DNA of 61,660 nucleotides from positions 1 through 61,660 of the IMG/VR virus record IMGVR_UViG_3300007535_000176; one strand, 5' to 3'. The notes beneath the pieces are model-generated. The model was not told the origin of the DNA and made no database searches. It saw only the letters and a list, made by a program, of their open reading frames with translations. Shown one piece after another: positions 1-61,660 of this stretch; positions within the stretch are counted from its first letter, which is position 1; every line of letters begins with the position of its first letter. A program made the translations under genes and the position numbers. Source of the DNA: a virus (taxonomy: Duplodnaviria > Caudoviricetes).

Positions 1-2
1 AT

Positions 3-182
3 TCGCGCCAACTGCTGACAGAAACAATGAGCCTAGGACAACGTTTACGAGACGATCTTGGGATTGAGATTGCTGACATGGATAAACAATCAAGTCGCTT
101 TTTCAAGACTGTATATGTAAATCCTGCTCGTGTCGCACCCATGACACGAGAGACAGTAGTTCGAAATGAAATTGGCGATTAA
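3..182 (+). CDS. 3' end of an upstream gene (partial), possibly a glycosyltransferase-like phage protein
   Basis: Frame 3 is open from the window edge (SRQLLTETMSLG...SRFFKTVYVNPAR...EIGD*); its TAA overlaps the next ATG (TAATG). The product is a guess. Confidence 0.6.
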   Translation, partial: SRQLLTETMSLGQRLRDDLGIEIADMDKQSSRFFKTVYVNPARVAPMTRETVVRNEIGD

Positions 183-1750
183 TGACAAAGATAAATGATG
201 TCAATTGGGAGCGTGAACCTAGCGGCCTAATTGCTAACAACGAAAATAACATTGATAACGTTCGCAACTTGCTAAACAAAACAGGTTGTGGATTCTGCCT
301 TGCCAAGTTCAAACAGGTAACGCTGCATTTGGGCACGGGTATGACACACAGTTGTCATCACCCTACTCCACATCGCATTGATCCCGAAGCAGTTCAAGCT
401 GATCCCAATCAGTTATTCAATACACCAGAACTCAAAACTGCTCGACGACAAATGCTCAATGATGAAAAACCCAGCGAGTGTGATTATTGTTGGCGCGTTG
501 AAGACGATGGCGGCATGAGTGATCGCTATTTCAAAAGTCTTGAGCCCTGGGCGTTGCCAGATCATGATACAGTAGCAGCAAGCACTGGTGATGAAGATAT
601 CTACCCCAGCTACCTGGAAGTAAGCTTTAGCAATGTATGCAATATGAAGTGCACCTATTGCGGTCCAGAGTTTAGCAGTAAATGGGTTGAAGAACTCAAG
701 TCACAAGGACCAGTCAAACTGCTAGAAGGAACGGATAAAGAACAATGGGCGCAAGGATATCAGGATTTAGACACCCTCAATTACAAGCATAGAGAGTTTA
801 ATCCCTACATTGACGCATTTTGGAGATGGTTTCCAGATGCATTGCCCCATCTCAAGCACTACCGTATTACTGGTGGTGAGCCACTCATGAGCAAGGAAAC
901 ATTCAAGAGCATGGACTGGTTGATTGAAAACCCAAACCCCGAGATGGAGTTTTCAATCAACTCAAACTTCAGTGTGCCGGAAAAATTGTGGGACCGCTTC
1001 ATCGAGCGTCTCAGCGTGTTGCGAACTGGTAACCGCGTCAAAAAAATCACAATCTATACCAGCATTGAGGGCTGGGGAGAGCGTGCAGAATACGCGAGGA
1101 CAGGCTTGGACTTTGAATTGCTACGCAGACGTTACGAGCAAATACTACAGCTAGGCAATGTGCGATGCGTGGTCATGGCAGCATACAACATCTTTAGTGT
1201 TACCAGCATGAAGGAGATGTTGGAATGGTTGCATGAAATGAAAGTCCAGTATAATCCCAATAACTCTAGTGTTCATCTAGAAGAAAACACAGGCTTTGAA
1301 TTGGTTCCTGGCAGCTATGGCGCACGGCGCGAGGCCAATCCCCAACACCACGTCATAGCGGGTATTGATATACCATATCTACGTCATCCAGAGTATTTGG
1401 ATGCTCAGTATTGTGATGCAGACATGGTAGAGCGTTATATGATACCAACATTGGACTACATGTCCAGTCATGCAGCTAGCAGTGTGTGGGGCGACCATCA
1501 AGGATTTGAAAATTACGAAATTGAAAAACTCAAACGCATCATTGTTCATCGTATGTATTTCAATCGCAAAACTCGTGACGATCAGAACAGCCGTTATGAT
1601 ATAATGGAAAATCGTGCTAAGTTTTATGACTTCGTAAATAACATGGATCGACGTAGAGGCACAGATTTCCTAAAAACATTCCCTGAGATGAAAGATTTTT
1701 ACGAGCTATGTCGTGAAAGCAAAGAGGCATGGACTAAGATTAACAATTAA
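182..1750 (+). CDS. Radical SAM protein with N-terminal twitch domain (rSAM 1)
   Basis: N-terminal CLAKF...SCHH...ECDYCW; CNMKCTYC; TGGEP motif. Confidence 0.92.
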   Translation: MTKINDVNWEREPSGLIANNENNIDNVRNLLNKTGCGFCLAKFKQVTLHLGTGMTHSCHHPTPHRIDPEAVQADPNQLFNTPELKTARRQMLNDEKPSECDYCWRVEDDGGMSDRYFKSLEPWALPDHDTVAASTGDEDIYPSYLEVSFSNVCNMKCTYCGPEFSSKWVEELKSQGPVKLLEGTDKEQWAQGYQDLDTLNYKHREFNPYIDAFWRWFPDALPHLKHYRITGGEPLMSKETFKSMDWLIENPNPEMEFSINSNFSVPEKLWDRFIERLSVLRTGNRVKKITIYTSIEGWGERAEYARTGLDFELLRRRYEQILQLGNVRCVVMAAYNIFSVTSMKEMLEWLHEMKVQYNPNNSSVHLEENTGFELVPGSYGARREANPQHHVIAGIDIPYLRHPEYLDAQYCDADMVERYMIPTLDYMSSHAASSVWGDHQGFENYEIEKLKRIIVHRMYFNRKTRDDQNSRYDIMENRAKFYDFVNNMDRRRGTDFLKTFPEMKDFYELCRESKEAWTKINN

Positions 1751-2883
1751 TGCTACCATATGAACACATACGACGCATACACTTTGAATTGAGTAGTATC
1801 TGCAACGCAGCTTGCCCGAACTGTCCTCGCAACATTCATGGCGGCCGTGCGATACCCAATCTCAAAGAACGCGCCATAACATTTGATGAGTTCACAACCA
1901 TGATAGATGTGGACACCCTGGCTCAACTTGAACAAATACGTTTTTGTGGTAATTACGGTGACCCTGTTAGTGCCCGTGACCTACCACAAATCGTAGAATG
2001 GGTCTACAAGTATAATCCAGATATTCATATTGAAATCAATACAAATGGTGGTGCTAGAAACACCGAGTGGTGGCGACGTCTCGGAAAACTCATGAAAGGT
2101 CACACTGGATTTGTGATCTTTAGTGTTGACGGACTGGCTGATACCAATCATATCTATCGCCGCGGTGTTGTGTGGCAAAAGCTCTATGAAAACATTCAAG
2201 CTTATATTGGAGGTGGCGGGCGCGCAGTGTGGGAATTTTTGGTGTTTCAACACAACGAACATCAAATTGAGCAAGCCCGTGAACTGAGTCGCCAATTAGA
2301 CTTCAATGACTTTCGTGTCAAAAAGCCTTTCGGGTTCAATGACAGCTATAACAGCACGCCATATATGACTGTTCTAGATCGCGAAGGAAATTTTGAACGA
2401 GCACTTTGGCCCCGAGGTGTTGAGCCTGTTGATGTTGAACCACATGATATGGATTTGGATGCCTATCGTCTCGAGCTCACCCGCGCCCACAAGGCGGCAT
2501 TTGGAGATCGTGAAGAACAGGAAATGTATTTTGATTACATGGATCAAAGCCGACCCACTGGAATTGACTGCATGAGTATCCGTGATAGAGAAATTTATGT
2601 GGATAGTCAAGGCTATATGTATCCTTGTTGTTTTCTTGGTCATGGCGGCCAAGTCCAACGCGGACGCGAGACAGTATTTTTCCGACGCTGGGTTACGGAA
2701 AATGTAGGCTGGGATAATATCAGTCTTTTCAACAAAACAGTCCAAGAAATAGCCCAAAGCGAATATTTTGAATTAATAGAAAAAACATGGGACAAAACAC
2801 ATCGCGAAGGAAAAATGGCAATGTGTTCTCTCATGTGCTCGAGCGATTGTGCTCGCAACACAATGAGGAACCTTTATGACTAA
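1750..2883 (+). CDS. Radical SAM protein with C-terminal SPASM/twitch-like domain (rSAM 2)
   Basis: CNAACPNC; CGNYGDP; FSVDG; C-terminal C...YPCC...CSLMC. Confidence 0.92.
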   Translation: MLPYEHIRRIHFELSSICNAACPNCPRNIHGGRAIPNLKERAITFDEFTTMIDVDTLAQLEQIRFCGNYGDPVSARDLPQIVEWVYKYNPDIHIEINTNGGARNTEWWRRLGKLMKGHTGFVIFSVDGLADTNHIYRRGVVWQKLYENIQAYIGGGGRAVWEFLVFQHNEHQIEQARELSRQLDFNDFRVKKPFGFNDSYNSTPYMTVLDREGNFERALWPRGVEPVDVEPHDMDLDAYRLELTRAHKAAFGDREEQEMYFDYMDQSRPTGIDCMSIRDREIYVDSQGYMYPCCFLGHGGQVQRGRETVFFRRWVTENVGWDNISLFNKTVQEIAQSEYFELIEKTWDKTHREGKMAMCSLMCSSDCARNTMRNLYD

Positions 2884-4360
2884 ACGCAGCGCAGCAATAA
2901 ATTGGATGGACAACGTTGTCAACAAAAAAAGTCCAACGTTTTGTGGAGCCAAATGGTATAATGCAACTATATGGTTGGGAAATGGCGCAACAGCAAGTTG
3001 CCACCATCCACCCCCACACCAGATAGATGCTGATGAGGTTCGTAAAAATCCCAAGGCGTTGCATAATACAGAATACAAAAAACTTGTGCGCAAACAAATG
3101 TTGGAGGGTATCCAAACAAAAGAATGTGACTATTGTTGGCGTATTGAAAACATGGATTCTGAAGTAGTAAGTGATCGCTATTACAAGAGCAGCATCTATA
3201 GTGATGAGGAATTACAAGAAGCAGCAGACATGCCTTGGGATGCAGATGTTAACCTAAAACAACTAGAGATTGCATTTGATAACAATTGTAATTTTGCCTG
3301 CTCGTATTGCAACGCAGGATTTAGCACAACTTGGGCACACGACATCAATAAAAACGGTGCTTACCAAGATCTTACCAGTGATGGCTGGGGCGCGTTCGCC
3401 CATAATGGTAACTGGGCTCACCCATATGGCGTAAAAAACCAAGACAATCCATATGTTGAGGCATTTTGGAAATGGTGGGAAAGCGACTTACAATACAGCT
3501 TGCGCGAACTGAGAGTAACAGGCGGTGAAGCTACTGTGAGTTACGATTTTTGGAAATTGGTTGAGTGGTATGAAAACAATCCCCACTGTCCTGTAGAACT
3601 CAGTGTTAATACCAACTTGGGTGTAAAACGTCGCCCTCTTGATCGTCTCTGCAAACTCAGTCACAACATCAAAGGATTCAACCTTTTCACCAGCAACGAA
3701 AGCATGGGGTCAAACGCTGAGTATATACGTGACGGATTGATTTGGCCGGAATGGCAGGATAACCTTCGTTATGTCATGGACCACGGAAAATTTCAATATA
3801 TCCATGTCATGATGACTATCAATGCGTTATGCCTGGTAAGCTTTTGTGATTTTCATGAATTCCTACTGGACCTTCGTGAAAACAATCCAGATACTCGAAT
3901 CGAGTTCAGTCATAATATTCTGCGGTTCCCTAGTTTTCAGAGCATTACAACACTTCCCAAGCAGTTAAGAGAGCAACAGACTGAGGCGATGACAGCTTGG
4001 CTAGCAGCTAACGAGTATCGCTTGCAGCCGCACGAGATAGACGGTTTCAACCGCACCGTGCGCTATGTGCAAGAGATTGACGAGGGGCATAACATCGGTA
4101 ACTTGCACAGTGACCTTGAAAAACGACAGCGCGATTTCCGTAACTTTTACGCTCAATATGATCGCCGTAGGGGAAAAACATTTAGCGAATCATTTGCCAA
4201 TTGGCCCGAGCTAGTTGAGTGGTATGAGCATGTGGATGGCAGTGCCAATGTAAATAAGATTGACAATCTTATTGAAGGCGATGCAACTGAATGGGGCCGC
4301 CCGATATTTGATGAAGTGCTAGGTGAAGCACGGAAACAGAAACCAACTGATGACAAGTAA
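2876..4360 (+). CDS. Radical SAM protein with N-terminal twitch domain (rSAM 3)
   Basis: CGAKW...SCHH...ECDYCW; CNFACSYC; TGGEA; clear paralogue of rSAM 1. Confidence 0.92.
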   Translation: MTKRSAAINWMDNVVNKKSPTFCGAKWYNATIWLGNGATASCHHPPPHQIDADEVRKNPKALHNTEYKKLVRKQMLEGIQTKECDYCWRIENMDSEVVSDRYYKSSIYSDEELQEAADMPWDADVNLKQLEIAFDNNCNFACSYCNAGFSTTWAHDINKNGAYQDLTSDGWGAFAHNGNWAHPYGVKNQDNPYVEAFWKWWESDLQYSLRELRVTGGEATVSYDFWKLVEWYENNPHCPVELSVNTNLGVKRRPLDRLCKLSHNIKGFNLFTSNESMGSNAEYIRDGLIWPEWQDNLRYVMDHGKFQYIHVMMTINALCLVSFCDFHEFLLDLRENNPDTRIEFSHNILRFPSFQSITTLPKQLREQQTEAMTAWLAANEYRLQPHEIDGFNRTVRYVQEIDEGHNIGNLHSDLEKRQRDFRNFYAQYDRRRGKTFSESFANWPELVEWYEHVDGSANVNKIDNLIEGDATEWGRPIFDEVLGEARKQKPTDDK

Positions 4361-5504
4361 AACTAGATGTCCTATGCCATTTGCAGGTTTCGATATCGAA
4401 ACCAATGGCACTGTAAAGCCCTGTTGTATATATGAAGGCAGCATTGGTAACGTCAATGACGAAAGCATTGATGACATCTGGCATGGCGACAAACTTCAAA
4501 AGATCAGACAGGATCTAGAATCAGGCGTGCGAATTCCTGGTTGTCGGCAGTGTTGGATCGAAGAAGCCAGCACAGGACACAGCAAGCGCATACGTGAACA
4601 AGACCAGTTTCCCGACTCGGTCTATCAAACACCACAAGTTAAACGCCTAGATATTAAACTGGGTAACACCTGCAACCTAAAATGTCGTATCTGTAATTAC
4701 GAGAGTAGCAGTATTTTCAACAGCGAAAACAAACAGATTGCCAGACGCTTTCCAGACGCCCAAGTCAACTATATAGGCAATGACCGTGTGGATCGTTACA
4801 AGTGGTATCGTGACGAAGATTTTTGGAGGGTTATTCTCAAATATGGTCCTGAAATTGAACAGATAGACTTTATGGGTGGTGAGCCTTTGCTTGACAAAAC
4901 TCACAAGCGTATATTGGAAACTCTAGTAGAGCAAGGCCTTGCCCAAAACATTACCATTAACTACACAACGAATGGAACCATTGTTCCGGATTTTGAACTG
5001 CTACGTAATTTTCGTAGCATTCTATTCACGGTGAGTGGCGATGCCATTGAACACCGTTTTGAATACAATCGTTATCCAGTCCAGTGGTCAGATTTCAAAG
5101 ACAATATTTTTGATATAAGAGCTGGCGCTGACAGCTTTCTTATTAGCTACAGTGTTAGTAGTTATAGTCTATTCGGAATTCCAGATGCCTTGGATTATTA
5201 CATGGAAAATGGATATATAGTATGGTTCAATTATGTTCACTTAACAGAAGCTAGCAATGCACGAAACCTACCTCCTGAACTCAAAGAACAATTTAGGCAG
5301 CTCGTTGCTGAACGTAAACGAGACGAATGGTTGTGGACACGAGCCAACATACAAGAGGTTTTGGATTTTATTAATGTTGAAGACAATCCCAAGCACTTCC
5401 AAGATTTTATATATGATTGCAAATTGAGAGATCAATTCCGCGATCAAGATTTTAAGGACTATTTGCCAGAATATGCACCCTACGCCGATCTTGCACGAAT
5501 TTGA
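4350..5504 (+). CDS. Radical SAM protein with N-terminal twitch domain (rSAM 4)
   Basis: CPMPF...KPCC...CRQCW; CNLKCRIC; GGEPLL; start placed at ATG 4350 (MTSKTRC). Confidence 0.92.
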   Translation: MTSKTRCPMPFAGFDIETNGTVKPCCIYEGSIGNVNDESIDDIWHGDKLQKIRQDLESGVRIPGCRQCWIEEASTGHSKRIREQDQFPDSVYQTPQVKRLDIKLGNTCNLKCRICNYESSSIFNSENKQIARRFPDAQVNYIGNDRVDRYKWYRDEDFWRVILKYGPEIEQIDFMGGEPLLDKTHKRILETLVEQGLAQNITINYTTNGTIVPDFELLRNFRSILFTVSGDAIEHRFEYNRYPVQWSDFKDNIFDIRAGADSFLISYSVSSYSLFGIPDALDYYMENGYIVWFNYVHLTEASNARNLPPELKEQFRQLVAERKRDEWLWTRANIQEVLDFINVEDNPKHFQDFIYDCKLRDQFRDQDFKDYLPEYAPYADLARI

Positions 5505-6324
5505 CAATTGGAGTCGCACAGCCATGATAACATGTCTGTATCAAGGGCATCTCTATGATCTCTATCGACAATACAGTTCGGATATAGTGCGCAGCCATGA
5601 AGAATTTGCGAGATTTAATAATTGGGATTATCTAGTCATTGGTGATGAAATCAATAACATTTATGGTCTTGAATCATGGCGCGATACAAATATCGATGCA
5701 CGTTGTGACTGCCTAGGAATGAATAAATGGTATGCAATGGATTGGGTATTTGAAAATACTGATTATGATGAGATCTTATTGGTTGATTTTGATAGCAAAT
5801 TTATCTATAACACAGAATTAAACTTGGGTGACTGCGACATAAAGGCTACGCATCTCACGCTCAGTCCTTATTATGATACTACTTGGTTCCTCTATTATTG
5901 TCTATATAAAAATGTTCCGTTTGAACAGATCAACCGTGCCGTGCCATTCAAATTCAACACAGGCTTTATTAAAGTTCGCCGGGGATTTTTCCAGCGCAGT
6001 GATTTGGATGAGTTCGTTGATTTTGCTTGCCGAACACTGAATAATGTTAAATACAATGAGCGCAAAAGTTGGATAGACATGAGCAATGCTGATATGGCTC
6101 GTATCCATGAAACACACAATACAACGCTTACGCCGTTTGATGAAGTGTTCTTGGTTTATCAAATAATGCAACAAGAACCAACGATTGAAGAATTTGATAA
6201 GCGATTTAACATCAACAGCACAGATCTCATGGATCGTGATACTGCTCACGTTCATTTCTGCGTTAACAAAGAGCGTGATATCAAAATATTGTGTGAGCCA
6301 GGACGGGCGGAGTTTTTGAAGTGA
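5473..6324 (+). CDS. Glycosyltransferase-like protein (GT-A fold)
   Basis: LLVDFD (DxD), FNTGFI, DE and HVHF motifs typical of GT8/GT34-like nucleotide-diphospho-sugar transferases. Confidence 0.6.
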   Translation: MHPTPILHEFDNWSRTAMITCLYQGHLYDLYRQYSSDIVRSHEEFARFNNWDYLVIGDEINNIYGLESWRDTNIDARCDCLGMNKWYAMDWVFENTDYDEILLVDFDSKFIYNTELNLGDCDIKATHLTLSPYYDTTWFLYYCLYKNVPFEQINRAVPFKFNTGFIKVRRGFFQRSDLDEFVDFACRTLNNVKYNERKSWIDMSNADMARIHETHNTTLTPFDEVFLVYQIMQQEPTIEEFDKRFNINSTDLMDRDTAHVHFCVNKERDIKILCEPGRAEFLK

Positions 6325-7346
6325 GTGCACCAGAAAATCTAGAACAATATCTCAAGGACCACATTTGTTTCAAACCCTGGGATAGTATAAGCATTGAACC
6401 CAATGGTGATGTAATTAACTGTTGTATGCCTTGGTTGCCCAAACCCATTGGCAACTTGTTTGAAAATACAATGGAAGAAATCCTCAACAGCGAGGCAAGC
6501 CGCGAAGTGCAGGAGAGTATCCTGGATGGAAGTTATCGCTATTGTAACAAAGATATGTGTAGTGAGATATATGGTGGACGTTTGCCCGCGCGACCAGACG
6601 AGATGAAACTTCCTCGCCGCCCATACAAGATTCGCTTCAATAACGATCGCAGTTGTAACCTATGGTGTCCTAGTTGTCGTCTACGCCGTGTTCAGCACAA
6701 TGAAGGACCAGCATATGAAAAAGCCAAATGGCTAAATGATCGAGTCTATGAATACATGCTAGAGCAGGCAGATCGCGGCCCAGTTGAGATTTGGGTCACA
6801 GGTAGTGGCGATGCGATTGGAAGTCGTATCTATCGTGACATGCTCAAAAGCATTAATGGGGCTGAATTTCCTGATCTCAAAATCAACTTAATGACCAATG
6901 GTGTATTGTTTACGCCCAAGACGTGGGAAAGCCTGCATCGAATCTGGAATAACATTACATTAATTGATATCAGTGTTGATGCAGGCACAAAAAGCGTCTA
7001 TCAAAAGATGAGACCTCCAGGCAAATGGGATCAACTACTCAGCAACGCAAAATACCTAGGCGAGTGTGCGCAAGAGTATCGCAATATCGATATCAATTAT
7101 GGATTTGTTGTGCAGCATGGTAACTACAAGGACATGGTCAATTTTGTTGACACATTCAGTCAGTTCGAGCGTTATCATTTGCTCAACTTTACTTTGGTTA
7201 ATGATTGGAATACCTGGGAAGATTTTGGTAGTCATGCTGTATGGCGGCGTAGCCATCCAGAGCATGAAGAGTTTTTGGAAATGGTGCGGAGGCCAGAATT
7301 AGAAGATGAGCGAGTGTTTATGGGCTCGCTCAAACGTTTTCTCTAA
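6321..7346 (+). CDS. Radical SAM protein with N-terminal twitch domain (rSAM 5)
   Basis: CFKPW...INCC...CNKDMC; CNLWCPSC; TGSGDA; ISVDA. Confidence 0.9.
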   Translation: MSAPENLEQYLKDHICFKPWDSISIEPNGDVINCCMPWLPKPIGNLFENTMEEILNSEASREVQESILDGSYRYCNKDMCSEIYGGRLPARPDEMKLPRRPYKIRFNNDRSCNLWCPSCRLRRVQHNEGPAYEKAKWLNDRVYEYMLEQADRGPVEIWVTGSGDAIGSRIYRDMLKSINGAEFPDLKINLMTNGVLFTPKTWESLHRIWNNITLIDISVDAGTKSVYQKMRPPGKWDQLLSNAKYLGECAQEYRNIDINYGFVVQHGNYKDMVNFVDTFSQFERYHLLNFTLVNDWNTWEDFGSHAVWRRSHPEHEEFLEMVRRPELEDERVFMGSLKRFL

Positions 7347-7439
7347 TTATTTGTAAATGAATGGATCTTTTCGAGCAATCTTGCGAAACTTTCGCTTTAG
7401 ACGCCACTCTGACCATTTGCGCTTAAACCAAGCCATCAT
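7347..7439 (-). CDS. 30-aa basic peptide MMAWFKRKWSEWRLKRKFRKIARKDPFIYK (KDPFIY family, copy 1)
   Basis: Hand-translated; GGAGGAG Shine-Dalgarno 7 nt upstream; paralogue at 13407-13511. Confidence 0.8.
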   Translation of the reverse strand: MMAWFKRKWSEWRLKRKFRKIARKDPFIYK

Positions 7440-8097
7440 AACCTAACTCCTCCATAAAATATTTAGTCAATTGGTTGTGTTGATCAATACCATAATGGCG
7501 TTCATCAATCTCTGGATCATCATTAAGAAATTCATGTATAGACAATACATTGGCTTGCCTAAGTAAATGATGAAAATGCTCAGTCATGATATTAACGCTG
7601 TTATCTTCTGTCTGAGGAATAACAGGGAATGGCTTACATGTATAAATGAACATTCGAAATGGTAACAGCGTAACATGTTCTAAGAACGGAATTAATTTGC
7701 TCATTGCATGATAAATTTCATTTTGCTCGTCGTAGTAATTAACAATGTAATTCATCATTTTTGTTTTAAGTTCGCGATCGTCTTCAGCATCAATTTCACT
7801 AGCATTATAATACTTGTGTAATTTGCCTTCATGTAATACAGGAGGAATAAATGAGTCTGAATTGATATGAAAAAATACAATGTCATTATGGAAGAGTAAA
7901 TGTTTATTTAGATAAAATCGATTAATAGCAAAATGAAATGACTCACCAGGACGAGCGAAATTATACAGCTTATAGCCCAACTTGTGGCTTATTTGTCGGG
8001 GGAATGCCGTATGAAATATCTTGTATGGGCATTTATCGAAATCACTGTTGTGTCCAAACCCTATTGATTGGCTAGATCCAAAATTGAATATTTTCAT
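7423..8097 (-). CDS. SGNH/GDSL hydrolase-like protein
   Basis: N-terminal FNFGSSQS, NFARPGES and C-terminal DERH. Confidence 0.55.
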   Translation of the reverse strand: MKIFNFGSSQSIGFGHNSDFDKCPYKIFHTAFPRQISHKLGYKLYNFARPGESFHFAINRFYLNKHLLFHNDIVFFHINSDSFIPPVLHEGKLHKYYNASEIDAEDDRELKTKMMNYIVNYYDEQNEIYHAMSKLIPFLEHVTLLPFRMFIYTCKPFPVIPQTEDNSVNIMTEHFHHLLRQANVLSIHEFLNDDPEIDERHYGIDQHNQLTKYFMEELGYDGLV

Positions 8098-8621
8098 GGT
8101 GCTATTACCGAATCTACAATTTGATGAACTATGCTGTTACCTACAGCATTTAGATGATTAATATCACCCGCATGTAACTTTCTCACTACGCTAAGATCTT
8201 CGGCTCCAGTAAACAAACAGTCATCAAAAAACGTAAAATGATGTCCTCGTATATCGGTCATCATGTCCTTAACTATGAGATTGTAGATACTAAGAAAGAA
8301 TTTTTCATCCCAGATGCTGTCTAATGTTTTGATAAATTCATCTTCCTGATTATCATACACGTTTTTAAACATAAGGTCACAAAAAGGATGACTACGCAAT
8401 TTGCGGGGCAGTAAATTACGACTGTCTTTGAGATATACTCTGCTCCAATGTGTATGCACAAAAACGATTGAATCTGTTAGTCCAATCTTGTATTTTTGTT
8501 CTTGGTAACGGCTCCAAATACGATATTCGCTAATACCACGGTCTGCATGAATTACAGCGTTGGGGAAATAGTCTGTCCAACCGCCATCACTTGCAAAGCT
8601 ATCACCAAAAATATGGATCAC
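8094..8621 (-). CDS. SGNH/GDSL hydrolase-like protein
   Basis: IFGDSF block I; C-terminal DINH. Confidence 0.6.
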   Translation of the reverse strand: MIHIFGDSFASDGGWTDYFPNAVIHADRGISEYRIWSRYQEQKYKIGLTDSIVFVHTHWSRVYLKDSRNLLPRKLRSHPFCDLMFKNVYDNQEDEFIKTLDSIWDEKFFLSIYNLIVKDMMTDIRGHHFTFFDDCLFTGAEDLSVVRKLHAGDINHLNAVGNSIVHQIVDSVIAP

Positions 8622-9886
8622 TCTGCGCCTCCAAAGTCCATGTTACACAACAATTCAGCCAACTCTGGCAAGCTACGTTTCCAATCTAGACCAGCAGTTT
8701 CATCAAACATATCCAATCTCATTTTTGCGTGTTTCATTTCATGCTGCCAATCTTTTTCATTGCCATCGCTCTCATACATGAAGTTGATGCAATTCTGCAT
8801 AGCATCCGCTGCATTTTGAACGCCGGACTCAATAAATTCCGCGCGCCGCCGTGTGAGCATGTCAGCAACTTCTTGTTTTGTCTCGGGAGGAAAATGCTTG
8901 AGACTGAATAGAGTTGGGTAGGTGACAAAGTTAGTATAGAGATTGAAATCACCTTCAATCCAATGATTGTCGATACACCATTGCACAAAGTCTGGAAACT
9001 GGTGGATGTTGAGGATACTCACTGTGACACTTGGATAAATGAACAAGCTGAGATCAGGACATTCGAACTTGAGGAAGTTGAAATTGTCTCTTGTTTTGTC
9101 CCATTTAGCACCAGTGCGTATGTATTCAAAAACATCATCCATACCGTCAATACTAGCAGCAACAGTGATAGATTCAAAATGTTTCCACCATTCTGTGATG
9201 TTCTTTCTTTTGTAGGTTATCGAACTCATGTTGGTATTGTAGCTGAGATGAACGTCCTTAGCATTACCGATGTCGATAAGATGCTCCAGTGTGTAATAAT
9301 GTTGCTTTTCCATTAGCGGCTCACCACCCGCCCAATACATACGGTCCACGGTGTTTAGGAATGGTTTAATTTTGTCAAACTCATCAGCACGAATGAACTT
9401 TTGCAAGTCGCTTGTATCTGCATCTGGATTCTGACGCTTGATAATATCTTTATGCTCTTCATACCAAGTGCTACTTAGTTCGTGTCCGCAGGTGCGGCAT
9501 TTGAGATTGCAGTGATTGCTAAAACGCAAATCAACATAGTTGAGACGAATGTCATCAATGCTGCCGTCCTCGTTGGTGTCTGCAATTTCTTGCGTATAGC
9601 GATGCAAATATGCTTCGTTCATTTGCAAACGCATACTGTCTAATCCTGCTCGCTCACGATCAAAGCAGATACGACAAGCATCATGTTCGCCATCAGCCAT
9701 CATGGTTCGACGCATTTCTTTCATGCCTTCGCTGTTCATTGCGTCAAGCAATGAAACATTGTCTTTCTTGAGGTTTCCGAACTTTTTACGATCAAGACGG
9801 TGCATGTCTGTCATACAGCACGGCAATACCTGTCCAGTTGGATGCAGATGTAAATGCATCCAAGGATAAACACACAGTTTGCTCAT
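8618..9886 (-). CDS. Radical SAM protein with N-terminal twitch domain (rSAM 6)
   Basis: CVYPW...LPCC...CRICF; CNLKCRTC; AGGEPL; ASIDG. Confidence 0.93.
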   Translation of the reverse strand: MSKLCVYPWMHLHLHPTGQVLPCCMTDMHRLDRKKFGNLKKDNVSLLDAMNSEGMKEMRRTMMADGEHDACRICFDRERAGLDSMRLQMNEAYLHRYTQEIADTNEDGSIDDIRLNYVDLRFSNHCNLKCRTCGHELSSTWYEEHKDIIKRQNPDADTSDLQKFIRADEFDKIKPFLNTVDRMYWAGGEPLMEKQHYYTLEHLIDIGNAKDVHLSYNTNMSSITYKRKNITEWWKHFESITVAASIDGMDDVFEYIRTGAKWDKTRDNFNFLKFECPDLSLFIYPSVTVSILNIHQFPDFVQWCIDNHWIEGDFNLYTNFVTYPTLFSLKHFPPETKQEVADMLTRRRAEFIESGVQNAADAMQNCINFMYESDGNEKDWQHEMKHAKMRLDMFDETAGLDWKRSLPELAELLCNMDFGGAE

Positions 9887-9910
9887 AGGGTTCCTAACAT
9901 TTGTTACTTC

Positions 9911-9939
9911 TATTTAGTGCTGACTTAATTTGCTAAATA
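9911..9939. promoter_or_regulatory. Divergent pair of CTAAATA motifs (T4-type late promoter-like)
   Basis: tatttag at 9911-9917 (CTAAATA on -) and ctaaata at 9933-9939 (+) in the only divergent gap of the cluster. Confidence 0.6.
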
Positions 9940-9944
9940 CGTGC

Positions 9945-10691
9945 ATGGGTAAAAATTGGATTGTAGCACTAGGCGACAGCTTTACTTATGGAGACGAATT
10001 GCCAGATGATGATTTAGCACGAGGCAATCAACATCTTCGCGCCGTCATCAAAACCGCAAGATCTTATCGTAAGTTCAATGATATACCAATTGAAGTATTT
10101 GAGCAACGTAACAAATATATCAAATTGATGTGTGACGAAGGTCTTGATTATAAATCCTTTTGCAACAGCTATACCTACATAAACAAAGCTTGCGTTAAGG
10201 AAAGAATAGGTTGTCGTAATCTAGCAGTTAACGGACGCAGCGTCGACCACATACTAATTGATTTGATTGATTATTTTGAGTATAACCAACCCAGCGGAGA
10301 AATATTTGTTATTGGGACAGGTCTCAATTATCGTCACACAAAGTTCGATCAAAACAAAAAAGAGTATGCCAGTGATAATTGGCGATTTATGGCAAATGAA
10401 GCATTTGGTTCCGGCAATGATGATTTTTTTGATTATGTTTATGAATATTTTAGTAACCAAGAATACCATGAAATTATGTATCAATCAGCAGTAGATGAAA
10501 TGCGCTATATATTAGAAAGTCACAATACACCATATTATATTTTCAATGTCAAAGAACGCCTGGATCAAATCACATCAGAACACAAACTAGGTAGGTGCGC
10601 ATTTGGTCATAATGATCAACAAGCGCATCAAATTCTATCAGATGAAATTGCACTAAAAATAAGAGAAATTAGAGAACAACTAAATGATTGA
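9945..10691 (+). CDS. SGNH/GDSL hydrolase-like protein
   Basis: ALGDSFTYG, NLAVNGRS and C-terminal GH; start placed at ATG 9945. Confidence 0.62.
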   Translation: MGKNWIVALGDSFTYGDELPDDDLARGNQHLRAVIKTARSYRKFNDIPIEVFEQRNKYIKLMCDEGLDYKSFCNSYTYINKACVKERIGCRNLAVNGRSVDHILIDLIDYFEYNQPSGEIFVIGTGLNYRHTKFDQNKKEYASDNWRFMANEAFGSGNDDFFDYVYEYFSNQEYHEIMYQSAVDEMRYILESHNTPYYIFNVKERLDQITSEHKLGRCAFGHNDQQAHQILSDEIALKIREIREQLND

Positions 10692-11220
10692 ATACCTTTA
10701 TCTATTTGGAACCCACAATCCATTTACAGCTGAACAATTAGCTAGATTTCCGATAATCGATAAAACAAGGGAACAAGACAATAATCTGATTGAAATTACA
10801 AACCGTATTGCCAAATACGAGTATACAGAATTTGATATGGTATGTGTAATTGATCCAGGCTGGGAAATTATTGGACAAAAACCAAATCGCAGTGTTGATT
10901 ACCAAAGGAAAATGTTTCGCAAGGCAGGATTAGAAAACAGTGTAAATGACGACACAGTTCTAGTATTACAGCATCTTTATCTTATGAGAAGGATGAGATC
11001 TGTATTGCCTCGTGATCAATTACACATACACAGTTATGAGACCTATCGTAAGGTAAACGATCGCAAGGATTTTTTAAAACCTCAGCAGGTTGTAGTGGAT
11101 TATTGTGCTGTGGAATTGAGAAAGACAATTGATACCAAGACTCTTGAACAATTAGACAGAGATTTAAGCATAAAATTAGGGATAATAGATGAAGACGCAA
11201 CTGATATCTCACGCCCGTAG
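10684..11220 (+). CDS. Hypothetical protein
   Basis: 178-aa ORF overlapping both neighbours; no motif recognised. Confidence 0.6.
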   Translation: MIEYLYLFGTHNPFTAEQLARFPIIDKTREQDNNLIEITNRIAKYEYTEFDMVCVIDPGWEIIGQKPNRSVDYQRKMFRKAGLENSVNDDTVLVLQHLYLMRRMRSVLPRDQLHIHSYETYRKVNDRKDFLKPQQVVVDYCAVELRKTIDTKTLEQLDRDLSIKLGIIDEDATDISRP

Positions 11221-11923
11221 CGGATCAACATATCTGTATGATGTCATTTATCATAGTATTTTGGCATCTAATCCACATACTTTTGTGTTTAATGAACCGT
11301 TCAATATGAGTCAGAGAAAATTGCGCGATTTGAGTGATGACGAAAAAGACTTTTTATTGCAGAGTCGATTAGAGAAACTGGTTAAATTGCCACATGTATA
11401 TCAAAAATCACACATACACCATTATAATTTTTTGAACACTAGACAAATGGAATATTACAAAACAAGTGAATGGTATAACATTTTCCTTTATAGACGGGAT
11501 CTATTTGAAAGCACCATGAGTCAGCTAATTAGTGACAAAACAAAGATGTGGATACGCTATGAAGAGTTGGATAGGCCTCCCCTTATTACATCTCGCGACT
11601 TTGCTCGTGTTCTTAAAGTGCAAATTGAAGCAAGAGAAGAATTATTCAATCTCAAATATTTTGTTCCAAATGAAATTGTAATCTATGAAGATCTTGTTTT
11701 TGTTAGAGAAACTGATTATGAATCCTTGGCCATCAGTGAGATAATTGGCCCATTCGTTAGTGGCAAAGAATTAGTTGAGCGAGCACCAGACAAAAAAGAG
11801 ATTGTATCTAATTATGATCAATTATTAGATCAGTATTATAAAACTGTCAAGGATATGACGTTTGAAAACTTTGAATTGGACGGCAGAATGATTACTGCAA
11901 CACGTCTAGAGGAGGCAATATGA
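11189..11923 (+). CDS. Sulfotransferase-like protein (Stf0-like P-loop fold)
   Basis: HARSGSTYL 5'-PSB loop; NEPF; RRDLFESTMS; YEDL. Confidence 0.72.
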   Translation: MKTQLISHARSGSTYLYDVIYHSILASNPHTFVFNEPFNMSQRKLRDLSDDEKDFLLQSRLEKLVKLPHVYQKSHIHHYNFLNTRQMEYYKTSEWYNIFLYRRDLFESTMSQLISDKTKMWIRYEELDRPPLITSRDFARVLKVQIEAREELFNLKYFVPNEIVIYEDLVFVRETDYESLAISEIIGPFVSGKELVERAPDKKEIVSNYDQLLDQYYKTVKDMTFENFELDGRMITATRLEEAI

Positions 11924-13410
11924 CCTATTGGGGTGTGAGCGCAATGAGCCATGATGCGGCTCTTGCTGTTTACCAAAATGACAAAATCGTGTATGCTAGT
12001 CATGGCGAACGTTACAGCAGAATCAAGAACGACCAAAATCTGCACGCCGAGCAAATCAGTGAGGCTTTGCAGTATGGTCGGCCCGAGCGTGTATTCTTCT
12101 ATGAAAATACAACAAAAAAGAAGACAAGGCAGGCGCGCTCGGGCCAATATCGTTTACTATTCAAAGAAAGCCCAAGCACATACATGAAAAAATTGGGTGT
12201 TGATGTGCCTGTTACTATGTTTGATCATCATTACAGCCATGCAGCTTATGGCTACTACTCATCTGGTCTTTACCAAGAAACATGTGACGTATTGGTAATT
12301 GATAGCATAGGTGAATTTGAAACCATTAGTGTGTGGCGCGGGCGCCATGGCAAGTTACACAAAGCATGGAGTCAAGATTATCCGCACAGTGTTGGACTGT
12401 GGTATAGTGCGATGACACAGCGTTTAGGACTTAAACCACAAGAGCATGAATATATTCTCATGGGAATGGCTGCACTGGGTGATCCAGGCCGCTTTTATCA
12501 AACAATACGAGACGATTTCTTTGAATGCTTGCCCGGCCACAACAACCCAGAGGTTCGCTTTCGTGAAAATCTACATCGTGGTTGTTTGTGGTGGCGCCGG
12601 GATTTAGTCAATGTCCAAGATTATGTCGACATCGCTGCCGCAGTCCAAAAAATATATGAAGAGATTTTTGTGGGTATACTCAGTTGGATGAGCAAGATTA
12701 CTGAAAGCGATCAGGTTGCTATTGTTGGTGGTTGTGCATTGAATTGCGTGGCCAATACTCTTGCATACAATTTTTACGAGCGTGTTTGGATACCACCCAA
12801 TCCAGGAGATGCTGGCAGCAGCATTGGCGCCATCATGGCCGCCCTGGAAAAGCCAGTGGTTGTTCATGACGCATATTTAGGGACAGAAATAAATGGAGAA
12901 TATCCTTTCCAAGATGTATTACAGGACCTGGAAGGGCGGGGCATTAGCGCAGTGGCATCGGGTCCAGCTGAATTCGGCCCTCGCGCTTTGGGACATAGAA
13001 GTATCCTCGCCGATCCCAGACTATTGGGAATCAAAGATCAAGTTAATAAGATCAAACAGCGTGAAGAGTTTCGGCCATTTGCGCCGATGATATTGCGGGA
13101 ACATGCCGCACGATATTTTCACTTACCACGGACTGACTTTGACGCACCTTACATGCAATATGCCATACCGTGTATATCTCCACAATTGTATCCTGGTATC
13201 ACTCACATTGACGGCACAAGCCGTGTTCAAACAGTTGATCGTTGCCATGGCAATGTGCGCACTCTACTAGAACGTTGGTATGAACGCACTGGTTGTCCCA
13301 TGCTACTCAACACCAGTCTCAACATCAAAGGTGAGCCACTGGTAAATACACGTGAGGATGCAGAACGTTGGAGTGTAGTCCACGGTCTAGCAGTGAGGAC
13401 AGCCAAATGA
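11920..13410 (+). CDS. O-carbamoyltransferase, NodU/CmcH/TobZ family
   Basis: HDAA, ERYSRIK, HHYSHA, GGCALN, GDAGSSIGA, EFGPRALGHRSILADP, RPFAP, HIDGTSRVQ, LLNTSLN. Confidence 0.95.
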   Translation: MTYWGVSAMSHDAALAVYQNDKIVYASHGERYSRIKNDQNLHAEQISEALQYGRPERVFFYENTTKKKTRQARSGQYRLLFKESPSTYMKKLGVDVPVTMFDHHYSHAAYGYYSSGLYQETCDVLVIDSIGEFETISVWRGRHGKLHKAWSQDYPHSVGLWYSAMTQRLGLKPQEHEYILMGMAALGDPGRFYQTIRDDFFECLPGHNNPEVRFRENLHRGCLWWRRDLVNVQDYVDIAAAVQKIYEEIFVGILSWMSKITESDQVAIVGGCALNCVANTLAYNFYERVWIPPNPGDAGSSIGAIMAALEKPVVVHDAYLGTEINGEYPFQDVLQDLEGRGISAVASGPAEFGPRALGHRSILADPRLLGIKDQVNKIKQREEFRPFAPMILREHAARYFHLPRTDFDAPYMQYAIPCISPQLYPGITHIDGTSRVQTVDRCHGNVRTLLERWYERTGCPMLLNTSLNIKGEPLVNTREDAERWSVVHGLAVRTAK

Positions 13411-13511
13411 TCAAATGGGTTAAAGAACGTATTCAGAAATGGCGCAAAAGACGTGAGCGCAAGCGCAAGCTCAAAGAGCTAGCGGAAAAGGATCCGTTTA
13501 TCTACGATTAA
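13407..13511 (+). CDS. 34-aa basic peptide MIKWVKERIQKWRKRRERKRKLKELAEKDPFIYD (KDPFIY family, copy 2)
   Basis: Hand-translated; ATGA overlap with the carbamoyltransferase stop; fills the gap to the next gene. Confidence 0.82.
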   Translation: MIKWVKERIQKWRKRRERKRKLKELAEKDPFIYD

Positions 13512-13512
13512 A

Positions 13513-14262
13513 ATGCATCAAGATATTCATATCGTTAGTTTAGCGCGAAGTGGATCAAACTATCTACATGAAATCGTGTGTAAGGGATTGGATAGGTCTT
13601 GGAATCTTGATCCATATTATGAATTTACTATTGAACCATTCAATATTGATAAATTAAGAACAGAAATACCTAATTTAAGAAGTTTACTTACCAGAAGAGC
13701 TTGTTTTGTTGGTGACACAATAAATGTTATTGTAAAAAACCATTACTATGAATTAGAATATCTGAATAATTATTCACAAACATTGTATCAACGTGCCTAC
13801 CAAAAATCTTTTTATCGTGTTTTGTTACTAAGACGAAATTTATGGCATTCATCAATGAGTTTAAGCATAAGTTTAGCTAAGGGCGAATGGTCACAATACA
13901 CATCTAGTCAGGTAACGATCGATCCTCGATTGTTTAGGCAGTCTATCAATTATTACATCATGCATCTAAAAGATATACAACAAAATCGTTTAGGGTTAGA
14001 CTACAATAAAATAGTTTATTATGAAGATTTGAGTTTTGATCATGTTCAAGATCTTGAGCTTATAGGGTTGAACTGTAAAAACAAGATCACTAGCATGACC
14101 ACAAAGAAGTCATATAATAAAAAGATGATTGTTGAGAACTATGATGAACTCAAATATGTGTTTAATGAGGTAATTAAGGATATCGGACCGAACTTGCCCT
14201 TTGATTTTTATGACGGAAAGATGATATCGATTGACATACATGATCAACACAGCTATACTTAA
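13513..14262 (+). CDS. Sulfotransferase-like protein (Stf0-like)
   Basis: LARSGSNYL; EPF; RRNLWHSSMS; YYEDL; paralogue of 11189-11923. Confidence 0.72.
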   Translation: MHQDIHIVSLARSGSNYLHEIVCKGLDRSWNLDPYYEFTIEPFNIDKLRTEIPNLRSLLTRRACFVGDTINVIVKNHYYELEYLNNYSQTLYQRAYQKSFYRVLLLRRNLWHSSMSLSISLAKGEWSQYTSSQVTIDPRLFRQSINYYIMHLKDIQQNRLGLDYNKIVYYEDLSFDHVQDLELIGLNCKNKITSMTTKKSYNKKMIVENYDELKYVFNEVIKDIGPNLPFDFYDGKMISIDIHDQHSYT

Positions 14263-14277
14263 ACTAAAGGAGTTCAC

Positions 14278-14985
14278 GTGCTCGACGTATTTTTTCTGAG
14301 CTATGATGAGCCGTTTGCTGATGAAAACTACGAAATACTCAAGATGTTTGCGCCCCGTGCCAAGAGGGTGCATGGAATTCGAGGCATATTTGAGGCACAC
14401 CAAGAGTGTGCCCGCCAAAGCAAAACCAGTCATTTCTACGTTATCGACGCCGACGCTGTCATAGAAGAAGAGTTCAGCTTTCGCTTCACACCCAGTTCAG
14501 ATCGTTTTGTTTATGAAACGGTTCCTGAGACTGAGTGTGTTTTCGTGTGGCGATCTCGAAATCCTGTCAATGATCTTATCTATGGTTATGGAGCAGCCAA
14601 ACTCTTCCCCAAGAACAAGCTTTTGGAAGCAGAACACTGGAACGTGGATATGACTACAACAATTGGAGCACCGTTTGTACCAAAATACCAAATCAGCAAC
14701 GTTACCGCGTTTAACACAGATCCTTTTAATGCCTGGAAAAGTAGTTTCCGAGAGTGCACTAAACTTGCTAGCAGTATTATCCCGAATGGAGATAACACTG
14801 ACAACGAATACAGGCTCAATGTCTGGTGTAACCGTGGTGCCCGCCGGCCCTTTGGTGAAATGGCTATTAGGGGCGCCCGCCAAGGCCGTGATTTCGGTCA
14901 ACGATATCGTGATCGTCCAGACATCCTTGCTAAGATCAACGATTTTGGATGGTTGAGGGAGGTATTTGCAACCCATGCTCATTAA
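14278..14985 (+). CDS. Glycosyltransferase-like protein (GT-A fold)
   Basis: DVFFLSYDEP, AH...A, FYVIDAD (DxD), YGYG; AAGGAG SD before the GTG. Confidence 0.62.
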   Translation: MLDVFFLSYDEPFADENYEILKMFAPRAKRVHGIRGIFEAHQECARQSKTSHFYVIDADAVIEEEFSFRFTPSSDRFVYETVPETECVFVWRSRNPVNDLIYGYGAAKLFPKNKLLEAEHWNVDMTTTIGAPFVPKYQISNVTAFNTDPFNAWKSSFRECTKLASSIIPNGDNTDNEYRLNVWCNRGARRPFGEMAIRGARQGRDFGQRYRDRPDILAKINDFGWLREVFATHAH

Positions 14986-16018
14986 AAGTGAATTACTAGA
15001 CAGGATGGAGATTCTCTATCCTTATAAGCCTGTATTTGGAGATCTTCGTAGAGCTTACATTGATAGAGATCTTAGCAGCATGTTCCGCGTATTTGAAGAA
15101 ATATGGCAAGTGTCGTTTGATGATGTGAGGCGGACGGTAATGGAGAAGGATCTTCACAGCTTATTTCGACTCTGGGAACAATACCCACACATTCGTGACG
15201 ACCTTCGCAAGGCAACCCTTGAAGACAATCTGTGGAGTTTATTCCGCCTGTTCGATCCCGATGAACCAAATGTAGTTGATGATCTTCATCTGGAAGAGGA
15301 AGGATTTGATCCTCGAGACTTCAAAAAGTTTGTAATGGATGATAATACATGGAGCATGTATAGAATGATGCTGCACATACAAGATACTCAAATTGTGCGC
15401 ACAGTCAAAAGCTTTCATGCTAAAGGTATTCGTTTTGAGAAGGACAGTCTCAGTCGCGGCCAATTACAAAGCAAGATGTGGCTTATACAAGAGCTCAAGA
15501 GATTGGACTTGGATTTAGGCACTGTTTTTCTTTGTGCTGGGTGGTATGGCATACTAGCAGTTTTGATGTTCGAACACGAGTTAAATATTGATAAGATTCG
15601 CAGCTTTGATCTTGATCCAGAGGTGGCCGACATAGCAGACAAATTTAATCTTCCCTGGCTAGTGCAAGAATGGAAATTCAAGGCATCAACATGTGATATA
15701 CACGACATTGATTGGCCAGATTTTCATTATGACGTTGTCCGCAGCGATGGATCTCAAGTTACCCTGCGTGACCGCGCCAATACTGTGATTAACACCAGCT
15801 GCGAGCATATTGAACAGTTTGAAGATTGGTATCAGGGTATTCCAACAGGAACACTGGTTATATTACAAAGTAATGATTACGACGTTGTTCCAGAACACGT
15901 AAATACTGTTCCTGATCTACATGCTTTTGAACAACAAACGCCTATGAGTGAAGTTCTTTATAACGGTGAATTAAACCTGGGCCATTATAATCGTTTCATG
16001 CGTATTGGATATAAATGA
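14975..16018 (+). CDS. Class I SAM-dependent methyltransferase-like protein with N-terminal repeats
   Basis: VFLCAGWYG motif I, RSFDLDP, DI, VINTSCEH; four ~19-aa repeats at the N-terminus. Confidence 0.7.
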   Translation: MLIKSELLDRMEILYPYKPVFGDLRRAYIDRDLSSMFRVFEEIWQVSFDDVRRTVMEKDLHSLFRLWEQYPHIRDDLRKATLEDNLWSLFRLFDPDEPNVVDDLHLEEEGFDPRDFKKFVMDDNTWSMYRMMLHIQDTQIVRTVKSFHAKGIRFEKDSLSRGQLQSKMWLIQELKRLDLDLGTVFLCAGWYGILAVLMFEHELNIDKIRSFDLDPEVADIADKFNLPWLVQEWKFKASTCDIHDIDWPDFHYDVVRSDGSQVTLRDRANTVINTSCEHIEQFEDWYQGIPTGTLVILQSNDYDVVPEHVNTVPDLHAFEQQTPMSEVLYNGELNLGHYNRFMRIGYK

Positions 16019-16242
16019 GAGATCTAGACAAAATACCATTGAGAGAATTACAAACATTGAGCGCACGAGCACTCAGCGTGATGTCTGCTACCAATAATAA
16101 TATCTGGCAATTCAACCGCCAGGCACACCACAACAGCCAGAACTGGTATCGTGCCGTGATACGTTGGTATATAGAACAATACGGCGGGTGGCCTGATGAA
16201 GTAGGTCCAGGCTGTGAAGTAAGGCTAATACAAGATGACTGA
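16015..16242 (+). CDS. Hypothetical 75-aa protein
   Basis: ATGA-coupled to the methyltransferase; Trp/Asn/His-rich. Confidence 0.7.
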   Translation: MRDLDKIPLRELQTLSARALSVMSATNNNIWQFNRQAHHNSQNWYRAVIRWYIEQYGGWPDEVGPGCEVRLIQDD

Positions 16243-16804
16243 ACCCAAAAAGAAACAACTAAAAACCAAACAAGGCGAAGTCCATGTTGAAGAAGATTAT
16301 GTAACCAAAAAACTATCCAAACCCAAGCCTTGGTTAACTCCAACTTGGCTTGAGTATTATAAAGATCTCAGTGACGCTAATCCAGATCTTATCAAAGTTT
16401 ATGAGATAATAGATCAACAAACCTATAGAATGGAACGTATTGATATTATCAATAATTTAGAAGTCATACTTAAAGAGCCAGAATACTATACCATACTTAA
16501 TAAACAAATCATAAGTGAAGTCATTCGTGTGATTAATGAAAGTTGGGTGCAAGCGATCAAATATAGTAATCGCTTTCCTGAACTGCATAAGTATTATGTC
16601 AATACAGACCTTACTCTGGACAATTTGGTTTTGACTACAGATTACAAGGTTAGAGTTGTAGATCCTGAAAGCTATAATTTTGTCGATAATCTTGATTACA
16701 CAGAAAAGTATTATCTTAATCAAGTCAATCTCATGTATAAATTGCAGAAGTATTTCTACACTGTGATCGATCGCAATCACATGGGTCCAATATTTCCACA
16801 ATGA
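16235..16804 (+). CDS. Protein-kinase-like fold protein (possible small-molecule or sugar kinase)
   Basis: VTKK, YRMERI, catalytic-loop-like TDLTLDNL and metal-binding VVDP. Confidence 0.55.
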   Translation: MTEPKKKQLKTKQGEVHVEEDYVTKKLSKPKPWLTPTWLEYYKDLSDANPDLIKVYEIIDQQTYRMERIDIINNLEVILKEPEYYTILNKQIISEVIRVINESWVQAIKYSNRFPELHKYYVNTDLTLDNLVLTTDYKVRVVDPESYNFVDNLDYTEKYYLNQVNLMYKLQKYFYTVIDRNHMGPIFPQ

Positions 16805-16816
16805 TTGAGTATTTGA

Positions 16817-17899
16817 ATGTATAGTTATCAAGACGTTCGCGTCGTGCACCTTGAAATAACACAACGCTGTCAAGCAGCCTGTCCTATGTGTGACCGTAAT
16901 GAAAATGGCGGGGCTGACAACATGCATCTGACAAATGCAGAGCTCAGTCTCCAAGATTGTCAGCATATTTTTCAACCAGAGTTTATACGACAACTTGACA
17001 CCATGTATATGTGTGGTAACTTGGGTGATCCGATTGTTGCACGTGATACCTTGGAAGTGTTTCGTTATTTTCGCAAACATAACCCAGATATGTGGTTAAG
17101 TATGAATACAAATGCAGGAGCAAAAAATGAAGCCTGGTGGCAAGAATTGGCAAGAATCCTCGGCAAGAATGCTGCGGTTATCTTTAGTGTTGATGGTCTT
17201 AGGGACACTAATCATCTTTATAGACAAAACGTGGTCTGGGATAAAATTGAACGAAATATGCGCGCCTTTATCGCAGCCGGTGGTCGAGCACGTTGGGATT
17301 TTATTGTGTTTGGACACAACGAGCACCAAATAGACGAGGCCCGTGACCTAGCTGAAAGTTGGGGTGTTGAAAGATTCCAACTCAAGAAGTCAGGCCGTTT
17401 CTTCACTGCCGACAGCAAGCAAAAAGACGAGCATCAAGCACAGAATCGCAAGGGTGAGAAAACAGCCACAATACGCAAGCCCGAACAACTCGAGCATCAA
17501 AACCTTGCCTTGCAAAAACAGAAACAGATTGAAAAGTCTTATGGAGGCATGAAAGAATATTATGACAATTGCCGGGTGGAATGCAAAGTGGCAAAAGAGC
17601 GCAACATTTTCATCACAGCAGAAGGATTGTTAATGCCATGCTGTTGGACTGCGGGCCGCATGTATAAATGGTGGCACAAAGATCCACGCATTGAACAGAT
17701 ATGGGACTTTATTGACCGTGCTGGCGGCAAGCAGGGTATCAGTGTGCTGGAAAACAGCCTACAGAGTGTCATGGAAGGGCCATTGCTAGGTGATATTCAA
17801 GCCAGCTGGACAAAAAATAGTATTGAAGAAGGCAAGCTTGGTGTGTGCGCAATGAAATGCGGCGCAGAGTTTGACCCATTTGGAGAGCAATTTAAATGA
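16817..17899 (+). CDS. Radical SAM protein with C-terminal SPASM/twitch-like domain (rSAM 7)
   Basis: CQAACPMC; CGNLGDP; FSVDG; C...MPCC...CAMKC; paralogue of rSAM 2. Confidence 0.93.
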   Translation: MYSYQDVRVVHLEITQRCQAACPMCDRNENGGADNMHLTNAELSLQDCQHIFQPEFIRQLDTMYMCGNLGDPIVARDTLEVFRYFRKHNPDMWLSMNTNAGAKNEAWWQELARILGKNAAVIFSVDGLRDTNHLYRQNVVWDKIERNMRAFIAAGGRARWDFIVFGHNEHQIDEARDLAESWGVERFQLKKSGRFFTADSKQKDEHQAQNRKGEKTATIRKPEQLEHQNLALQKQKQIEKSYGGMKEYYDNCRVECKVAKERNIFITAEGLLMPCCWTAGRMYKWWHKDPRIEQIWDFIDRAGGKQGISVLENSLQSVMEGPLLGDIQASWTKNSIEEGKLGVCAMKCGAEFDPFGEQFK

Positions 17900-18453
17900 A
17901 CATCTTAAGATTAACCCCCAATACATTTAGTGAACCATTTAAGTTCAGTTTTTTTCATGACGTTATACCTTCAGATATATTTGAGAGGTGTCGACAAGAA
18001 GCTCAACGCTATCCATATTTTCGTGTTGAAAAAACTAGAACTAGTAACCCCAATCGAATCTGGGCTAGTCAAAATCCTGGGTGGCTTAGTGCTATTGGAA
18101 TGGAATTTGATAGTGTTGAAGTGAAACGAGAAATCGCGTATGCCTTAGAGACACCGAGATCTTTTGTAAAAATGGGAACAAGAGTTGAACTGTGTATGGA
18201 CAGCGTGAGTAGTTGGTTAGAACCCCACCAGGATGATCCAGCCAAAGCAATGACTCTGCAGTTATATCTAGATGGAAATGGAATTAGCACCTCGCTGGGT
18301 GATATAAGCACAGACGTTAAGCCAAATATGGCTTGGGCATTTGATAATCAAAACACACCTGTCCACAGTTTGCCTCCTCTCAAATATAACCGTGTGAGCA
18401 TAATTGTCAATTATGTAGATGATTCATGGAGAGATCGATCAGTTCTAATGTAA
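17896..18453 (+). CDS. 2OG-Fe(II) dioxygenase (prolyl-hydroxylase-like)
   Basis: PHQD (HxD), LQLYL, distal H, RxS. Confidence 0.7.
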   Translation: MNILRLTPNTFSEPFKFSFFHDVIPSDIFERCRQEAQRYPYFRVEKTRTSNPNRIWASQNPGWLSAIGMEFDSVEVKREIAYALETPRSFVKMGTRVELCMDSVSSWLEPHQDDPAKAMTLQLYLDGNGISTSLGDISTDVKPNMAWAFDNQNTPVHSLPPLKYNRVSIIVNYVDDSWRDRSVLM

Positions 18454-19409
18454 AGCGACTTTACTTTAAGCGCAGTAACATGTATATTGATTGGCAACTC
18501 AGTGATGTTTGTAATTTTCACTGTGTATATTGTAATGAGCAAAGCATGGGCGGCCAGCAAGGCTGGCCCACTCGTGATCAAGCCACGACCCTAGTTGATG
18601 AAATCATCAATCACAGTGAGCATGAAATCCGCACCTATAATCTGTTGGGAGGCGAACCCACATTGTGGCGTCATTTTGGCGATCTTTGCACATACATAAA
18701 AGAGCATGATCCCAACAGCATCATACAAGTGCTAACAAATGGCAGCCGCACCACACGATGGTGGGAGAAATATGCACCCTACATGGATAAAGTGATCGTC
18801 AGTCATCATGCTCATACCAGTTCAGCACAGCATGTGGTGGATGTGGTTGAGATTTGCCAGCCTTACAATGCAGCAAGCATTCAAGTTCTTGTGGATCAGC
18901 CAAATTTTGATCAATGTCGTGCTGACTTTGATTTATTTTTGGAGAAACTGCCTGGAGTAAACATTAGTGCCAAGAAGGGCGAAACATTTTTGGGCAGTGG
19001 CAAATGGATGCCATATACTGATGAACAGCTTGACTGGCTTGCTGGCACTCTAGAGCAGACACGAGCTAACAATCAGCGTGAACCACGCGTCAGTCGCCCA
19101 GACAGCCGCCGTGTGTGGGACCGACGCCTCTATGCTAGTGATGGAGAAACAGAATGGCAGACCAGCAATAAGCAATTGATCATCAACGACCAGAATCATT
19201 TTCGTGGCTGGCATTGTAATATAGGCCGTGACATGCTCAGTGTCAAGCCCAATGGTGATCTTGCTCCCAGCAGTGCCTGCTTCAAGGAGGAACGCCTGGG
19301 CAATTATCGTGACGGCACAGGAATAACCTGGCCTCAACGTGCTTATGTGTGTGTCTATGAGGGCTGTTATTGCGGTGCTGATTTGGAAATAGAGAAACGT
19401 GCACCATGA
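18426..19409 (+). CDS. Radical SAM protein with C-terminal Cys-rich domain (rSAM 8)
   Basis: CNFHCVYC; LGGEPT; WHCNIG...C...CVYEGCYC. Confidence 0.92.
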   Translation: MERSISSNVKRLYFKRSNMYIDWQLSDVCNFHCVYCNEQSMGGQQGWPTRDQATTLVDEIINHSEHEIRTYNLLGGEPTLWRHFGDLCTYIKEHDPNSIIQVLTNGSRTTRWWEKYAPYMDKVIVSHHAHTSSAQHVVDVVEICQPYNAASIQVLVDQPNFDQCRADFDLFLEKLPGVNISAKKGETFLGSGKWMPYTDEQLDWLAGTLEQTRANNQREPRVSRPDSRRVWDRRLYASDGETEWQTSNKQLIINDQNHFRGWHCNIGRDMLSVKPNGDLAPSSACFKEERLGNYRDGTGITWPQRAYVCVYEGCYCGADLEIEKRAP

Positions 19410-20494
19410 AATGTTTTGCCACAACCAATAGTCTTCAAATAACTCCGACTGGCCAGGTCCAGCCTTGTTGTAAATTCAAGCAAGCATTCGGTGGCATGGA
19501 AAAGCTTGATGATTATTTTGCATTGCCAGAGCTGGTTGAGTTACAGCAACGTCACCACCAAGGAGACTATACCAAGAACTGTAACAGTTGCCTGATCAAT
19601 GAACAAAACGGCAGGCAGAGTCGCCGACAAATGTATGAGCGTATTGGTTTGGGTGCGACAGATTTCTTTCTTGATGTTAGCATGGGAAACTATTGCAACC
19701 TTGCGTGTCGTATGTGTGGCCCAGAAAATTCTACCAAATGGCAAAAGCCTCATTCATTTTTGGTCAATCATGGTCTTGAAAGGGCTCAAAATTATAAACA
19801 CCACATGCTCGATAAAACAGACATATCAAATATTGTTGACATATTGCGAGCGCAAACCGGCAGGGTAATTATTGAGATCAAGGGCGGCGAACCTTTTATA
19901 ATGCCAATTAGCCAGGAGTTCTTTACGGCGCTCGCAACTTGTGCCAACAGCTTCAATTTTGAAATTTGGATGACCAGCAATCTCACTGTAGTTCCAGATT
20001 GGTGGTATGATCTTAGTAAAGAGTTTGGTGTAGTGGAATTCAATACAAGCATTGATGGACTAGGGCATTTTTACAAATATATTCGTGACGAAAACCAGTC
20101 CAGTGAAAATCTTTTTATGAACATTCTTGAATTACAACAATTAAATAATCATCGAATCAGATTTAATATTGTTGTGCAAAATCTCAATATGAACAATCTA
20201 GCAGATTTGTATGATAGGTGTTATTTTTTCGTTGGAAATGAAAAAGACATCACTCTTATACCCCTGCAAGATCCAGCTTATTATCGTCCAAATATATTTC
20301 CAGACAATCAAAAAGCAGCGGTATTGGATGATTTAGAGCAAAGCGAGATTGTCAATAATCGAGAATTTTTGGGAATTGTGAATTACTTCTCACAGCCATG
20401 TGATCCTGAATTATGGGAACGGTTCATCAACATCAGCAGTGCACTGGATAAACATAGAGGGCAGAGCTTATGTTCCGTGATGAATGTGACCTAG
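19406..20494 (+). CDS. Radical SAM protein with N-terminal twitch domain (rSAM 9)
   Basis: CFA...QPCC...CNSC; CNLACRMC; GGEPF; SIDG. Confidence 0.92.
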   Translation: MKCFATTNSLQITPTGQVQPCCKFKQAFGGMEKLDDYFALPELVELQQRHHQGDYTKNCNSCLINEQNGRQSRRQMYERIGLGATDFFLDVSMGNYCNLACRMCGPENSTKWQKPHSFLVNHGLERAQNYKHHMLDKTDISNIVDILRAQTGRVIIEIKGGEPFIMPISQEFFTALATCANSFNFEIWMTSNLTVVPDWWYDLSKEFGVVEFNTSIDGLGHFYKYIRDENQSSENLFMNILELQQLNNHRIRFNIVVQNLNMNNLADLYDRCYFFVGNEKDITLIPLQDPAYYRPNIFPDNQKAAVLDDLEQSEIVNNREFLGIVNYFSQPCDPELWERFINISSALDKHRGQSLCSVMNVT

Positions 20495-21381
20495 AAAGAA
20501 TTCCACACGGACTTGACGATTGGCTGGCACGTGAACCTATCTATTATCACCCAGCTATGCCTCTCGATCAAATACCACCGCAGCGATGCGGTGATGACGA
20601 ATACATACAGGATCGTCAGGTTCTTGGTTATTATCGTAACCTCAGTTATGAAATGATCAGGTTCATGGATTATGAAAATCCTATCATCGGTGTCATGGTG
20701 ACAACAGCTTGTTGGTTGGTAACCAGCATGAGTGAACAGGGCATGTTGAGCCCACTTAACATACAAGGATGGAATAACAATGTCCACCCAGGCATCAAGC
20801 GTTATATTGTTGCACATTATCTACAGTTTGACGCGGTCCCTGTTCTCTGGCAGGGTCCTGAACGAACCTCAAAATGGAAAATTAATTGTTTACGAAATCT
20901 TGAAGAAATCTACGGAAGAAATATTAGTGTTAAACTCAGACAGAAAGACCACGTATGTCTTGAAGTCAGTTCTCACAGCGAAAGCAATTGGCGCGATCCA
21001 AATGGATATGATTTTTGGGTTAAGGCTGCACTTGAGGACTTGGGAAACCAACATAAAATATTTGACTATGTTAGGGATCACGGGTTAAATCTCCTCTGTG
21101 ATGTGCCTGGATACACCATAAATAATGCTGACGTATTTCGCACTCACGCTTCTAGGAAAGCCGATCAACACGATTTTTACTTGGAAATACCTGATGCCCA
21201 GCTGCTCGAAAAAGACCTTTGGCAGCTTTATTTCCATTTTGATCCTAGAGTTGGGTTAAAAACATGCCCAGTAACCGGTATCAAGATTGTAAACAAATTG
21301 GGCGATCCCAATTGGCAAATTGAGGTTGACTTGGCTCGAACACTTGACAGGCCTTGGCTGTCAGAACCGGAGAAACAATGA
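20470..21381 (+). CDS. Hypothetical protein (weak ParB/Srx-like segment)
   Basis: 303-aa coupled ORF; PL...VHPGIKR resembles ParB-like motifs only weakly. Confidence 0.5.
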   Translation: MFRDECDLERIPHGLDDWLAREPIYYHPAMPLDQIPPQRCGDDEYIQDRQVLGYYRNLSYEMIRFMDYENPIIGVMVTTACWLVTSMSEQGMLSPLNIQGWNNNVHPGIKRYIVAHYLQFDAVPVLWQGPERTSKWKINCLRNLEEIYGRNISVKLRQKDHVCLEVSSHSESNWRDPNGYDFWVKAALEDLGNQHKIFDYVRDHGLNLLCDVPGYTINNADVFRTHASRKADQHDFYLEIPDAQLLEKDLWQLYFHFDPRVGLKTCPVTGIKIVNKLGDPNWQIEVDLARTLDRPWLSEPEKQ

Positions 21382-22778
21382 ATAAGAAAATGCCCAGTGA
21401 CACATTTTGTATCCTGCCCTGGATACACTTGAGCACACGACCAGATGGACAAATGAGAGTATGCTGCACGGCGAATGCCAGCAGTGTTGGTCCAACTAAC
21501 GACAAAGAGCATGGCGGGCAAATTGGCATACTCAAAGATGAACAGGGCAAACCAAACAATTTGAATGTGAGCGACTTTCAAAGTGCTTGGAATTCAACAT
21601 ACATGCGCAATGTGCGAAAGCAAATGCTCAATGGCGAAAAACCGCCATCATGTCTTAAATGTTTTCGAGAAGAAGCTGCTGGACACAATTCAAAACGCAT
21701 GTGGGAAACAAGATATTGGTCGGAAAGATTTGACATCGACCAACTCGTTGATGAAACAAACGAGGACGGATCGATTCCTCCTAAATTGCGTTATATTGAT
21801 TTGCGATTTGGCACAAAATGTCAATTGGCTTGTGTGATGTGTTCGCCACACGATAGTTCAGGATGGATTAAAGAACATTCACAAATATATCCGCAAGTTC
21901 AAAACCCAGCATTGAAAGAAACCATGGGCTGGAAAGACAAAGGAAGCACAAATGGAAGCTCGTATAATTGGCACAAAAACAATCCTGTATTTTGGGAGCA
22001 GTTCAACGAACAAATTCCGCACATGTCTCAATTATATTTCGCGGGTGGTGAAAGCCTCATCATTGACGAGCACTACACTATCCTTGAGCAAGCCATTAAA
22101 AACGGACACGCCGGGAACCTCGAGCTGCGATATAACAGTAATGGTGTTGAATGGCGAGAAGACCTTTTTGATTTGTGGAAAGAGTTTAAATTGGTTCGTT
22201 TTCACTATAGTGTCGACGATATCGGTGCAAGAAATGAATATATTAGATATCCCAGCAAATGGGATAGAACCAAGGACGTCTTCCATATTCTTGATGAAAG
22301 AACGAGCGATAATGTTGAAGTCACTGTTGCTTGCGCCGTACAAGCCCTGAACATCTACTACATTCCTGACTTTATTCGCTGGAAACTTACTCAGGGCTTT
22401 CGCAAGATCAATATGTGGCCATTTGGTGCAGGAGGTATTAACTATCATTTCGTTTATCACCCACCGCATCTCAATGTTAAGAGTCTGCCACCTTGGTTCA
22501 AGGATGAAGTAGAGAGAAAATATGAAGAGTTCATTCCGTGGTGGGAAGAAAATTGGCAGCTTGGTGTGCCCAGCTGGCATCAGGGCAAGGTTGACTACGA
22601 TACATGGAGGGGTGCAAGCTATGGTGTTGATCGGTTGCGCGGCATGGTCAACTTCATGAAGAGTGAAGATTGGAGTCAGCGAATGCCTGAAATGAAAGAA
22701 TATATTGAATTGATTGACCGCACTCGAGATCTTAAATTTGCAGAAGTATTTCCAGAAATGAAGGATATTTTTCGCTGA
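21378..22778 (+). CDS. Radical SAM protein with N-terminal twitch domain (rSAM 10)
   Basis: CILPW...VCC...CLKCF; CQLACVMC; AGGE; GGAG SD before ATG 21378. Confidence 0.93.
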   Translation: MNKKMPSDTFCILPWIHLSTRPDGQMRVCCTANASSVGPTNDKEHGGQIGILKDEQGKPNNLNVSDFQSAWNSTYMRNVRKQMLNGEKPPSCLKCFREEAAGHNSKRMWETRYWSERFDIDQLVDETNEDGSIPPKLRYIDLRFGTKCQLACVMCSPHDSSGWIKEHSQIYPQVQNPALKETMGWKDKGSTNGSSYNWHKNNPVFWEQFNEQIPHMSQLYFAGGESLIIDEHYTILEQAIKNGHAGNLELRYNSNGVEWREDLFDLWKEFKLVRFHYSVDDIGARNEYIRYPSKWDRTKDVFHILDERTSDNVEVTVACAVQALNIYYIPDFIRWKLTQGFRKINMWPFGAGGINYHFVYHPPHLNVKSLPPWFKDEVERKYEEFIPWWEENWQLGVPSWHQGKVDYDTWRGASYGVDRLRGMVNFMKSEDWSQRMPEMKEYIELIDRTRDLKFAEVFPEMKDIFR

Positions 22779-23878
22779 TGGTCTTTTGTATTGCTCCTTT
22801 TGTGAACTTCAGCACAAGAACAGATGGACGTATTCGCACCTGTTGTCAGGCTGATGAATTCAAAACTGTCCATGCATTTGACAATGATATAGAATCGATC
22901 TGGCGCAGCGAGGAATGGGAAGCATTGCGTGATCGGTTCCGCGCAGGCGAGTGGCCAGATCAATGTCACCGTTGCCGACGTAATGTAGAGAATGGCGTGA
23001 GTGCTCGTATTGGCATGGAAAACGAACGCTGGAAACATTTGGATTGGCAAGCACTTAAAGAAAATCCCGAGATACATATCTTCGATTTGCGCATGGGCAA
23101 TACTTGTAACCTCAAATGTGTTATGTGCAGCCCGGTTAATAGCAGCTTGTGGTGGAACGAACAAAAACTATTTGATCACTTAGGAGATGATGAAGTCAAA
23201 AACCGCCATCGTTATAAATGGGCAATGGATGATTACCTGTTAGACGAAGTAAAGCAAAATCTAGGCAATTTGCAGATGCTTTACTTTAGTGGTGGCGAAC
23301 CACTATTGATCAAAAAGCACCGGGAAATCATTGAGGAATGTATTGCACAAGGAGTTGCGGATCATATTAAATTGGTTTACGACACCAATGCCACGATGAT
23401 TGATGAGTATTGGATAGAACGTTGGAGTCACTTCAAGGCGGTACAAATTAATTTCAGTATTGACGGCGGGCCAGAAGTGGTCGAGTATATTCGATACCCT
23501 GTTAAATATGATGACTTGATTCAGTCCATGGAATTGTTGTCTGATAGCACTTGTGATGTGTTTTTACAGTTTAGCCTGGCTGCATACAATATATACGAAG
23601 TCAACAAGATAATCGATCTCAAAAATCAATATGGATTTCGTGGCATCAATATCAGCTTGGTTTACTGGCCAGATTTCCTGTCAGCCAAAGTGTTACCAGA
23701 CCATATAAAACAAGAGGCAAAAGAGCTCTATGCTGATTGTGAAGTGGGACGAGTGCGTGACTACATTAATAATCTCGAGTTGGATGGTAGCCAGCCTGGG
23801 GGTATGAAAGACTACTTTGAAAAGATCGACCTGAGTAGAGGATTAAATTACAAGGAAGTGTTTAAATGGCTGACATAA
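22778..23878 (+). CDS. Radical SAM protein with N-terminal twitch domain (rSAM 11)
   Basis: CIAPF...TCC...CHRC; CNLKCVMC; SGGEPLL; SIDG. Confidence 0.93.
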   Translation: MVFCIAPFVNFSTRTDGRIRTCCQADEFKTVHAFDNDIESIWRSEEWEALRDRFRAGEWPDQCHRCRRNVENGVSARIGMENERWKHLDWQALKENPEIHIFDLRMGNTCNLKCVMCSPVNSSLWWNEQKLFDHLGDDEVKNRHRYKWAMDDYLLDEVKQNLGNLQMLYFSGGEPLLIKKHREIIEECIAQGVADHIKLVYDTNATMIDEYWIERWSHFKAVQINFSIDGGPEVVEYIRYPVKYDDLIQSMELLSDSTCDVFLQFSLAAYNIYEVNKIIDLKNQYGFRGINISLVYWPDFLSAKVLPDHIKQEAKELYADCEVGRVRDYINNLELDGSQPGGMKDYFEKIDLSRGLNYKEVFKWLT

Positions 23879-25827
23879 AACTATTAGTTGCAATCTGGGA
23901 TACACGAGACCAGTTCGATATTCCTGACGATCTAGCCAACCAAATGCTAGACATCACACACAAATTTGCAATGAGCATTAAAGGTCATGTTCGCAAATAT
24001 GATATTGAACTTGGTAGCGACATCGTTATCACATCCGTCAATAATTTGATCGATCGAACACAGCAATACGACTTTACTCATGCGGTGGTAATAGCTAGTG
24101 GTTGTGTAATACACAATCCAGATGATTTTTGTCAAGGTATACGAAATCAAATCAAAAACAATCCGGGAATGTGCATGAGTGCACACATATTACATACAGG
24201 ATTGTGGCCAAGTGAAAACAATCCAGATTTCTATACCTTGCATGAGCAAACCATACTATTGAGTCGTCATGCATTGGATCACATGGCTGATGATGGACTT
24301 GTTATAAATGAAGGTCCAGGATATCAAACTGACAACTGGAACCCCATCAAACGTGACGAGCGCAATGTTCATGACGACTATACTCCTGTTGATATTGGCC
24401 CGGATCGTGATCGCAAGGCTGTGCCACTAACAAAAAATAGTCGCATGGGCGTCTGTGAAGAGCTGCTCAATTATTGCATTGTTCGCCGTTGGCACGTTCA
24501 AAATTTTAACCCTCTTGTGCGTCGTAGCAAAGGATATTCTTACCATAATGAACGAACTGATGAATTCGCCCGTTATCTTAATATGGAACCTCGTGTTCTT
24601 GATCAAGACGTCATGCTACGCGGGCATTGGGAATTCTTTAAGAAATTTGATTACAGAGACAAGTTTTGGGCATTTAATACTGAAAGCATGTGTGATGCTC
24701 TTCCTGATCGTGAATATGATGCATTCATTGGAGTTGCGGCAGGACAAATCCCCTGGCATTATTTAAGCCATTATCGTTTTGCCCCTGATACTGAGGTTAT
24801 TTTTATTGACATAGATCCCAACGCATTGAAATTCCAGCGTTGGTTTGTTGAAAATTATGATCCTGAATCAATGCATGAATGGAGTGACATTGTTGACCGT
24901 TATCTCGCAGTCACTCCTGGAGTCAATCCTATTGGCAATAAAGATTTGAGTTCAGAATTGTGGTTGGAGTATCGTAATCAAATTAAAGAAAAATGGCCAC
25001 AAATACGAAACTATACGTATCATTATGTTCATGAGGATATGATCACCAGCCAATCTCTGAGAGATTGGGCATCTCGATCCAAAATTCCCATGGTGTGGTT
25101 TAGCAACGTCTTTCGTTACAGTGGTGTAATTGAAAAGAATTATGATACAGAATCACTACAGAATTTCCTTAATGGAATCGTTCACGCCAATCGACATGCA
25201 GCATGGGTTGGTGATAATATGCATGTAGGCCTTTGTGTGGGCCCAAATAGTCAACCAACCAGCCGTGAACGTTTTTGTAAAAAGCTTGATATACCCAAAA
25301 TGGATGTATTACAAGTTCAAAAAGAAATTCAACATCTTGAAAACCAAGGTATGTTCACTGATCACCGTGGCGGAGACCATCCAGGCTGGTCCAGCTTTGT
25401 TCTTCACGGACTGGGATATGATAAAACTCTAGGCAAAGAATATTATGGGTATGAACATGACCGTGATGCGCCCTATGATTGGACTGTGGAAGCTGAAAAA
25501 TACACACCAACACTGGTGCAGTATTTTCGAGAAGCAGGATTCAAACGTCGTTATCACCGTATTCGAATCATGCGTTTGGCTCCAGGTGGGTATATAAGTA
25601 TACATGACGATGATCCACAAAAACATAGAACACAATGGGCTATGAATATAGCAATTAACAATCCAGAACAATGTGAGATGCATTTCTGGGACCAAGAGTT
25701 TCGCTATGCAGGCTGTGTTCCTTGGCAACCTGGCGACGCTTATCGTATAAGAATTCATTTCCCACATATGGTAATGAACAACAGTGATGAAGTTCGCTAT
25801 CACATAATCGTGCATGGGGAAGATTAA
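23866..25827 (+). CDS. Multidomain protein with C-terminal aspartyl/asparaginyl beta-hydroxylase-type 2OG-Fe(II) domain
   Basis: C-terminal RIRIMRLAPGGYISIHDD...HMVMN...RYHIIV; central GVAAG...FIDID Rossmann-like segment. Confidence 0.72.
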   Translation: MADIKLLVAIWDTRDQFDIPDDLANQMLDITHKFAMSIKGHVRKYDIELGSDIVITSVNNLIDRTQQYDFTHAVVIASGCVIHNPDDFCQGIRNQIKNNPGMCMSAHILHTGLWPSENNPDFYTLHEQTILLSRHALDHMADDGLVINEGPGYQTDNWNPIKRDERNVHDDYTPVDIGPDRDRKAVPLTKNSRMGVCEELLNYCIVRRWHVQNFNPLVRRSKGYSYHNERTDEFARYLNMEPRVLDQDVMLRGHWEFFKKFDYRDKFWAFNTESMCDALPDREYDAFIGVAAGQIPWHYLSHYRFAPDTEVIFIDIDPNALKFQRWFVENYDPESMHEWSDIVDRYLAVTPGVNPIGNKDLSSELWLEYRNQIKEKWPQIRNYTYHYVHEDMITSQSLRDWASRSKIPMVWFSNVFRYSGVIEKNYDTESLQNFLNGIVHANRHAAWVGDNMHVGLCVGPNSQPTSRERFCKKLDIPKMDVLQVQKEIQHLENQGMFTDHRGGDHPGWSSFVLHGLGYDKTLGKEYYGYEHDRDAPYDWTVEAEKYTPTLVQYFREAGFKRRYHRIRIMRLAPGGYISIHDDDPQKHRTQWAMNIAINNPEQCEMHFWDQEFRYAGCVPWQPGDAYRIRIHFPHMVMNNSDEVRYHIIVHGED

Positions 25828-26903
25828 TGAAAAAGGAATTTAATAATGGCAGATGCAATGATTATGATCTATTGATAAGCCAGGCTGGTCGATTTGATTA
25901 TAATCAAGTATACGCTGAGAAATTTGAAGATTTTAATCATCTTAACAGCTTGCGTATTGCCTGTCAACCAGGAAACATTTGCACCTATAATTGCACGTAT
26001 TGTGATTGGACAAATAAATCTGGTAACTGGCCCTGGCCAGATCACAATCAATTTGCCAAGCTAATCAAAAGAATTGACGATGTTTATCGCGCACCCCCTT
26101 ATAACAAGAAACACATCATTTGGGAATTGCTTGGTGGTGAAATTACAGTTTGGCCACATATTGACAAAATGATCAATCTACTAAATGAGCGTGGACATCA
26201 TATACAATTGATTACAAATGGGGTCCGCAATCTTCGTTGGTGGAACCAAAATGCTGATCGGTTCAGTCATGTCACACTTAGCTACCATCCAGAATCTGCA
26301 GATTATCGTCACATGAATGATGTGGGTAATCTATTATCAGATCGTGCTATTAGCACGGGCATGTTGGTATTGATGTATCCGCCATTATGGGATCGCTGTG
26401 TTGAAGCTTTTAAGCATTTTCGTGATCATGGTCGTTACCCTACCGAATGTAAAACTTTATATGATACTCATGACAGTCATGGTGAATTCTATAGCTGGGA
26501 TTATACTAGTGAACAACGCCAATTTGTGATTGACAATCAAAAAGTGGGTCCAGAGGTCGAAAGTGAACAAGAAAATCCTTCACTCTTTACTGTATATAAG
26601 TTGGTAAAAGATCATGATGACCAGGTAACAATCAATCAAACAAACGTAAACGACTTGCTAGTAAGGAAAGAAAATAACTGGAAAGACTGGGACTGTTATA
26701 TAGGAATGGATACTCTTTACATGAGTGCAGAAGGAAATATCAAGCGTGGCGCACAATGCTTTCCGGACAAAGGATACATTGGAAATTGGAGGTTTGATGA
26801 TCCAAATGACATCAAATGGCCCACAAAACCTATTCGCTGCGAATATACAGAATGTCTATGTGCGCATGATGTAAGAGCAAGGAAAATAAGACGTGATAGA
26901 TAA
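25827..26903 (+). CDS. Radical SAM protein with C-terminal Cys-rich domain (rSAM 12)
   Basis: CTYNCTYC; LGGE; ITNG; SYH; WDCYIG...C...CEYTECLC. Confidence 0.92.
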   Translation: MKKEFNNGRCNDYDLLISQAGRFDYNQVYAEKFEDFNHLNSLRIACQPGNICTYNCTYCDWTNKSGNWPWPDHNQFAKLIKRIDDVYRAPPYNKKHIIWELLGGEITVWPHIDKMINLLNERGHHIQLITNGVRNLRWWNQNADRFSHVTLSYHPESADYRHMNDVGNLLSDRAISTGMLVLMYPPLWDRCVEAFKHFRDHGRYPTECKTLYDTHDSHGEFYSWDYTSEQRQFVIDNQKVGPEVESEQENPSLFTVYKLVKDHDDQVTINQTNVNDLLVRKENNWKDWDCYIGMDTLYMSAEGNIKRGAQCFPDKGYIGNWRFDDPNDIKWPTKPIRCEYTECLCAHDVRARKIRRDR

Positions 26904-28113
26904 ATCAACTTTCTGTGTAGCACCATTTATACATCAAAGCATGAAAACTGACGGCAGTATCAAAGCTTGTTGTCGCAGCTTGCCCGCGATCAGTAATGTC
27001 CGTGAAGAACCACTCAGCGAGGCTTGGAACAATCCCTTGCTTAAACAGATGCGATTGGATCTCACAAGCGGAGAGACAAACAAGCGTTGCCGCATCTGTT
27101 TTGATCAAGAAGAACAAGGCGTTAAAAGCCTGCGACAAAAATACAACAGCAATCAAGACCGTTACGCCCGAGCAATTGATGTAGCAGAACGCATGGAAGA
27201 GGATGGCACAGTAAACGATTCTCCACAGTGGATTGAATTCAAACTCAGTAACCTTTGCAATCTCAAATGTCGAATGTGTCATCCACTGGATAGCACCAAG
27301 TGGTTTAACGACTATAAACTAGTCGAACATTTGCATGAAGATCAATGGCAACACTACCTAGCCAAAGCAGGTGTTGACAAAAAGCCATTGCTCAATGTTT
27401 TTGATGAAGACTTTCACGCAGACGTAAAACAATTTTTGGATAACGTGGACTATCTACAATTTGCAGGAGGTGAACCTCTTTATGATGACGCGCATTATGA
27501 GATCCTTGAGATTGTTCGACCAAGAGCACATGAGATCACACTCAACTATGCCACGAATATGACAGTGCTGTCAACCAAGAAATACAATGTTTTGGACTTT
27601 TGGCGTGATTTCAAAAGCGTTATGGTCAGCGCGAGTATTGATGGGCCACCAGGACTCAATGATTATATACGTGGTGGAGCAGAGCGTTACGATATTGAAC
27701 TCAATGTCAAAAGAGTCAATGAATTGCCAAATTGTATTACTGTTGGCAAGCCAACTATCCAGGCACTCAATATCTATTATCTGCCAGAACTATTTGAATG
27801 GATCAAACAAAACAATTTTAAACAAGTAGATCATCATTTTGTTACCTTTCCGAAATTCTTGGATTGTCGTATTTGGACAGGCCGAGCTAGAATGGAAATT
27901 GATGCTAAATTACAAAACTATTACGAAAATCAAACTGATGAGCGGACGCGCAATGTCCTAGATAACATACTCACCTTTTTCCGCAGTGCCGAAATGTATG
28001 AGGACCAAAAATGGGATGATTTTCTCGAATACAATCGCATATTGGACGATGCCCGTGATCAAAATTACAAAGATTATGCGTTTTTTAGAGAATACATGAA
28101 GGATAGAAAATGA
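26893..28113 (+). CDS. Radical SAM protein with N-terminal twitch domain (rSAM 13)
   Basis: CVAPF...ACC...CRICF; CNLKCRMC; AGGEPL; ASIDG. Confidence 0.93.
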   Translation: MIDKSTFCVAPFIHQSMKTDGSIKACCRSLPAISNVREEPLSEAWNNPLLKQMRLDLTSGETNKRCRICFDQEEQGVKSLRQKYNSNQDRYARAIDVAERMEEDGTVNDSPQWIEFKLSNLCNLKCRMCHPLDSTKWFNDYKLVEHLHEDQWQHYLAKAGVDKKPLLNVFDEDFHADVKQFLDNVDYLQFAGGEPLYDDAHYEILEIVRPRAHEITLNYATNMTVLSTKKYNVLDFWRDFKSVMVSASIDGPPGLNDYIRGGAERYDIELNVKRVNELPNCITVGKPTIQALNIYYLPELFEWIKQNNFKQVDHHFVTFPKFLDCRIWTGRARMEIDAKLQNYYENQTDERTRNVLDNILTFFRSAEMYEDQKWDDFLEYNRILDDARDQNYKDYAFFREYMKDRK

Positions 28114-29261
28114 GCGATACATTTTGTGTTTTACCCTGGATGCATCTAGCCACCAACGCAAGTGGTAATTTGCGAGTGTGTTGTAACAGCACGCCAGGTA
28201 AAAACATGATACTCAAAGAGGATGGCAAGCCCTATAAATTGTGGCGAGATGACATCCGTGATGCATGGACAAGCGAAACCTATAAAGAAATTCGCAGGCA
28301 AATGCTGGCGGGTGAAAGACCTGAAATGTGTCAGCGTTGTTTCCGTGAAGAAGATGTAGGTGTTAAGAGCGCCAGACAGAGTTGGAATCAAAAGTGGCGA
28401 GAGGATCGTGTTTATGAAGCCGAGCCTGAAATGGATATACGATATGTGGATTTGCGATTGGGCAATTTGTGCAATTTGCGTTGTCGTATGTGTAACCCAT
28501 ACGCAAGCAACCAGTGGGTTGATGAGTGGAAAGAACTTACCGGGCAAGATCTCGGCGAGAGTGAGTTCAATCGTCTCAAGCACATGGATTGGCCTGAGCA
28601 TGAAAAGACCTGGGATAATCTATTCAGCTTGGTTGACAGTATTGATGAAATCTATTTGACGGGTGGTGAACCAACCATTATCCAACAACAGCATCGTTTA
28701 CTGGATCATTGTATTGAACGAGGGCTTGCTAAAAGCATCAAATTAAAGTATAATACAAACTTGACTAACATACCACAAAGGTTAGTTGAAAAGTGGAGCC
28801 AATTCCGCACAGTGCAACTCAATTGCAGCATTGATGCAACGGGGGCGCTGGACAGATATATTCGATATCCAAGCAATTGGAGCAAGATCCAAGAAAACTT
28901 TGAACGGGTGCGCGAACTGGACAACAGCTATGTCGAAATACATTGCACGGTTCAGATGTATAACATCACCCGGTTACATGAATTAATAGACTGGGCAGAG
29001 CCCTACGGACATAAGATTTACTTCAATATCCTCAACCATCCTGAGTGTCTAAACATACGTGTTTTGGACAGTGGTCTAAAAAACCAAGTCACACAAATTT
29101 TAGCACAATACACTCATCTTGAACGTGTTCAAGGTGTGATAGATTATATGAACGCGGAGGATTGGAGTGAGCATTACGATGAGTTTGTTCGCTATACAGA
29201 GGTATTAGATCAAAGCAGAGACGAAAGCGGACGTGACTTGTTACCGGAGTTGTTTAAATGA
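28110..29261 (+). CDS. Radical SAM protein with N-terminal twitch domain (rSAM 14)
   Basis: CVLPW...VCC...CQRCF; CNLRCRMC; TGGEPT; YIRYPSNW. Confidence 0.93.
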   Translation: MSDTFCVLPWMHLATNASGNLRVCCNSTPGKNMILKEDGKPYKLWRDDIRDAWTSETYKEIRRQMLAGERPEMCQRCFREEDVGVKSARQSWNQKWREDRVYEAEPEMDIRYVDLRLGNLCNLRCRMCNPYASNQWVDEWKELTGQDLGESEFNRLKHMDWPEHEKTWDNLFSLVDSIDEIYLTGGEPTIIQQQHRLLDHCIERGLAKSIKLKYNTNLTNIPQRLVEKWSQFRTVQLNCSIDATGALDRYIRYPSNWSKIQENFERVRELDNSYVEIHCTVQMYNITRLHELIDWAEPYGHKIYFNILNHPECLNIRVLDSGLKNQVTQILAQYTHLERVQGVIDYMNAEDWSEHYDEFVRYTEVLDQSRDESGRDLLPELFK

Positions 29262-29836
29262 AGATACTTATAAGCGGTAACAGCGATCGTGGACTTAGTG
29301 CTGCCATTGGCCTCCAAATGCCAGAACATGCAATCGAGTATGCTAGTCGCAAGAGTGGTTTTGACTTGTGCACAAGAGATGGGCGCGATGCCTTTGTAGA
29401 ATTGGCTGTGTCAGCAGATGTTGTGATAGTTTGCGCAGCACTACACCAATTTCAACAGACAGTGCTTCTAGAGGCTGTCAGCAAGCGTCTCCGCGCGTCA
29501 GGCACCGCGCCACAAATCATAGTGGTAGGCAGCACAACAGATCGTGTCAAGAATGGAAAGCCTTGGCTATACAATGCTGAGAAAAAAGCATTGCGTGATT
29601 TTAGCAACACACTTGCAATCGGCGGAGTGTGGACTGATGGCTTGCCCAAGGTCAGTTACATCAGCTTTGGTACATTGAGTAACAATCAGGAGAAGCATCC
29701 TGACCGTCACTGTATAGACATTGACCAAGCAGCAGGCTACGTTAAATGGTTGATTGAACAACCCCGTCATGTCAATATCAACGAGATAAGTATCGATCCC
29801 ATGCAGGGAAGCATGTGGCATAGCGACCAGGAATAA
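29258..29836 (+). CDS. Short-chain dehydrogenase/reductase-like oxidoreductase
   Basis: ILISGNSDRGL Rossmann start, VGS, YNAEK (YxxxK), C-terminal INEISI. Confidence 0.75.
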   Translation: MKILISGNSDRGLSAAIGLQMPEHAIEYASRKSGFDLCTRDGRDAFVELAVSADVVIVCAALHQFQQTVLLEAVSKRLRASGTAPQIIVVGSTTDRVKNGKPWLYNAEKKALRDFSNTLAIGGVWTDGLPKVSYISFGTLSNNQEKHPDRHCIDIDQAAGYVKWLIEQPRHVNINEISIDPMQGSMWHSDQE

Positions 29837-29839
29837 ATC

Positions 29840-30586
29840 GTGAGTTTGGGAATATTTGGAGACAGCTACGCACAAGACCAGGGCCAACCTGGATGGGTGG
29901 CTAAAATGATTGAAGAGCGTGGTGCAGTAAGCCACGGAAAGGAAGGATTGGGAACAGATTGGATCTATCAACAATTCGTGCAGCATCACAATGAATATGA
30001 AAGAGTAATTGTTTTCATATCCAATTTTATGCGAACCTGTTTGTTTGATGCTGAATGGGAAATGATCCAAGACTTGGAATCATATGACGATTTGGATATG
30101 GGACGTATCCGTGCTGTTGGTGTCGCAGCAACATATGAAAAGGCCGAAAAGACCAGCACTCGTCTTTTTGGCAATGATTTTGTTCCTGAAGTCAAGGTGC
30201 TCTGCAAAGCAAAGGACCGATTGCGAGAGAGGTTGCCACTTACATCAATCATCACACAACATGCAATGATCAATAGCATAAAATTGACACGTCCAGATGC
30301 AATTGTCGTCAACAGCTTTCCATTGGGCAAGATGGGTGGTATGCATAACATCACTAAAATGGATACTGATCGACTCGCGACACGCTGGGAAGTTAGCAAC
30401 GTCCGCAAAAATCACATGTCACCCGCACAAAATGCAATGTTCTTTGAACTCATGAAAAAAGCATTGGATGACGAATCTTTTGATATCAACTCAACCTTAA
30501 AAGCAGATCAATTGCGTCGTTATTATCCAGCATCACAATCTCTTGAAGAGGCAGGATTAAGAAGAAATGGCAAACCAAAACGATGA
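29840..30586 (+). CDS. SGNH/GDSL hydrolase-like protein
   Basis: IFGDSY; G..G; C-terminal KNHMS. Confidence 0.58.
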   Translation: MSLGIFGDSYAQDQGQPGWVAKMIEERGAVSHGKEGLGTDWIYQQFVQHHNEYERVIVFISNFMRTCLFDAEWEMIQDLESYDDLDMGRIRAVGVAATYEKAEKTSTRLFGNDFVPEVKVLCKAKDRLRERLPLTSIITQHAMINSIKLTRPDAIVVNSFPLGKMGGMHNITKMDTDRLATRWEVSNVRKNHMSPAQNAMFFELMKKALDDESFDINSTLKADQLRRYYPASQSLEEAGLRRNGKPKR

Positions 30587-31688
30587 TCTAAAATGGAGTG
30601 AGTACGATTTCACAAAAATTCCATTTGATGATTTGGTAAGCGTGGGACAACGCACAATGCTCTATCGCGATATATTTACAGTGAGTTGGCTATTGGGCCG
30701 CTTCTGTAACTATCGCTGCTCATATTGTTGGCCTTATGCTCGCAGCAATACAAAAGATCACCGCCCAACAGAACTCTGTCTAAAAACCATAGACGAAATC
30801 AAGCGTCAGGCACGTGAAAACGGGTTCAATAGTTTTCACTTTAGCTTGAGCGGGGGCGAGCCCACGTTTCATCCAGGCTATTTGGATATTCTCAAGCATC
30901 TAGCTGACGATGTCCCCAACACGAACTATACCAGCATACATAAAACAAGCAATTGCTCAAGACCAATTCGTTGGTATGAAGAATTTGTTGAGCGAGCAAA
31001 ACCATTTCACAGAGCAAGTATTACAGCAAGCTTGCATACAGAGCACGTCAATACACCTGAGAAAATGCAGGAGTTTGCAGACAAACTCATACTTTGTCAA
31101 GAACATGATGTCCAGGTTACTATCAACATGGTCATGGTGCCAGAGCTGTTTGATGAGTATTGGGAAAATGCTCTTTTCTTCCATGAACAAGATATTAACG
31201 TCACTCTTAAACCACAAAGCGACCCAACCGCCAGCCGAGTCGTCGACGGTTACACAGATGAAATGCTCGAACGTTTGTGGAATGGCATGCCACAAAGGGC
31301 ATATACTGAAGCTAGGCGTAAATGGGCTGATCGCCCGCGCCCTGCTTTTGAATTGCCAGATCATGCACCTGGCAAAAATGATAAAAGTGTCCCTTGGCAT
31401 ATGCAAGTTGAGTTTGAAGATAAGCATGGCAAGAAATGGTATATGGATCAAGCAGAACGATTTAATGCATTCAACTTTAACAAATTCAAAGGTTGGTCTT
31501 GTAATGCTGGATTTCAAGGCATTGTGATACGTGAACCAGATGGTTCGATTAAAAGAAGCTATAGTTGTGCTGACGTCCCTTTGGGTAATATAGAAACAGG
31601 CTTCAAGCTTTTTGATGGGCCAAGACCATGTATTACCCAAGCCTGTGTTAGCAGTGCTGACAGCAAAATACCCAAGAGAAAAGTATGA
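30567..31688 (+). CDS. Radical SAM protein with C-terminal Cys-rich domain (rSAM 15)
   Basis: CNYRCSYC; SGGEPT; ASLH; WSCNAG...C...CITQAC. Confidence 0.92.
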   Translation: MANQNDDLKWSEYDFTKIPFDDLVSVGQRTMLYRDIFTVSWLLGRFCNYRCSYCWPYARSNTKDHRPTELCLKTIDEIKRQARENGFNSFHFSLSGGEPTFHPGYLDILKHLADDVPNTNYTSIHKTSNCSRPIRWYEEFVERAKPFHRASITASLHTEHVNTPEKMQEFADKLILCQEHDVQVTINMVMVPELFDEYWENALFFHEQDINVTLKPQSDPTASRVVDGYTDEMLERLWNGMPQRAYTEARRKWADRPRPAFELPDHAPGKNDKSVPWHMQVEFEDKHGKKWYMDQAERFNAFNFNKFKGWSCNAGFQGIVIREPDGSIKRSYSCADVPLGNIETGFKLFDGPRPCITQACVSSADSKIPKRKV

Positions 31689-32521
31689 AAGACAGACCGT
31701 TATTTTTTCTTAGTGCGCCCCGAACTCGTAGTAGTATCCTCTTTGAGATGAGTGAACCTTACATCAACACAAGATTTGAACTACGGTCTCTTAAAGGACA
31801 CAGTGAGTTCTTTCTTACCCGATCTCCTTGGGCTAAGTTTGTGGACAAAAGAACAGGTCAAGAACATCAGGCTGATATGTATCCTGTTGCAGATCGTTCA
31901 GGCGATATCACAATGCATCATGTCTGGCCAAGTATGTATAAAGATATGCATGAGGCCGTTGAACATAAATGTGAGTTCTTAGCAACGTTACAAGCACAAC
32001 GAAAACACTATAATGTTAAAGGCACACTCGAATGCGGTTTACAGCCAGAATTGGTAATCCTACTTTTCCGAGATCGCCATTTTGTATTCACTAAGCGCCG
32101 TAATATCACAGACATGGTAGCCAGCACATTGTTTGCATTGCGCATCAAGGCATTTCATATGCGCCCAAACAATGAAGAACACTACAGACAGTCGCTCTCC
32201 GAGCCGATCACGCTAACACAGGATGAACTTGCAATTGGCAAGCGCCTTCTTATACACTGTAATCGTCTATGGGCCATGGAAAACATGTGCGAGCAAATGA
32301 ATTTGCCCTATTCCACAGTGTATTATGAAGATATGGATACTGAAGATCATCTAATCAACACACTCACAGAATTACATGGAACGCCAGAATGGGTTGATTA
32401 TCTGTCAGAAGATTATCATCTCAAAGTTCCTATGCGCATTGACAAGGACTATTGCAAACTGATCACTAACTATGATGATATCGAAGAACTGGTAAATATG
32501 GCTAATGAAACAACGGTTTGA
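31685..32521 (+). CDS. Sulfotransferase-like protein
   Basis: APRTRSSIL loop; KRRNITDMVAS; YYED. Confidence 0.62.
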   Translation: MKDRPLFFLSAPRTRSSILFEMSEPYINTRFELRSLKGHSEFFLTRSPWAKFVDKRTGQEHQADMYPVADRSGDITMHHVWPSMYKDMHEAVEHKCEFLATLQAQRKHYNVKGTLECGLQPELVILLFRDRHFVFTKRRNITDMVASTLFALRIKAFHMRPNNEEHYRQSLSEPITLTQDELAIGKRLLIHCNRLWAMENMCEQMNLPYSTVYYEDMDTEDHLINTLTELHGTPEWVDYLSEDYHLKVPMRIDKDYCKLITNYDDIEELVNMANETTV

Positions 32522-33089
32522 ACAACTTGAAGGGTTGCCCACACCAGACATTCTTCCTGAAATAACAGCATTGGGATTGGATTGGGGTCCGAGCAACCAG
32601 ATCTGTATTAATACAGTAGAACCTGGTAGCGATGACTATCAGCTGGGAACAGGTAGTCTCAAATATGACTGGGCCAACAAACGTCCGGTAACACTGCCCG
32701 ACGGTTCAACTAAATGGGAGGTCCCTGAGTATTCAGTGCAATATGATGAGAGTGACTTCCAATACCTAGTTGACATTTTTCAAGGCACACTGATTGAAAG
32801 TGTTTATAGTGCTCTTGTTGATAGTGGATATAAACTGGGCCGTATACGATTGATGCGTAACGAACCCAAAACATGTTTGAGCTGGCACGTGGATACTTCG
32901 CCGCGTCTGCATTTTCCAGTTAAAACACATACAGGTTGTTTTATGGTGATAGAAGACGAAGTTCGTCATTTGCCAGAAAGGACATGGTGGATGACTAACA
33001 CAACACTTCCACATACCGCATTTAATGCAAGTCGCGAAAGTCGCATACACTTGGTAGCTTGTATTTTAAACAAACATTCAAATTTATAA
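32505..33089 (+). CDS. Aspartyl/asparaginyl beta-hydroxylase-type 2OG-Fe(II) dioxygenase
   Basis: RIRLM...LSWHVD...RLHFP...HTAFN...RIHLV. Confidence 0.8.
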   Translation: MKQRFEQLEGLPTPDILPEITALGLDWGPSNQICINTVEPGSDDYQLGTGSLKYDWANKRPVTLPDGSTKWEVPEYSVQYDESDFQYLVDIFQGTLIESVYSALVDSGYKLGRIRLMRNEPKTCLSWHVDTSPRLHFPVKTHTGCFMVIEDEVRHLPERTWWMTNTTLPHTAFNASRESRIHLVACILNKHSNL

Positions 33090-33105
33090 TTATGGGGATA
33101 TCAAC

Positions 33106-33801
33106 ATGTCAGTGAAATTTTATAGTGAACAACCACATATAACAGACTTGTATCCTCTCGTGCCGGCACGTGAATATAAACGAGAATGGGTCCGTGATTG
33201 CGCTATCGCACACAAAAAATATGACAAGGTAATTGACCATCGTGCTAATAATCGCACTGCCGCAAAATGCCCAGGTATGCGCAACATGATGGAAGCAGGT
33301 TACATTGTGCGCAGTTGGTTTGATTTCACAATTGAAACTGATGCTGCTCGGCCTTTTGATTACCAAGCATATTTTCCTGAAACACTTGATAAACCACTGC
33401 GTGAGATAGGATGGACAACTGACGATTTGATTGGCCATTTCAATACCAAAATGACTCCACTTAAAATACCAACCTACAACTATCACAAAATCATATTAAA
33501 GATATATGTGCCATGGACGATTGAAGTGCCTGCCAGTATGGGCTTACAAATATTGCCAGTTACTCTTGATGATAACCCATCACTAACTGCCGTTCCTGGA
33601 ATGTTTACTCAGGGTCTTTATACTCATTTCAACATACACGCCTACTGGCACGAGACCAATGGACGTGTTTTCGTGCCAGCCGGCACACCACTTGCCCAGC
33701 TAATCCCTGTCACAGTGGGGGAGATCAGCACTGAAGACATGACAGAAGAAAAGAAACATGAGCGCGACGTAACGTTTCTAAAGAACAGGAATAAATTTTA
33801 A
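33106..33801 (+). CDS. Hypothetical phage protein (KCPG...GTPLAQLIP type)
   Basis: Motifs I associate with T4-like phage proteins found beside 2OG oxygenases; function unknown. Confidence 0.6.
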   Translation: MSVKFYSEQPHITDLYPLVPAREYKREWVRDCAIAHKKYDKVIDHRANNRTAAKCPGMRNMMEAGYIVRSWFDFTIETDAARPFDYQAYFPETLDKPLREIGWTTDDLIGHFNTKMTPLKIPTYNYHKIILKIYVPWTIEVPASMGLQILPVTLDDNPSLTAVPGMFTQGLYTHFNIHAYWHETNGRVFVPAGTPLAQLIPVTVGEISTEDMTEEKKHERDVTFLKNRNKF

Positions 33802-33802
33802 G

Positions 33803-33809
33803 GTAAATA
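33803..33809 (+). promoter_or_regulatory. TAAATA late promoter-like motif 5 nt before ATG
   Basis: gtaaata-cacac-ATG, same spacing as ctaaata-cgtgc-ATG at 9933-9947. Confidence 0.5.
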
Positions 33810-33814
33810 CACAC

Positions 33815-34630
33815 ATGGAAAAAACACTCGAAACACCAATGCTCAAGCGGCAACATTTGCCTCTTATGACCAAACTCAATATGACAGTTGATATTGAAAG
33901 ACTCCGCACAGAGTTCTTTAATATGGGACTGGATGATTTTAGCAAATATAACGGACTCAGCTATGATAAAGCCGCTGAGGATGGACTGATTGTTCGTCGC
34001 GTCCTGCTAGAATATTTCCTCAATGATGAAGAGCTTGCCGCCCAGGCCGACAAAGAAATCGCTGAGGGCGGAGAAAGTTACAAAATGCTCTGCCTCACAG
34101 AGTTTAACGGCGATCCAGAACATGCCAGCCGCAACCTCAAGGAAAAGCTTGGCGATGTTCGTGATCCACGCGCCCTTGCTCGTAGATTGGAAAAGATCTC
34201 AGATCCTGACCATCCAGATTATGTGCCTATCGCTGACGAGAAGCTTTATGACAAGCGTAACGAGTTCTGCTCGGGTTATGTGGGTGAGATCATGGATATG
34301 ATTGAAGACAATATTGGACACGTTGCACGAAGCCGCTTTGCAGTTCTACGTGCTGGCGAACAAATCAAGCCTCATCTAGATATCAATACCGACAAGGCCG
34401 TGCGCATTCACATTCCAGTGGTAACTCATCCAGATGTTGTATTTGGTCTTCAAGGCAAGCGTCGAACAGTTGAACAACATATGCCAGCAGATGGAAGCGT
34501 GTATTTCATCAATCAAGGTTATAAGCATTGGGTCTACAATAATAGCCCAATTGACCGTGTGCATTTGATGTTCGTTGTTACTGGTCAGCGTGGAATTACT
34601 GAAGGCAAAGAAGTTTACTGGGACGAGTAA
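33815..34630 (+). CDS. Aspartyl/asparaginyl beta-hydroxylase-type 2OG-Fe(II) dioxygenase
   Basis: RSRFAVL...IKPHLD...RIHIP...HWVYN...RVHL. Confidence 0.82.
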   Translation: MEKTLETPMLKRQHLPLMTKLNMTVDIERLRTEFFNMGLDDFSKYNGLSYDKAAEDGLIVRRVLLEYFLNDEELAAQADKEIAEGGESYKMLCLTEFNGDPEHASRNLKEKLGDVRDPRALARRLEKISDPDHPDYVPIADEKLYDKRNEFCSGYVGEIMDMIEDNIGHVARSRFAVLRAGEQIKPHLDINTDKAVRIHIPVVTHPDVVFGLQGKRRTVEQHMPADGSVYFINQGYKHWVYNNSPIDRVHLMFVVTGQRGITEGKEVYWDE

Positions 34631-35218
34631 ATGCGCAAGCTACATCACATCACAATGGACTTGATGGATCGCGAGTGCAAGACTGTTACAACTGATGTTC
34701 CATCAGAAGATTTTTGTTGGATTAACAAAAAAGTTCACCAAGCAAATCAATACCGCAGTGAAAATTATGTTGTGGATAAAAGAATGCTTGATTGGAGTGT
34801 GTGTTACACTGTAACTTATGTTGGAAAAATTCCTGCTCTTGCTAGTGCAGCTTGGGCCCGTCCATTTTACAATGGCCATGTCCGTGTTCTAACTCATTAT
34901 TGCATAAATCCAGACTTACAAGGGGCTAAATTTGGTCGTGGAATAGATGGTATGCGAATCGATGTGGCGTCTCATGCCGACCAGCAAATCGCCTTCTGCA
35001 AAAATCAAGGATACGAAAATTTTTTTATTAGCAAGGAAGACAAAACAAACACAGGACGTAATGCGAACCTGATTTGCTCGAAATTAGATCGTTATAGTGA
35101 ACATCCTTGGAAGATAACAGAGGGGCGATGCCTAGTCGCCCCTGATAGAAAAAATCCAGCCTGTTGGCAATGGATTATGTTTAATGACGTTCCACCACCG
35201 TTAGATGGCTTTGTTTGA
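34631..35218 (+). CDS. Hypothetical protein, possibly GNAT-like
   Basis: RVLTHYCINPDLQG segment loosely GNAT-like; abuts the previous stop. Confidence 0.45.
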   Translation: MRKLHHITMDLMDRECKTVTTDVPSEDFCWINKKVHQANQYRSENYVVDKRMLDWSVCYTVTYVGKIPALASAAWARPFYNGHVRVLTHYCINPDLQGAKFGRGIDGMRIDVASHADQQIAFCKNQGYENFFISKEDKTNTGRNANLICSKLDRYSEHPWKITEGRCLVAPDRKNPACWQWIMFNDVPPPLDGFV

Positions 35219-35860
35219 CGGTGTAAATATCCCCCACTGCAAAAACTTTTCAGAAATCCAACCACCCGAGTCCCAACGACTCAAACGTAGTAGTCTGAAA
35301 TTTTTGTGATGGTTAAGATGATATCCTTCGCCAGCAATCAAAAAATTAAGCAGAGGAACATTTCGTGGATGTGGATAATGGCAAACTGTATTGAGCAAAC
35401 CAAATCCCAATTTAGCAAGAACAAACGGCATGAGTGCAAACGCTACAAAAAATTTGAATCCAATTATCAAGCTAACAATCCAAATAGCTACCCAAATCTT
35501 TATCCAGTGATGATGACAGAAAACCAGCATGGAATTTTCATATAGATCACGACTATATTTTGCTGGAATATGTGGAATATCCCACGTAGTCGTGAGCACC
35601 CTCCAAACTCCTACATGGACTGGACTATGTGGATCTTCTTCTGTGTCACTATGTGCGTGATGCATCCTGTGGCTAGCAATCCAGCCAATTGGGGTGCGAA
35701 CAACAGCAATCATGAGCATAAACAAGCCCACTGCTTCAAACCACTTCGGCACATTAAATTGACGGTGACAATAGTGGCGATGCAACAAAATACTTGCACC
35801 AAAATGACTGATAATAGTCCACCAGATAAATCCAAGAAGTATGACTAGCCACCAAGACAC
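35201..35860 (-). CDS. Membrane fatty acid (delta-9-type) desaturase
   Basis: His boxes HRHYCH, HRMHH, GEGYHLNHH; DPHSP; hydrophobic helices. Confidence 0.92.
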   Translation of the reverse strand: MSWWLVILLGFIWWTIISHFGASILLHRHYCHRQFNVPKWFEAVGLFMLMIAVVRTPIGWIASHRMHHAHSDTEEDPHSPVHVGVWRVLTTTWDIPHIPAKYSRDLYENSMLVFCHHHWIKIWVAIWIVSLIIGFKFFVAFALMPFVLAKLGFGLLNTVCHYPHPRNVPLLNFLIAGEGYHLNHHKNFRLLRLSRWDSGGWISEKFLQWGIFTPSNKAI

Positions 35861-35897
35861 GTATAGATCCTTAATGTTATATTAAAATACTTCATAT

Positions 35898-36260
35898 TTA
35901 TTCAATCATCTCTCGCGCTATTTGTGACATAGCTACTCTCAGGCTTTCTGTAAGGTAAAAGTTTTCTTCCTCCCACTGTTTGAATTTTTGGTAGTTTTCA
36001 ATATTGAGGCGCGCTCTCTCATGAACAGAAAGCTCGCCATATTCTTGTGCAGTCATGGTCATGAAGCTAGATTTCATCCATTCATAATTTACGCTGCAAT
36101 CTTGTATTTCAGAACGACTCATACGGTATCCGTATTCAGCAAGAGCATTACACAGATAATGATCTTCCAGGCCTGGAGGAATCACCCAGTCATATTCTTG
36201 TGCTGTGGCGGCGACCGCCAAACCGATCATTAAACTCAAGAAAAAAATTAATGTTTTCAT
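35898..36260 (-). CDS. Hypothetical exported protein
   Basis: Signal-peptide-like MKTLIFFLSLMIGLAVAATAQ. Confidence 0.65.
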   Translation of the reverse strand: MKTLIFFLSLMIGLAVAATAQEYDWVIPPGLEDHYLCNALAEYGYRMSRSEIQDCSVNYEWMKSSFMTMTAQEYGELSVHERARLNIENYQKFKQWEEENFYLTESLRVAMSQIAREMIE

Positions 36261-37129
36261 ACTGCCATCTCCGCTCTAATAGTTGGATGTGGATCATAAC
36301 CAACTAACTTAAAATCGTCCACTGTGCTTTTTAGCACATCATCTAGTGTTTTAAACTTGGGCATTTCTAGTTCTGGCAAGTTGCGTTCCTGCCTGCCCAG
36401 TTGCTCGTGAACCTGATCGACGTGATTGAGATAAACGTGCGCGTCGCCTAGTGTGTGCACAAACTCGCCAACCTCAAGCCCTGTCAACTGTGCTATGATG
36501 TGTGTGAGCAGCGAGTAGCTGGCAATGTTAAACGGAACACCCAAGAACATGTCTGCGCTGCGCTGATAGAGCTGACAGCTTAGTTGATTGCTGTTGCTTA
36601 CATAGAACTGCACGAGCAAGTGACAAGGTGGCAGAGCCATATCAGGCACATCACCAACGTTCCACGCTGTGAGGATGTGCCGACGGGAGTCAGGCTGGTG
36701 TTTGATTGATTTTATCAGGCTGGTGATTTGATCGCAGTGGTCTCCACCACGATACATATCTGAACCCCAATCACGCCATTGCTTGCCGTAGATTGGACCT
36801 AGCTGTCTGTAGTCGTCATTTACTGGATAACCCAGCGCGACAGCTTGATTGAGAGCGTTCGCAGTCCAGATAGTTTGCTTGGCTGGGTCACGTGTTCCGT
36901 ATTGTATCTCTGCTAGACGGCGCTCGTCTGTGCTGCCTTCAAGGAACCATAGCAGCTCAGCTACCACAGCCCGCCAAGCAAGACGCTTGGTTGTCACAGC
37001 AGGAAACCCGCTACGAAGATCATAACGGGCCTGCATACCGAAAATACTTTTGGTGCCGACTCCAGTTCTGTCTTTGCGTATATCGCCCTTTGTCAAGATC
37101 TGATGTAACTGGTCGTGATATTGCTTCAT
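36257..37129 (-). CDS. thyA: Thymidylate synthase
   Basis: DRTGVGT, ELLWFL, LGPIYGKQWR, MALPPCH, YQRSAD, PFNIASY, HVYLNH. Confidence 0.98.
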   Translation of the reverse strand: MKQYHDQLHQILTKGDIRKDRTGVGTKSIFGMQARYDLRSGFPAVTTKRLAWRAVVAELLWFLEGSTDERRLAEIQYGTRDPAKQTIWTANALNQAVALGYPVNDDYRQLGPIYGKQWRDWGSDMYRGGDHCDQITSLIKSIKHQPDSRRHILTAWNVGDVPDMALPPCHLLVQFYVSNSNQLSCQLYQRSADMFLGVPFNIASYSLLTHIIAQLTGLEVGEFVHTLGDAHVYLNHVDQVHEQLGRQERNLPELEMPKFKTLDDVLKSTVDDFKLVGYDPHPTIRAEMAV

Positions 37130-37764
37130 GGAATTCTTACAAACTTTCCGTATGTTTCTACGTCAGCAACTTTGCTGTTCAAGAGCAAGCCCTCGCCTTC
37201 AACGTAGATAAGAGGTTGGTCCTCCTCGCCCGCGCCGCGATATAGGACTAGCACACTGTCATCAGGTGCAAGATCGTTTTCAATAACTTCGAGTGGCCCG
37301 TTGGGGAAGTATGGTTTAACCAATTCGATATCCATATCTTCAGTCTCAGGATTAAACTCCTTGACCTTTTTCGTCTTGTCCCAACACTCATCAACACGAG
37401 CACGAACACTAGGATGACAAACAATGGTGTTCCCCACGCCCCGTTTGCTCATGTTAGCAATGTTGGCCGCAGCCATGCTGATACGATGAGCGAACTGTGC
37501 CTCTGCTGGAATATGGTTAAGTGGGGGGCTACTCGACGGCCAAAAAATCTCCATCTCATCGAGTGCCATTGCCTCAGCAGCCCTAAGGTTGCCGCATGGA
37601 ACAAGGTCATCCCGTGTCAGGCACTCATACTCGGCTTTGACACGGGCCTTGCCAACAAGTTTACCGTCCTCGTTTACTTCTCCTGATTCCAGGATCTTGC
37701 GCTTGCTCTTGACGACTTTGATTTCGCCATCAGCGTCAAAACTCTGTGTTGAGATGAAGGTCAT
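37126..37764 (-). CDS. Truncated major-capsid-protein (gp23)-like paralogue
   Basis: KSKRKI, AAANIANMSKRGVGNTIVCHP and VLVLYRGAGEEDQPLIY match gp23 blocks in order; start placed at 37764. Confidence 0.5.
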   Translation of the reverse strand: MTFISTQSFDADGEIKVVKSKRKILESGEVNEDGKLVGKARVKAEYECLTRDDLVPCGNLRAAEAMALDEMEIFWPSSSPPLNHIPAEAQFAHRISMAAANIANMSKRGVGNTIVCHPSVRARVDECWDKTKKVKEFNPETEDMDIELVKPYFPNGPLEVIENDLAPDDSVLVLYRGAGEEDQPLIYVEGEGLLLNSKVADVETYGKFVRIP

Positions 37765-38248
37765 GCAATTTCCTCGCAAAATAAGTTTCAAAACGTGTCA
37801 TCATGTCAATTTCGACAGTGTCAATCTTGACAAATTTTTCATCCAGTGACTCTAAATCAATAAAAGCATCACACTCATAACTTCCAGATATACGTGTCAA
37901 GTGAAATATCTGAATCTCGTCCAGGACTTGGTTCACAAGAACCCCGCCACCAATTACGAATACTGTATTACTTTCTGCAAGTTTTGTCAAGTTTTCCTTC
38001 AAGTCTCCATGTATCACATCTGCTCCATGGGCGACGTAGTCAGGATCACTTGTTACTACAACGTTATGACGATTGGGGAGAGGTTTGGGCATTCCTTTGC
38101 CTTCCCAAGTTCCTCTCCCCATTACGACCGTGCACCCGCTGGTCAATTGCTTGAAATGTGCAAGGTCTTTTCGATTATGAGGCCAAGGCATTTGACCATT
38201 ACGGCCTATTCCACCCTGACTGTCACAAGCTAAAATTGCTTTGATCAT
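37736..38248 (-). CDS. folA: Dihydrofolate reductase
   Basis: IGRNGQMPW, DLAHFK, VMGRGTW, PLPNRHNVV, VIGGG, CDAF. Confidence 0.96.
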   Translation of the reverse strand: MIKAILACDSQGGIGRNGQMPWPHNRKDLAHFKQLTSGCTVVMGRGTWEGKGMPKPLPNRHNVVVTSDPDYVAHGADVIHGDLKENLTKLAESNTVFVIGGGVLVNQVLDEIQIFHLTRISGSYECDAFIDLESLDEKFVKIDTVEIDMMTRFETYFARKLHDLHLNTEF

Positions 38249-38532
38249 TGGTCCTTCAGTATTTTTGCGACCTCGTTACCAACATCTTGCTCGACCTTTT
38301 CATAATCGATTCGAATCTTGAGGTCTGTCAACATCTCGTAAAATTCCAAATCTCTGATGATTTTTTCGAGATCGCTATCTTGGTCGTCCCTAAAGTCAGT
38401 CTGATCCAAGACGATCTTTGATCCGTCACTCAAGTAACAAGTGATGTCTTGGATAAACTTTACAGGAACGACATCTACATTAATTTGTGAGAAAATCTTT
38501 TGAAAATCTCGATCACGTTCGTAGATTGCCAT
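38245..38532 (-). CDS. Hypothetical protein
   Basis: 95-aa ORF coupled to folA. Confidence 0.7.
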   Translation of the reverse strand: MAIYERDRDFQKIFSQINVDVVPVKFIQDITCYLSDGSKIVLDQTDFRDDQDSDLEKIIRDLEFYEMLTDLKIRIDYEKVEQDVGNEVAKILKDQ

Positions 38533-38537
38533 TGGCT

Positions 38538-39233
38538 TTATGCCTTATCTTTGGCAGGCTCTTTCTTCGGTGCAGTCTTTCTACCACGCTTGGGCTTTAG
38601 GCTAGGATCCATTTCATACGCTTGTTCACGTAGGGTTTTTGCTTCTGCCTCAAACGTTTCAGCTTGAGCTAGACGTTGCTTTGCAATTGCTGCATCGTCC
38701 AACACACCGTCGCCTGACTGTGTGTCTGCAAGTTGCTCAGTTGCTTCCACTGCATCAGGATTTGACTCATTCATGGATTCAGTTACTGAAGTTGCCTGTC
38801 TTGGAGGCATATCAGTATCATCTTGCATGACTTTTTCAATATCCTGTTGCGAAGCGCCTGACTTTTGCATCTTCACAATCTTATTTAGCGTATCAAGTCC
38901 AATTACCGTAAGAGAGTCCGGTGTGAGCTCGATATTGTTGGTTGGAAACTTGCGTAGACGATTTGTGTTCACCATCCATGAGAGGGCTGGAACACCTGTG
39001 CCCAAACGTTCTCTTGATAGAACATTGTATAGATCACCTGTGCTCTGTGCGGGTTCACTCTCAATAATACGCATGATGTCCTGATGTTCAGCGTCAGGAA
39101 GTGATTCAGTTTCAACGATCAAGCAGTTGTTATCATCAACAACATGACCTTGTTCGTCATAGATTTCGCGAAATACCACGACACACCTACGTCCGGTGTT
39201 CTTGATACGGCCGACATGCTTTAGTGGTGCCAT
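38538..39233 (-). CDS. Hypothetical phage protein
   Basis: 231 aa; KHVGR N-terminus; basic C-terminal tail. Confidence 0.75.
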   Translation of the reverse strand: MAPLKHVGRIKNTGRRCVVVFREIYDEQGHVVDDNNCLIVETESLPDAEHQDIMRIIESEPAQSTGDLYNVLSRERLGTGVPALSWMVNTNRLRKFPTNNIELTPDSLTVIGLDTLNKIVKMQKSGASQQDIEKVMQDDTDMPPRQATSVTESMNESNPDAVEATEQLADTQSGDGVLDDAAIAKQRLAQAETFEAEAKTLREQAYEMDPSLKPKRGRKTAPKKEPAKDKA

Positions 39234-39514
39234 TAAGTTTCTCCTGTTTGTGCCTTTTGTGCTTGCGCTGCGGCTTGCGCTTGCGCTTGGTGCTGAAGGA
39301 AAGCCTCTAGCTTTTCGTAAACGTCTAGGACGCTACGAAGTTCATTGGTTTCAAAAACACCGCGCTTGATTGCCATGTTGAGAAGGTTCAAAGTGAGCGC
39401 AAGGTCTTGCAGACCCAATGTAGGAACATCTGATGTCTGTGGTTCCTGTGCTCTTTTGATCTCAGTTTCGTCTTGGCTTGACTCATTTACAGATTTTTCT
39501 GCTGTTTTGGCCAT
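39233..39514 (-). CDS. Hypothetical protein
   Basis: AAGGAG SD; ATAAATA motif upstream at 39596-39602. Confidence 0.72.
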   Translation of the reverse strand: MAKTAEKSVNESSQDETEIKRAQEPQTSDVPTLGLQDLALTLNLLNMAIKRGVFETNELRSVLDVYEKLEAFLQHQAQAQAAAQAQKAQTGET

Positions 39515-39617
39515 AGTTTATATACTCCTTGAAAGGGTTTAACGTCACTATTGTGACGGCAAATCAATACTCTGGTGGAAGTTTCATGCTACGTTTATTT
39601 ATCTAATAAAGTAGCAG

Positions 39618-39908
39618 TTAATCTTGACCAAGCTTGAATTGTGTAAGATGTTGTTCAGCCATGTCTCGATCTGATTCTAGTTCAAACAAAATTTCCATGG
39701 TGTTATCAAAAGAAGAATCAGGTTGAAGACCTCGAACAAAATATAGACCTGTGGTATTGAAAAGACCCAGTTCTTTCATGGTTGGCATTTGTTCGCTATC
39801 TTCGCGATGAACTACCAACCTAGTAGCCATCAATTTTTCTATGGTAGACGTCCCTCGGAGGAGTTCTAAATCTTCCTCCGAGAGGTTTTTGTGTTTGAAC
39901 CACTTCAA
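39618..39908 (-). CDS. Hypothetical protein (C-terminal FKL motif family)
   Basis: ends ILFELESDRDMAEQHLTQFKLGQD. Confidence 0.65.
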   Translation of the reverse strand: MKWFKHKNLSEEDLELLRGTSTIEKLMATRLVVHREDSEQMPTMKELGLFNTTGLYFVRGLQPDSSFDNTMEILFELESDRDMAEQHLTQFKLGQD

Positions 39909-39911
39909 TGA

Positions 39912-41261
39912 TTATTGACCTTGGTAGTAGACAGTCTGTCCAAACGGCGCCTCAGGCTTGCCGTATGCGGTGTTGATAAGGAACACCGTGTCACAGTAAT
40001 CGGGATCACCCCACGAGTTCCAAGGCTGGCCATCCGTAAACATGATAAACTGATCGGGCTCGATTTCGTTATCTTTCATGTAGGTCCAGTTGACGTCAAA
40101 GTCAGTGCCACCACCACCCTTGATGTCATACTCGCGGATGTCACGTCCGTCATCATGTGTGAACTCATCATAGCCGTAAACATTAGTATCAAACTGCCAA
40201 ATACGGATACGGTAGTCTTCATACTGTTCCATGATGCCAGCAATCTCGCTGACGAACTCAGTGAGCATGGTTTGGCTGATGGAGCCTGACGTGTCGATGG
40301 CTAGCGCGACATCGATCATCATATCTCGATCCATACCCGGAAGCACCGCGCCCATATGCCAACCTTTGCGGTTAGGGCGAAGGAAGGTAAAGTTCGACTT
40401 GAGCGAGCTTTCAACCTGAGCGCGGATGATTTCACGCCAGTCCATTTGAGGTTCAAGGAGGTCCTTGATCATGCGCTTCATGTCACCCGGCACGTTACCG
40501 GCCCCGGCACTCTGCGCAGCCTGGATCATGGCATCCTTCATCTCGTTGCCCAGCTGCTTCTTTTCTTCTTCACTGAGAGGATTGGGGCGTCCAGCAAGAC
40601 CATCACCATCACCGTCATCACCGCCGGCACCGCTAGAACCTTGTCCAGGTACTTCGACACCGTCACCTTCTTCTCCGCCTCCACCGCTACCGTCCATGTC
40701 AATATGAACGTCGACCAGGTCACCATCTTCTTCGGGCTTGCCGCCATTCTGTTGTTGCTCGAGCAGGTCATCATAAACCTCTTCAGTGCTCCAGCCGGCA
40801 TATTTCTGATCAAGGAACGGCTTGACGTAGGTAATCACACGAGCATAGTCGCCCTTTTGGACAACGTCAGTTTCAAGAGTGTTGTTGATTATGTAGTCGC
40901 CAGCGATGTTCCAGAGCTTGGGATCACGTCCTTCGCGACGCATAAAGTGTTCGTAGATGCAGTGTCCAAGTTCGTGCGCAACAAGAAACACGTTCTCCTT
41001 GTCATCGAGCTCGAGAATGAATGCAGGGTTGTAATAGAACTTCTTGCCGTCAGTCGCTGCGGTCGGGCACCATTGGCGGCTTGCAGGCGTGAGGGTAAGG
41101 CGAAGGGCGAGCTGACCGAAAAACGGATGCTTAAAGAGCAAACTCATGCGAGCTTTGATGAGTGTCTCGCGAGCCTGTTCCATGACCTGTTCAGTAATCT
41201 CCATGGTCATGTATGGCTTTTCTTTGTGCTTTGACAGGTCTTCGTTGGATTTCTGGGTCAT
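39912..41261 (-). CDS. Putative metallopeptidase-VWA domain protein (DUF2201-like), MoxR partner
   Basis: TAATDG, AHELGH (HExxH), WNIAGDY, acidic Gly-rich linker, DTSGS MIDAS, GGGGTDF, FTDG. Confidence 0.88.
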   Translation of the reverse strand: MTQKSNEDLSKHKEKPYMTMEITEQVMEQARETLIKARMSLLFKHPFFGQLALRLTLTPASRQWCPTAATDGKKFYYNPAFILELDDKENVFLVAHELGHCIYEHFMRREGRDPKLWNIAGDYIINNTLETDVVQKGDYARVITYVKPFLDQKYAGWSTEEVYDDLLEQQQNGGKPEEDGDLVDVHIDMDGSGGGGEEGDGVEVPGQGSSGAGGDDGDGDGLAGRPNPLSEEEKKQLGNEMKDAMIQAAQSAGAGNVPGDMKRMIKDLLEPQMDWREIIRAQVESSLKSNFTFLRPNRKGWHMGAVLPGMDRDMMIDVALAIDTSGSISQTMLTEFVSEIAGIMEQYEDYRIRIWQFDTNVYGYDEFTHDDGRDIREYDIKGGGGTDFDVNWTYMKDNEIEPDQFIMFTDGQPWNSWGDPDYCDTVFLINTAYGKPEAPFGQTVYYQGQ

Positions 41262-41286
41262 ATCGGGCCTCTGTTGTTACTCTACC

Positions 41287-41315
41287 ATGATATGGTATAG
41301 TGTATTGGTTGTCAA
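41287..41315 (-). promoter_or_regulatory. sigma70-type promoter TTGACA-N17-TATCAT
   Basis: Read on the - strand just upstream of the VWA gene. Confidence 0.72.
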
Positions 41316-41614
41316 GCCATACCTTGGTGAAGTTTGAAGAAAACTTCGTGTTCCTCTTTGTAGAACACCACGTAAAATTTTTCTTGGACGTCGCCGCCGC
41401 TACCATCACCTCCAGTATCAGCATAGAACTGGTAGAATAAAGGATCAACACTGTTTTCTTCAAGAAATTTGATAGTCTGGTTAAAGCTACTCACCTGAAT
41501 TTTGCCTTTACGATCCCGCCAAGTAGCTCTCCAGCGTGATACAGCACTAGCACTCGGCGAATCCGTGCCAAAAATTTCTATCAATGCTTTAGGACTGAAT
41601 TTATTTGTTACCAT
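41312..41614 (-). CDS. Hypothetical protein (FKL motif family)
   Basis: ends VVFYKEEHEVFFKLHQGMA; N-terminal EIFGT..P shared with the neighbour. Confidence 0.7.
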   Translation of the reverse strand: MVTNKFSPKALIEIFGTDSPSASAVSRWRATWRDRKGKIQVSSFNQTIKFLEENSVDPLFYQFYADTGGDGSGGDVQEKFYVVFYKEEHEVFFKLHQGMA

Positions 41615-42039
41615 GCCATTTTAAACATTACGTGATGTTCCTCGTAAAAAAAGGAGACTGTGGGATATAATACTACAACATCAAACTCTTCATGGTCAAA
41701 AAGACCTTGTGTTTCTTTGCGAGTTTCCCTGTGTTTCCAAAACTCCCAGAAATATGGGTGTATTCCCAGACTCGAAGCCAGTTGAAAGATATCTTCTTTG
41801 ACGCCGGGTGTCATGAGCATCTCATTTACGCCACGGTCTGTCACAACAAACTGATAAGGAGTTGTCTCAATCCAGCCCATTTTCCATGTCGCCACTTCTT
41901 TTGGAGTGGGCATTTGAGTGCCAAAAATCTCACCGAACTCATCTCCACATCCTGGATACAGTTTTTCCCAGGCTTGTAGTCTAACATCGTTGAGAGGGCT
42001 GTTTTTCACTATGTAATCGTAATATTCTTGGATTTTCAT
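41608..42039 (-). CDS. Hypothetical protein (FKL motif family)
   Basis: EIFGTQMP...W; ends VSFFYEEHHVMFKMAW. Confidence 0.7.
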   Translation of the reverse strand: MKIQEYYDYIVKNSPLNDVRLQAWEKLYPGCGDEFGEIFGTQMPTPKEVATWKMGWIETTPYQFVVTDRGVNEMLMTPGVKEDIFQLASSLGIHPYFWEFWKHRETRKETQGLFDHEEFDVVVLYPTVSFFYEEHHVMFKMAW

Positions 42040-42048
42040 AAATCATCT

Positions 42049-42075
42049 AAAAAAGCGGAGCCATAAGGCTCCGCT
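42049..42075 (-). terminator. Rho-independent terminator after the AAA ATPase
   Basis: AGCGGAGCC-ttat-GGCTCCGCT stem followed by a T run on the - strand. Confidence 0.85.
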
Positions 42076-42098
42076 AAGTTGGTAAGCGTTTTGTTCGC

Positions 42099-43208
42099 TT
42101 ACGCGGCACGGACCAGGTTGCCGTAACGCTCGTAGAACCGCTTCCAGTTCGAGATCTTCTTCATATCGATCTTGATGCCATACTTGATGACCATGCGGAA
42201 CGACATGACAATCATCTCGGGCTCGAAGTGGTCCATCCAGAACCCGATAGTGTTGTCGATATATTTGGTGAACTGATCAGCATCAATGCTGCGCCCAACC
42301 TCTTCGTTCTGGGCCTTAAGCTCATATGACAGGCTGGTTGCCAGCGAATAGAGTGCGCTGATCTCCTTGGTCTTGAGCTCCTTGACCTGGCCCTTAAGAA
42401 TCAGGGTCGGGTCAGGCAGCAGTGCTGAGGTCTGACGGTGAGCAGCGAAGCTGAGTGCCGTGCCCTGGCCAATGGTGCCAATCACCATGTCAGTGATCTC
42501 GCCATCAGTGAAGTCGTCCGAGTCCTTGAGGATGTCGGAAACAAATGCCCAGGAACGCGGCGTCGGGAACGCATGGTCCGGGCTCTTGGGATCGAACTTC
42601 CAGAGGTCCGACTTCTTGGCAGTGAGATAACCCACAACGTCTGCCACAACGCCGTTGCTCGTCGCCCACTCAACCCAGTCATCGAAGTGCACTTTGACTT
42701 CAAAGTGGATAAAGCGGTTGCTGAGCGGCTTGGGCATACGGTAGGTAACGCCCTTGTCGGTCTCGCGGTTACCAGCAGCAACCACAGCAACGTTGTCAGG
42801 AAGGACATACTCACCAACACGGCGGTTGAGAATCAGCTGGTAGGCAGCAGCCTGGACAGCCGGCGCAGCACCGTTCATTTCGTCGAGGAAAAGAACAACA
42901 AGGTCACGCTCGCCGTCTTCGGGCTTGGGCAGCAGAGCGGGCGGCGCCCACTTCATGGTTCCAGCAGTAGCATCGTAGTAGGGGATACCCATGATGTCAG
43001 TGGGTTCACACATGCTGAGACGCATGTCGTAAAGCTTGGCGTTCTTGCCGCTGTCACGGGCATCGCTCACGATGCTCTCAACAACGTCGGATTTACCAAC
43101 CCCCGGGGGACCCCAAATAAACACCGGCCGCTGGCGCTTGACCGCGGCGTGCTTGATATACTTCTTGGCCTCGCTGAGGCGGACTTGATGTTGTTCAACA
43201 GTTGCCAT
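42099..43208 (-). CDS. MoxR-like AAA+ ATPase
   Basis: Walker A GPPGVGKS, Walker B VLFLDE, AAGNR, NRF, PTPRSW. Confidence 0.92.
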   Translation of the reverse strand: MATVEQHQVRLSEAKKYIKHAAVKRQRPVFIWGPPGVGKSDVVESIVSDARDSGKNAKLYDMRLSMCEPTDIMGIPYYDATAGTMKWAPPALLPKPEDGERDLVVLFLDEMNGAAPAVQAAAYQLILNRRVGEYVLPDNVAVVAAGNRETDKGVTYRMPKPLSNRFIHFEVKVHFDDWVEWATSNGVVADVVGYLTAKKSDLWKFDPKSPDHAFPTPRSWAFVSDILKDSDDFTDGEITDMVIGTIGQGTALSFAAHRQTSALLPDPTLILKGQVKELKTKEISALYSLATSLSYELKAQNEEVGRSIDADQFTKYIDNTIGFWMDHFEPEMIVMSFRMVIKYGIKIDMKKISNWKRFYERYGNLVRAA

Positions 43209-43246
43209 TTGTAACTCCTGGTCTCTGGCTTAACGTTTGTGCTACC

Positions 43247-43275
43247 ACTCTACATACGGTAGCGGGTGGTGTCAA
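43247..43275 (-). promoter_or_regulatory. sigma70-type promoter TTGACA-N17-TAGAGT
   Basis: Upstream of the AAA ATPase and its AGGAG SD. Confidence 0.65.
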
Positions 43276-43646
43276 CCGCTTTTTTGCATTTGGGCGATTT
43301 TTTCTGTTACTGGAATCAGTTCACCGTCAACAACGATATACCATTCATTGTCACGAAACAGGTAAGCATAATGTCCTGCATTTTGCCGCTTGCCCTTCAT
43401 GAAGGAATCGAAATTGTCGTGTTGCCTGGGTTTGATGATTCCCCAATCTTCACCGGGATAATTTTTGAAGGGATTACCAGGACTGAGGCAATCACCGTCT
43501 TCGACGAGGCCAGCCGCCTCGCGACGTAAAGAAAATTGATTAACAAGATCGAATCCCACACCCTCTACGTAACCGTCAAAATGGTTGTAGATGGCACGAA
43601 TGGTTCCATCTTCAGTCTCAACTCCGATGTATGCGTGTGTGCTCAT
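43272..43646 (-). CDS. Hypothetical phage protein (YxHxDGY family)
   Basis: MSTHAYIG...IYNHFDGY...YAYLF. Confidence 0.75.
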   Translation of the reverse strand: MSTHAYIGVETEDGTIRAIYNHFDGYVEGVGFDLVNQFSLRREAAGLVEDGDCLSPGNPFKNYPGEDWGIIKPRQHDNFDSFMKGKRQNAGHYAYLFRDNEWYIVVDGELIPVTEKIAQMQKSG

Positions 43647-43650
43647 GAGA

Positions 43651-43851
43651 TTATACCTTTGTTTGGCGATCTTTTACCAGTTCAAAGCCACGGGCGCGAC
43701 ATTCTTCGTCGGCAGATCCGAGGTCAGTTGCCTTGAGGGCAACCTTGTTGTTGGGATGAACACCGCACCATCCAGTGTGATGGGCCCGCATGTGGCTCTT
43801 ACAGTAAACGATGGTGTCCTCACCAAAAACTTCTGCGTCGCGTTCAGCCAT
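43651..43851 (-). CDS. Hypothetical protein
   Basis: Start placed at MAERDAE after an AAGGGA SD; C/H motif YCKSH...HHTGWC. Confidence 0.65.
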   Translation of the reverse strand: MAERDAEVFGEDTIVYCKSHMRAHHTGWCGVHPNNKVALKATDLGSADEECRARGFELVKDRQTKV

Positions 43852-43878
43852 TATACAATCTCCCTTGCTTACCCTTAC

Positions 43879-43907
43879 AATATAAGCAAAAAGCATTGGT
43901 AAGTCAA
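43879..43907 (-). promoter_or_regulatory. sigma70-type promoter TTGACT-N17-TATATT
   Basis: Directly downstream of the terminator hairpin. Confidence 0.7.
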
Positions 43908-43937
43908 GAGAAAACCGCGCACAAGGCACGGCTTTCT
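43906..43937 (-). terminator. Rho-independent terminator-like hairpin
   Basis: AGAAAGCCGTGC-cttgt-GCGCGGTTTTCT; pairs with G-U only on the - transcript; T-rich tail. Confidence 0.65.
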
Positions 43938-43956
43938 TTCTTTAGTTTCCAGCGGG

Positions 43957-44133
43957 TTAGTGGAGATCCATATAAATTTCCACTAGATCACGGTCGTTCA
44001 TCGTTACTGCGTGGGGACCGGCGAAGTCTCTATACCAGTCCTTTGCTTTGCGAAGTGTTTCAGGATCTACACGCTTTTGTGACGGAATCAACCCTTTGGC
44101 AAAGGTTTCGAAGGTTTTTTCTGTCGCGCTCAT
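43957..44133 (-). CDS. 58-aa protein MSATEKTFETFAKGLIPSQKRVDPETLRKAKDWYRDFAGPHAVTMNDRDLVEIYMDLH
   Basis: Hand-translated (below the ORF-track cutoff); AAGGAG SD; own promoter and terminator. Confidence 0.8.
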   Translation of the reverse strand: MSATEKTFETFAKGLIPSQKRVDPETLRKAKDWYRDFAGPHAVTMNDRDLVEIYMDLH

Positions 44134-44182
44134 CTTGCTTCTCCTTCAACATACATGATTGTATGTGTTGATATTTAGTCTT

Positions 44183-44211
44183 ACTATACGTGGTCAGCAA
44201 GTGGCGGTCAA
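44183..44211 (-). promoter_or_regulatory. sigma70-type promoter TTGACC-N17-TATAGT, followed by CTAAATA (44172-44178)
   Basis: Read on the - strand upstream of the 58-aa gene. Confidence 0.72.
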
Positions 44212-44579
44212 GGAAAATTTTGTAGCCAAAGCGCCACGCTTCCGGCTAGCTTGCACATTACCATGTGCTCATGGTGAAACAGAACGATTTTGTCGCGGTT
44301 GATATAGAACGGCGCGTTCATGTGTTTGCTGAGAGTAAGTATCTCTCCAGAGTAAAACTCGCGCTCGTGGATAAATTCTTCATGATCAAAGAAGGTTTTG
44401 AGGAGTTGATAACCTGCCGCCCGCAGTCTTAAGCTATCCGCTTGATAGAAATAATCCCCTTGGACGGTCGGTTTACCACCAAAGGCAGCTTTGATCTCTG
44501 GATCATCGCAAGATTCAATTTCGTTTTGGAGCCAGAGGGTAATCTCCTCCGTTAACATCCTCTTCGATTTGTTCTCCAT
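44208..44579 (-). CDS. Hypothetical protein
   Basis: 123 aa; SLRL...PFYI...; C-terminal LFHHEHMVMCKL. Confidence 0.7.
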   Translation of the reverse strand: MENKSKRMLTEEITLWLQNEIESCDDPEIKAAFGGKPTVQGDYFYQADSLRLRAAGYQLLKTFFDHEEFIHEREFYSGEILTLSKHMNAPFYINRDKIVLFHHEHMVMCKLAGSVALWLQNFP

Positions 44580-44841
44580 TAGTAAGCTTTACCACCGTGA
44601 AATCGTCTGTGTTGAACTTCTTATTTAAGCGTTCTGCTAGATTGAAGGCGTGGCCCGGATTACTGAAGCTTGTCTTCTTGTATTTTGCACCTGGGCTGTC
44701 AACAAGACTATTGAAACTTTTGAGATTGATTGGTTGATCTTTTAGGAACACAGCGTAGATAGCCTCAGCATCAAGGACCTGTTCGCTACGAAAATTTCTA
44801 TCTGTGTGCTCTAACAGCACCTTGGGCTTGGGTCGCGCCAT
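44515..44841 (-). CDS. Hypothetical phage protein
   Basis: MARPKPKVLLE...YKKTSFSNPGHAFNLAERLN; GGAG SD; CTAAATA at 44870-44876. Confidence 0.75.
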   Translation of the reverse strand: MARPKPKVLLEHTDRNFRSEQVLDAEAIYAVFLKDQPINLKSFNSLVDSPGAKYKKTSFSNPGHAFNLAERLNKKFNTDDFTVVKLTNGEQIEEDVNGGDYPLAPKRN

Positions 44842-44898
44842 GTTGTTCTCCATTAAGTCTAGCTTTAACTATTTAGCTAGACGATGGAGAAAATTATA

Positions 44899-45138
44899 TC
44901 ATTTCATTCTTACCTTAAAGGTATGACCGCAATTAGGACACTGACATTTAGTTGAGGCATCTTCTTGTAGCTCGTTAACCAGTTTGCGTAGATTTTTAGC
45001 TTCCTTGGCCAACGACTTGAGAGCTACTTTGTTGCGTTCCGCTTTGGGTTTCTTGTATTCTTCTTTGATCTTACTGATCAAACTGTCGAGTCTGTCTTCA
45101 AAGACTCCAAGAAACCCGGTTATTTTTGCTTTACTCAT
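44899..45138 (-). CDS. Hypothetical coiled-coil protein with C-terminal CxCPxC
   Basis: KCQCPNCGHTF. Confidence 0.7.
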   Translation of the reverse strand: MSKAKITGFLGVFEDRLDSLISKIKEEYKKPKAERNKVALKSLAKEAKNLRKLVNELQEDASTKCQCPNCGHTFKVRMK

Positions 45139-45610
45139 AGCTGCGCCTTTTCCTTTGGATAGCTATCTGCATATCTGTTGATGTTTTAAACGGACCTACG
45201 AATTCATATTTACGTAGAGTTGATAGTTTAGGACAATGGCTCTCCATCCAGCCTCCATTGTCAAAGTTGATGCCATAATATCCTGCCGCAAAGTAAATTT
45301 TACTGGTGGGTGTTTTGGTAAAGCACGGTAGATTATCTCGTTCTTGAGTCTTGAATGTTTCGATTTTGGGAACAGGATAACCGTAGACATGCTCTTGATG
45401 CCAGCTGCTGGGTTCAGGTTTGCCTTCAAAGTCAAAAATCTCATCAATGTCTTCGATATCATACGCAAGATTTTCTCGATCGTCATTAAAGTAATGAAAA
45501 TAGGATCCATCATCATGACTGATACGCATGGTGCCAGTCTTGTTGCCGTCTGAATCATACGTGATCCACAGCTTGTCTGTAATTACCTCAACTGCTCGTT
45601 CTTTTTTCAT
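45131..45610 (-). CDS. Hypothetical phage protein
   Basis: LPCFTKT..SK.YFAAGYY...CPKLSTL..Y.FVGPFKT. Confidence 0.72.
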   Translation of the reverse strand: MKKERAVEVITDKLWITYDSDGNKTGTMRISHDDGSYFHYFNDDRENLAYDIEDIDEIFDFEGKPEPSSWHQEHVYGYPVPKIETFKTQERDNLPCFTKTPTSKIYFAAGYYGINFDNGGWMESHCPKLSTLRKYEFVGPFKTSTDMQIAIQRKRRSYE

Positions 45611-45882
45611 TGACACATTAATTTCAACATTGTAAGCGATTCATCACTTGCTCGAATCAGTATTCTGTTTGACATCCATCCGTTTTCGACATATATCTTA
45701 GCTTCGATATCTAGATCATTTTCAAGAAACCAGATATATTGACCAATGATGTCAGGTAAATTTCTATAATCTTCTGATTTGACATACTTGTTTTTTGAAA
45801 ACCACCAAAAGCCAGTTTCGAAAACAAGAAATTCATCACTGTCGATTAGCATAGCTTGCTCCAAGGTATCTGGCATGGTCAT
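45607..45882 (-). CDS. Hypothetical protein (FKL-like C-terminus)
   Basis: ends DESLTMLKLMCQ; start uncertain. Confidence 0.55.
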   Translation of the reverse strand: MTMPDTLEQAMLIDSDEFLVFETGFWWFSKNKYVKSEDYRNLPDIIGQYIWFLENDLDIEAKIYVENGWMSNRILIRASDESLTMLKLMCQ

Positions 45883-46825
45883 CAGCTTGCTGGCCTACAC
45901 GGACAAGATCGTGTTGCCCACAGAACCGCATAAAGTGAAGACCCACTTGCTTTTTATGTTCAGCCTGGACAGCCTCCACAATAGCATTGTCGAGAACATC
46001 TTTAATGTTTTCTGGTTGGGCTGTCAAATCGATTAGTTGCACATTGCGTAGGTAATCGTCATGCACACGATGCTCAGCGCCCTCATGGTCAGTCCATGTC
46101 TGCAACATGAAATTGTTCCAGTTAAAGCCCTTGCCGCCGCGGTCTTCAAAAGCCTCCAACATGCCTATCTTGTTCTTGGTGCCTTTCTTGCGGGCTCCAG
46201 GGTAGGCGGAGAAAATATTGTCGCTTGTATCGCCACGAACACACTTTTCAAAGAGAAGCCATTCAGGGTCACCAATGGACTTGGGTTCACCGCTCTTTTT
46301 ATCAATGACTGGCTTGCCCTTGACGTCAAAAATACCATCCAGGGTGATATGCTGGTTAGCAACACCATTATATTGCGATACATTCTCTGAGATGAGCTGA
46401 TAGAAGTCGCTGTCGCTGGATATGATGACATGTTGGTCATCAGGATGTGTCTGAATCCAGCGAGCAATGAAGTCATCTGCTTCACAGCCTTGGGCCTGTA
46501 GAACGGTGACGTTTGTATGTTCGTGTAAAAATCTCTGGAAGCTATCAAAGGCTTCGTTAAATGCGTCGTTCTCCTCTACCTCTGCTGGAGTGGCAAGCTT
46601 ACCCGCCTCGCGGCGTTGGGCCTTATAGGGCTCATAAAAGTCACGACGCCAACTGCGTCCTTCAAAACACATCACAACATGGGTGCCACCAAAGTCGCGC
46701 CAAGCTTTGTTGATGCTGGAAAAAATAATATGCATGGCCATGCCGATCTTGGTCTCAGTATCACCACGCACCACGTGCTTTGATCTGTGAAACATGTTTG
46801 CTGCATCAACTAGTATGTAGGTCAT
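45836..46825 (-). CDS. 5'-3' exonuclease / T4 RNase H-like flap endonuclease
   Basis: ILVDAAN, SWRR...YKAQR, EADD, SSDSDFYQL, GDTSDNI. Confidence 0.92.
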   Translation of the reverse strand: MTYILVDAANMFHRSKHVVRGDTETKIGMAMHIIFSSINKAWRDFGGTHVVMCFEGRSWRRDFYEPYKAQRREAGKLATPAEVEENDAFNEAFDSFQRFLHEHTNVTVLQAQGCEADDFIARWIQTHPDDQHVIISSDSDFYQLISENVSQYNGVANQHITLDGIFDVKGKPVIDKKSGEPKSIGDPEWLLFEKCVRGDTSDNIFSAYPGARKKGTKNKIGMLEAFEDRGGKGFNWNNFMLQTWTDHEGAEHRVHDDYLRNVQLIDLTAQPENIKDVLDNAIVEAVQAEHKKQVGLHFMRFCGQHDLVRVGQQADDHARYLGASYANRQ

Positions 46826-46959
46826 TCTATTCCTTCCATGAGCTTCTTCATCACTATAAGCTCATCATAACGATTTTGCAAGATATTATTCCATTGACCT
46901 GAGTTTCTCAGCATATTGAGACAGTTCAATTGAACTAAAATTTCTTCTTGTTGCGTCAT
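46822..46959 (-). CDS. 45-aa hypothetical protein
   Basis: Hand-translated MTQQEEILVQLNCL...MEGIE*; ATGA-coupled to the exonuclease. Confidence 0.5.
   Translation of the reverse strand: MTQQEEILVQLNCLNMLRNSGQWNNILQNRYDELIVMKKLMEGIE
46853..46881 (-). promoter_or_regulatory. sigma70-type promoter TTGCAA-N17-TATAGT
   Basis: Upstream of the exonuclease gene. Confidence 0.6.
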
Positions 46960-46966
46960 ATGTTGG

Positions 46967-47257
46967 TTATATCCCATGCGCTAACTTGAACAACATGGCG
47001 TGTTCTTCATCGCGAAAGCATAGTTCATAGTAGAACCTACCGCCTACCCAATCAAAATCATCATGCTTTATCCATCCCTGCTCCTCGCACCAATCTAGAA
47101 CTGAAAACATGATGTCTGCATCTTTTGAATGTGCAGTGTTATACTGAACAAAATAACAGAAGCCCCGGTCTTGAAGATCAGACAGGAGAGTTTCTTCACC
47201 CCAATCTTGGCCCGATGGGGAAGGTTTTAGAGGATATGGCTGAAAGTCAGCTGTCAA
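46967..47257 (-). CDS. Hypothetical protein (FKL motif family)
   Basis: ends LCFRDEEHAMLFKLAHGI. Confidence 0.68.
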   Translation of the reverse strand: MTADFQPYPLKPSPSGQDWGEETLLSDLQDRGFCYFVQYNTAHSKDADIMFSVLDWCEEQGWIKHDDFDWVGGRFYYELCFRDEEHAMLFKLAHGI

Positions 47258-47435
47258 TCTCTAAACCGCTTTCAAGTTTGTCCATGACGAGTAGTTGATC
47301 AAGTTCATCAGTCAACTCGTTGATGCGAGCTACTAAATGAGTCGTATCCTCATGCCTAACGTTGGCCAGAAGACGTTGAACAGTTATTCGATGGATCTCT
47401 TGTTTCAGGGCATATATGTCGTCATGATTTTGCAT
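47247..47435 (-). CDS. Hypothetical 62-aa protein, possibly leaderless
   Basis: TTGACA-N16-CATACT at 47442-47469 ends 6 nt before the ATG; no SD. Confidence 0.6.
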   Translation of the reverse strand: MQNHDDIYALKQEIHRITVQRLLANVRHEDTTHLVARINELTDELDQLLVMDKLESGLEIDS

Positions 47436-47475
47436 ACTGTTAGTATGCGGGATTTTGTCGGTTTGTCAAGATTTT

Positions 47476-47673
47476 TTACTTTATAGCACCTAACATTTCG
47501 TTTGCTAGTAGGAAATCACGGTCTCTGTATACCTCAGCCTCAAGATTGTCCATGTGTTCCATGATCTCGAATGTTGCTACACGACTGTCGAAGTGGTCAA
47601 CGAATACAGGCGTGGTCCAATTGCTATATCGTTGTGTAAATGTGTATTGAATACGCATGATTCTTTCATTCAT
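47476..47673 (-). CDS. Hypothetical protein
   Basis: Tightly packed 65-aa ORF. Confidence 0.55.
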   Translation of the reverse strand: MNERIMRIQYTFTQRYSNWTTPVFVDHFDSRVATFEIMEHMDNLEAEVYRDRDFLLANEMLGAIK

Positions 47674-47856
47674 TTATCGTCCCATATGAATCACATTCTT
47701 GAGACGACGCTTGTCTGATTTAATTTTCGCCTTGGCTGCTCGAATTTCTTCCTTGTTAGCGCCCATTTCTTTTAATTGATAGAGTCGGCGATAATCTCTG
47801 CCAAGTTCTTCGCTATAGCGGTTGTAATCGTCTAAAAAACGATCTGGATTCCCCAT
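47674..47856 (-). CDS. Hypothetical protein
   Basis: 60-aa basic ORF; GGAG SD. Confidence 0.6.
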   Translation of the reverse strand: MGNPDRFLDDYNRYSEELGRDYRRLYQLKEMGANKEEIRAAKAKIKSDKRRLKNVIHMGR

Positions 47857-47861
47857 GGGTG

Positions 47862-48143
47862 TTACTCCGGTTCTTCATTGATCACACCTCTACACAAGTC
47901 GTTAAACCACATGTCAACCACTTCTTCGCTGGTGCGACCACTGTAGCCAGCCTCGGTCAGTTGGTTTACAAAAGCCTCATTCCAATCAAGTTCAAAGAAT
48001 CCTTGGCTAGGGTTTAGTGGATCTGCGAACTGCACATCAACTACCTTAACCCAGGGCTCGTTATCAATATTTGCGAGTGTTTTTTCGCGTAGGTTCTCGT
48101 CTTGGATACCACGAGCTCGCCAACGTTTATACCATTTGAACAT
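47862..48143 (-). CDS. Hypothetical phage protein
   Basis: EPWV...GFFELDWN..FV..L..AGY.G...VD.WF; AGGAG SD before MFKW. Confidence 0.75.
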   Translation of the reverse strand: MFKWYKRWRARGIQDENLREKTLANIDNEPWVKVVDVQFADPLNPSQGFFELDWNEAFVNQLTEAGYSGRTSEEVVDMWFNDLCRGVINEEPE

Positions 48144-48182
48144 AATTTCTCCTAGTTCTAAAATACCGTCTAGTATCACGGA

Positions 48183-49277
48183 TTACCACCCGATTTTTTC
48201 CCAAGGAACGTCTTTGTCACCAAAATGGCCGTAGACACAATTCTCACTGTATTCAGTGAAGTTGAACAAGTCAAAGCGATCAATAATTCCCTTTGGTGTA
48301 AGGTCAATGTTGTCCCTAATAAACTTTTCGATACTGCGATTGTGTCCGTTACTGTCTACGTAGATACTTATCGGTTGCTTGACACCAATAGCATAAGATA
48401 ACTGTATTTGACACCAATCTGCCATGTCATGTGCCACGACATTCTTAGCAAGCCAACGTGCTGCATATGCCGCACTGCGATCAACCTTTGTGGGATCCTT
48501 TCCACTGAACGCCCCGCCGCCATGGGGAGCCCAGCCGCCGTATGTGTCTACGATGATTTTGCGACCGGTTAGTCCTGCGTCTCCATCCGGTCCGCCGATG
48601 ACGAAGTTGCCCGTTGGGTTGATGTGCCATTGTGTATCCCTGTCAATCATTCCACCTAATACGTCTTCAGCTGCATTGCGGATTGCTTGACGGGCTGAGT
48701 GGACGAAACCCTGTGTATGTTGGTGGCTGCATACGACAGAGCTGACCCTCCTGGGAGTGTCCCCTTCATATTCGACGGTGATCTGGCTTTTAGAATCTGG
48801 AAGGAGATAATCGTATCCGCCGTCGCGTAATTCATCAAGTCGTTGTAGGAGACTATGTGCGAGGCTGATAGGCGTGGGGAGAAGGTTAGTTGTTTCGTTG
48901 CTTGCGTAACCAAACATGATTCCTTGGTCGCCTGCACCGAAGTCATCAGTGGCCAGCGCAATGTCGCCTGACTGCGCATGTAGTTCATTGTATATTCTGA
49001 GGGTAGGCCAGTCGAACCCGCCGCCATCAGGATATCCAATGGTCCTGACTGTATCCCGTACGATCTGTTCAACCTGTGCTTTGCTGATATTGAAGTTTTT
49101 GACTTCCCCAGCAAGAGTGACCATATTTGTTGTAACAAGAGTTTCGATTGCACATCGTGTCGTTTCATCTCCAGCTTGCAGAGCTGCGTCGAGCAATGCG
49201 TCTGAAATTTGATCTGCAACTTTGTCAGGATGTCCACGGCTTACGCTTTCACTTGTAAATGTATATGTTCTTGTCAT
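48183..49277 (-). CDS. metK: S-adenosylmethionine synthetase
   Basis: FTSESVSRGHPDK, GAGDQGIMFGYA, GGPDGDAGLTGRKIIVDTYGG, HGGGAFSGKDPTKVDRSAAY, YGHFG. Confidence 0.98.
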   Translation of the reverse strand: MTRTYTFTSESVSRGHPDKVADQISDALLDAALQAGDETTRCAIETLVTTNMVTLAGEVKNFNISKAQVEQIVRDTVRTIGYPDGGGFDWPTLRIYNELHAQSGDIALATDDFGAGDQGIMFGYASNETTNLLPTPISLAHSLLQRLDELRDGGYDYLLPDSKSQITVEYEGDTPRRVSSVVCSHQHTQGFVHSARQAIRNAAEDVLGGMIDRDTQWHINPTGNFVIGGPDGDAGLTGRKIIVDTYGGWAPHGGGAFSGKDPTKVDRSAAYAARWLAKNVVAHDMADWCQIQLSYAIGVKQPISIYVDSNGHNRSIEKFIRDNIDLTPKGIIDRFDLFNFTEYSENCVYGHFGDKDVPWEKIGW

Positions 49278-49414
49278 TTTTTTCCAGTTAAATTTTTTAA
49301 GATCTCATTATCGACTTCTTTTACTATTTCTCCTGAAAGAGATTTTGTTAATATTCGAAACAAAAGAGATTGGCGATCCTCTTTTTGTAGTTCACTGAAT
49401 CTTATGTGCCCCAT
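49274..49414 (-). CDS. 46-aa hypothetical protein
   Basis: Hand-translated MGHIRFSELQ...LSGEIVKEVDNEILKNLTGKK*; ATGA-coupled to metK. Confidence 0.55.
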   Translation of the reverse strand: MGHIRFSELQKEDRQSLLFRILTKSLSGEIVKEVDNEILKNLTGKK

Positions 49415-50286
49415 GCATTTCCGAACAAATCAATATGAAGTCTTGGAGTAAATCTCCATCCTTGCTCCATGGCAAGTTCTGCGACGTCTTTAACCGTGAG
49501 TTCATACTCTTCGCTTCTCCCGCCTAGTGGCATGAGATAAACAGGAATGTCACGATTAAGTTCACGGCGATACTCAGCAACAGCTTGTTTGACTTCATCA
49601 ACGTCCTGTCTGTCTGCCACAACAAACTTCAAATACAAATGCACATGTGGCAGGCTGAGGTATTGACGAGCCACCTCAGGACGGATAGCATCTTCCCAAG
49701 TCTCGCCGCTAACGCTCAACTTGGGTGAGCAGCTAAACGTTACTTCGAAGTTTCGGTGATAATTGTCCAGATAATCATATAGCGGCTCGCGCAGCATTTG
49801 AGTAGTGTTGGTCTCAAATGTGATATTTTTCAAGTCACGCATACGTGGTTGATCCAGCAACTCTGGATACATTGTTTGCCAGCCTAACAGTGGCTCACCG
49901 CCAGTAAAAATAAGGTGCACATCTTGACCATTGTCCTGATACCAGCGATTATTAGGCACTTCAGCTAATAATTTTTCTGGCAACTCGTCCACTGGCGCGG
50001 TGGCATTGAAATGCTTAAACTCTGGATAGATGCTTGCGTATGTGTCACATCCTGTGTGAACAAGCGGCAAGTCTTCGAAACGTTCAGCTGACTCGTGAAC
50101 ACCATCTTCAATTAATTTGGCAACTTCTGGGTTGTAACGTCCCTTGGGTGTGCCGCGGGGAAGTCCGAAGTTCATACAACGAAAGTTGCAACCAAATGTG
50201 CGAAAAAACACACTAGGCACGCCAACAAAACGCCCCTCACCTTGCACTGAATAAAATATCTCAGTGTATCGAATTTCTTTAACCAT
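49402..50286 (-). CDS. queE: 7-carboxy-7-deazaguanine synthase (radical SAM)
   Basis: EIFYSVQGEG..VGVPSVFFR..GCN; GCDT; TGGEPLL; ETN; SPKL; PRLH. Confidence 0.9.
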   Translation of the reverse strand: MVKEIRYTEIFYSVQGEGRFVGVPSVFFRTFGCNFRCMNFGLPRGTPKGRYNPEVAKLIEDGVHESAERFEDLPLVHTGCDTYASIYPEFKHFNATAPVDELPEKLLAEVPNNRWYQDNGQDVHLIFTGGEPLLGWQTMYPELLDQPRMRDLKNITFETNTTQMLREPLYDYLDNYHRNFEVTFSCSPKLSVSGETWEDAIRPEVARQYLSLPHVHLYLKFVVADRQDVDEVKQAVAEYRRELNRDIPVYLMPLGGRSEEYELTVKDVAELAMEQGWRFTPRLHIDLFGNAWGT

Positions 50287-50588
50287 CAGGTAATATATCC
50301 TTGTAGCTTGGCCATTGTTATGCCGTCATTGACAAATGTTATCTTGACTGTTGGTTCGCCATAGTCTCGGCTCACATCATCTAAAATAAAACTGCTCGTG
50401 CTAAAACCCAGTTTGTCTACAAACCAACGACATGCTGCTTCATGTAGCTCTCCATAATCAATATCGGATTGATTTTCTAAAGTTCCAGGCTCTAGGTATA
50501 CCACTATGCTATTACCTAGTAATTCAGAAAAGCACCCTGTGACCCCTTTAGGGGTCACTGTGACCCCTGTGACCGTTTCTTTACCCAT
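50286..50588 (-). CDS. Hypothetical protein
   Basis: 100-aa ORF; 5' end built from GGTCACAG repeats. Confidence 0.55.
   Translation of the reverse strand: MGKETVTGVTVTPKGVTGCFSELLGNSIVVYLEPGTLENQSDIDYGELHEAACRWFVDKLGFSTSSFILDDVSRDYGEPTVKITFVNDGITMAKLQGYIT
50537..50574. repeat. Three CTGTGACC direct repeats with an embedded GTGACCCC-ttta-GGGGTCAC hairpin
   Basis: Read directly at 50537, 50558 and 50567. Confidence 0.6.
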
Positions 50589-51141
50589 CCATATTCTCCA
50601 TGATACGTTGCATAGCAGACGTCATGCGTCGCGCCTGCTTCTTGCGAGCTGCCTTTAGTTTAACACTTCCTACGCGATCTGTAAAGAGTATACCTTGAAG
50701 GTGATCGTACTCATGTAGGAATACACGACAGTCCATGCCAAACAGTGTGGCTTGTGCTCGTTCTCCAGTTTCATCTTCCCAGCTTGCGCGGATCATGTCT
50801 GGACGCTTGACTTTGAGATAAAGACCGGGGTCGCTCAAACAGCCCTCGCTCATAAGCACCTTGTCATCACTGACCTCGTGTATCTGTGGATTGAACATGG
50901 CAACCATATCTTTTTGCACCATTTGGACATGAACAGCGGCATTAAGATTGATCTGATTAGCTGCGAGCCCTATTCCACGATGTTGTTCCATCACGCTTTT
51001 CATGTGATTGCTCACTGCGCGACGATACTCCACATTGTCTTGGGGGAATGGCGTTACTTGGATTTCAAGTGCTTGGTGCGGAACATATACTAGCTGATGA
51101 GCATTTAGGTCTGTTTGGTTTTCTGTCGCGTCGTCGTTCAT
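50581..51141 (-). CDS. def: Peptide deformylase
   Basis: GIGLAANQ, EGCLS, HEYDHLQG. Confidence 0.95.
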   Translation of the reverse strand: MNDDATENQTDLNAHQLVYVPHQALEIQVTPFPQDNVEYRRAVSNHMKSVMEQHRGIGLAANQINLNAAVHVQMVQKDMVAMFNPQIHEVSDDKVLMSEGCLSDPGLYLKVKRPDMIRASWEDETGERAQATLFGMDCRVFLHEYDHLQGILFTDRVGSVKLKAARKKQARRMTSAMQRIMENMDG

Positions 51142-51329
51142 TTTTTGTGTCCTCTGGGCCATGAGAACCATGACTTTAGTAGATTAGAGAATGATTTTTT
51201 TGGATTTTCATCCATGTGAAGATTTTTTGGTTGCTTTGGTTCTTTTGAGTCTGGATCAAGGTCGCGTCTAAACATAGGATCTTTCAGTCTGTTCGCTCCA
51301 GGCAAGATGGGCATCATTGCGGAGTCCAA
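51138..51329 (-). CDS. Hypothetical protein
   Basis: Coupled small ORF between tdk and def. Confidence 0.5.
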   Translation of the reverse strand: MDSAMMPILPGANRLKDPMFRRDLDPDSKEPKQPKNLHMDENPKKSFSNLLKSWFSWPRGHKK

Positions 51330-51868
51330 TGATCAAGACACCTAGGTTCATAAACCCCAACGCTTCCAACATTTACTCTGTCTTCAACATCATCAATACG
51401 TTGAGTTTTGGTTCCGTTTTTACCACACACAGAACATACGCTCTGTATTAGCTTGACTTCGTCACTGACAGCCAAAAGCAGAGCAGTGGTCTCAAATGGC
51501 TGACCCCTGCTATCTTGATTAAGACCGGCGGCAACGACATTGATTCCATCCACCAGCATTTGGTGAACAACGTCTAGTGTTTGCTTGGTGTCCATGAACT
51601 GAACTTCGTCCAAAAACACTGTATGATAGTTATAACGCTTTAGGTTGTATTTGTCAAGTACCTGATCCCAATCACGCATACTAAAACAAGGAAATCTAAG
51701 TTGATCATGGGTTGCTATATGATCCTCACTATATCGGTTATCGATTCCTGGTTTTAGGACTAGAACATTGTGGTTGCAATGATTGATCCAAAGTATTTCT
51801 TGTAGTATATGCGAAGTCTTTCCTGCATACATTGGTCCGGTTATGGTTTTAAGTTTCCCTGTCGTCAT
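51314..51868 (-). CDS. tdk: Thymidine kinase
   Basis: GPMYAGKTS, DNRY, LDEVQF, AAGL..D....F, CSVCG, YEPRC. Confidence 0.96.
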   Translation of the reverse strand: MTTGKLKTITGPMYAGKTSHILQEILWINHCNHNVLVLKPGIDNRYSEDHIATHDQLRFPCFSMRDWDQVLDKYNLKRYNYHTVFLDEVQFMDTKQTLDVVHQMLVDGINVVAAGLNQDSRGQPFETTALLLAVSDEVKLIQSVCSVCGKNGTKTQRIDDVEDRVNVGSVGVYEPRCLDHWTPQ

Positions 51869-52046
51869 GGTCGTCGCCTAACAAATCATCAAAATCTTCA
51901 CGAAAATCATCGTGAAGTTTATGCGTGGCTTGTTCGATTCGAGTCATCTTGTCTGACATAGTATCCAAGGTTCTGGTTAGCTCATCTAGTTGTTTGGTGA
52001 GCCCATCAATTTTCTTTTGTAGATCTCGTTCGTTATGTGTTGTCAT
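51849..52046 (-). CDS. Hypothetical coiled-coil protein
   Basis: Heptad pattern; coupled to neighbours. Confidence 0.6.
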   Translation of the reverse strand: MTTHNERDLQKKIDGLTKQLDELTRTLDTMSDKMTRIEQATHKLHDDFREDFDDLLGDDHDDRET

Positions 52047-52440
52047 TATGTGATTTTAACTTATCCATGAGTTCGCATTCTTCTGCAAAATCTTCATATG
52101 CTCTTGTAACATTACTTATGGTTTGTAACAGCTCATGATTGATTTTGCTTATTATACGGTCCATGCTGTCACCAAGATCTTTAAGATCTGGATATTCTTT
52201 TTCAAGATCAGGTTTCCTAGGACATATTCCTAAAACCTGTTCGATTCGATCAATCCGTTCAGCGAGTGCCTCTTGGCCTTTCGCTAATTTAAAATCGCCA
52301 TCAACTATAAGGCTACCTTCAGGATCAACTTTGATATAATTGTCATAGTTCTGTTTTATTTCCATTGAATTTGGAATTGTCAAAATAGATGATGCTGAAG
52401 TTGTAAAAGTATAATTACTGGCGTTCATGAAATCATCCAT
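52033..52440 (-). CDS. Hypothetical protein
   Basis: 135-aa coupled ORF. Confidence 0.65.
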   Translation of the reverse strand: MDDFMNASNYTFTTSASSILTIPNSMEIKQNYDNYIKVDPEGSLIVDGDFKLAKGQEALAERIDRIEQVLGICPRKPDLEKEYPDLKDLGDSMDRIISKINHELLQTISNVTRAYEDFAEECELMDKLKSHNDNT

Positions 52441-53107
52441 GACCCTTCATACTAAAGCAGATGTCATAGAACTCTTTCCGCAGTGTTGGGTCATCCATGA
52501 ACTGGCCGCGCATGACACTAGTAGTCATGTCGCTTTCATGTTCTTTGACACCTCTGTGTGTCATGCAGTGGTGTTCAGCTTTGACTACGACTGCAATATT
52601 TTGAGTTTTGGCATGTTCTGCTAGAGCATTTGCGATCTCGGTTGTCATTTCTTCTTGAATCTGTGGGCGCTCAGCGATGTGATGAACAATGCGATTGAAT
52701 TTACTCAATCCAATAACCTCGCCGTTGGGGACAATACCAATCCAAGCTTTGCCCACAATATTTTGGAAGTGGTGCGCGCAGGTGCTGCGAATTGAGATAG
52801 GACCGCTTGTATAGAGGCCATTGTATCCCATATTAGGGAACGCTGTAACACGTGGTGCTGGGCGATATCGACCACCAAATGTCTCGTGTAAGAACATCTT
52901 GGCTACCCTTTTGGCAGTTTCTTTTGTATTATGGTCATGATCTGTGTCAATTACCAGTGCTTCCAGAACACCTTGCATGGCATTTTCTATTTCATCTTGA
53001 AGAACTTCGAGATCTTCTTCTTGGATAAATCCGCTTATGTTGTCGTTAGCATGGAAACGCTGGCCTGCATCTTGCAGTCTTTGTTTAATTTCTTGTGATT
53101 TTTTCAT
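52433..53107 (-). CDS. folE: GTP cyclohydrolase I
   Basis: ETAKRVAKM, STCAHH, IGLSKFNR, RPQIQE, HHCM..RGV. Confidence 0.96.
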   Translation of the reverse strand: MKKSQEIKQRLQDAGQRFHANDNISGFIQEEDLEVLQDEIENAMQGVLEALVIDTDHDHNTKETAKRVAKMFLHETFGGRYRPAPRVTAFPNMGYNGLYTSGPISIRSTCAHHFQNIVGKAWIGIVPNGEVIGLSKFNRIVHHIAERPQIQEEMTTEIANALAEHAKTQNIAVVVKAEHHCMTHRGVKEHESDMTTSVMRGQFMDDPTLRKEFYDICFSMKGHG

Positions 53108-53120
53108 GTTGTCCTTTTCC

Positions 53121-54134
53121 TTATACCGAGGTCACAAAAGAGCCTGAACTCTCAAATGACACGGGGATGACGTTGTTTGCACCAAACTCAGCGCGAAATT
53201 TAGGCACATTATATGGATTGAGTAAAAACATAACGAAGCCACCTCCCCCAGCACCTAATAGCTTGCCACCATAAGCACCCATGTCTATGCCTGTATTGTA
53301 TATATCATCGACGACAGCGTTTGTCACGCCCGTGCCGAGATTTTGTTTGAGCATCCAGCTTTGGTTTAGCAATGCTCCGAGATCCTTGATAGCACTCACA
53401 TCATTGCGGTGGTTCTCGAGTATGTGTTGCCCGGTCCTTGTCATCTCATACATTGTATTTAGATAATCGGCATTAGAACCTTGACGAGTTCGTGTAATTT
53501 GAGCACTGACTGTTTCGCTAGCATGTCGTTGTATGTCGGTATAGACCAAATACATTGATTTATTCAGTGTTGTCATTCGCCCACGACTGATTTTTGGATA
53601 TGTTGGTTGTATATCCAGCTCGTCATCTATCATGTTGAAGTCATAACGCGCAAATCCACCATATGCGGCATGTGTTTGATCCTGCACACCAACATTTTCA
53701 CCTAGAACATCACGCTCTATGCGAATGGCTTGACGGGTAAGCCATGAAGCCTCAGGCAAGCTATCACCGCCTTCGCGTAGTGTTTCAATTAGGTTGATGA
53801 AGCCAACAGTAAAGCTAGAACTACTACCAAGACCGGTGCTACCAGGCAAGTCACTCACTGTGTAAAACCCTGTTGGAATATCATAATCCGCGTCACGCAA
53901 GACTTCTCGTATCACAGGATGACTAATATCGTCAATGCTGTCACAGTCTTCAACAACCCTGTAGCTGATGCGAAACTTTTGTTCTGATATTGAGGCTAGG
54001 TCCAGTGCTGTGGTGTAGATGTATTTGTTGATGCTGCCACCTAGGACGGCACTGGGGTTGGTTTCAAAATACGCAGGGTAGTCAGTTCCACCACCGAAGA
54101 AACTTACACGTAGCGGTGTCTTACTGATATACAT
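53121..54134 (-). CDS. hddA: D-glycero-D-manno-heptose 7-phosphate kinase (GHMP family)
   Basis: TPLRVSFFGGGTDY, LPGSTGLGSSS, GVQDQ..AAYGG, GAYGGKLLGAGGGG. Confidence 0.9.
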   Translation of the reverse strand: MYISKTPLRVSFFGGGTDYPAYFETNPSAVLGGSINKYIYTTALDLASISEQKFRISYRVVEDCDSIDDISHPVIREVLRDADYDIPTGFYTVSDLPGSTGLGSSSSFTVGFINLIETLREGGDSLPEASWLTRQAIRIERDVLGENVGVQDQTHAAYGGFARYDFNMIDDELDIQPTYPKISRGRMTTLNKSMYLVYTDIQRHASETVSAQITRTRQGSNADYLNTMYEMTRTGQHILENHRNDVSAIKDLGALLNQSWMLKQNLGTGVTNAVVDDIYNTGIDMGAYGGKLLGAGGGGFVMFLLNPYNVPKFRAEFGANNVIPVSFESSGSFVTSV

Positions 54135-55303
54135 TAACGAATATACTCCTCAAACATCTCAAATAGATCTCCACCCACCCACTGGAGCCCTACAATTCCT
54201 GCTCGAAAACCTGCTTCAGCATCAGCTTCTTTGTCTCCGATCATGATGCTACGGCCTAGATCAACAGGCCAAGCCTCGATTAGATCTTCCAACATTCCAG
54301 GGCGGGGCTTGCGGCGCCGACTATCGAGCTCTATTTCATACTCAAGAGCATCAATATGTGCGCCGTGTTCTGCTAGAGTATACTGCATTTTCCTATGAAA
54401 TTCAAGGATATAATGCTCTTCATATTGTCCTTTTGTTACGCCACCTTGGTTTGTTACCACAAAAACATAGTATCCCATGTGATTTGCATGTTTTATCATC
54501 TCAATAGCACCGGGTTTGAATTCCATGTCGTCAGGATGATGGGTATAACCTTCTCTGTCATATGTTAGGGTGTTATCGCGGTCTATGAACAAGGCAGGAC
54601 GAGTGCGATGTTTCATGACTTCAATCTGAGCACGTTCATAATCTTCTGGTATGCCTATGTCAATGAAAAATGTGCTGCTGTTGGCAATACTGGCCGTTAC
54701 CATGCCCCGTCTGACAATTATCGGAATAAGATCATGTTCAAACGAAAAACTTTCAACAGGATGAAGTGGATTGACTGGGATTATGTCCTTGTTAATCACA
54801 TACACGCCTGAATTGATAAAGCCCTTGCTTTGTTTGCCACGTTCCAGGATGTCTTTGATCCTGTCCTTGTTGATATCTAGTGTCTCGTGACGCTGGGCAT
54901 TAGAGGAATATCGTCCAATCATGTGGATGCCTAGTGGTTTCTTGCTCATAAGCTCTGTGAGATCGTAGTCAATCCAACTGTCACCATTGAACAACATGAA
55001 ATGGTCGTCTAGATGTTCTTCAGCATTAACCAGGGCGCCTCCTGTTCCAAGTGGTTGAGACTCGAGGACAACTTGGCAAGAGGTGTGGTTAAATGTTACT
55101 CCATCATACATGGCTTTGAGCATCTCTCCCTGGTAACCACCAAGTAGCAAAATGCGTTCAAATCCCCAACGTGTGATTTCTTGTATTAAATGATCCAGGA
55201 AAGGACGGTCTCCAACTTCAAGTAGTGGCTTGGGGACATCTTCAGTAAGTTCACCAAGACGTGTCCCCTGCCCACCACAAAGTATAACAGCTTGCTTTAA
55301 AAT
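54134..55303 (-). CDS. Heptose-1-phosphate nucleotidyltransferase (HddC-like) fused to a GmhB-type HAD heptose-bisphosphate phosphatase
   Basis: ILCGGQGTRL..PKP, LGTGG, NGDS, FIDIG; then FIDRDNTL, TNQ, RKPRPGML, IGD; start placed at ATT 55303 behind GGAGG. Confidence 0.88.
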   Translation of the reverse strand: MLKQAVILCGGQGTRLGELTEDVPKPLLEVGDRPFLDHLIQEITRWGFERILLLGGYQGEMLKAMYDGVTFNHTSCQVVLESQPLGTGGALVNAEEHLDDHFMLFNGDSWIDYDLTELMSKKPLGIHMIGRYSSNAQRHETLDINKDRIKDILERGKQSKGFINSGVYVINKDIIPVNPLHPVESFSFEHDLIPIIVRRGMVTASIANSSTFFIDIGIPEDYERAQIEVMKHRTRPALFIDRDNTLTYDREGYTHHPDDMEFKPGAIEMIKHANHMGYYVFVVTNQGGVTKGQYEEHYILEFHRKMQYTLAEHGAHIDALEYEIELDSRRRKPRPGMLEDLIEAWPVDLGRSIMIGDKEADAEAGFRAGIVGLQWVGGDLFEMFEEYIR

Positions 55304-55878
55304 TGTGCGTCCTCCACGACTGAATCTTCTACCATAGCACAAACAAGATGCCCAACTGTGATATGACATTCTTGTATATGCGGTGTTTCGTGGCTGGGTG
55401 CGCGAAGAGCAATATCAGCCAATTGTGCCAGGGCACCACCATCATTTGATTCACCAACCATTGCGACGGTAGTGATGCCCATCTCTTTAGCTTTGTGGAA
55501 AGCCATGATGACATTATCGCTATTACCGCTTGTAGACAGCCCAACGAGCACGTCTCCGTCGCGACCGATACCCTCTAGTTGGCGAGCAAACACCATGTGA
55601 AAACCAAAGTCATTGCCAATAGCAGTAAGAGCACTAGTATCAACAGTGAGCGCCAAGCTTGGAAGTGGTCGTCGATCCTGTAGAAACTTGCCCATGAATT
55701 CTGCTGCTAGGTGCTGGCTATCAGCGGCACTGCCGCCGTTGCCACAAAAGATAACCTTGTTGCCCATTCGCAAGGCATTAATACATGCCTGAGCGATCTT
55801 ATCAATTGTGTCTGTCATCTCGTGTAGCCGTTCAACAGCACCAGCCGAGTTACGTAGATATTCTTCTGGGTCAACCAT
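55297..55878 (-). CDS. gmhA: Sedoheptulose-7-phosphate isomerase (phosphoheptose isomerase)
   Basis: CGNGGSAADSQHLAAE, TAIGNDFGF, STSGNS, IQECH. Confidence 0.96.
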   Translation of the reverse strand: MVDPEEYLRNSAGAVERLHEMTDTIDKIAQACINALRMGNKVIFCGNGGSAADSQHLAAEFMGKFLQDRRPLPSLALTVDTSALTAIGNDFGFHMVFARQLEGIGRDGDVLVGLSTSGNSDNVIMAFHKAKEMGITTVAMVGESNDGGALAQLADIALRAPSHETPHIQECHITVGHLVCAMVEDSVVEDAQF

Positions 55879-56934
55879 TTAGGTTCTCCTTAACATTTGA
55901 TCGAACATTATCCGCGGGTCGATAAAATCACGGATACGATCTTTTTGTGGTATGAGGACGTCCTTGAATTCATCGTAATGATCAAGTCGTTCCTGAATGA
56001 AAGCTTGTAACTCTCTTTTGTAGAAATGGAAGTTCTCCAAGCTTGATGTCCAATGCTCTGGATATAAGAAATCGCTATAGTATATTTCGCTATATGCGGC
56101 ACGATCCGGAGCGATTGGAATGCAGTCTAGCAATGTGCCTTCAATCATGCTCATGCCCAAATTTTCATGCAGTGAGCAACTAAAAACTACCTTGCTTTTG
56201 GCTAGTTTAGCATAGTATTCATCTTTTATCAAGTTGTGTTTTTGCGTGATGAATACATCAAACGTCTTGCTGAGATCTTCAGCAATTTCAGGTTGTTTGT
56301 CTTCATTGTATCTGTGCGGCCACATAACCGTGTCGGTTTTTTCTGTGGTATCAAACTGAGAAAGCGTGTCGAGCAGATACAAGTAGGGTTGACCACTTAC
56401 AATAGCGCGGCCTTGGTCCTCTTGTGGTATTTCCAAATTGCGCAGGAACATTTCACAGTGGAAGTGTGTGGCAAAATAAATGTGATCCATGGCATAATAC
56501 AAACTGCGTTCCAATTCGTATGGCCAGGGCTTCTGCATTTTTAGTCCGAGGATATCGCTCGGGTCATATGCTCCAGCGTGAGCAATTCCATGAATGGACC
56601 AAGATTTTCCCAAAAGGTCACGCATATAAGCAAGTTGAGAAATCGCGGGGTTCCAGAAATCTGTAACGAGGATAACAGCGTCGTCTGAGACATTTCCTTT
56701 ATACATCTCGTCAATAAAATGAGTGATTTGTGTGCTTTTCCAATAGTTGGTATCAGCAAAATTGAGGAACCCGCCTCTTGTAGTATTTGTTGATTTTTGT
56801 TTACCGATTGCGCTGTGGATCTCATAGTTGGCATCGCCTAAAAACCTTTCAAGTTGGTCTGGGACGCCATTATACCATTGTTTGGTGTAACGAGCGTCCA
56901 GAGGCTCTAGTGGAAATATCCAAAATTGATTCAT
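55879..56934 (-). CDS. Glycosyltransferase, GT-B fold (GT4-like)
   Basis: WPHR...KQP, YY..L..SKVVFS.SLHENLGMSMIEG (Ex7E), PDRAAYSE. Confidence 0.8.
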   Translation of the reverse strand: MNQFWIFPLEPLDARYTKQWYNGVPDQLERFLGDANYEIHSAIGKQKSTNTTRGGFLNFADTNYWKSTQITHFIDEMYKGNVSDDAVILVTDFWNPAISQLAYMRDLLGKSWSIHGIAHAGAYDPSDILGLKMQKPWPYELERSLYYAMDHIYFATHFHCEMFLRNLEIPQEDQGRAIVSGQPYLYLLDTLSQFDTTEKTDTVMWPHRYNEDKQPEIAEDLSKTFDVFITQKHNLIKDEYYAKLAKSKVVFSCSLHENLGMSMIEGTLLDCIPIAPDRAAYSEIYYSDFLYPEHWTSSLENFHFYKRELQAFIQERLDHYDEFKDVLIPQKDRIRDFIDPRIMFDQMLRRT

Positions 56935-56943
56935 AACAGTTCC

Positions 56944-58491
56944 TTATTCAAAATCAAACAAGTTGCCTGAGGTTTTCATTGTGTCTTGGTATCCACTGAC
57001 AATACTGCGGCTATCCAAAAATCCAGCGGCACTGTCAATAATATCCATAGGTGTTTCACTTTTGAGAACATCTTCAATAATTTTGGTAGTAACCAATACT
57101 TCAGTTGGAGCCCACGGACTGATCTCAAGCTTGGATTTACGTGCTTGGACTGTAATAAACTCGAGCGGATCAAAGTCACCAGCAATAGCCATGCCAAGGT
57201 CAACATTCTGGTTGCATAGCTGCAATGTCCTAATGTTAACGTAAACATTATGTGCCATAACGTAAAGATAGCTTGAAGTATCCCAACTGGTTTTGCCAAC
57301 CTTGTCGATCTTGTTTTTGCGACCCTGTGTTTTCCACAAACTAGCATCGTTAAGAAGTTCTTTGTCCTTGAGTGCTGCATCTAAATCAAAATGTTCAGGT
57401 ATCTCGAGCAGACCATGACCTTCCTTGCGTTGCTTTTCCATCCATGCGGCTTGTAGAGCTTCCATATCTGGGACACCGTGATCGTAATAACACAGGTCGC
57501 CTGCTGTCATACGCTCAAAGATAGGGCTCTGTGCTGGCAATGGCAAGTCACTACCGTGCAATAGTTTGTTATCTACAACAGGCACACCGCCCATGATCAT
57601 CTTCTTGTTGTTGACCACAACGTCGCCATACATCTGTCCTTTTGTGGCCATAATGAATGCACTTGCTGCATCATATGTGATCTCAAGGCTGGGGTTAACG
57701 TAGCGGTTAAGCATACGCTTGATAGCAGTATAGTAAACACTGAACTCGTTACGACTTACACCCAGATAGTGCATATGGTCATATTTTCCCTCTTCCAAGT
57801 AACCTTCGTCACGTAGCCAAATCAGTTGCTTGAGAATGATGACAAGGTTCTTGCTGGTTGAACCTCCAAAGCCCCAGCCTTCAAACGGAAAGTGCTTTGT
57901 CTCGTCAAACCAGTAACGCGCTTCGTCTAGTGTGCGTCCTTGCATTGAGTTGAGCAGCTTGGTTTGGTGCTTGCGGTGCTTGACGAACCAGTCGTTGTTA
58001 AACTTAGTATAGTCCAAGCATTGTTGGAAGTCCTTGATGCCGTTTCGTGAGCTGTAGGGCTCACTAGCTGCCAGTGTGGGGACATCCAACACCATGCTGT
58101 AGTCGGCTGTGTTTTCCAGATAGTTAAGAATCTTTGTGCGGGTAGAATCGTCAGTGTAGAATTGCTCCCAGTTCTGTTTGAGCACACCAGTAATAATCTG
58201 GAAGCCTCCACTGTCGCCTAGGATGAATGTGTTCTTGCGGTCACGCTGTTGGATCATGACCTCTTCAACGTTTGCTTTTGCTACGTCAAGTTGGGCATGT
58301 CCAGCAGAATATAGTCCTGACTGATAGCTGAAGTATCCGTCGTCTTTGAGGAAGTCTAATCCTTCTTTGCCTTTTTCCATGCCAGGCGGCACACGACAGT
58401 CTGGGTTGGCCATTTGATCAACGTAGAATCCGCTGATACTCGGCAAGAAGACTGCATAGTCTCTGTTTGTCTTATTGAGATCAATTGTCAT
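56944..58491 (-). CDS. dpdA: tRNA-guanine transglycosylase-fold enzyme, probable DNA 7-deazaguanine transglycosylase
   Basis: TGT catalytic motifs GDSGGFQ, MVLDVP, MQG, GFGG, HYLG, YDAAS, HN; no CxCxxC zinc site; clustered with folE, queE and a QueD paralogue in a phage replication region. Confidence 0.78.
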   Translation of the reverse strand: MTIDLNKTNRDYAVFLPSISGFYVDQMANPDCRVPPGMEKGKEGLDFLKDDGYFSYQSGLYSAGHAQLDVAKANVEEVMIQQRDRKNTFILGDSGGFQIITGVLKQNWEQFYTDDSTRTKILNYLENTADYSMVLDVPTLAASEPYSSRNGIKDFQQCLDYTKFNNDWFVKHRKHQTKLLNSMQGRTLDEARYWFDETKHFPFEGWGFGGSTSKNLVIILKQLIWLRDEGYLEEGKYDHMHYLGVSRNEFSVYYTAIKRMLNRYVNPSLEITYDAASAFIMATKGQMYGDVVVNNKKMIMGGVPVVDNKLLHGSDLPLPAQSPIFERMTAGDLCYYDHGVPDMEALQAAWMEKQRKEGHGLLEIPEHFDLDAALKDKELLNDASLWKTQGRKNKIDKVGKTSWDTSSYLYVMAHNVYVNIRTLQLCNQNVDLGMAIAGDFDPLEFITVQARKSKLEISPWAPTEVLVTTKIIEDVLKSETPMDIIDSAAGFLDSRSIVSGYQDTMKTSGNLFDFE

Positions 58492-58515
58492 GAATGTTCC
58501 TTGGATTATCTAATG

Positions 58516-58559
58516 ATTATAGCAGGTTATCAGAATCCGTCAACTGATAACCTGCTATA
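58516..58559 (-). promoter_or_regulatory. Extended -10 promoter TTGACG-N16-TATAAT overlapping a perfect 16-bp inverted repeat
   Basis: tatagcaggttatcag (58518-58533) / ctgataacctgctata (58544-58559); -35 in the loop; TGC before TATAAT. Confidence 0.75.
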
Positions 58560-58566
58560 CTGTTAT

Positions 58567-58854
58567 TTAGGCCGAGACCCAAGGTTCAGTGAAAATACCG
58601 ACGTGAATCTTGAGTTTTTTCGGGCTGCGGGTAGGGCTCATGCGAATGTTTACATCAAATGTAAATGCGTTACCGCGGTCACTTGTATCAACTGAGAAAT
58701 CGTAAATCATTTTTTCCTTTTGTAGATCATTCAAATACGCATTGAACAATGACCTGACAGGTCGAGGATTATTCCGCTCTAGACTACCATCCCATGGTTC
58801 AATAATCTTGAGTAGATCAAATTTAATATCATTGAGGCTGATGACGTTTGCCAT
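58567..58854 (-). CDS. Hypothetical protein
   Basis: 95 aa; TAATG-coupled to the upstream QueD paralogue. Confidence 0.7.
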   Translation of the reverse strand: MANVISLNDIKFDLLKIIEPWDGSLERNNPRPVRSLFNAYLNDLQKEKMIYDFSVDTSDRGNAFTFDVNIRMSPTRSPKKLKIHVGIFTEPWVSA

Positions 58855-59255
58855 TATTTTTGTCCTTGTGTTGTAAAGCTAAGTGTTGCGCCATTCTCAC
58901 CGTCTTCACTGACGGTAATCTCCATGTCACGCCCAGGATAGCGATCGTGGATTATATTAGCGAGATCTTGAGCAATCATCTCGCAACTCCGGTAGTCCAG
59001 TCCCAAGGTACCGTCACTGTATAGATTTTCAAGCCAACGCTTGAACTGGATAAATTCAATATCTCGATCATCATGAAATACTTCAACAGCAACACGGAAA
59101 TGAAAAATATGACGATGTGGATAGCCCAAGAAGCTGACATCATATTCGTCACCTGTAGCAAGCTTGGGATCATCTAGTGCTGCTGGATATTTGTGAATGC
59201 CTTCTTTACAAAAGGTGACCCAAATCAGTGTTTTGTTGAGTTGTAAAGCCATCAC
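58854..59255 (-). CDS. dpdL: T-fold QueD/PTPS paralogue of DpdL type (predicted CDG decarboxylase)
   Basis: EGIH, LGYPHRHIF (LxxxHRHxF rather than QueD CxxxHGH), DRDIEF, SCE, VSEDGENG. Confidence 0.68.
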   Translation of the reverse strand: MMALQLNKTLIWVTFCKEGIHKYPAALDDPKLATGDEYDVSFLGYPHRHIFHFRVAVEVFHDDRDIEFIQFKRWLENLYSDGTLGLDYRSCEMIAQDLANIIHDRYPGRDMEITVSEDGENGATLSFTTQGQK

Positions 59256-59533
59256 TCGTCCTCGTCTACAATGATAGATTTGATTCGGTCTTGCGATTGA
59301 TCCAACTCATCAAGGATTTCATCCACAATCTCTTCTTCTGCATCATCAACAGGTGGATCGTCTTGTTCAATAACAAGGTTTTCTCGTTCCGCCCACGCAC
59401 GCAAGATTTTATACATCTCCCACATCTTCCAGTCCATAGAGTTCAGTAACTCTAGCATCTTTTCTTTGTGTTCCATTTGGTCCAGTTCGTCAGCACTCTG
59501 CTCTTCCTCGACTAATTTAATTTTCTTGACCAT
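59252..59533 (-). CDS. Hypothetical acidic protein
   Basis: Start placed at MVKKIK behind GAGGAG; MDWKMWE motif. Confidence 0.65.
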   Translation of the reverse strand: MVKKIKLVEEEQSADELDQMEHKEKMLELLNSMDWKMWEMYKILRAWAERENLVIEQDDPPVDDAEEEIVDEILDELDQSQDRIKSIIVDEDE

Positions 59534-59966
59534 TGTCTTTCTCCTCGCGCAATGCGACTCTTTTGCGCAACTCACTACTTGAGAACCTGTGGTCACGCTT
59601 GTTGAAATATAGTTGAATACCGCGACGTTTACATACGTCTTTGCCTGTGAAATCCAGGTTACGGTATTCATCACCAAGTATCCGCACATCAATATGAATC
59701 ATGCTTAGGATGTCTTTGAGATCTTCTTCTGTTTGATAGGGGATGATTTCATCAACATACTTCACAGCTTTAAGTTGTGCGTATCGTTCAACCAGTGTTT
59801 GGACTGGCGGGTTTTTGGTTTCTCTATCCACACTGGGATCAACCTGTAAGCCAACAATCAACTTGTCACAAATGCCCGCAGACTCGCGCAGCATTGATAC
59901 GTGACCTGCATGTAGTAGGTCAAACGTTGAACAGGTGAATCCAACACGATATTGTTTGGTGCTCAT
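59517..59966 (-). CDS. HxGH cytidylyltransferase/adenylyltransferase (TagD-like)
   Basis: FDLLHAGH, LIVGLQ.D, ER...L.AVKYVD, GDEY, FSSSELR. Confidence 0.88.
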   Translation of the reverse strand: MSTKQYRVGFTCSTFDLLHAGHVSMLRESAGICDKLIVGLQVDPSVDRETKNPPVQTLVERYAQLKAVKYVDEIIPYQTEEDLKDILSMIHIDVRILGDEYRNLDFTGKDVCKRRGIQLYFNKRDHRFSSSELRKRVALREEKDNGQEN

Positions 59967-60709
59967 TATCTACTAATTGCTGGCAGGATGTAACTGTATA
60001 CGCCAAGTCCACTGTCAACATCGATTTGACATGCGCCTTGATCACTAAAGCGAATAACGATGGTGCCACCCAGCTTGACAATACTTAGGAAGGTTGCTAG
60101 CGGCCAACTCCATGCAGTGGTCATTTCGCCATCCACATTTTCTGCAAATACGCGCCGCCCGATAACGCCGCCTTCAGTGCTACCAACCTCAAAGATAAGG
60201 TTGCCATCTTCAGTCTTAACTGAGAACGCAGGGTCAATCCCCGCATAAATCCCGGCTACCTCGCTCAGTTGACCAATACGGCGGCTTGCTGGCTCAACTT
60301 CCACTGTCCAGTTGGCACCACGGAACGTAGCAACTTTCATGGCTTGGTCAACAATTTCTTTGCTCATAAAGCGATACTGGTCTTTGTTCCCTTCAGCATC
60401 CTTGAAAATGAGTGTAGTTGGCAGTTCCTCGCCATTGCGTTCACGACGATCAACTTGAATGCTAGCGTCATCACTTTGATAGTTTGACAGCCTTGTAAGA
60501 CTGGAAAGCAATCCCAAGTTGCCCATGCCAAACTCGCCTGTAAACTCAGGCACCTCGTCGTGCATTTCGGCATTAAGGATAACTGTGCGATCAGCGTCCA
60601 TGGCAGCAAGCTTTGTCTTGCCATCCACGCTTGTGACTTTGATGTTTTCGATAATGCCCAGCCCGCTAGTGTGCTTGACAATATCCAGTAATACTGATTT
60701 CAATTCCAT
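59966..60709 (-). CDS. Probable DNA polymerase sliding clamp (gp45-like)
   Basis: 247 aa, beta-rich, immediately downstream of the DNA polymerase; inferred from size and context. Confidence 0.55.
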   Translation of the reverse strand: MELKSVLLDIVKHTSGLGIIENIKVTSVDGKTKLAAMDADRTVILNAEMHDEVPEFTGEFGMGNLGLLSSLTRLSNYQSDDASIQVDRRERNGEELPTTLIFKDAEGNKDQYRFMSKEIVDQAMKVATFRGANWTVEVEPASRRIGQLSEVAGIYAGIDPAFSVKTEDGNLIFEVGSTEGGVIGRRVFAENVDGEMTTAWSWPLATFLSIVKLGGTIVIRFSDQGACQIDVDSGLGVYSYILPAISR

Positions 60710-60734
60710 GTTAGATTAATCCTCTTGATAAGTC

Positions 60735-60763
60735 ATTGTAACATAAGGGTTTTTTGTTTGCAA
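60735..60763 (-). promoter_or_regulatory. sigma70-type promoter TTGCAA-N17-TACAAT (extended -10)
   Basis: Read on the - strand upstream of the clamp-like gene. Confidence 0.65.
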
Positions 60764-60764
60764 C

Positions 60765-61660
60765 CTAAAAGTCAAACAAATCGTCAAAAGTTGTCTTGGC
60801 TTCGGCCCTGCTAAGGTCCCAACCCAAATCACCTAATAGGTTGCTGATCTTTTTTGTGACGATTGCGTCTTCCATGCTGTCGTTATCGAAAGGTAAGTCT
60901 TTATACCACTGCGGGATACGCTTTTCGTCTGTTGGAATGCCAATGCTGTTCATGCTCAACGGATTAGCTTTGAGTTTGCAGACGATGGTCTTCATGCCGT
61001 CCACGATCTCTAGGCTATACTGATCGTTGTTCATTTTGCGTAGGCGATTGTAGTTAATTGCTGCCATAACGTGTCCAACACCACATTTGCCAGTTTTCTC
61101 CCATTGCTTGGTGTATTTGGTTAGGTTATTCACTGCTTTGGGTGTGCCTTTTTCCCAGGGAGGCATATCGCGAAATTGCTGGCGGAATTCCTTGATACGT
61201 TCAATAACAGCTTCCTCACCATTACCCTCCAATGCCATGCGCAATAGTTCAGTTAAGAAGTCTTGCATATATTCAGGAGTATCTGAACGTTTGATCTCAA
61301 GTCCCATGACTTTGAGTTTGCCGCGAGCACCATTCACGTCCATTCGGGTGCCTTCATCATCAATGACTAGAATGCCATATCGCTTTTTGCTGATGAACAG
61401 ACCCTTCTCACCCACAGTCTCCCGGGCGGCGGCAATGATGCGACCGTAACGCTCCGGGCAGTTGTGCGCCCACTCCATGTAGTCAGGAAAGGTCTCGTCA
61501 ACCTGCTCACCAATTGTATCATAGAGTTGGATCACAGTGTCTTTGTCCCACTTAAACTCGCCGCTATTGATTTGTTCACGGAAGACAGGATACGCGCTGA
61601 AGTAAACACTGTCAGTGTCACCGTATATGATGCTATCACCTTTGTGATTGTATTCGCCAG
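60765..61660 (-). CDS. Family B DNA polymerase, C-terminal part (5' end outside window)
   Basis: Frame open to the window edge and contains IIYGDTDSVYF; KKRY; KVMGLEIKRSDTP; C-terminal FDDLFDF clamp-binding-like tail. Confidence 0.95.
   Translation of the reverse strand, partial: GEYNHKGDSIIYGDTDSVYFSAYPVFREQINSGEFKWDKDTVIQLYDTIGEQVDETFPDYMEWAHNCPERYGRIIAAARETVGEKGLFISKKRYGILVIDDEGTRMDVNGARGKLKVMGLEIKRSDTPEYMQDFLTELLRMALEGNGEEAVIERIKEFRQQFRDMPPWEKGTPKAVNNLTKYTKQWEKTGKCGVGHVMAAINYNRLRKMNNDQYSLEIVDGMKTIVCKLKANPLSMNSIGIPTDEKRIPQWYKDLPFDNDSMEDAIVTKKISNLLGDLGWDLSRAEAKTTFDDLFDF

Follow-up and report, generated by a model that had tools for sequence, protein, structure and literature searches.

Clusters for aminoglycoside and nucleoside antibiotics usually draw on a toolkit of radical SAM (rSAM) enzymes, carbamoyl-, sulfo-, methyl- and aminotransferases and deoxysugar enzymes. 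Phage islands of the kind described here are mentioned in passing, for T4-like marine phages, in passages of two papers (PMC5332604, PMC7029224). We analyzed a 61,660-nucleotide phage sequence (hereafter the window; IMG/VR record IMGVR_UViG_3300007535_000176), in which 37 ORFs form a ∼35-kb island nearly without gaps: 28 of its 34 same-strand junctions overlap or abut, and 33 lie within 20 nt. CxxxCxxC-containing rSAM genes account for 15 of the 36 large ORFs of positions 182-35218 and span 182-31688. Searching the record in six frames with PF04055 returned the same 15 places (12 above the Pfam cut-off), exactly the count given in an earlier, sequence-only reading. Positions 1-181 hold the 3′ end of an edge-cut gene; its ortholog in the closest relative contig, G004, is a 328-aa paralog of the GT-A-like gene described below and adjoins the first rSAM gene on its upstream side. 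The island therefore continues past the left edge of the window, as had been proposed. G004 carries all 15 rSAM genes in unchanged order, with orthologs 50-86% identical. The carriers are uncultured jumbo phages of the Gp23-capsid type, ∼360 kb in size and kin of the PA5oct/Rak2 type. Rather than being unique, the island represents, in this phage, a gene block that occurs across the jumbo-phage lineage and changes fast; 621 of 1366 ORFs in 84 related loci are rSAM-like, and gene content varies widely among the islands of related phages. A homologous rSAM array is also present in a Bdellovibrionia chromosome.

Nine of the 15 rSAM proteins pass the 170-bit cut-off of NF033640 (NCBIfam), and a tenth is divergent. 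Two others bear SPASM/twitch-type domains at the C terminus, and in the remaining three no auxiliary domain was detected. NF033640 is an uncharacterized family with a four-Cys twitch domain N-terminal of the core; this domain would presumably hold one auxiliary Fe-S cluster. Its members in the island (coordinates here and below refer to the plus strand unless marked (-)) are g1 (182-1750; CxxxCxxC at residue 153; 319.7 bits), g3 (2876-4360; 288.2 bits), g4 (4323-5504; 298.5 bits), g9 (8618-9886(-); 366.2 bits), g21 (19406-20494; 194.9 bits), g23 (21354-22778; 426.5 bits), g24 (22778-23878; 295 bits), g27 (26893-28113; 323.3 bits) and g28 (28110-29261; 397.3 bits). In g4, the SPASM match (residues 16-78) lies ahead of the rSAM core (112-244), and the divergent g6 (6321-7346; NF033640 53.6 bits, below cut-off) is built likewise, with PF13186 at 16-76 and PF04055 at 111-251. 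An N-terminal core followed by a C-terminal SPASM-type domain is found in g2 (1750-2883; PF04055 30.3 bits; PF13186 at residues 274-363, E 6e-4). The lineage-core enzyme g18 (16817-17899; PF04055 34.8 bits; ≥50% identity in 72 of 80 loci) has a conserved C-terminal Cys set, its invariant residues being Cys-256, Cys-275, Cys-276, Cys-344 and Cys-348. No auxiliary domain was detected in g20 (18426-19409; PF04055 48.5 bits; best NCBIfam match viperin-like, at 47.8 bits far under the cut-off), g26 (25827-26903; PF04055 37.5 bits) or g31 (30567-31688; PF04055 57.6 bits), the final conserved island gene (≥50% identity in 37 of 80 loci). The most conserved is g23, with 3299 homologs at E≤1e-10 and relatives encoded by 384 IMG/VR stretches. 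The twitch/SPASM label of the sequence-only reading is thus accurate, but the domain is N-terminal in 10 of the 15 proteins, which belong to a separate, uncharacterized family and are not relatives of BtrN, NeoN or HygY, the twitch enzymes that this reading had cited. The twitch domain of BtrN does align with the N-terminal domain of the island family (E 2e-6).

The rSAM paralogs of the island share 20-35% identity, and the CxxxCxxC triad is kept in 273 of 275 family members from related loci, the other two lying on masked sequence. In a quick tree of 34 sequences, paralogs from the window, from phage G001 and from a Bdellovibrionia genome intermingle completely, the labels changing 18 times compared with a mean of 16.4 after shuffling. 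Judged by sequence, the enzymes are distinct rather than redundant copies, each from a separate, old subfamily. The best PDB sequence matches of the family profile are 8vpo, SkfB and CteB. When a model of g28 (AF2 pLDDT 96.5) was compared with known structures, its rSAM core matched, with VIA Z scores of 13.0, 12.9, 12.2 and 12.2, those of anSME (peptide), BlsE (sugar nucleoside), viperin (nucleotide) and SkfB (peptide), so that this model-based comparison leaves sugar and peptide substrates unseparated.

Interspersed with the rSAM genes are putative tailoring enzymes, several of which the sequence-only reading had named. Strong Pfam matches bear out the carbamoyltransferase g13 (NodU/CmcH type, 11920-13410; PF16861 156.9 bits, PF02543 124 bits), and are likewise found for three Asp/Asn-hydroxylase-type cupins of family PF05118, namely the C-terminal part (residues 484-649) of the 653-aa multidomain protein g25 (23866-25827), g33 (32505-33089; 44.2 bits) and g35 (33815-34630; 37.6 bits). 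Both parts of g25, the uncharacterized N-terminal one included, have homologs in the Bdellovibrionia array. The glycosyltransferase-like protein g15 (14278-14985), part of the lineage core, has an invariant DxD motif (Asp-57, Asp-59), and its GT-A fold is backed by a model (AF2 pLDDT 87.9) with 38 Foldseek matches at E≤1e-3, all glycosyltransferases among those shown. The sulfotransferase and SGNH labels agree with conserved motifs, but the matches are weak. The sulfotransferase-like proteins (alignment A4) are g12 (11189-11923; invariant Arg-12, Ser-15, Arg-107 and Ser-116), g14 (13513-14262; PF13469 E 0.0074, below cut-off) and the divergent g32 (31685-32521); two sulfotransferases (E 0.014 and 0.45) are all that their profile matches in the PDB at E<1, and no g14 ortholog lies between the g13 and g15 orthologs of G004. 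Invariant Gly, Ser, Gly and His residues (alignment A5) link the SGNH-like proteins g10 (9930-10691), g30 (29840-30586), g8 (8094-8621(-), N-terminal GDS) and, weakly, g7 (7423-8097(-), GSS replacing GDS); g7, g8 and g10 have no Pfam match, and g7 and g8 are absent from G004. For g16 (14966-16018), a lineage-core protein with N-terminal repeats, an Atlas language model gives a lead to Methyltransf_31 (score 0.95, 21% of members) in line with the earlier methyltransferase label, but Pfam returned nothing. The kinase-like label of g17 (16235-16804) reflects a by-eye sequence reading, with no relevant Pfam match, and the SDR label of g29 (29258-29836; ≥50% identity in 34 of 80 loci), a short, weakly Rossmann/SDR-like protein, a glycine-rich N terminus seen by eye and a marginal NF038213 match (25.3 bits) confined to the C-terminal 26 residues (157-182).

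Further island genes had no Pfam match (g11, 10684-11220; g19, 17896-18453; g34, 33106-33801) or matched neither Pfam nor NCBIfam (g5, 5473-6324; g22, 20470-21381); g5 has no counterpart in 80 loci, and none is given for G004. By ORF and Pfam scan, g36 (34631-35218) contains 8 Cys. A weakly conserved, basic 47-aa ORF (13368-13511; tblastn matches in 3 loci, 46-47% identity) fills the only sizeable gap. Absent from the earlier reading is a conserved 75-aa protein in the island core, between g16 and g18 (16015-16242). By tblastn it matches ∼75 of 94 loci at 56-76% identity, and has a mean column identity of 75%, many invariant aromatic residues and 3327 homologs, about as many as g23; those listed are 73-83 aa long, nearly all 74.

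Taken together, an rSAM set mixed with sugar-tailoring enzymes, in blocks that recur across hundreds of related phage fragments and some predatory bacteria, probably edits a sugar-based product. We give roughly an even chance to a candidate function in which soluble, cytoplasmic enzymes of the island form an assembly line, editing a glycan or nucleotide sugar by radical chemistry and decorating it. The building block would come from host nucleotide sugars or from a phage GDP-heptose-type pathway, for which the window encodes, 18 kb from the island and on the opposite strand, a GmhA-like sedoheptulose-7-phosphate isomerase (SIS domain, 55297-55878(-); PF13580 92.2 bits; TIGR00441 192.5 bits, cut-off 209), a fused HddC-like sugar-1-phosphate nucleotidyltransferase and GmhB-like HAD phosphatase (54134-55369(-); Pfam/NCBIfam) and a GHMP kinase with HddA (heptose 7-phosphate kinase) as best match (53121-54134(-); 118.7 bits, equivalog cut-off 600), all of them under the NCBIfam equivalog cut-offs. 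The GT-A-fold transferase would join this building block to an acceptor, each rSAM enzyme may then abstract one specific hydrogen, leading to epimerization, oxidation, dehydration, decarboxylation or C-C bond formation, and the carbamoyl-, sulfo-, methyl- and acyl-handling enzymes would cap hydroxyl or amino groups. MetK (S-adenosylmethionine synthetase), which had been noted in the window and is confirmed by Pfam (48183-49277(-), outside the island; PF02773, PF02772 and PF00438 all above cut-off), is a possible source of SAM. A Pfam census of sister islands (130 representatives of non-rSAM gene clusters) found UDP-Glc/GDP-Man dehydrogenase, NTP transferase (NTP_transf_3) and GDSL proteins twice each, NAD epimerase, GDP-mannose 4,6-dehydratase, DegT aminotransferase, sugar C-methyltransferase, TylF, mannose-6-P isomerase and a cytidylyltransferase-like protein once each, a set that includes C-/O-methyltransferases. 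As had been stated earlier, the island contains no NRPS, PKS or peptidase by Pfam and no transporter; the 36 large ORFs all look soluble, none of them scoring as a multi-pass membrane protein in a hydropathy scan. Because the island lacks membrane, flippase and polymerase proteins, we consider direct remodeling of the host envelope less likely than action on an acceptor in the cytoplasm, for instance a virion protein. The heavily decorated glycan proposed earlier thus fits the enzyme mix, but its placement on the virion found no support in our analysis, nor did late-type promoters; the window contains no copy of the T4 late-promoter consensus TATAAATA, where chance alone would give 2.3. Counting against a sugar product, the GT-A-like, methyltransferase-like, SGNH-like and kinase-like proteins have no Pfam match. 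GT-A, sulfotransferase-like and SGNH-like relatives were not found in the Bdellovibrionia array (HMMs, E≤1e-3), and the rSAM array thus need not be accompanied by the sugar-tailoring set.

The best-known role of PF05118 cupins is Asp/Asn hydroxylation of proteins; these enzymes, like the highly conserved 75-aa core protein, would be in keeping with a protein substrate. In that case the rSAM enzymes and the three cupins could act on virion proteins or on the 75-aa protein, the latter serving as RiPP-like precursor or scaffold, and would yield cross-links and epimerized or hydroxylated residues that the sugar-type enzymes decorate further. We regard this as unlikely, although many SPASM/twitch enzymes are peptide maturases, the top PDB matches and the anSME score given above point the same way, g25-like cupins recur in Bdellovibrionia, and the 75-aa protein has many homologs and is rich in invariant aromatics. 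Peptide maturases usually carry a recognition domain in their N-terminal region, which in the island enzymes is occupied by the twitch domain, and Pfam reported no RRE/PqqD-type domain in any of the 36 proteins. In its alignment, the 75-aa protein is conserved uniformly and lacks both conserved Cys residues and a variable core region, features at odds with a precursor serving 87 different enzyme types; an HMM search did not find it in the Bdellovibrionia array. The toolkit of aminoglycoside and nucleoside antibiotic clusters resembles the enzyme set of the island, BlsE and viperin are among the closest cores and the homologous array resides in a bacterial chromosome, all of which would agree with a diffusible or intracellular aminoglycoside-, nucleoside- or sugar-derived metabolite that serves as a signal, in host takeover or against competing phages. 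Such a natural product is nevertheless quite improbable: Pfam and hydropathy revealed neither an exporter nor a resistance gene among the island genes, the GT-A transferase belongs to the conserved core, and such extreme variability in gene content is seen more typically in surface or recognition structures than with a single metabolite.

T4-type phages glycosylate their DNA, and an rSAM enzyme takes part in some pathways of thymidine hypermodification. These are precedents for a complex base adduct that would evade host restriction, and the window also contains QueE-like and GTP cyclohydrolase I genes (7-deazaguanine route). We consider this very unlikely, given that the thymidylate synthase is a canonical ThyA above the equivalog cut-off, the sole PF00303 gene in four of five large relatives (the fifth has none), that no TGT/DpdA-type transglycosylase occurs in these five (contigs 41-67% complete), and that no DNA glycosyltransferase, base kinase or hydroxymethylase is among the Pfam matches. 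To our knowledge, no DNA modification approaches the fifteen or more rSAM steps encoded here. Close homologs in bacterial MAGs could point to an artefact, either a phage-bacterial chimeric contig or decaying passenger genes, to which we assign next to no probability. Among the five MAG contigs, two follow the gene order of the phages and appear to be binned phage DNA. Contigs from four other runs, each listed under its own study and none marked as a potential source, evenly cover positions 25001-45000 at ≥99% identity (save 3 of 35 X5 records at 95-99%) and bridge the junction between island and backbone (X4, 31059-35881; X6, 34043-36467; X3, 35748-38102). The islands of G001 and G004 also reach the ThyA/DHFR backbone block through the g31 ortholog, with several other genes in between in G004, as in the window. 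Bridging contigs and synteny thus speak against the chimera with a bacterial cluster that the sequence-only reading had raised, and the relaxed selection that it had also raised was not found. The reading frames are all open in the six-frame search of the record, and substitutions strongly favor synonymous sites: dN is 0.12-0.33 with saturated dS, indicating purifying selection, and dN/dS is 0.04-0.11 in the 5 of 13 genes for which it could be computed.

The record of the window, which is linear, 61,660 b long, free of N and of 17% CheckV completeness, carries 36 large ORFs in 182-35218 (g1–g36, numbered left to right), 33 on the + strand and 3 on the - strand (7423-9886). A conserved 75-aa ORF at 16015-16242 brings the island to 37 ORFs. 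The genes are tightly packed, with 28 of 34 same-strand junctions overlapping or abutting and 33 of 34 measuring 20 nt or less. The sequence-only reading had placed 15 radical SAM (rSAM) genes in ∼31.5 kb (182-31688), and we recover all of them with their coordinates: 15 carry CxxxCxxC, and a six-frame PF04055 search returns the same 15 places. The island also leaves the window at its left edge as proposed, because bases 1-181 encode the C terminus of a truncated gene whose ortholog in the closest relative contig (G004) immediately precedes the first rSAM. The next 10 kb upstream of that ortholog contain no further rSAM genes. We found no tRNA genes in the window, and in a hydropathy scan none of the 36 large ORFs of the island scored as a multi-pass membrane protein. 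At the right border of the island (35201-35860, -), a fatty acid desaturase family membrane protein is the sole multi-pass membrane protein nearby.

A chimeric contig, named earlier as a possible flaw, is not supported, as contigs from four other sequencing runs span the junction of island and backbone and evenly cover 25001-45000. These runs are not flagged as a possible source of the record, each comes under its own study, and identity is at least 99% except for 3 of 35 records in one run (X5), which lie at 95–99%. We give an artefact next to no weight. In another large phage relative (G001), ThyA and DHFR directly follow the g31 ortholog. The G004 island also ends next to this ThyA/DHFR block but, like that of the window, is separated from it by several other genes. 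Values of dN range from 0.12 to 0.33 with synonymous sites saturated, and dN/dS is 0.04–0.11 in the 5 of 13 genes in which it was computable. Left of the island, G001 encodes a 1870-aa protein that resembles, at 27% identity over 51%, a structural virion protein from jumbo phages of the PA5oct/Munch type. Of the genes upstream in G004, one is without a GenBank phage match, and the similarity of a second one to baseplate proteins is limited to 75 residues at its C terminus. On the thin evidence of the G001 neighbor and of this baseplate-like piece, structural genes may flank the island. Late-type promoters, which had been taken to point to the virion, are not borne out: the T4 late promoter consensus TATAAATA occurs 0 times in the window compared with 2.3 expected, and looser heptamers form no pattern upstream of genes. 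The virion as target of the product likewise finds no support.

All 15 rSAM proteins contain CxxxCxxC and match PF04055, the match being over the Pfam cut-off in 12. Nine score 195–427 bits with NF033640 (NCBIfam, N_Twi_rSAM, “twitch domain-containing radical SAM protein”), a family that is a bioinformatic definition only and has a curated whole-protein cut-off of 170 bits (g1, 319.7; g3, 288.2; g4, 298.5; g9, 366.2; g21, 194.9; g23, 426.5; g24, 295; g27, 323.3; and g28, 397.3 bits). g6 has the layout of this family, yet reaches 53.6 bits, below the cut-off. The nine proteins share an N-terminal four-Cys domain followed by the CxxxCxxC core. PF13186 is matched at residues ∼3-103, before PF04055, in eight proteins (g4, g6, g9, g21, g23, g24, g27, and g28), and this placement of a SPASM domain ahead of the rSAM core is accounted for by the N-terminal twitch layout of NF033640. 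Across 96 aligned family members, four Cys of the N-terminal domain (C-x17-C ... C-x2-C) are conserved in 90–96 and the catalytic CxxxCxxC triad in 95–96. The auxiliary domain has only these four conserved Cys and a frequent fifth adjacent one, and is not of the seven/eight-Cys two-cluster type. In g2 and g18 the core is located at the N terminus; g2 has a C-terminal SPASM-type match, and a set of C-terminal Cys is conserved across the alignment of the g18 family, in which g2 is included. No auxiliary domain was detected in g20, g26, and g31. Tandem fusions of two N-terminal twitch rSAM modules (750–1400 aa) account for many members of the family, and one such fusion is found in a related locus (L089, 11411-14041, -).

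An AlphaFold model of g28 (pLDDT 96.5) has no close solved relative, the best Foldseek TM being ≤0.43. VIA-align matches to this model cover the core alone (residues ∼109-343), with Z-scores of 13.0 for anSME, 12.9 for BlsE, 12.2 for viperin, and 12.2 for SkfB. Because peptide, sugar-nucleoside, and nucleotide enzymes are thus tied, the substrate class is not readable from the g28 fold, and we discarded structure searches as a guide to sugar versus peptide substrates, since the model returns generic rSAM cores only. Positions 5-71 of the NF033640 family profile align to the BtrN twitch domain (residues 186-257, E 2e-6), and both have one auxiliary-cluster domain. However, this domain is C-terminal in BtrN and N-terminal in the window family, and the profile does not match BtrN outside it, its best core matches being other rSAMs (E ∼1e-13). 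We therefore rejected an assignment of the window rSAMs as BtrN-type twitch dehydrogenases, whose substrates are sugars and aminocyclitols. SPASM peptide maturases (anSME, CteB, SkfB, and SuiB) are the best structural neighbors of the core (Z 11–13, Foldseek E ∼1e-6), but they have seven or eight auxiliary Cys compared with four in the window family, in which the domain order is permuted. An RRE/PqqD-like recognition domain has no Pfam match at E ≤0.01 in the 36 island proteins. A sequence search of the PDB returned no match for g31 and only NifB for g18 (E 0.0015).

Paralogs within the window share 20–35% identity, and G004 encodes orthologs of all 15 rSAMs in the same order at 50–86% identity. 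In a quick maximum likelihood tree of 34 sequences, of which only the interleaving is used here because its branches are long, the copies from the window, G001, and Bdellovibrionia are completely interleaved (18 label changes compared with a shuffled mean of 16.4); the same tree pairs g28 with a bacterial protein (100% SH-aLRT). By these sequence comparisons, the array is a collection of different, old enzymes and not a recent amplification, consistent with an assembly line in which the steps differ.

Among the accessory proteins, g13 is a carbamoyltransferase of the NodU/CmcH type (PF02543, 124 bits; PF16861, 156.9 bits, both over cut-off). It is a family member and not NodU itself, as it scores 123.5 bits with the NodU equivalog against a cut-off of 1000. 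Three Asp/Asn hydroxylase-type cupins are firmly assigned (the C-terminal part of g25, g33, and g35); the N-terminal profile of g25 returned nothing below E 0.16 in the PDB. g15 has no Pfam match and its profile no PDB sequence match. Its model (pLDDT 87.9) gives 38 Foldseek matches at E ≤1e-3 with TM values of only 0.29–0.43, those listed being all glycosyltransferases, and Asp-57 and Asp-59 of a DxD motif are invariant in 18 sequences. A GT-A fold is thus moderately supported for the modeled g15. g12, g14, and g32 are weak sulfotransferase-like candidates: g14 matches PF13469 below cut-off (E 0.0074), the only PDB matches of their profile are CurM ST (E 0.014) and NodH (E 0.45), and Arg-12, Ser-15, Arg-107, and Ser-116 are invariant in 8 aligned sequences. 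The defining feature of a sulfotransferase we take to be the PAPS-binding 5′-PSB and 3′-PB motifs. Equally weak are the assignments of g7, g8, g10, and g30 as SGNH-like (invariant Gly, Ser, Gly, and His), of g16 as methyltransferase-like, of g29 as SDR-like (a glycine-rich N terminus by eye and a marginal C-terminal NCBIfam match), and of g17 as kinase-like (by eye only). Accessory genes turn over between the window and G004, the two closest genomes, with g7, g8, and g14 absent in G004 and the rSAM set kept.

The 75-aa protein (16015-16242, +) fills an apparent intergenic gap between g16 and g18, and abuts g18 directly where g17 is absent. tblastn finds it in ∼75 of 94 loci at 56–76% identity, and its mean column identity of 75% is above that of most island enzymes. 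It has 3327 homologs, those listed measuring 73–83 aa and nearly all 74. Neither a conserved Cys nor a variable region is seen in its alignment. All PDB matches of its profile are to designed repeat proteins or to antibody chains, and we judged them spurious; a complex prediction with g18 scored 0.00, making no call either way. Candidate roles are those of a scaffold, acceptor, chaperone, or small subunit.

With g23 alone as query, 384 IMG/VR stretches encode a relative (the best 80 of 384 at 74–85% identity), and a set of 5.8 billion proteins contains 3299 homologs at E ≤1e-10. Of these 3299, the 120 listed have generic automatic labels at most and no functional name, and their contigs are up to 353,636 b long. 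Loci of ∼21 kb around g23 relatives have 2–13 CxxxCxxC ORFs each. Across 84 phage loci, a family HMM match or the motif marks 621 of 1366 ORFs (non-overlapping, ≥150 aa) as rSAM-like. At 55% identity, 275 full-length family members form 87 clusters. Searched against 1.84 billion representatives of 50% identity clusters, the family profile matches 9,981 at E ≤1e-30. Five large relatives (147–246 kb, 41–67% complete) have 19, 5, 15, 14, and 12 NF033640 matches at E ≤1e-5, and PF07068, the Gp23-type major capsid family, scores over cut-off in two of the five. CheckV completeness points to a genome of ∼360 kb (17% corresponding to 61.7 kb and 67% to 246 kb). Judging from the two Gp23 genes, the contig sizes, and the PA5oct/Munch-like structural neighbor, the carriers are uncultured, T4-related Gp23-type jumbo phages of ∼360 kb, past the 200-kb threshold for such phages. 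Among the GenBank phage records open to the search, megablast found no cultured relative with either 1-25000 or 36000-60000 as query, and tblastn of g23 yielded 4 weak matches only (22–28% identity). All 14 public runs holding 16801-26800 are labeled soil metagenome, with no RNA run among those listed, whereas several proteins homologous to g23 and to the 75-aa protein carry Tara source tags, so the lineage may span habitats. Two loci (L085 and L086) with phage-island gene order lie on contigs filed in bacterial MAGs (Crocinitomicaceae and Gammaproteobacteria); such contigs probably represent phage DNA that was binned together with cellular sequence, and they could hint at hosts.

Close relatives of g28 are encoded in three Bdellovibrionia MAGs (40–50% identity). 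One of these genomes (G006) has 20 NF033640 matches, 13 of which, over cut-off, lie within 745.5–774.9 kb of a 917-kb chromosomal contig (C1) with rpoD and dnaG next door; the array spans 745,513-774,880 (loci L092-L094 and L088). It has in common with the phage islands a g18-like rSAM, a g16-like protein, and both halves of g25, and two further array proteins share 44–50% identity with phage proteins. HMMs detected no GT-A, sulfotransferase-like, SGNH-like, or 75-aa relatives in the Bdellovibrionia array at E ≤1e-3, and two of its accessory proteins have no match in a PDB sequence search. Since the sugar-type families are not found there, we take the rSAM array and its cupin partners as the portable unit and the sugar-decorating set as a phage add-on.

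We searched the non-rSAM gene clusters of sister islands with Pfam, using 130 representatives. This census includes UDP-Glc/GDP-Man dehydrogenase (2), NAD epimerase (1), GDP-mannose 4,6-dehydratase (1), DegT aminotransferase (1), sugar C-methyltransferase (1), TylF (1), mannose-6-P isomerase (1), NTP transferase (NTP_transf_3, 2), cytidylyltransferase-like (1), GDSL (2), Peptidase_G2 (2), PF05118 (4), nitroreductase (3), and nucleoside phosphorylase-type (PNP_UDP_1, 1) families. By family content, it reads as a vocabulary of nucleotide-sugar tailoring. One may speculate that PNP_UDP_1 and the nitroreductases serve 5′-deoxyadenosine removal and electron supply of the rSAMs. In the window itself, three adjacent - strand genes have GmhA, HddA, and an HddC-GmhB fusion as best NCBIfam matches, and so cover all four activities of the GDP-D-glycero-α-D-manno-heptose pathway of Campylobacter capsule and S-layer glycans. 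They score under the equivalog cut-offs, however (GmhA 192.5/209, HddA 118.7/600, HddC 130.7/300, and GmhB 112.2/178), and are located outside the island on the opposite strand; we only infer a link to the rSAM enzymes.

With confidence close to even, we read the island as a soluble pathway in which a carbohydrate would be radical-edited first and capped afterwards, and whose acceptor would be cytoplasmic because no export machinery is present. The apparent portability of the array without the sugar-type genes is what holds our confidence at this level. That the enzymes would instead modify a protein or peptide is unlikely in our view: the peptide maturase neighbors of the core, the cupins, and the 75-aa protein argue for it, but Pfam returned no recognition domain and no variable precursor is seen, the 75-aa ORF near g18 lacking conserved Cys and a variable core. 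A pathway that ends in a small molecule seems improbable. Hypermodification of DNA is highly improbable, as the single ThyA is canonical and a TGT/DpdA-type gene was found in none of the five large relatives, whose contigs are incomplete.

Beyond the carbohydrate pathway, we tentatively consider that N-terminal twitch rSAMs may be a large, unrecognized class of arrayed “radical editors” which would write genome-specific C-H functionalizations onto one polymer. Each phage or Bdellovibrionia genome would assemble a different set of 10–20 old subfamilies, the polymer would be either a glycan or the conserved 75-aa protein in the role of scaffold, and the product would be hypervariable and used for recognition or evasion. 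Taken jointly these statements are doubtful; if true, they would describe a virus-borne analog of O-antigen diversity that radical chemistry generates in a combinatorial manner.

We class the island with the phage hypervariable glyco-islands, a kind already known, here built around an uncharacterized enzyme family. Hypervariable islands are likewise found in T4-like marine phages, in the “host recognition cluster” of pelagimyophages and cyanomyophages, and one environmental genome has 12 rSAM genes. In the accessible text of the two reports, this 183-kb T4-like marine genome is described with its rSAM genes read as Fe-S metabolism (Nishimura et al. 2017, PMC5332604), and pelagimyophages with a hypervariable host-recognition island and with peptide deformylase and Asp/Asn hydroxylase among their core proteins (Zaragoza-Solas et al. 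2020, PMC7029224), two families also present in the window. That same text gives neither a name nor a chemistry for the rSAM family. In contrast to these phages, the window lineage has a genome about twice as large (∼360 kb), its island abuts the ThyA/DHFR block whereas the host recognition cluster is described between VrlC and gp14, and rSAM genes dominate its sister loci (621/1366 ORFs). Our literature search returned no paper on NF033640, N_Twi_rSAM, or an N-terminal twitch family, none on phage- or virus-encoded rSAM arrays, and nothing relevant for jumbo, huge, or giant phages. Chlorovirus capsid and mycobacteriophage virion glycosylation resemble the island, in which g15 is a candidate GT-A protein, in that soluble virus-encoded GT-A-type transferases work without membrane export machinery, and PBCV-1 A64R is among the g15 Foldseek matches (rank 50). 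These systems are not known to use rSAM enzymes.

rSAM enzymes are oxygen-sensitive, cofactor-hungry catalysts, and about half of the genes in a 35–55-kb island is an unusual phage investment in them, made likewise by hundreds of related contigs. NF033640 comprises ∼10,000 diverged clusters in public data with no characterized member and no close solved structure, and the defined conserved core (GT-A-like, methyltransferase-like, and 75-aa proteins and two rSAMs) offers an entry to the first chemistry of the family. Should its product prove to be a glycan of the virion or the cell surface, the island would represent a new way in which surfaces diversify in the conflict of phage and host, and a source of new radical carbohydrate chemistry.

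The - strand arm of the window encodes a canonical ThyA, DHFR, thymidine kinase, peptide deformylase, a 5′-3′ exonuclease, a PolB fragment, and MetK. It also has one gene each for a QueE-like rSAM (49402-50286, -), which would be the 16th rSAM-type gene in the window, and GTP cyclohydrolase I (52433-53107, -); both are enzymes of the 7-deazaguanine route. Encoded between ThyA and DHFR, a 221-aa protein (37126-37791, -) has a weak Gp23-fold match (profile positions 223-319, 26 bits), which is the sole Gp23 signal in the window, and is 57% identical in G004. A DUF2201 metallopeptidase/VWA protein (39912-41261, -) and a MoxR-type AAA ATPase (42099-43208, -) are encoded ∼0.8 kb apart, and this pair is kept in both G001 and G004 at 43–89% identity.
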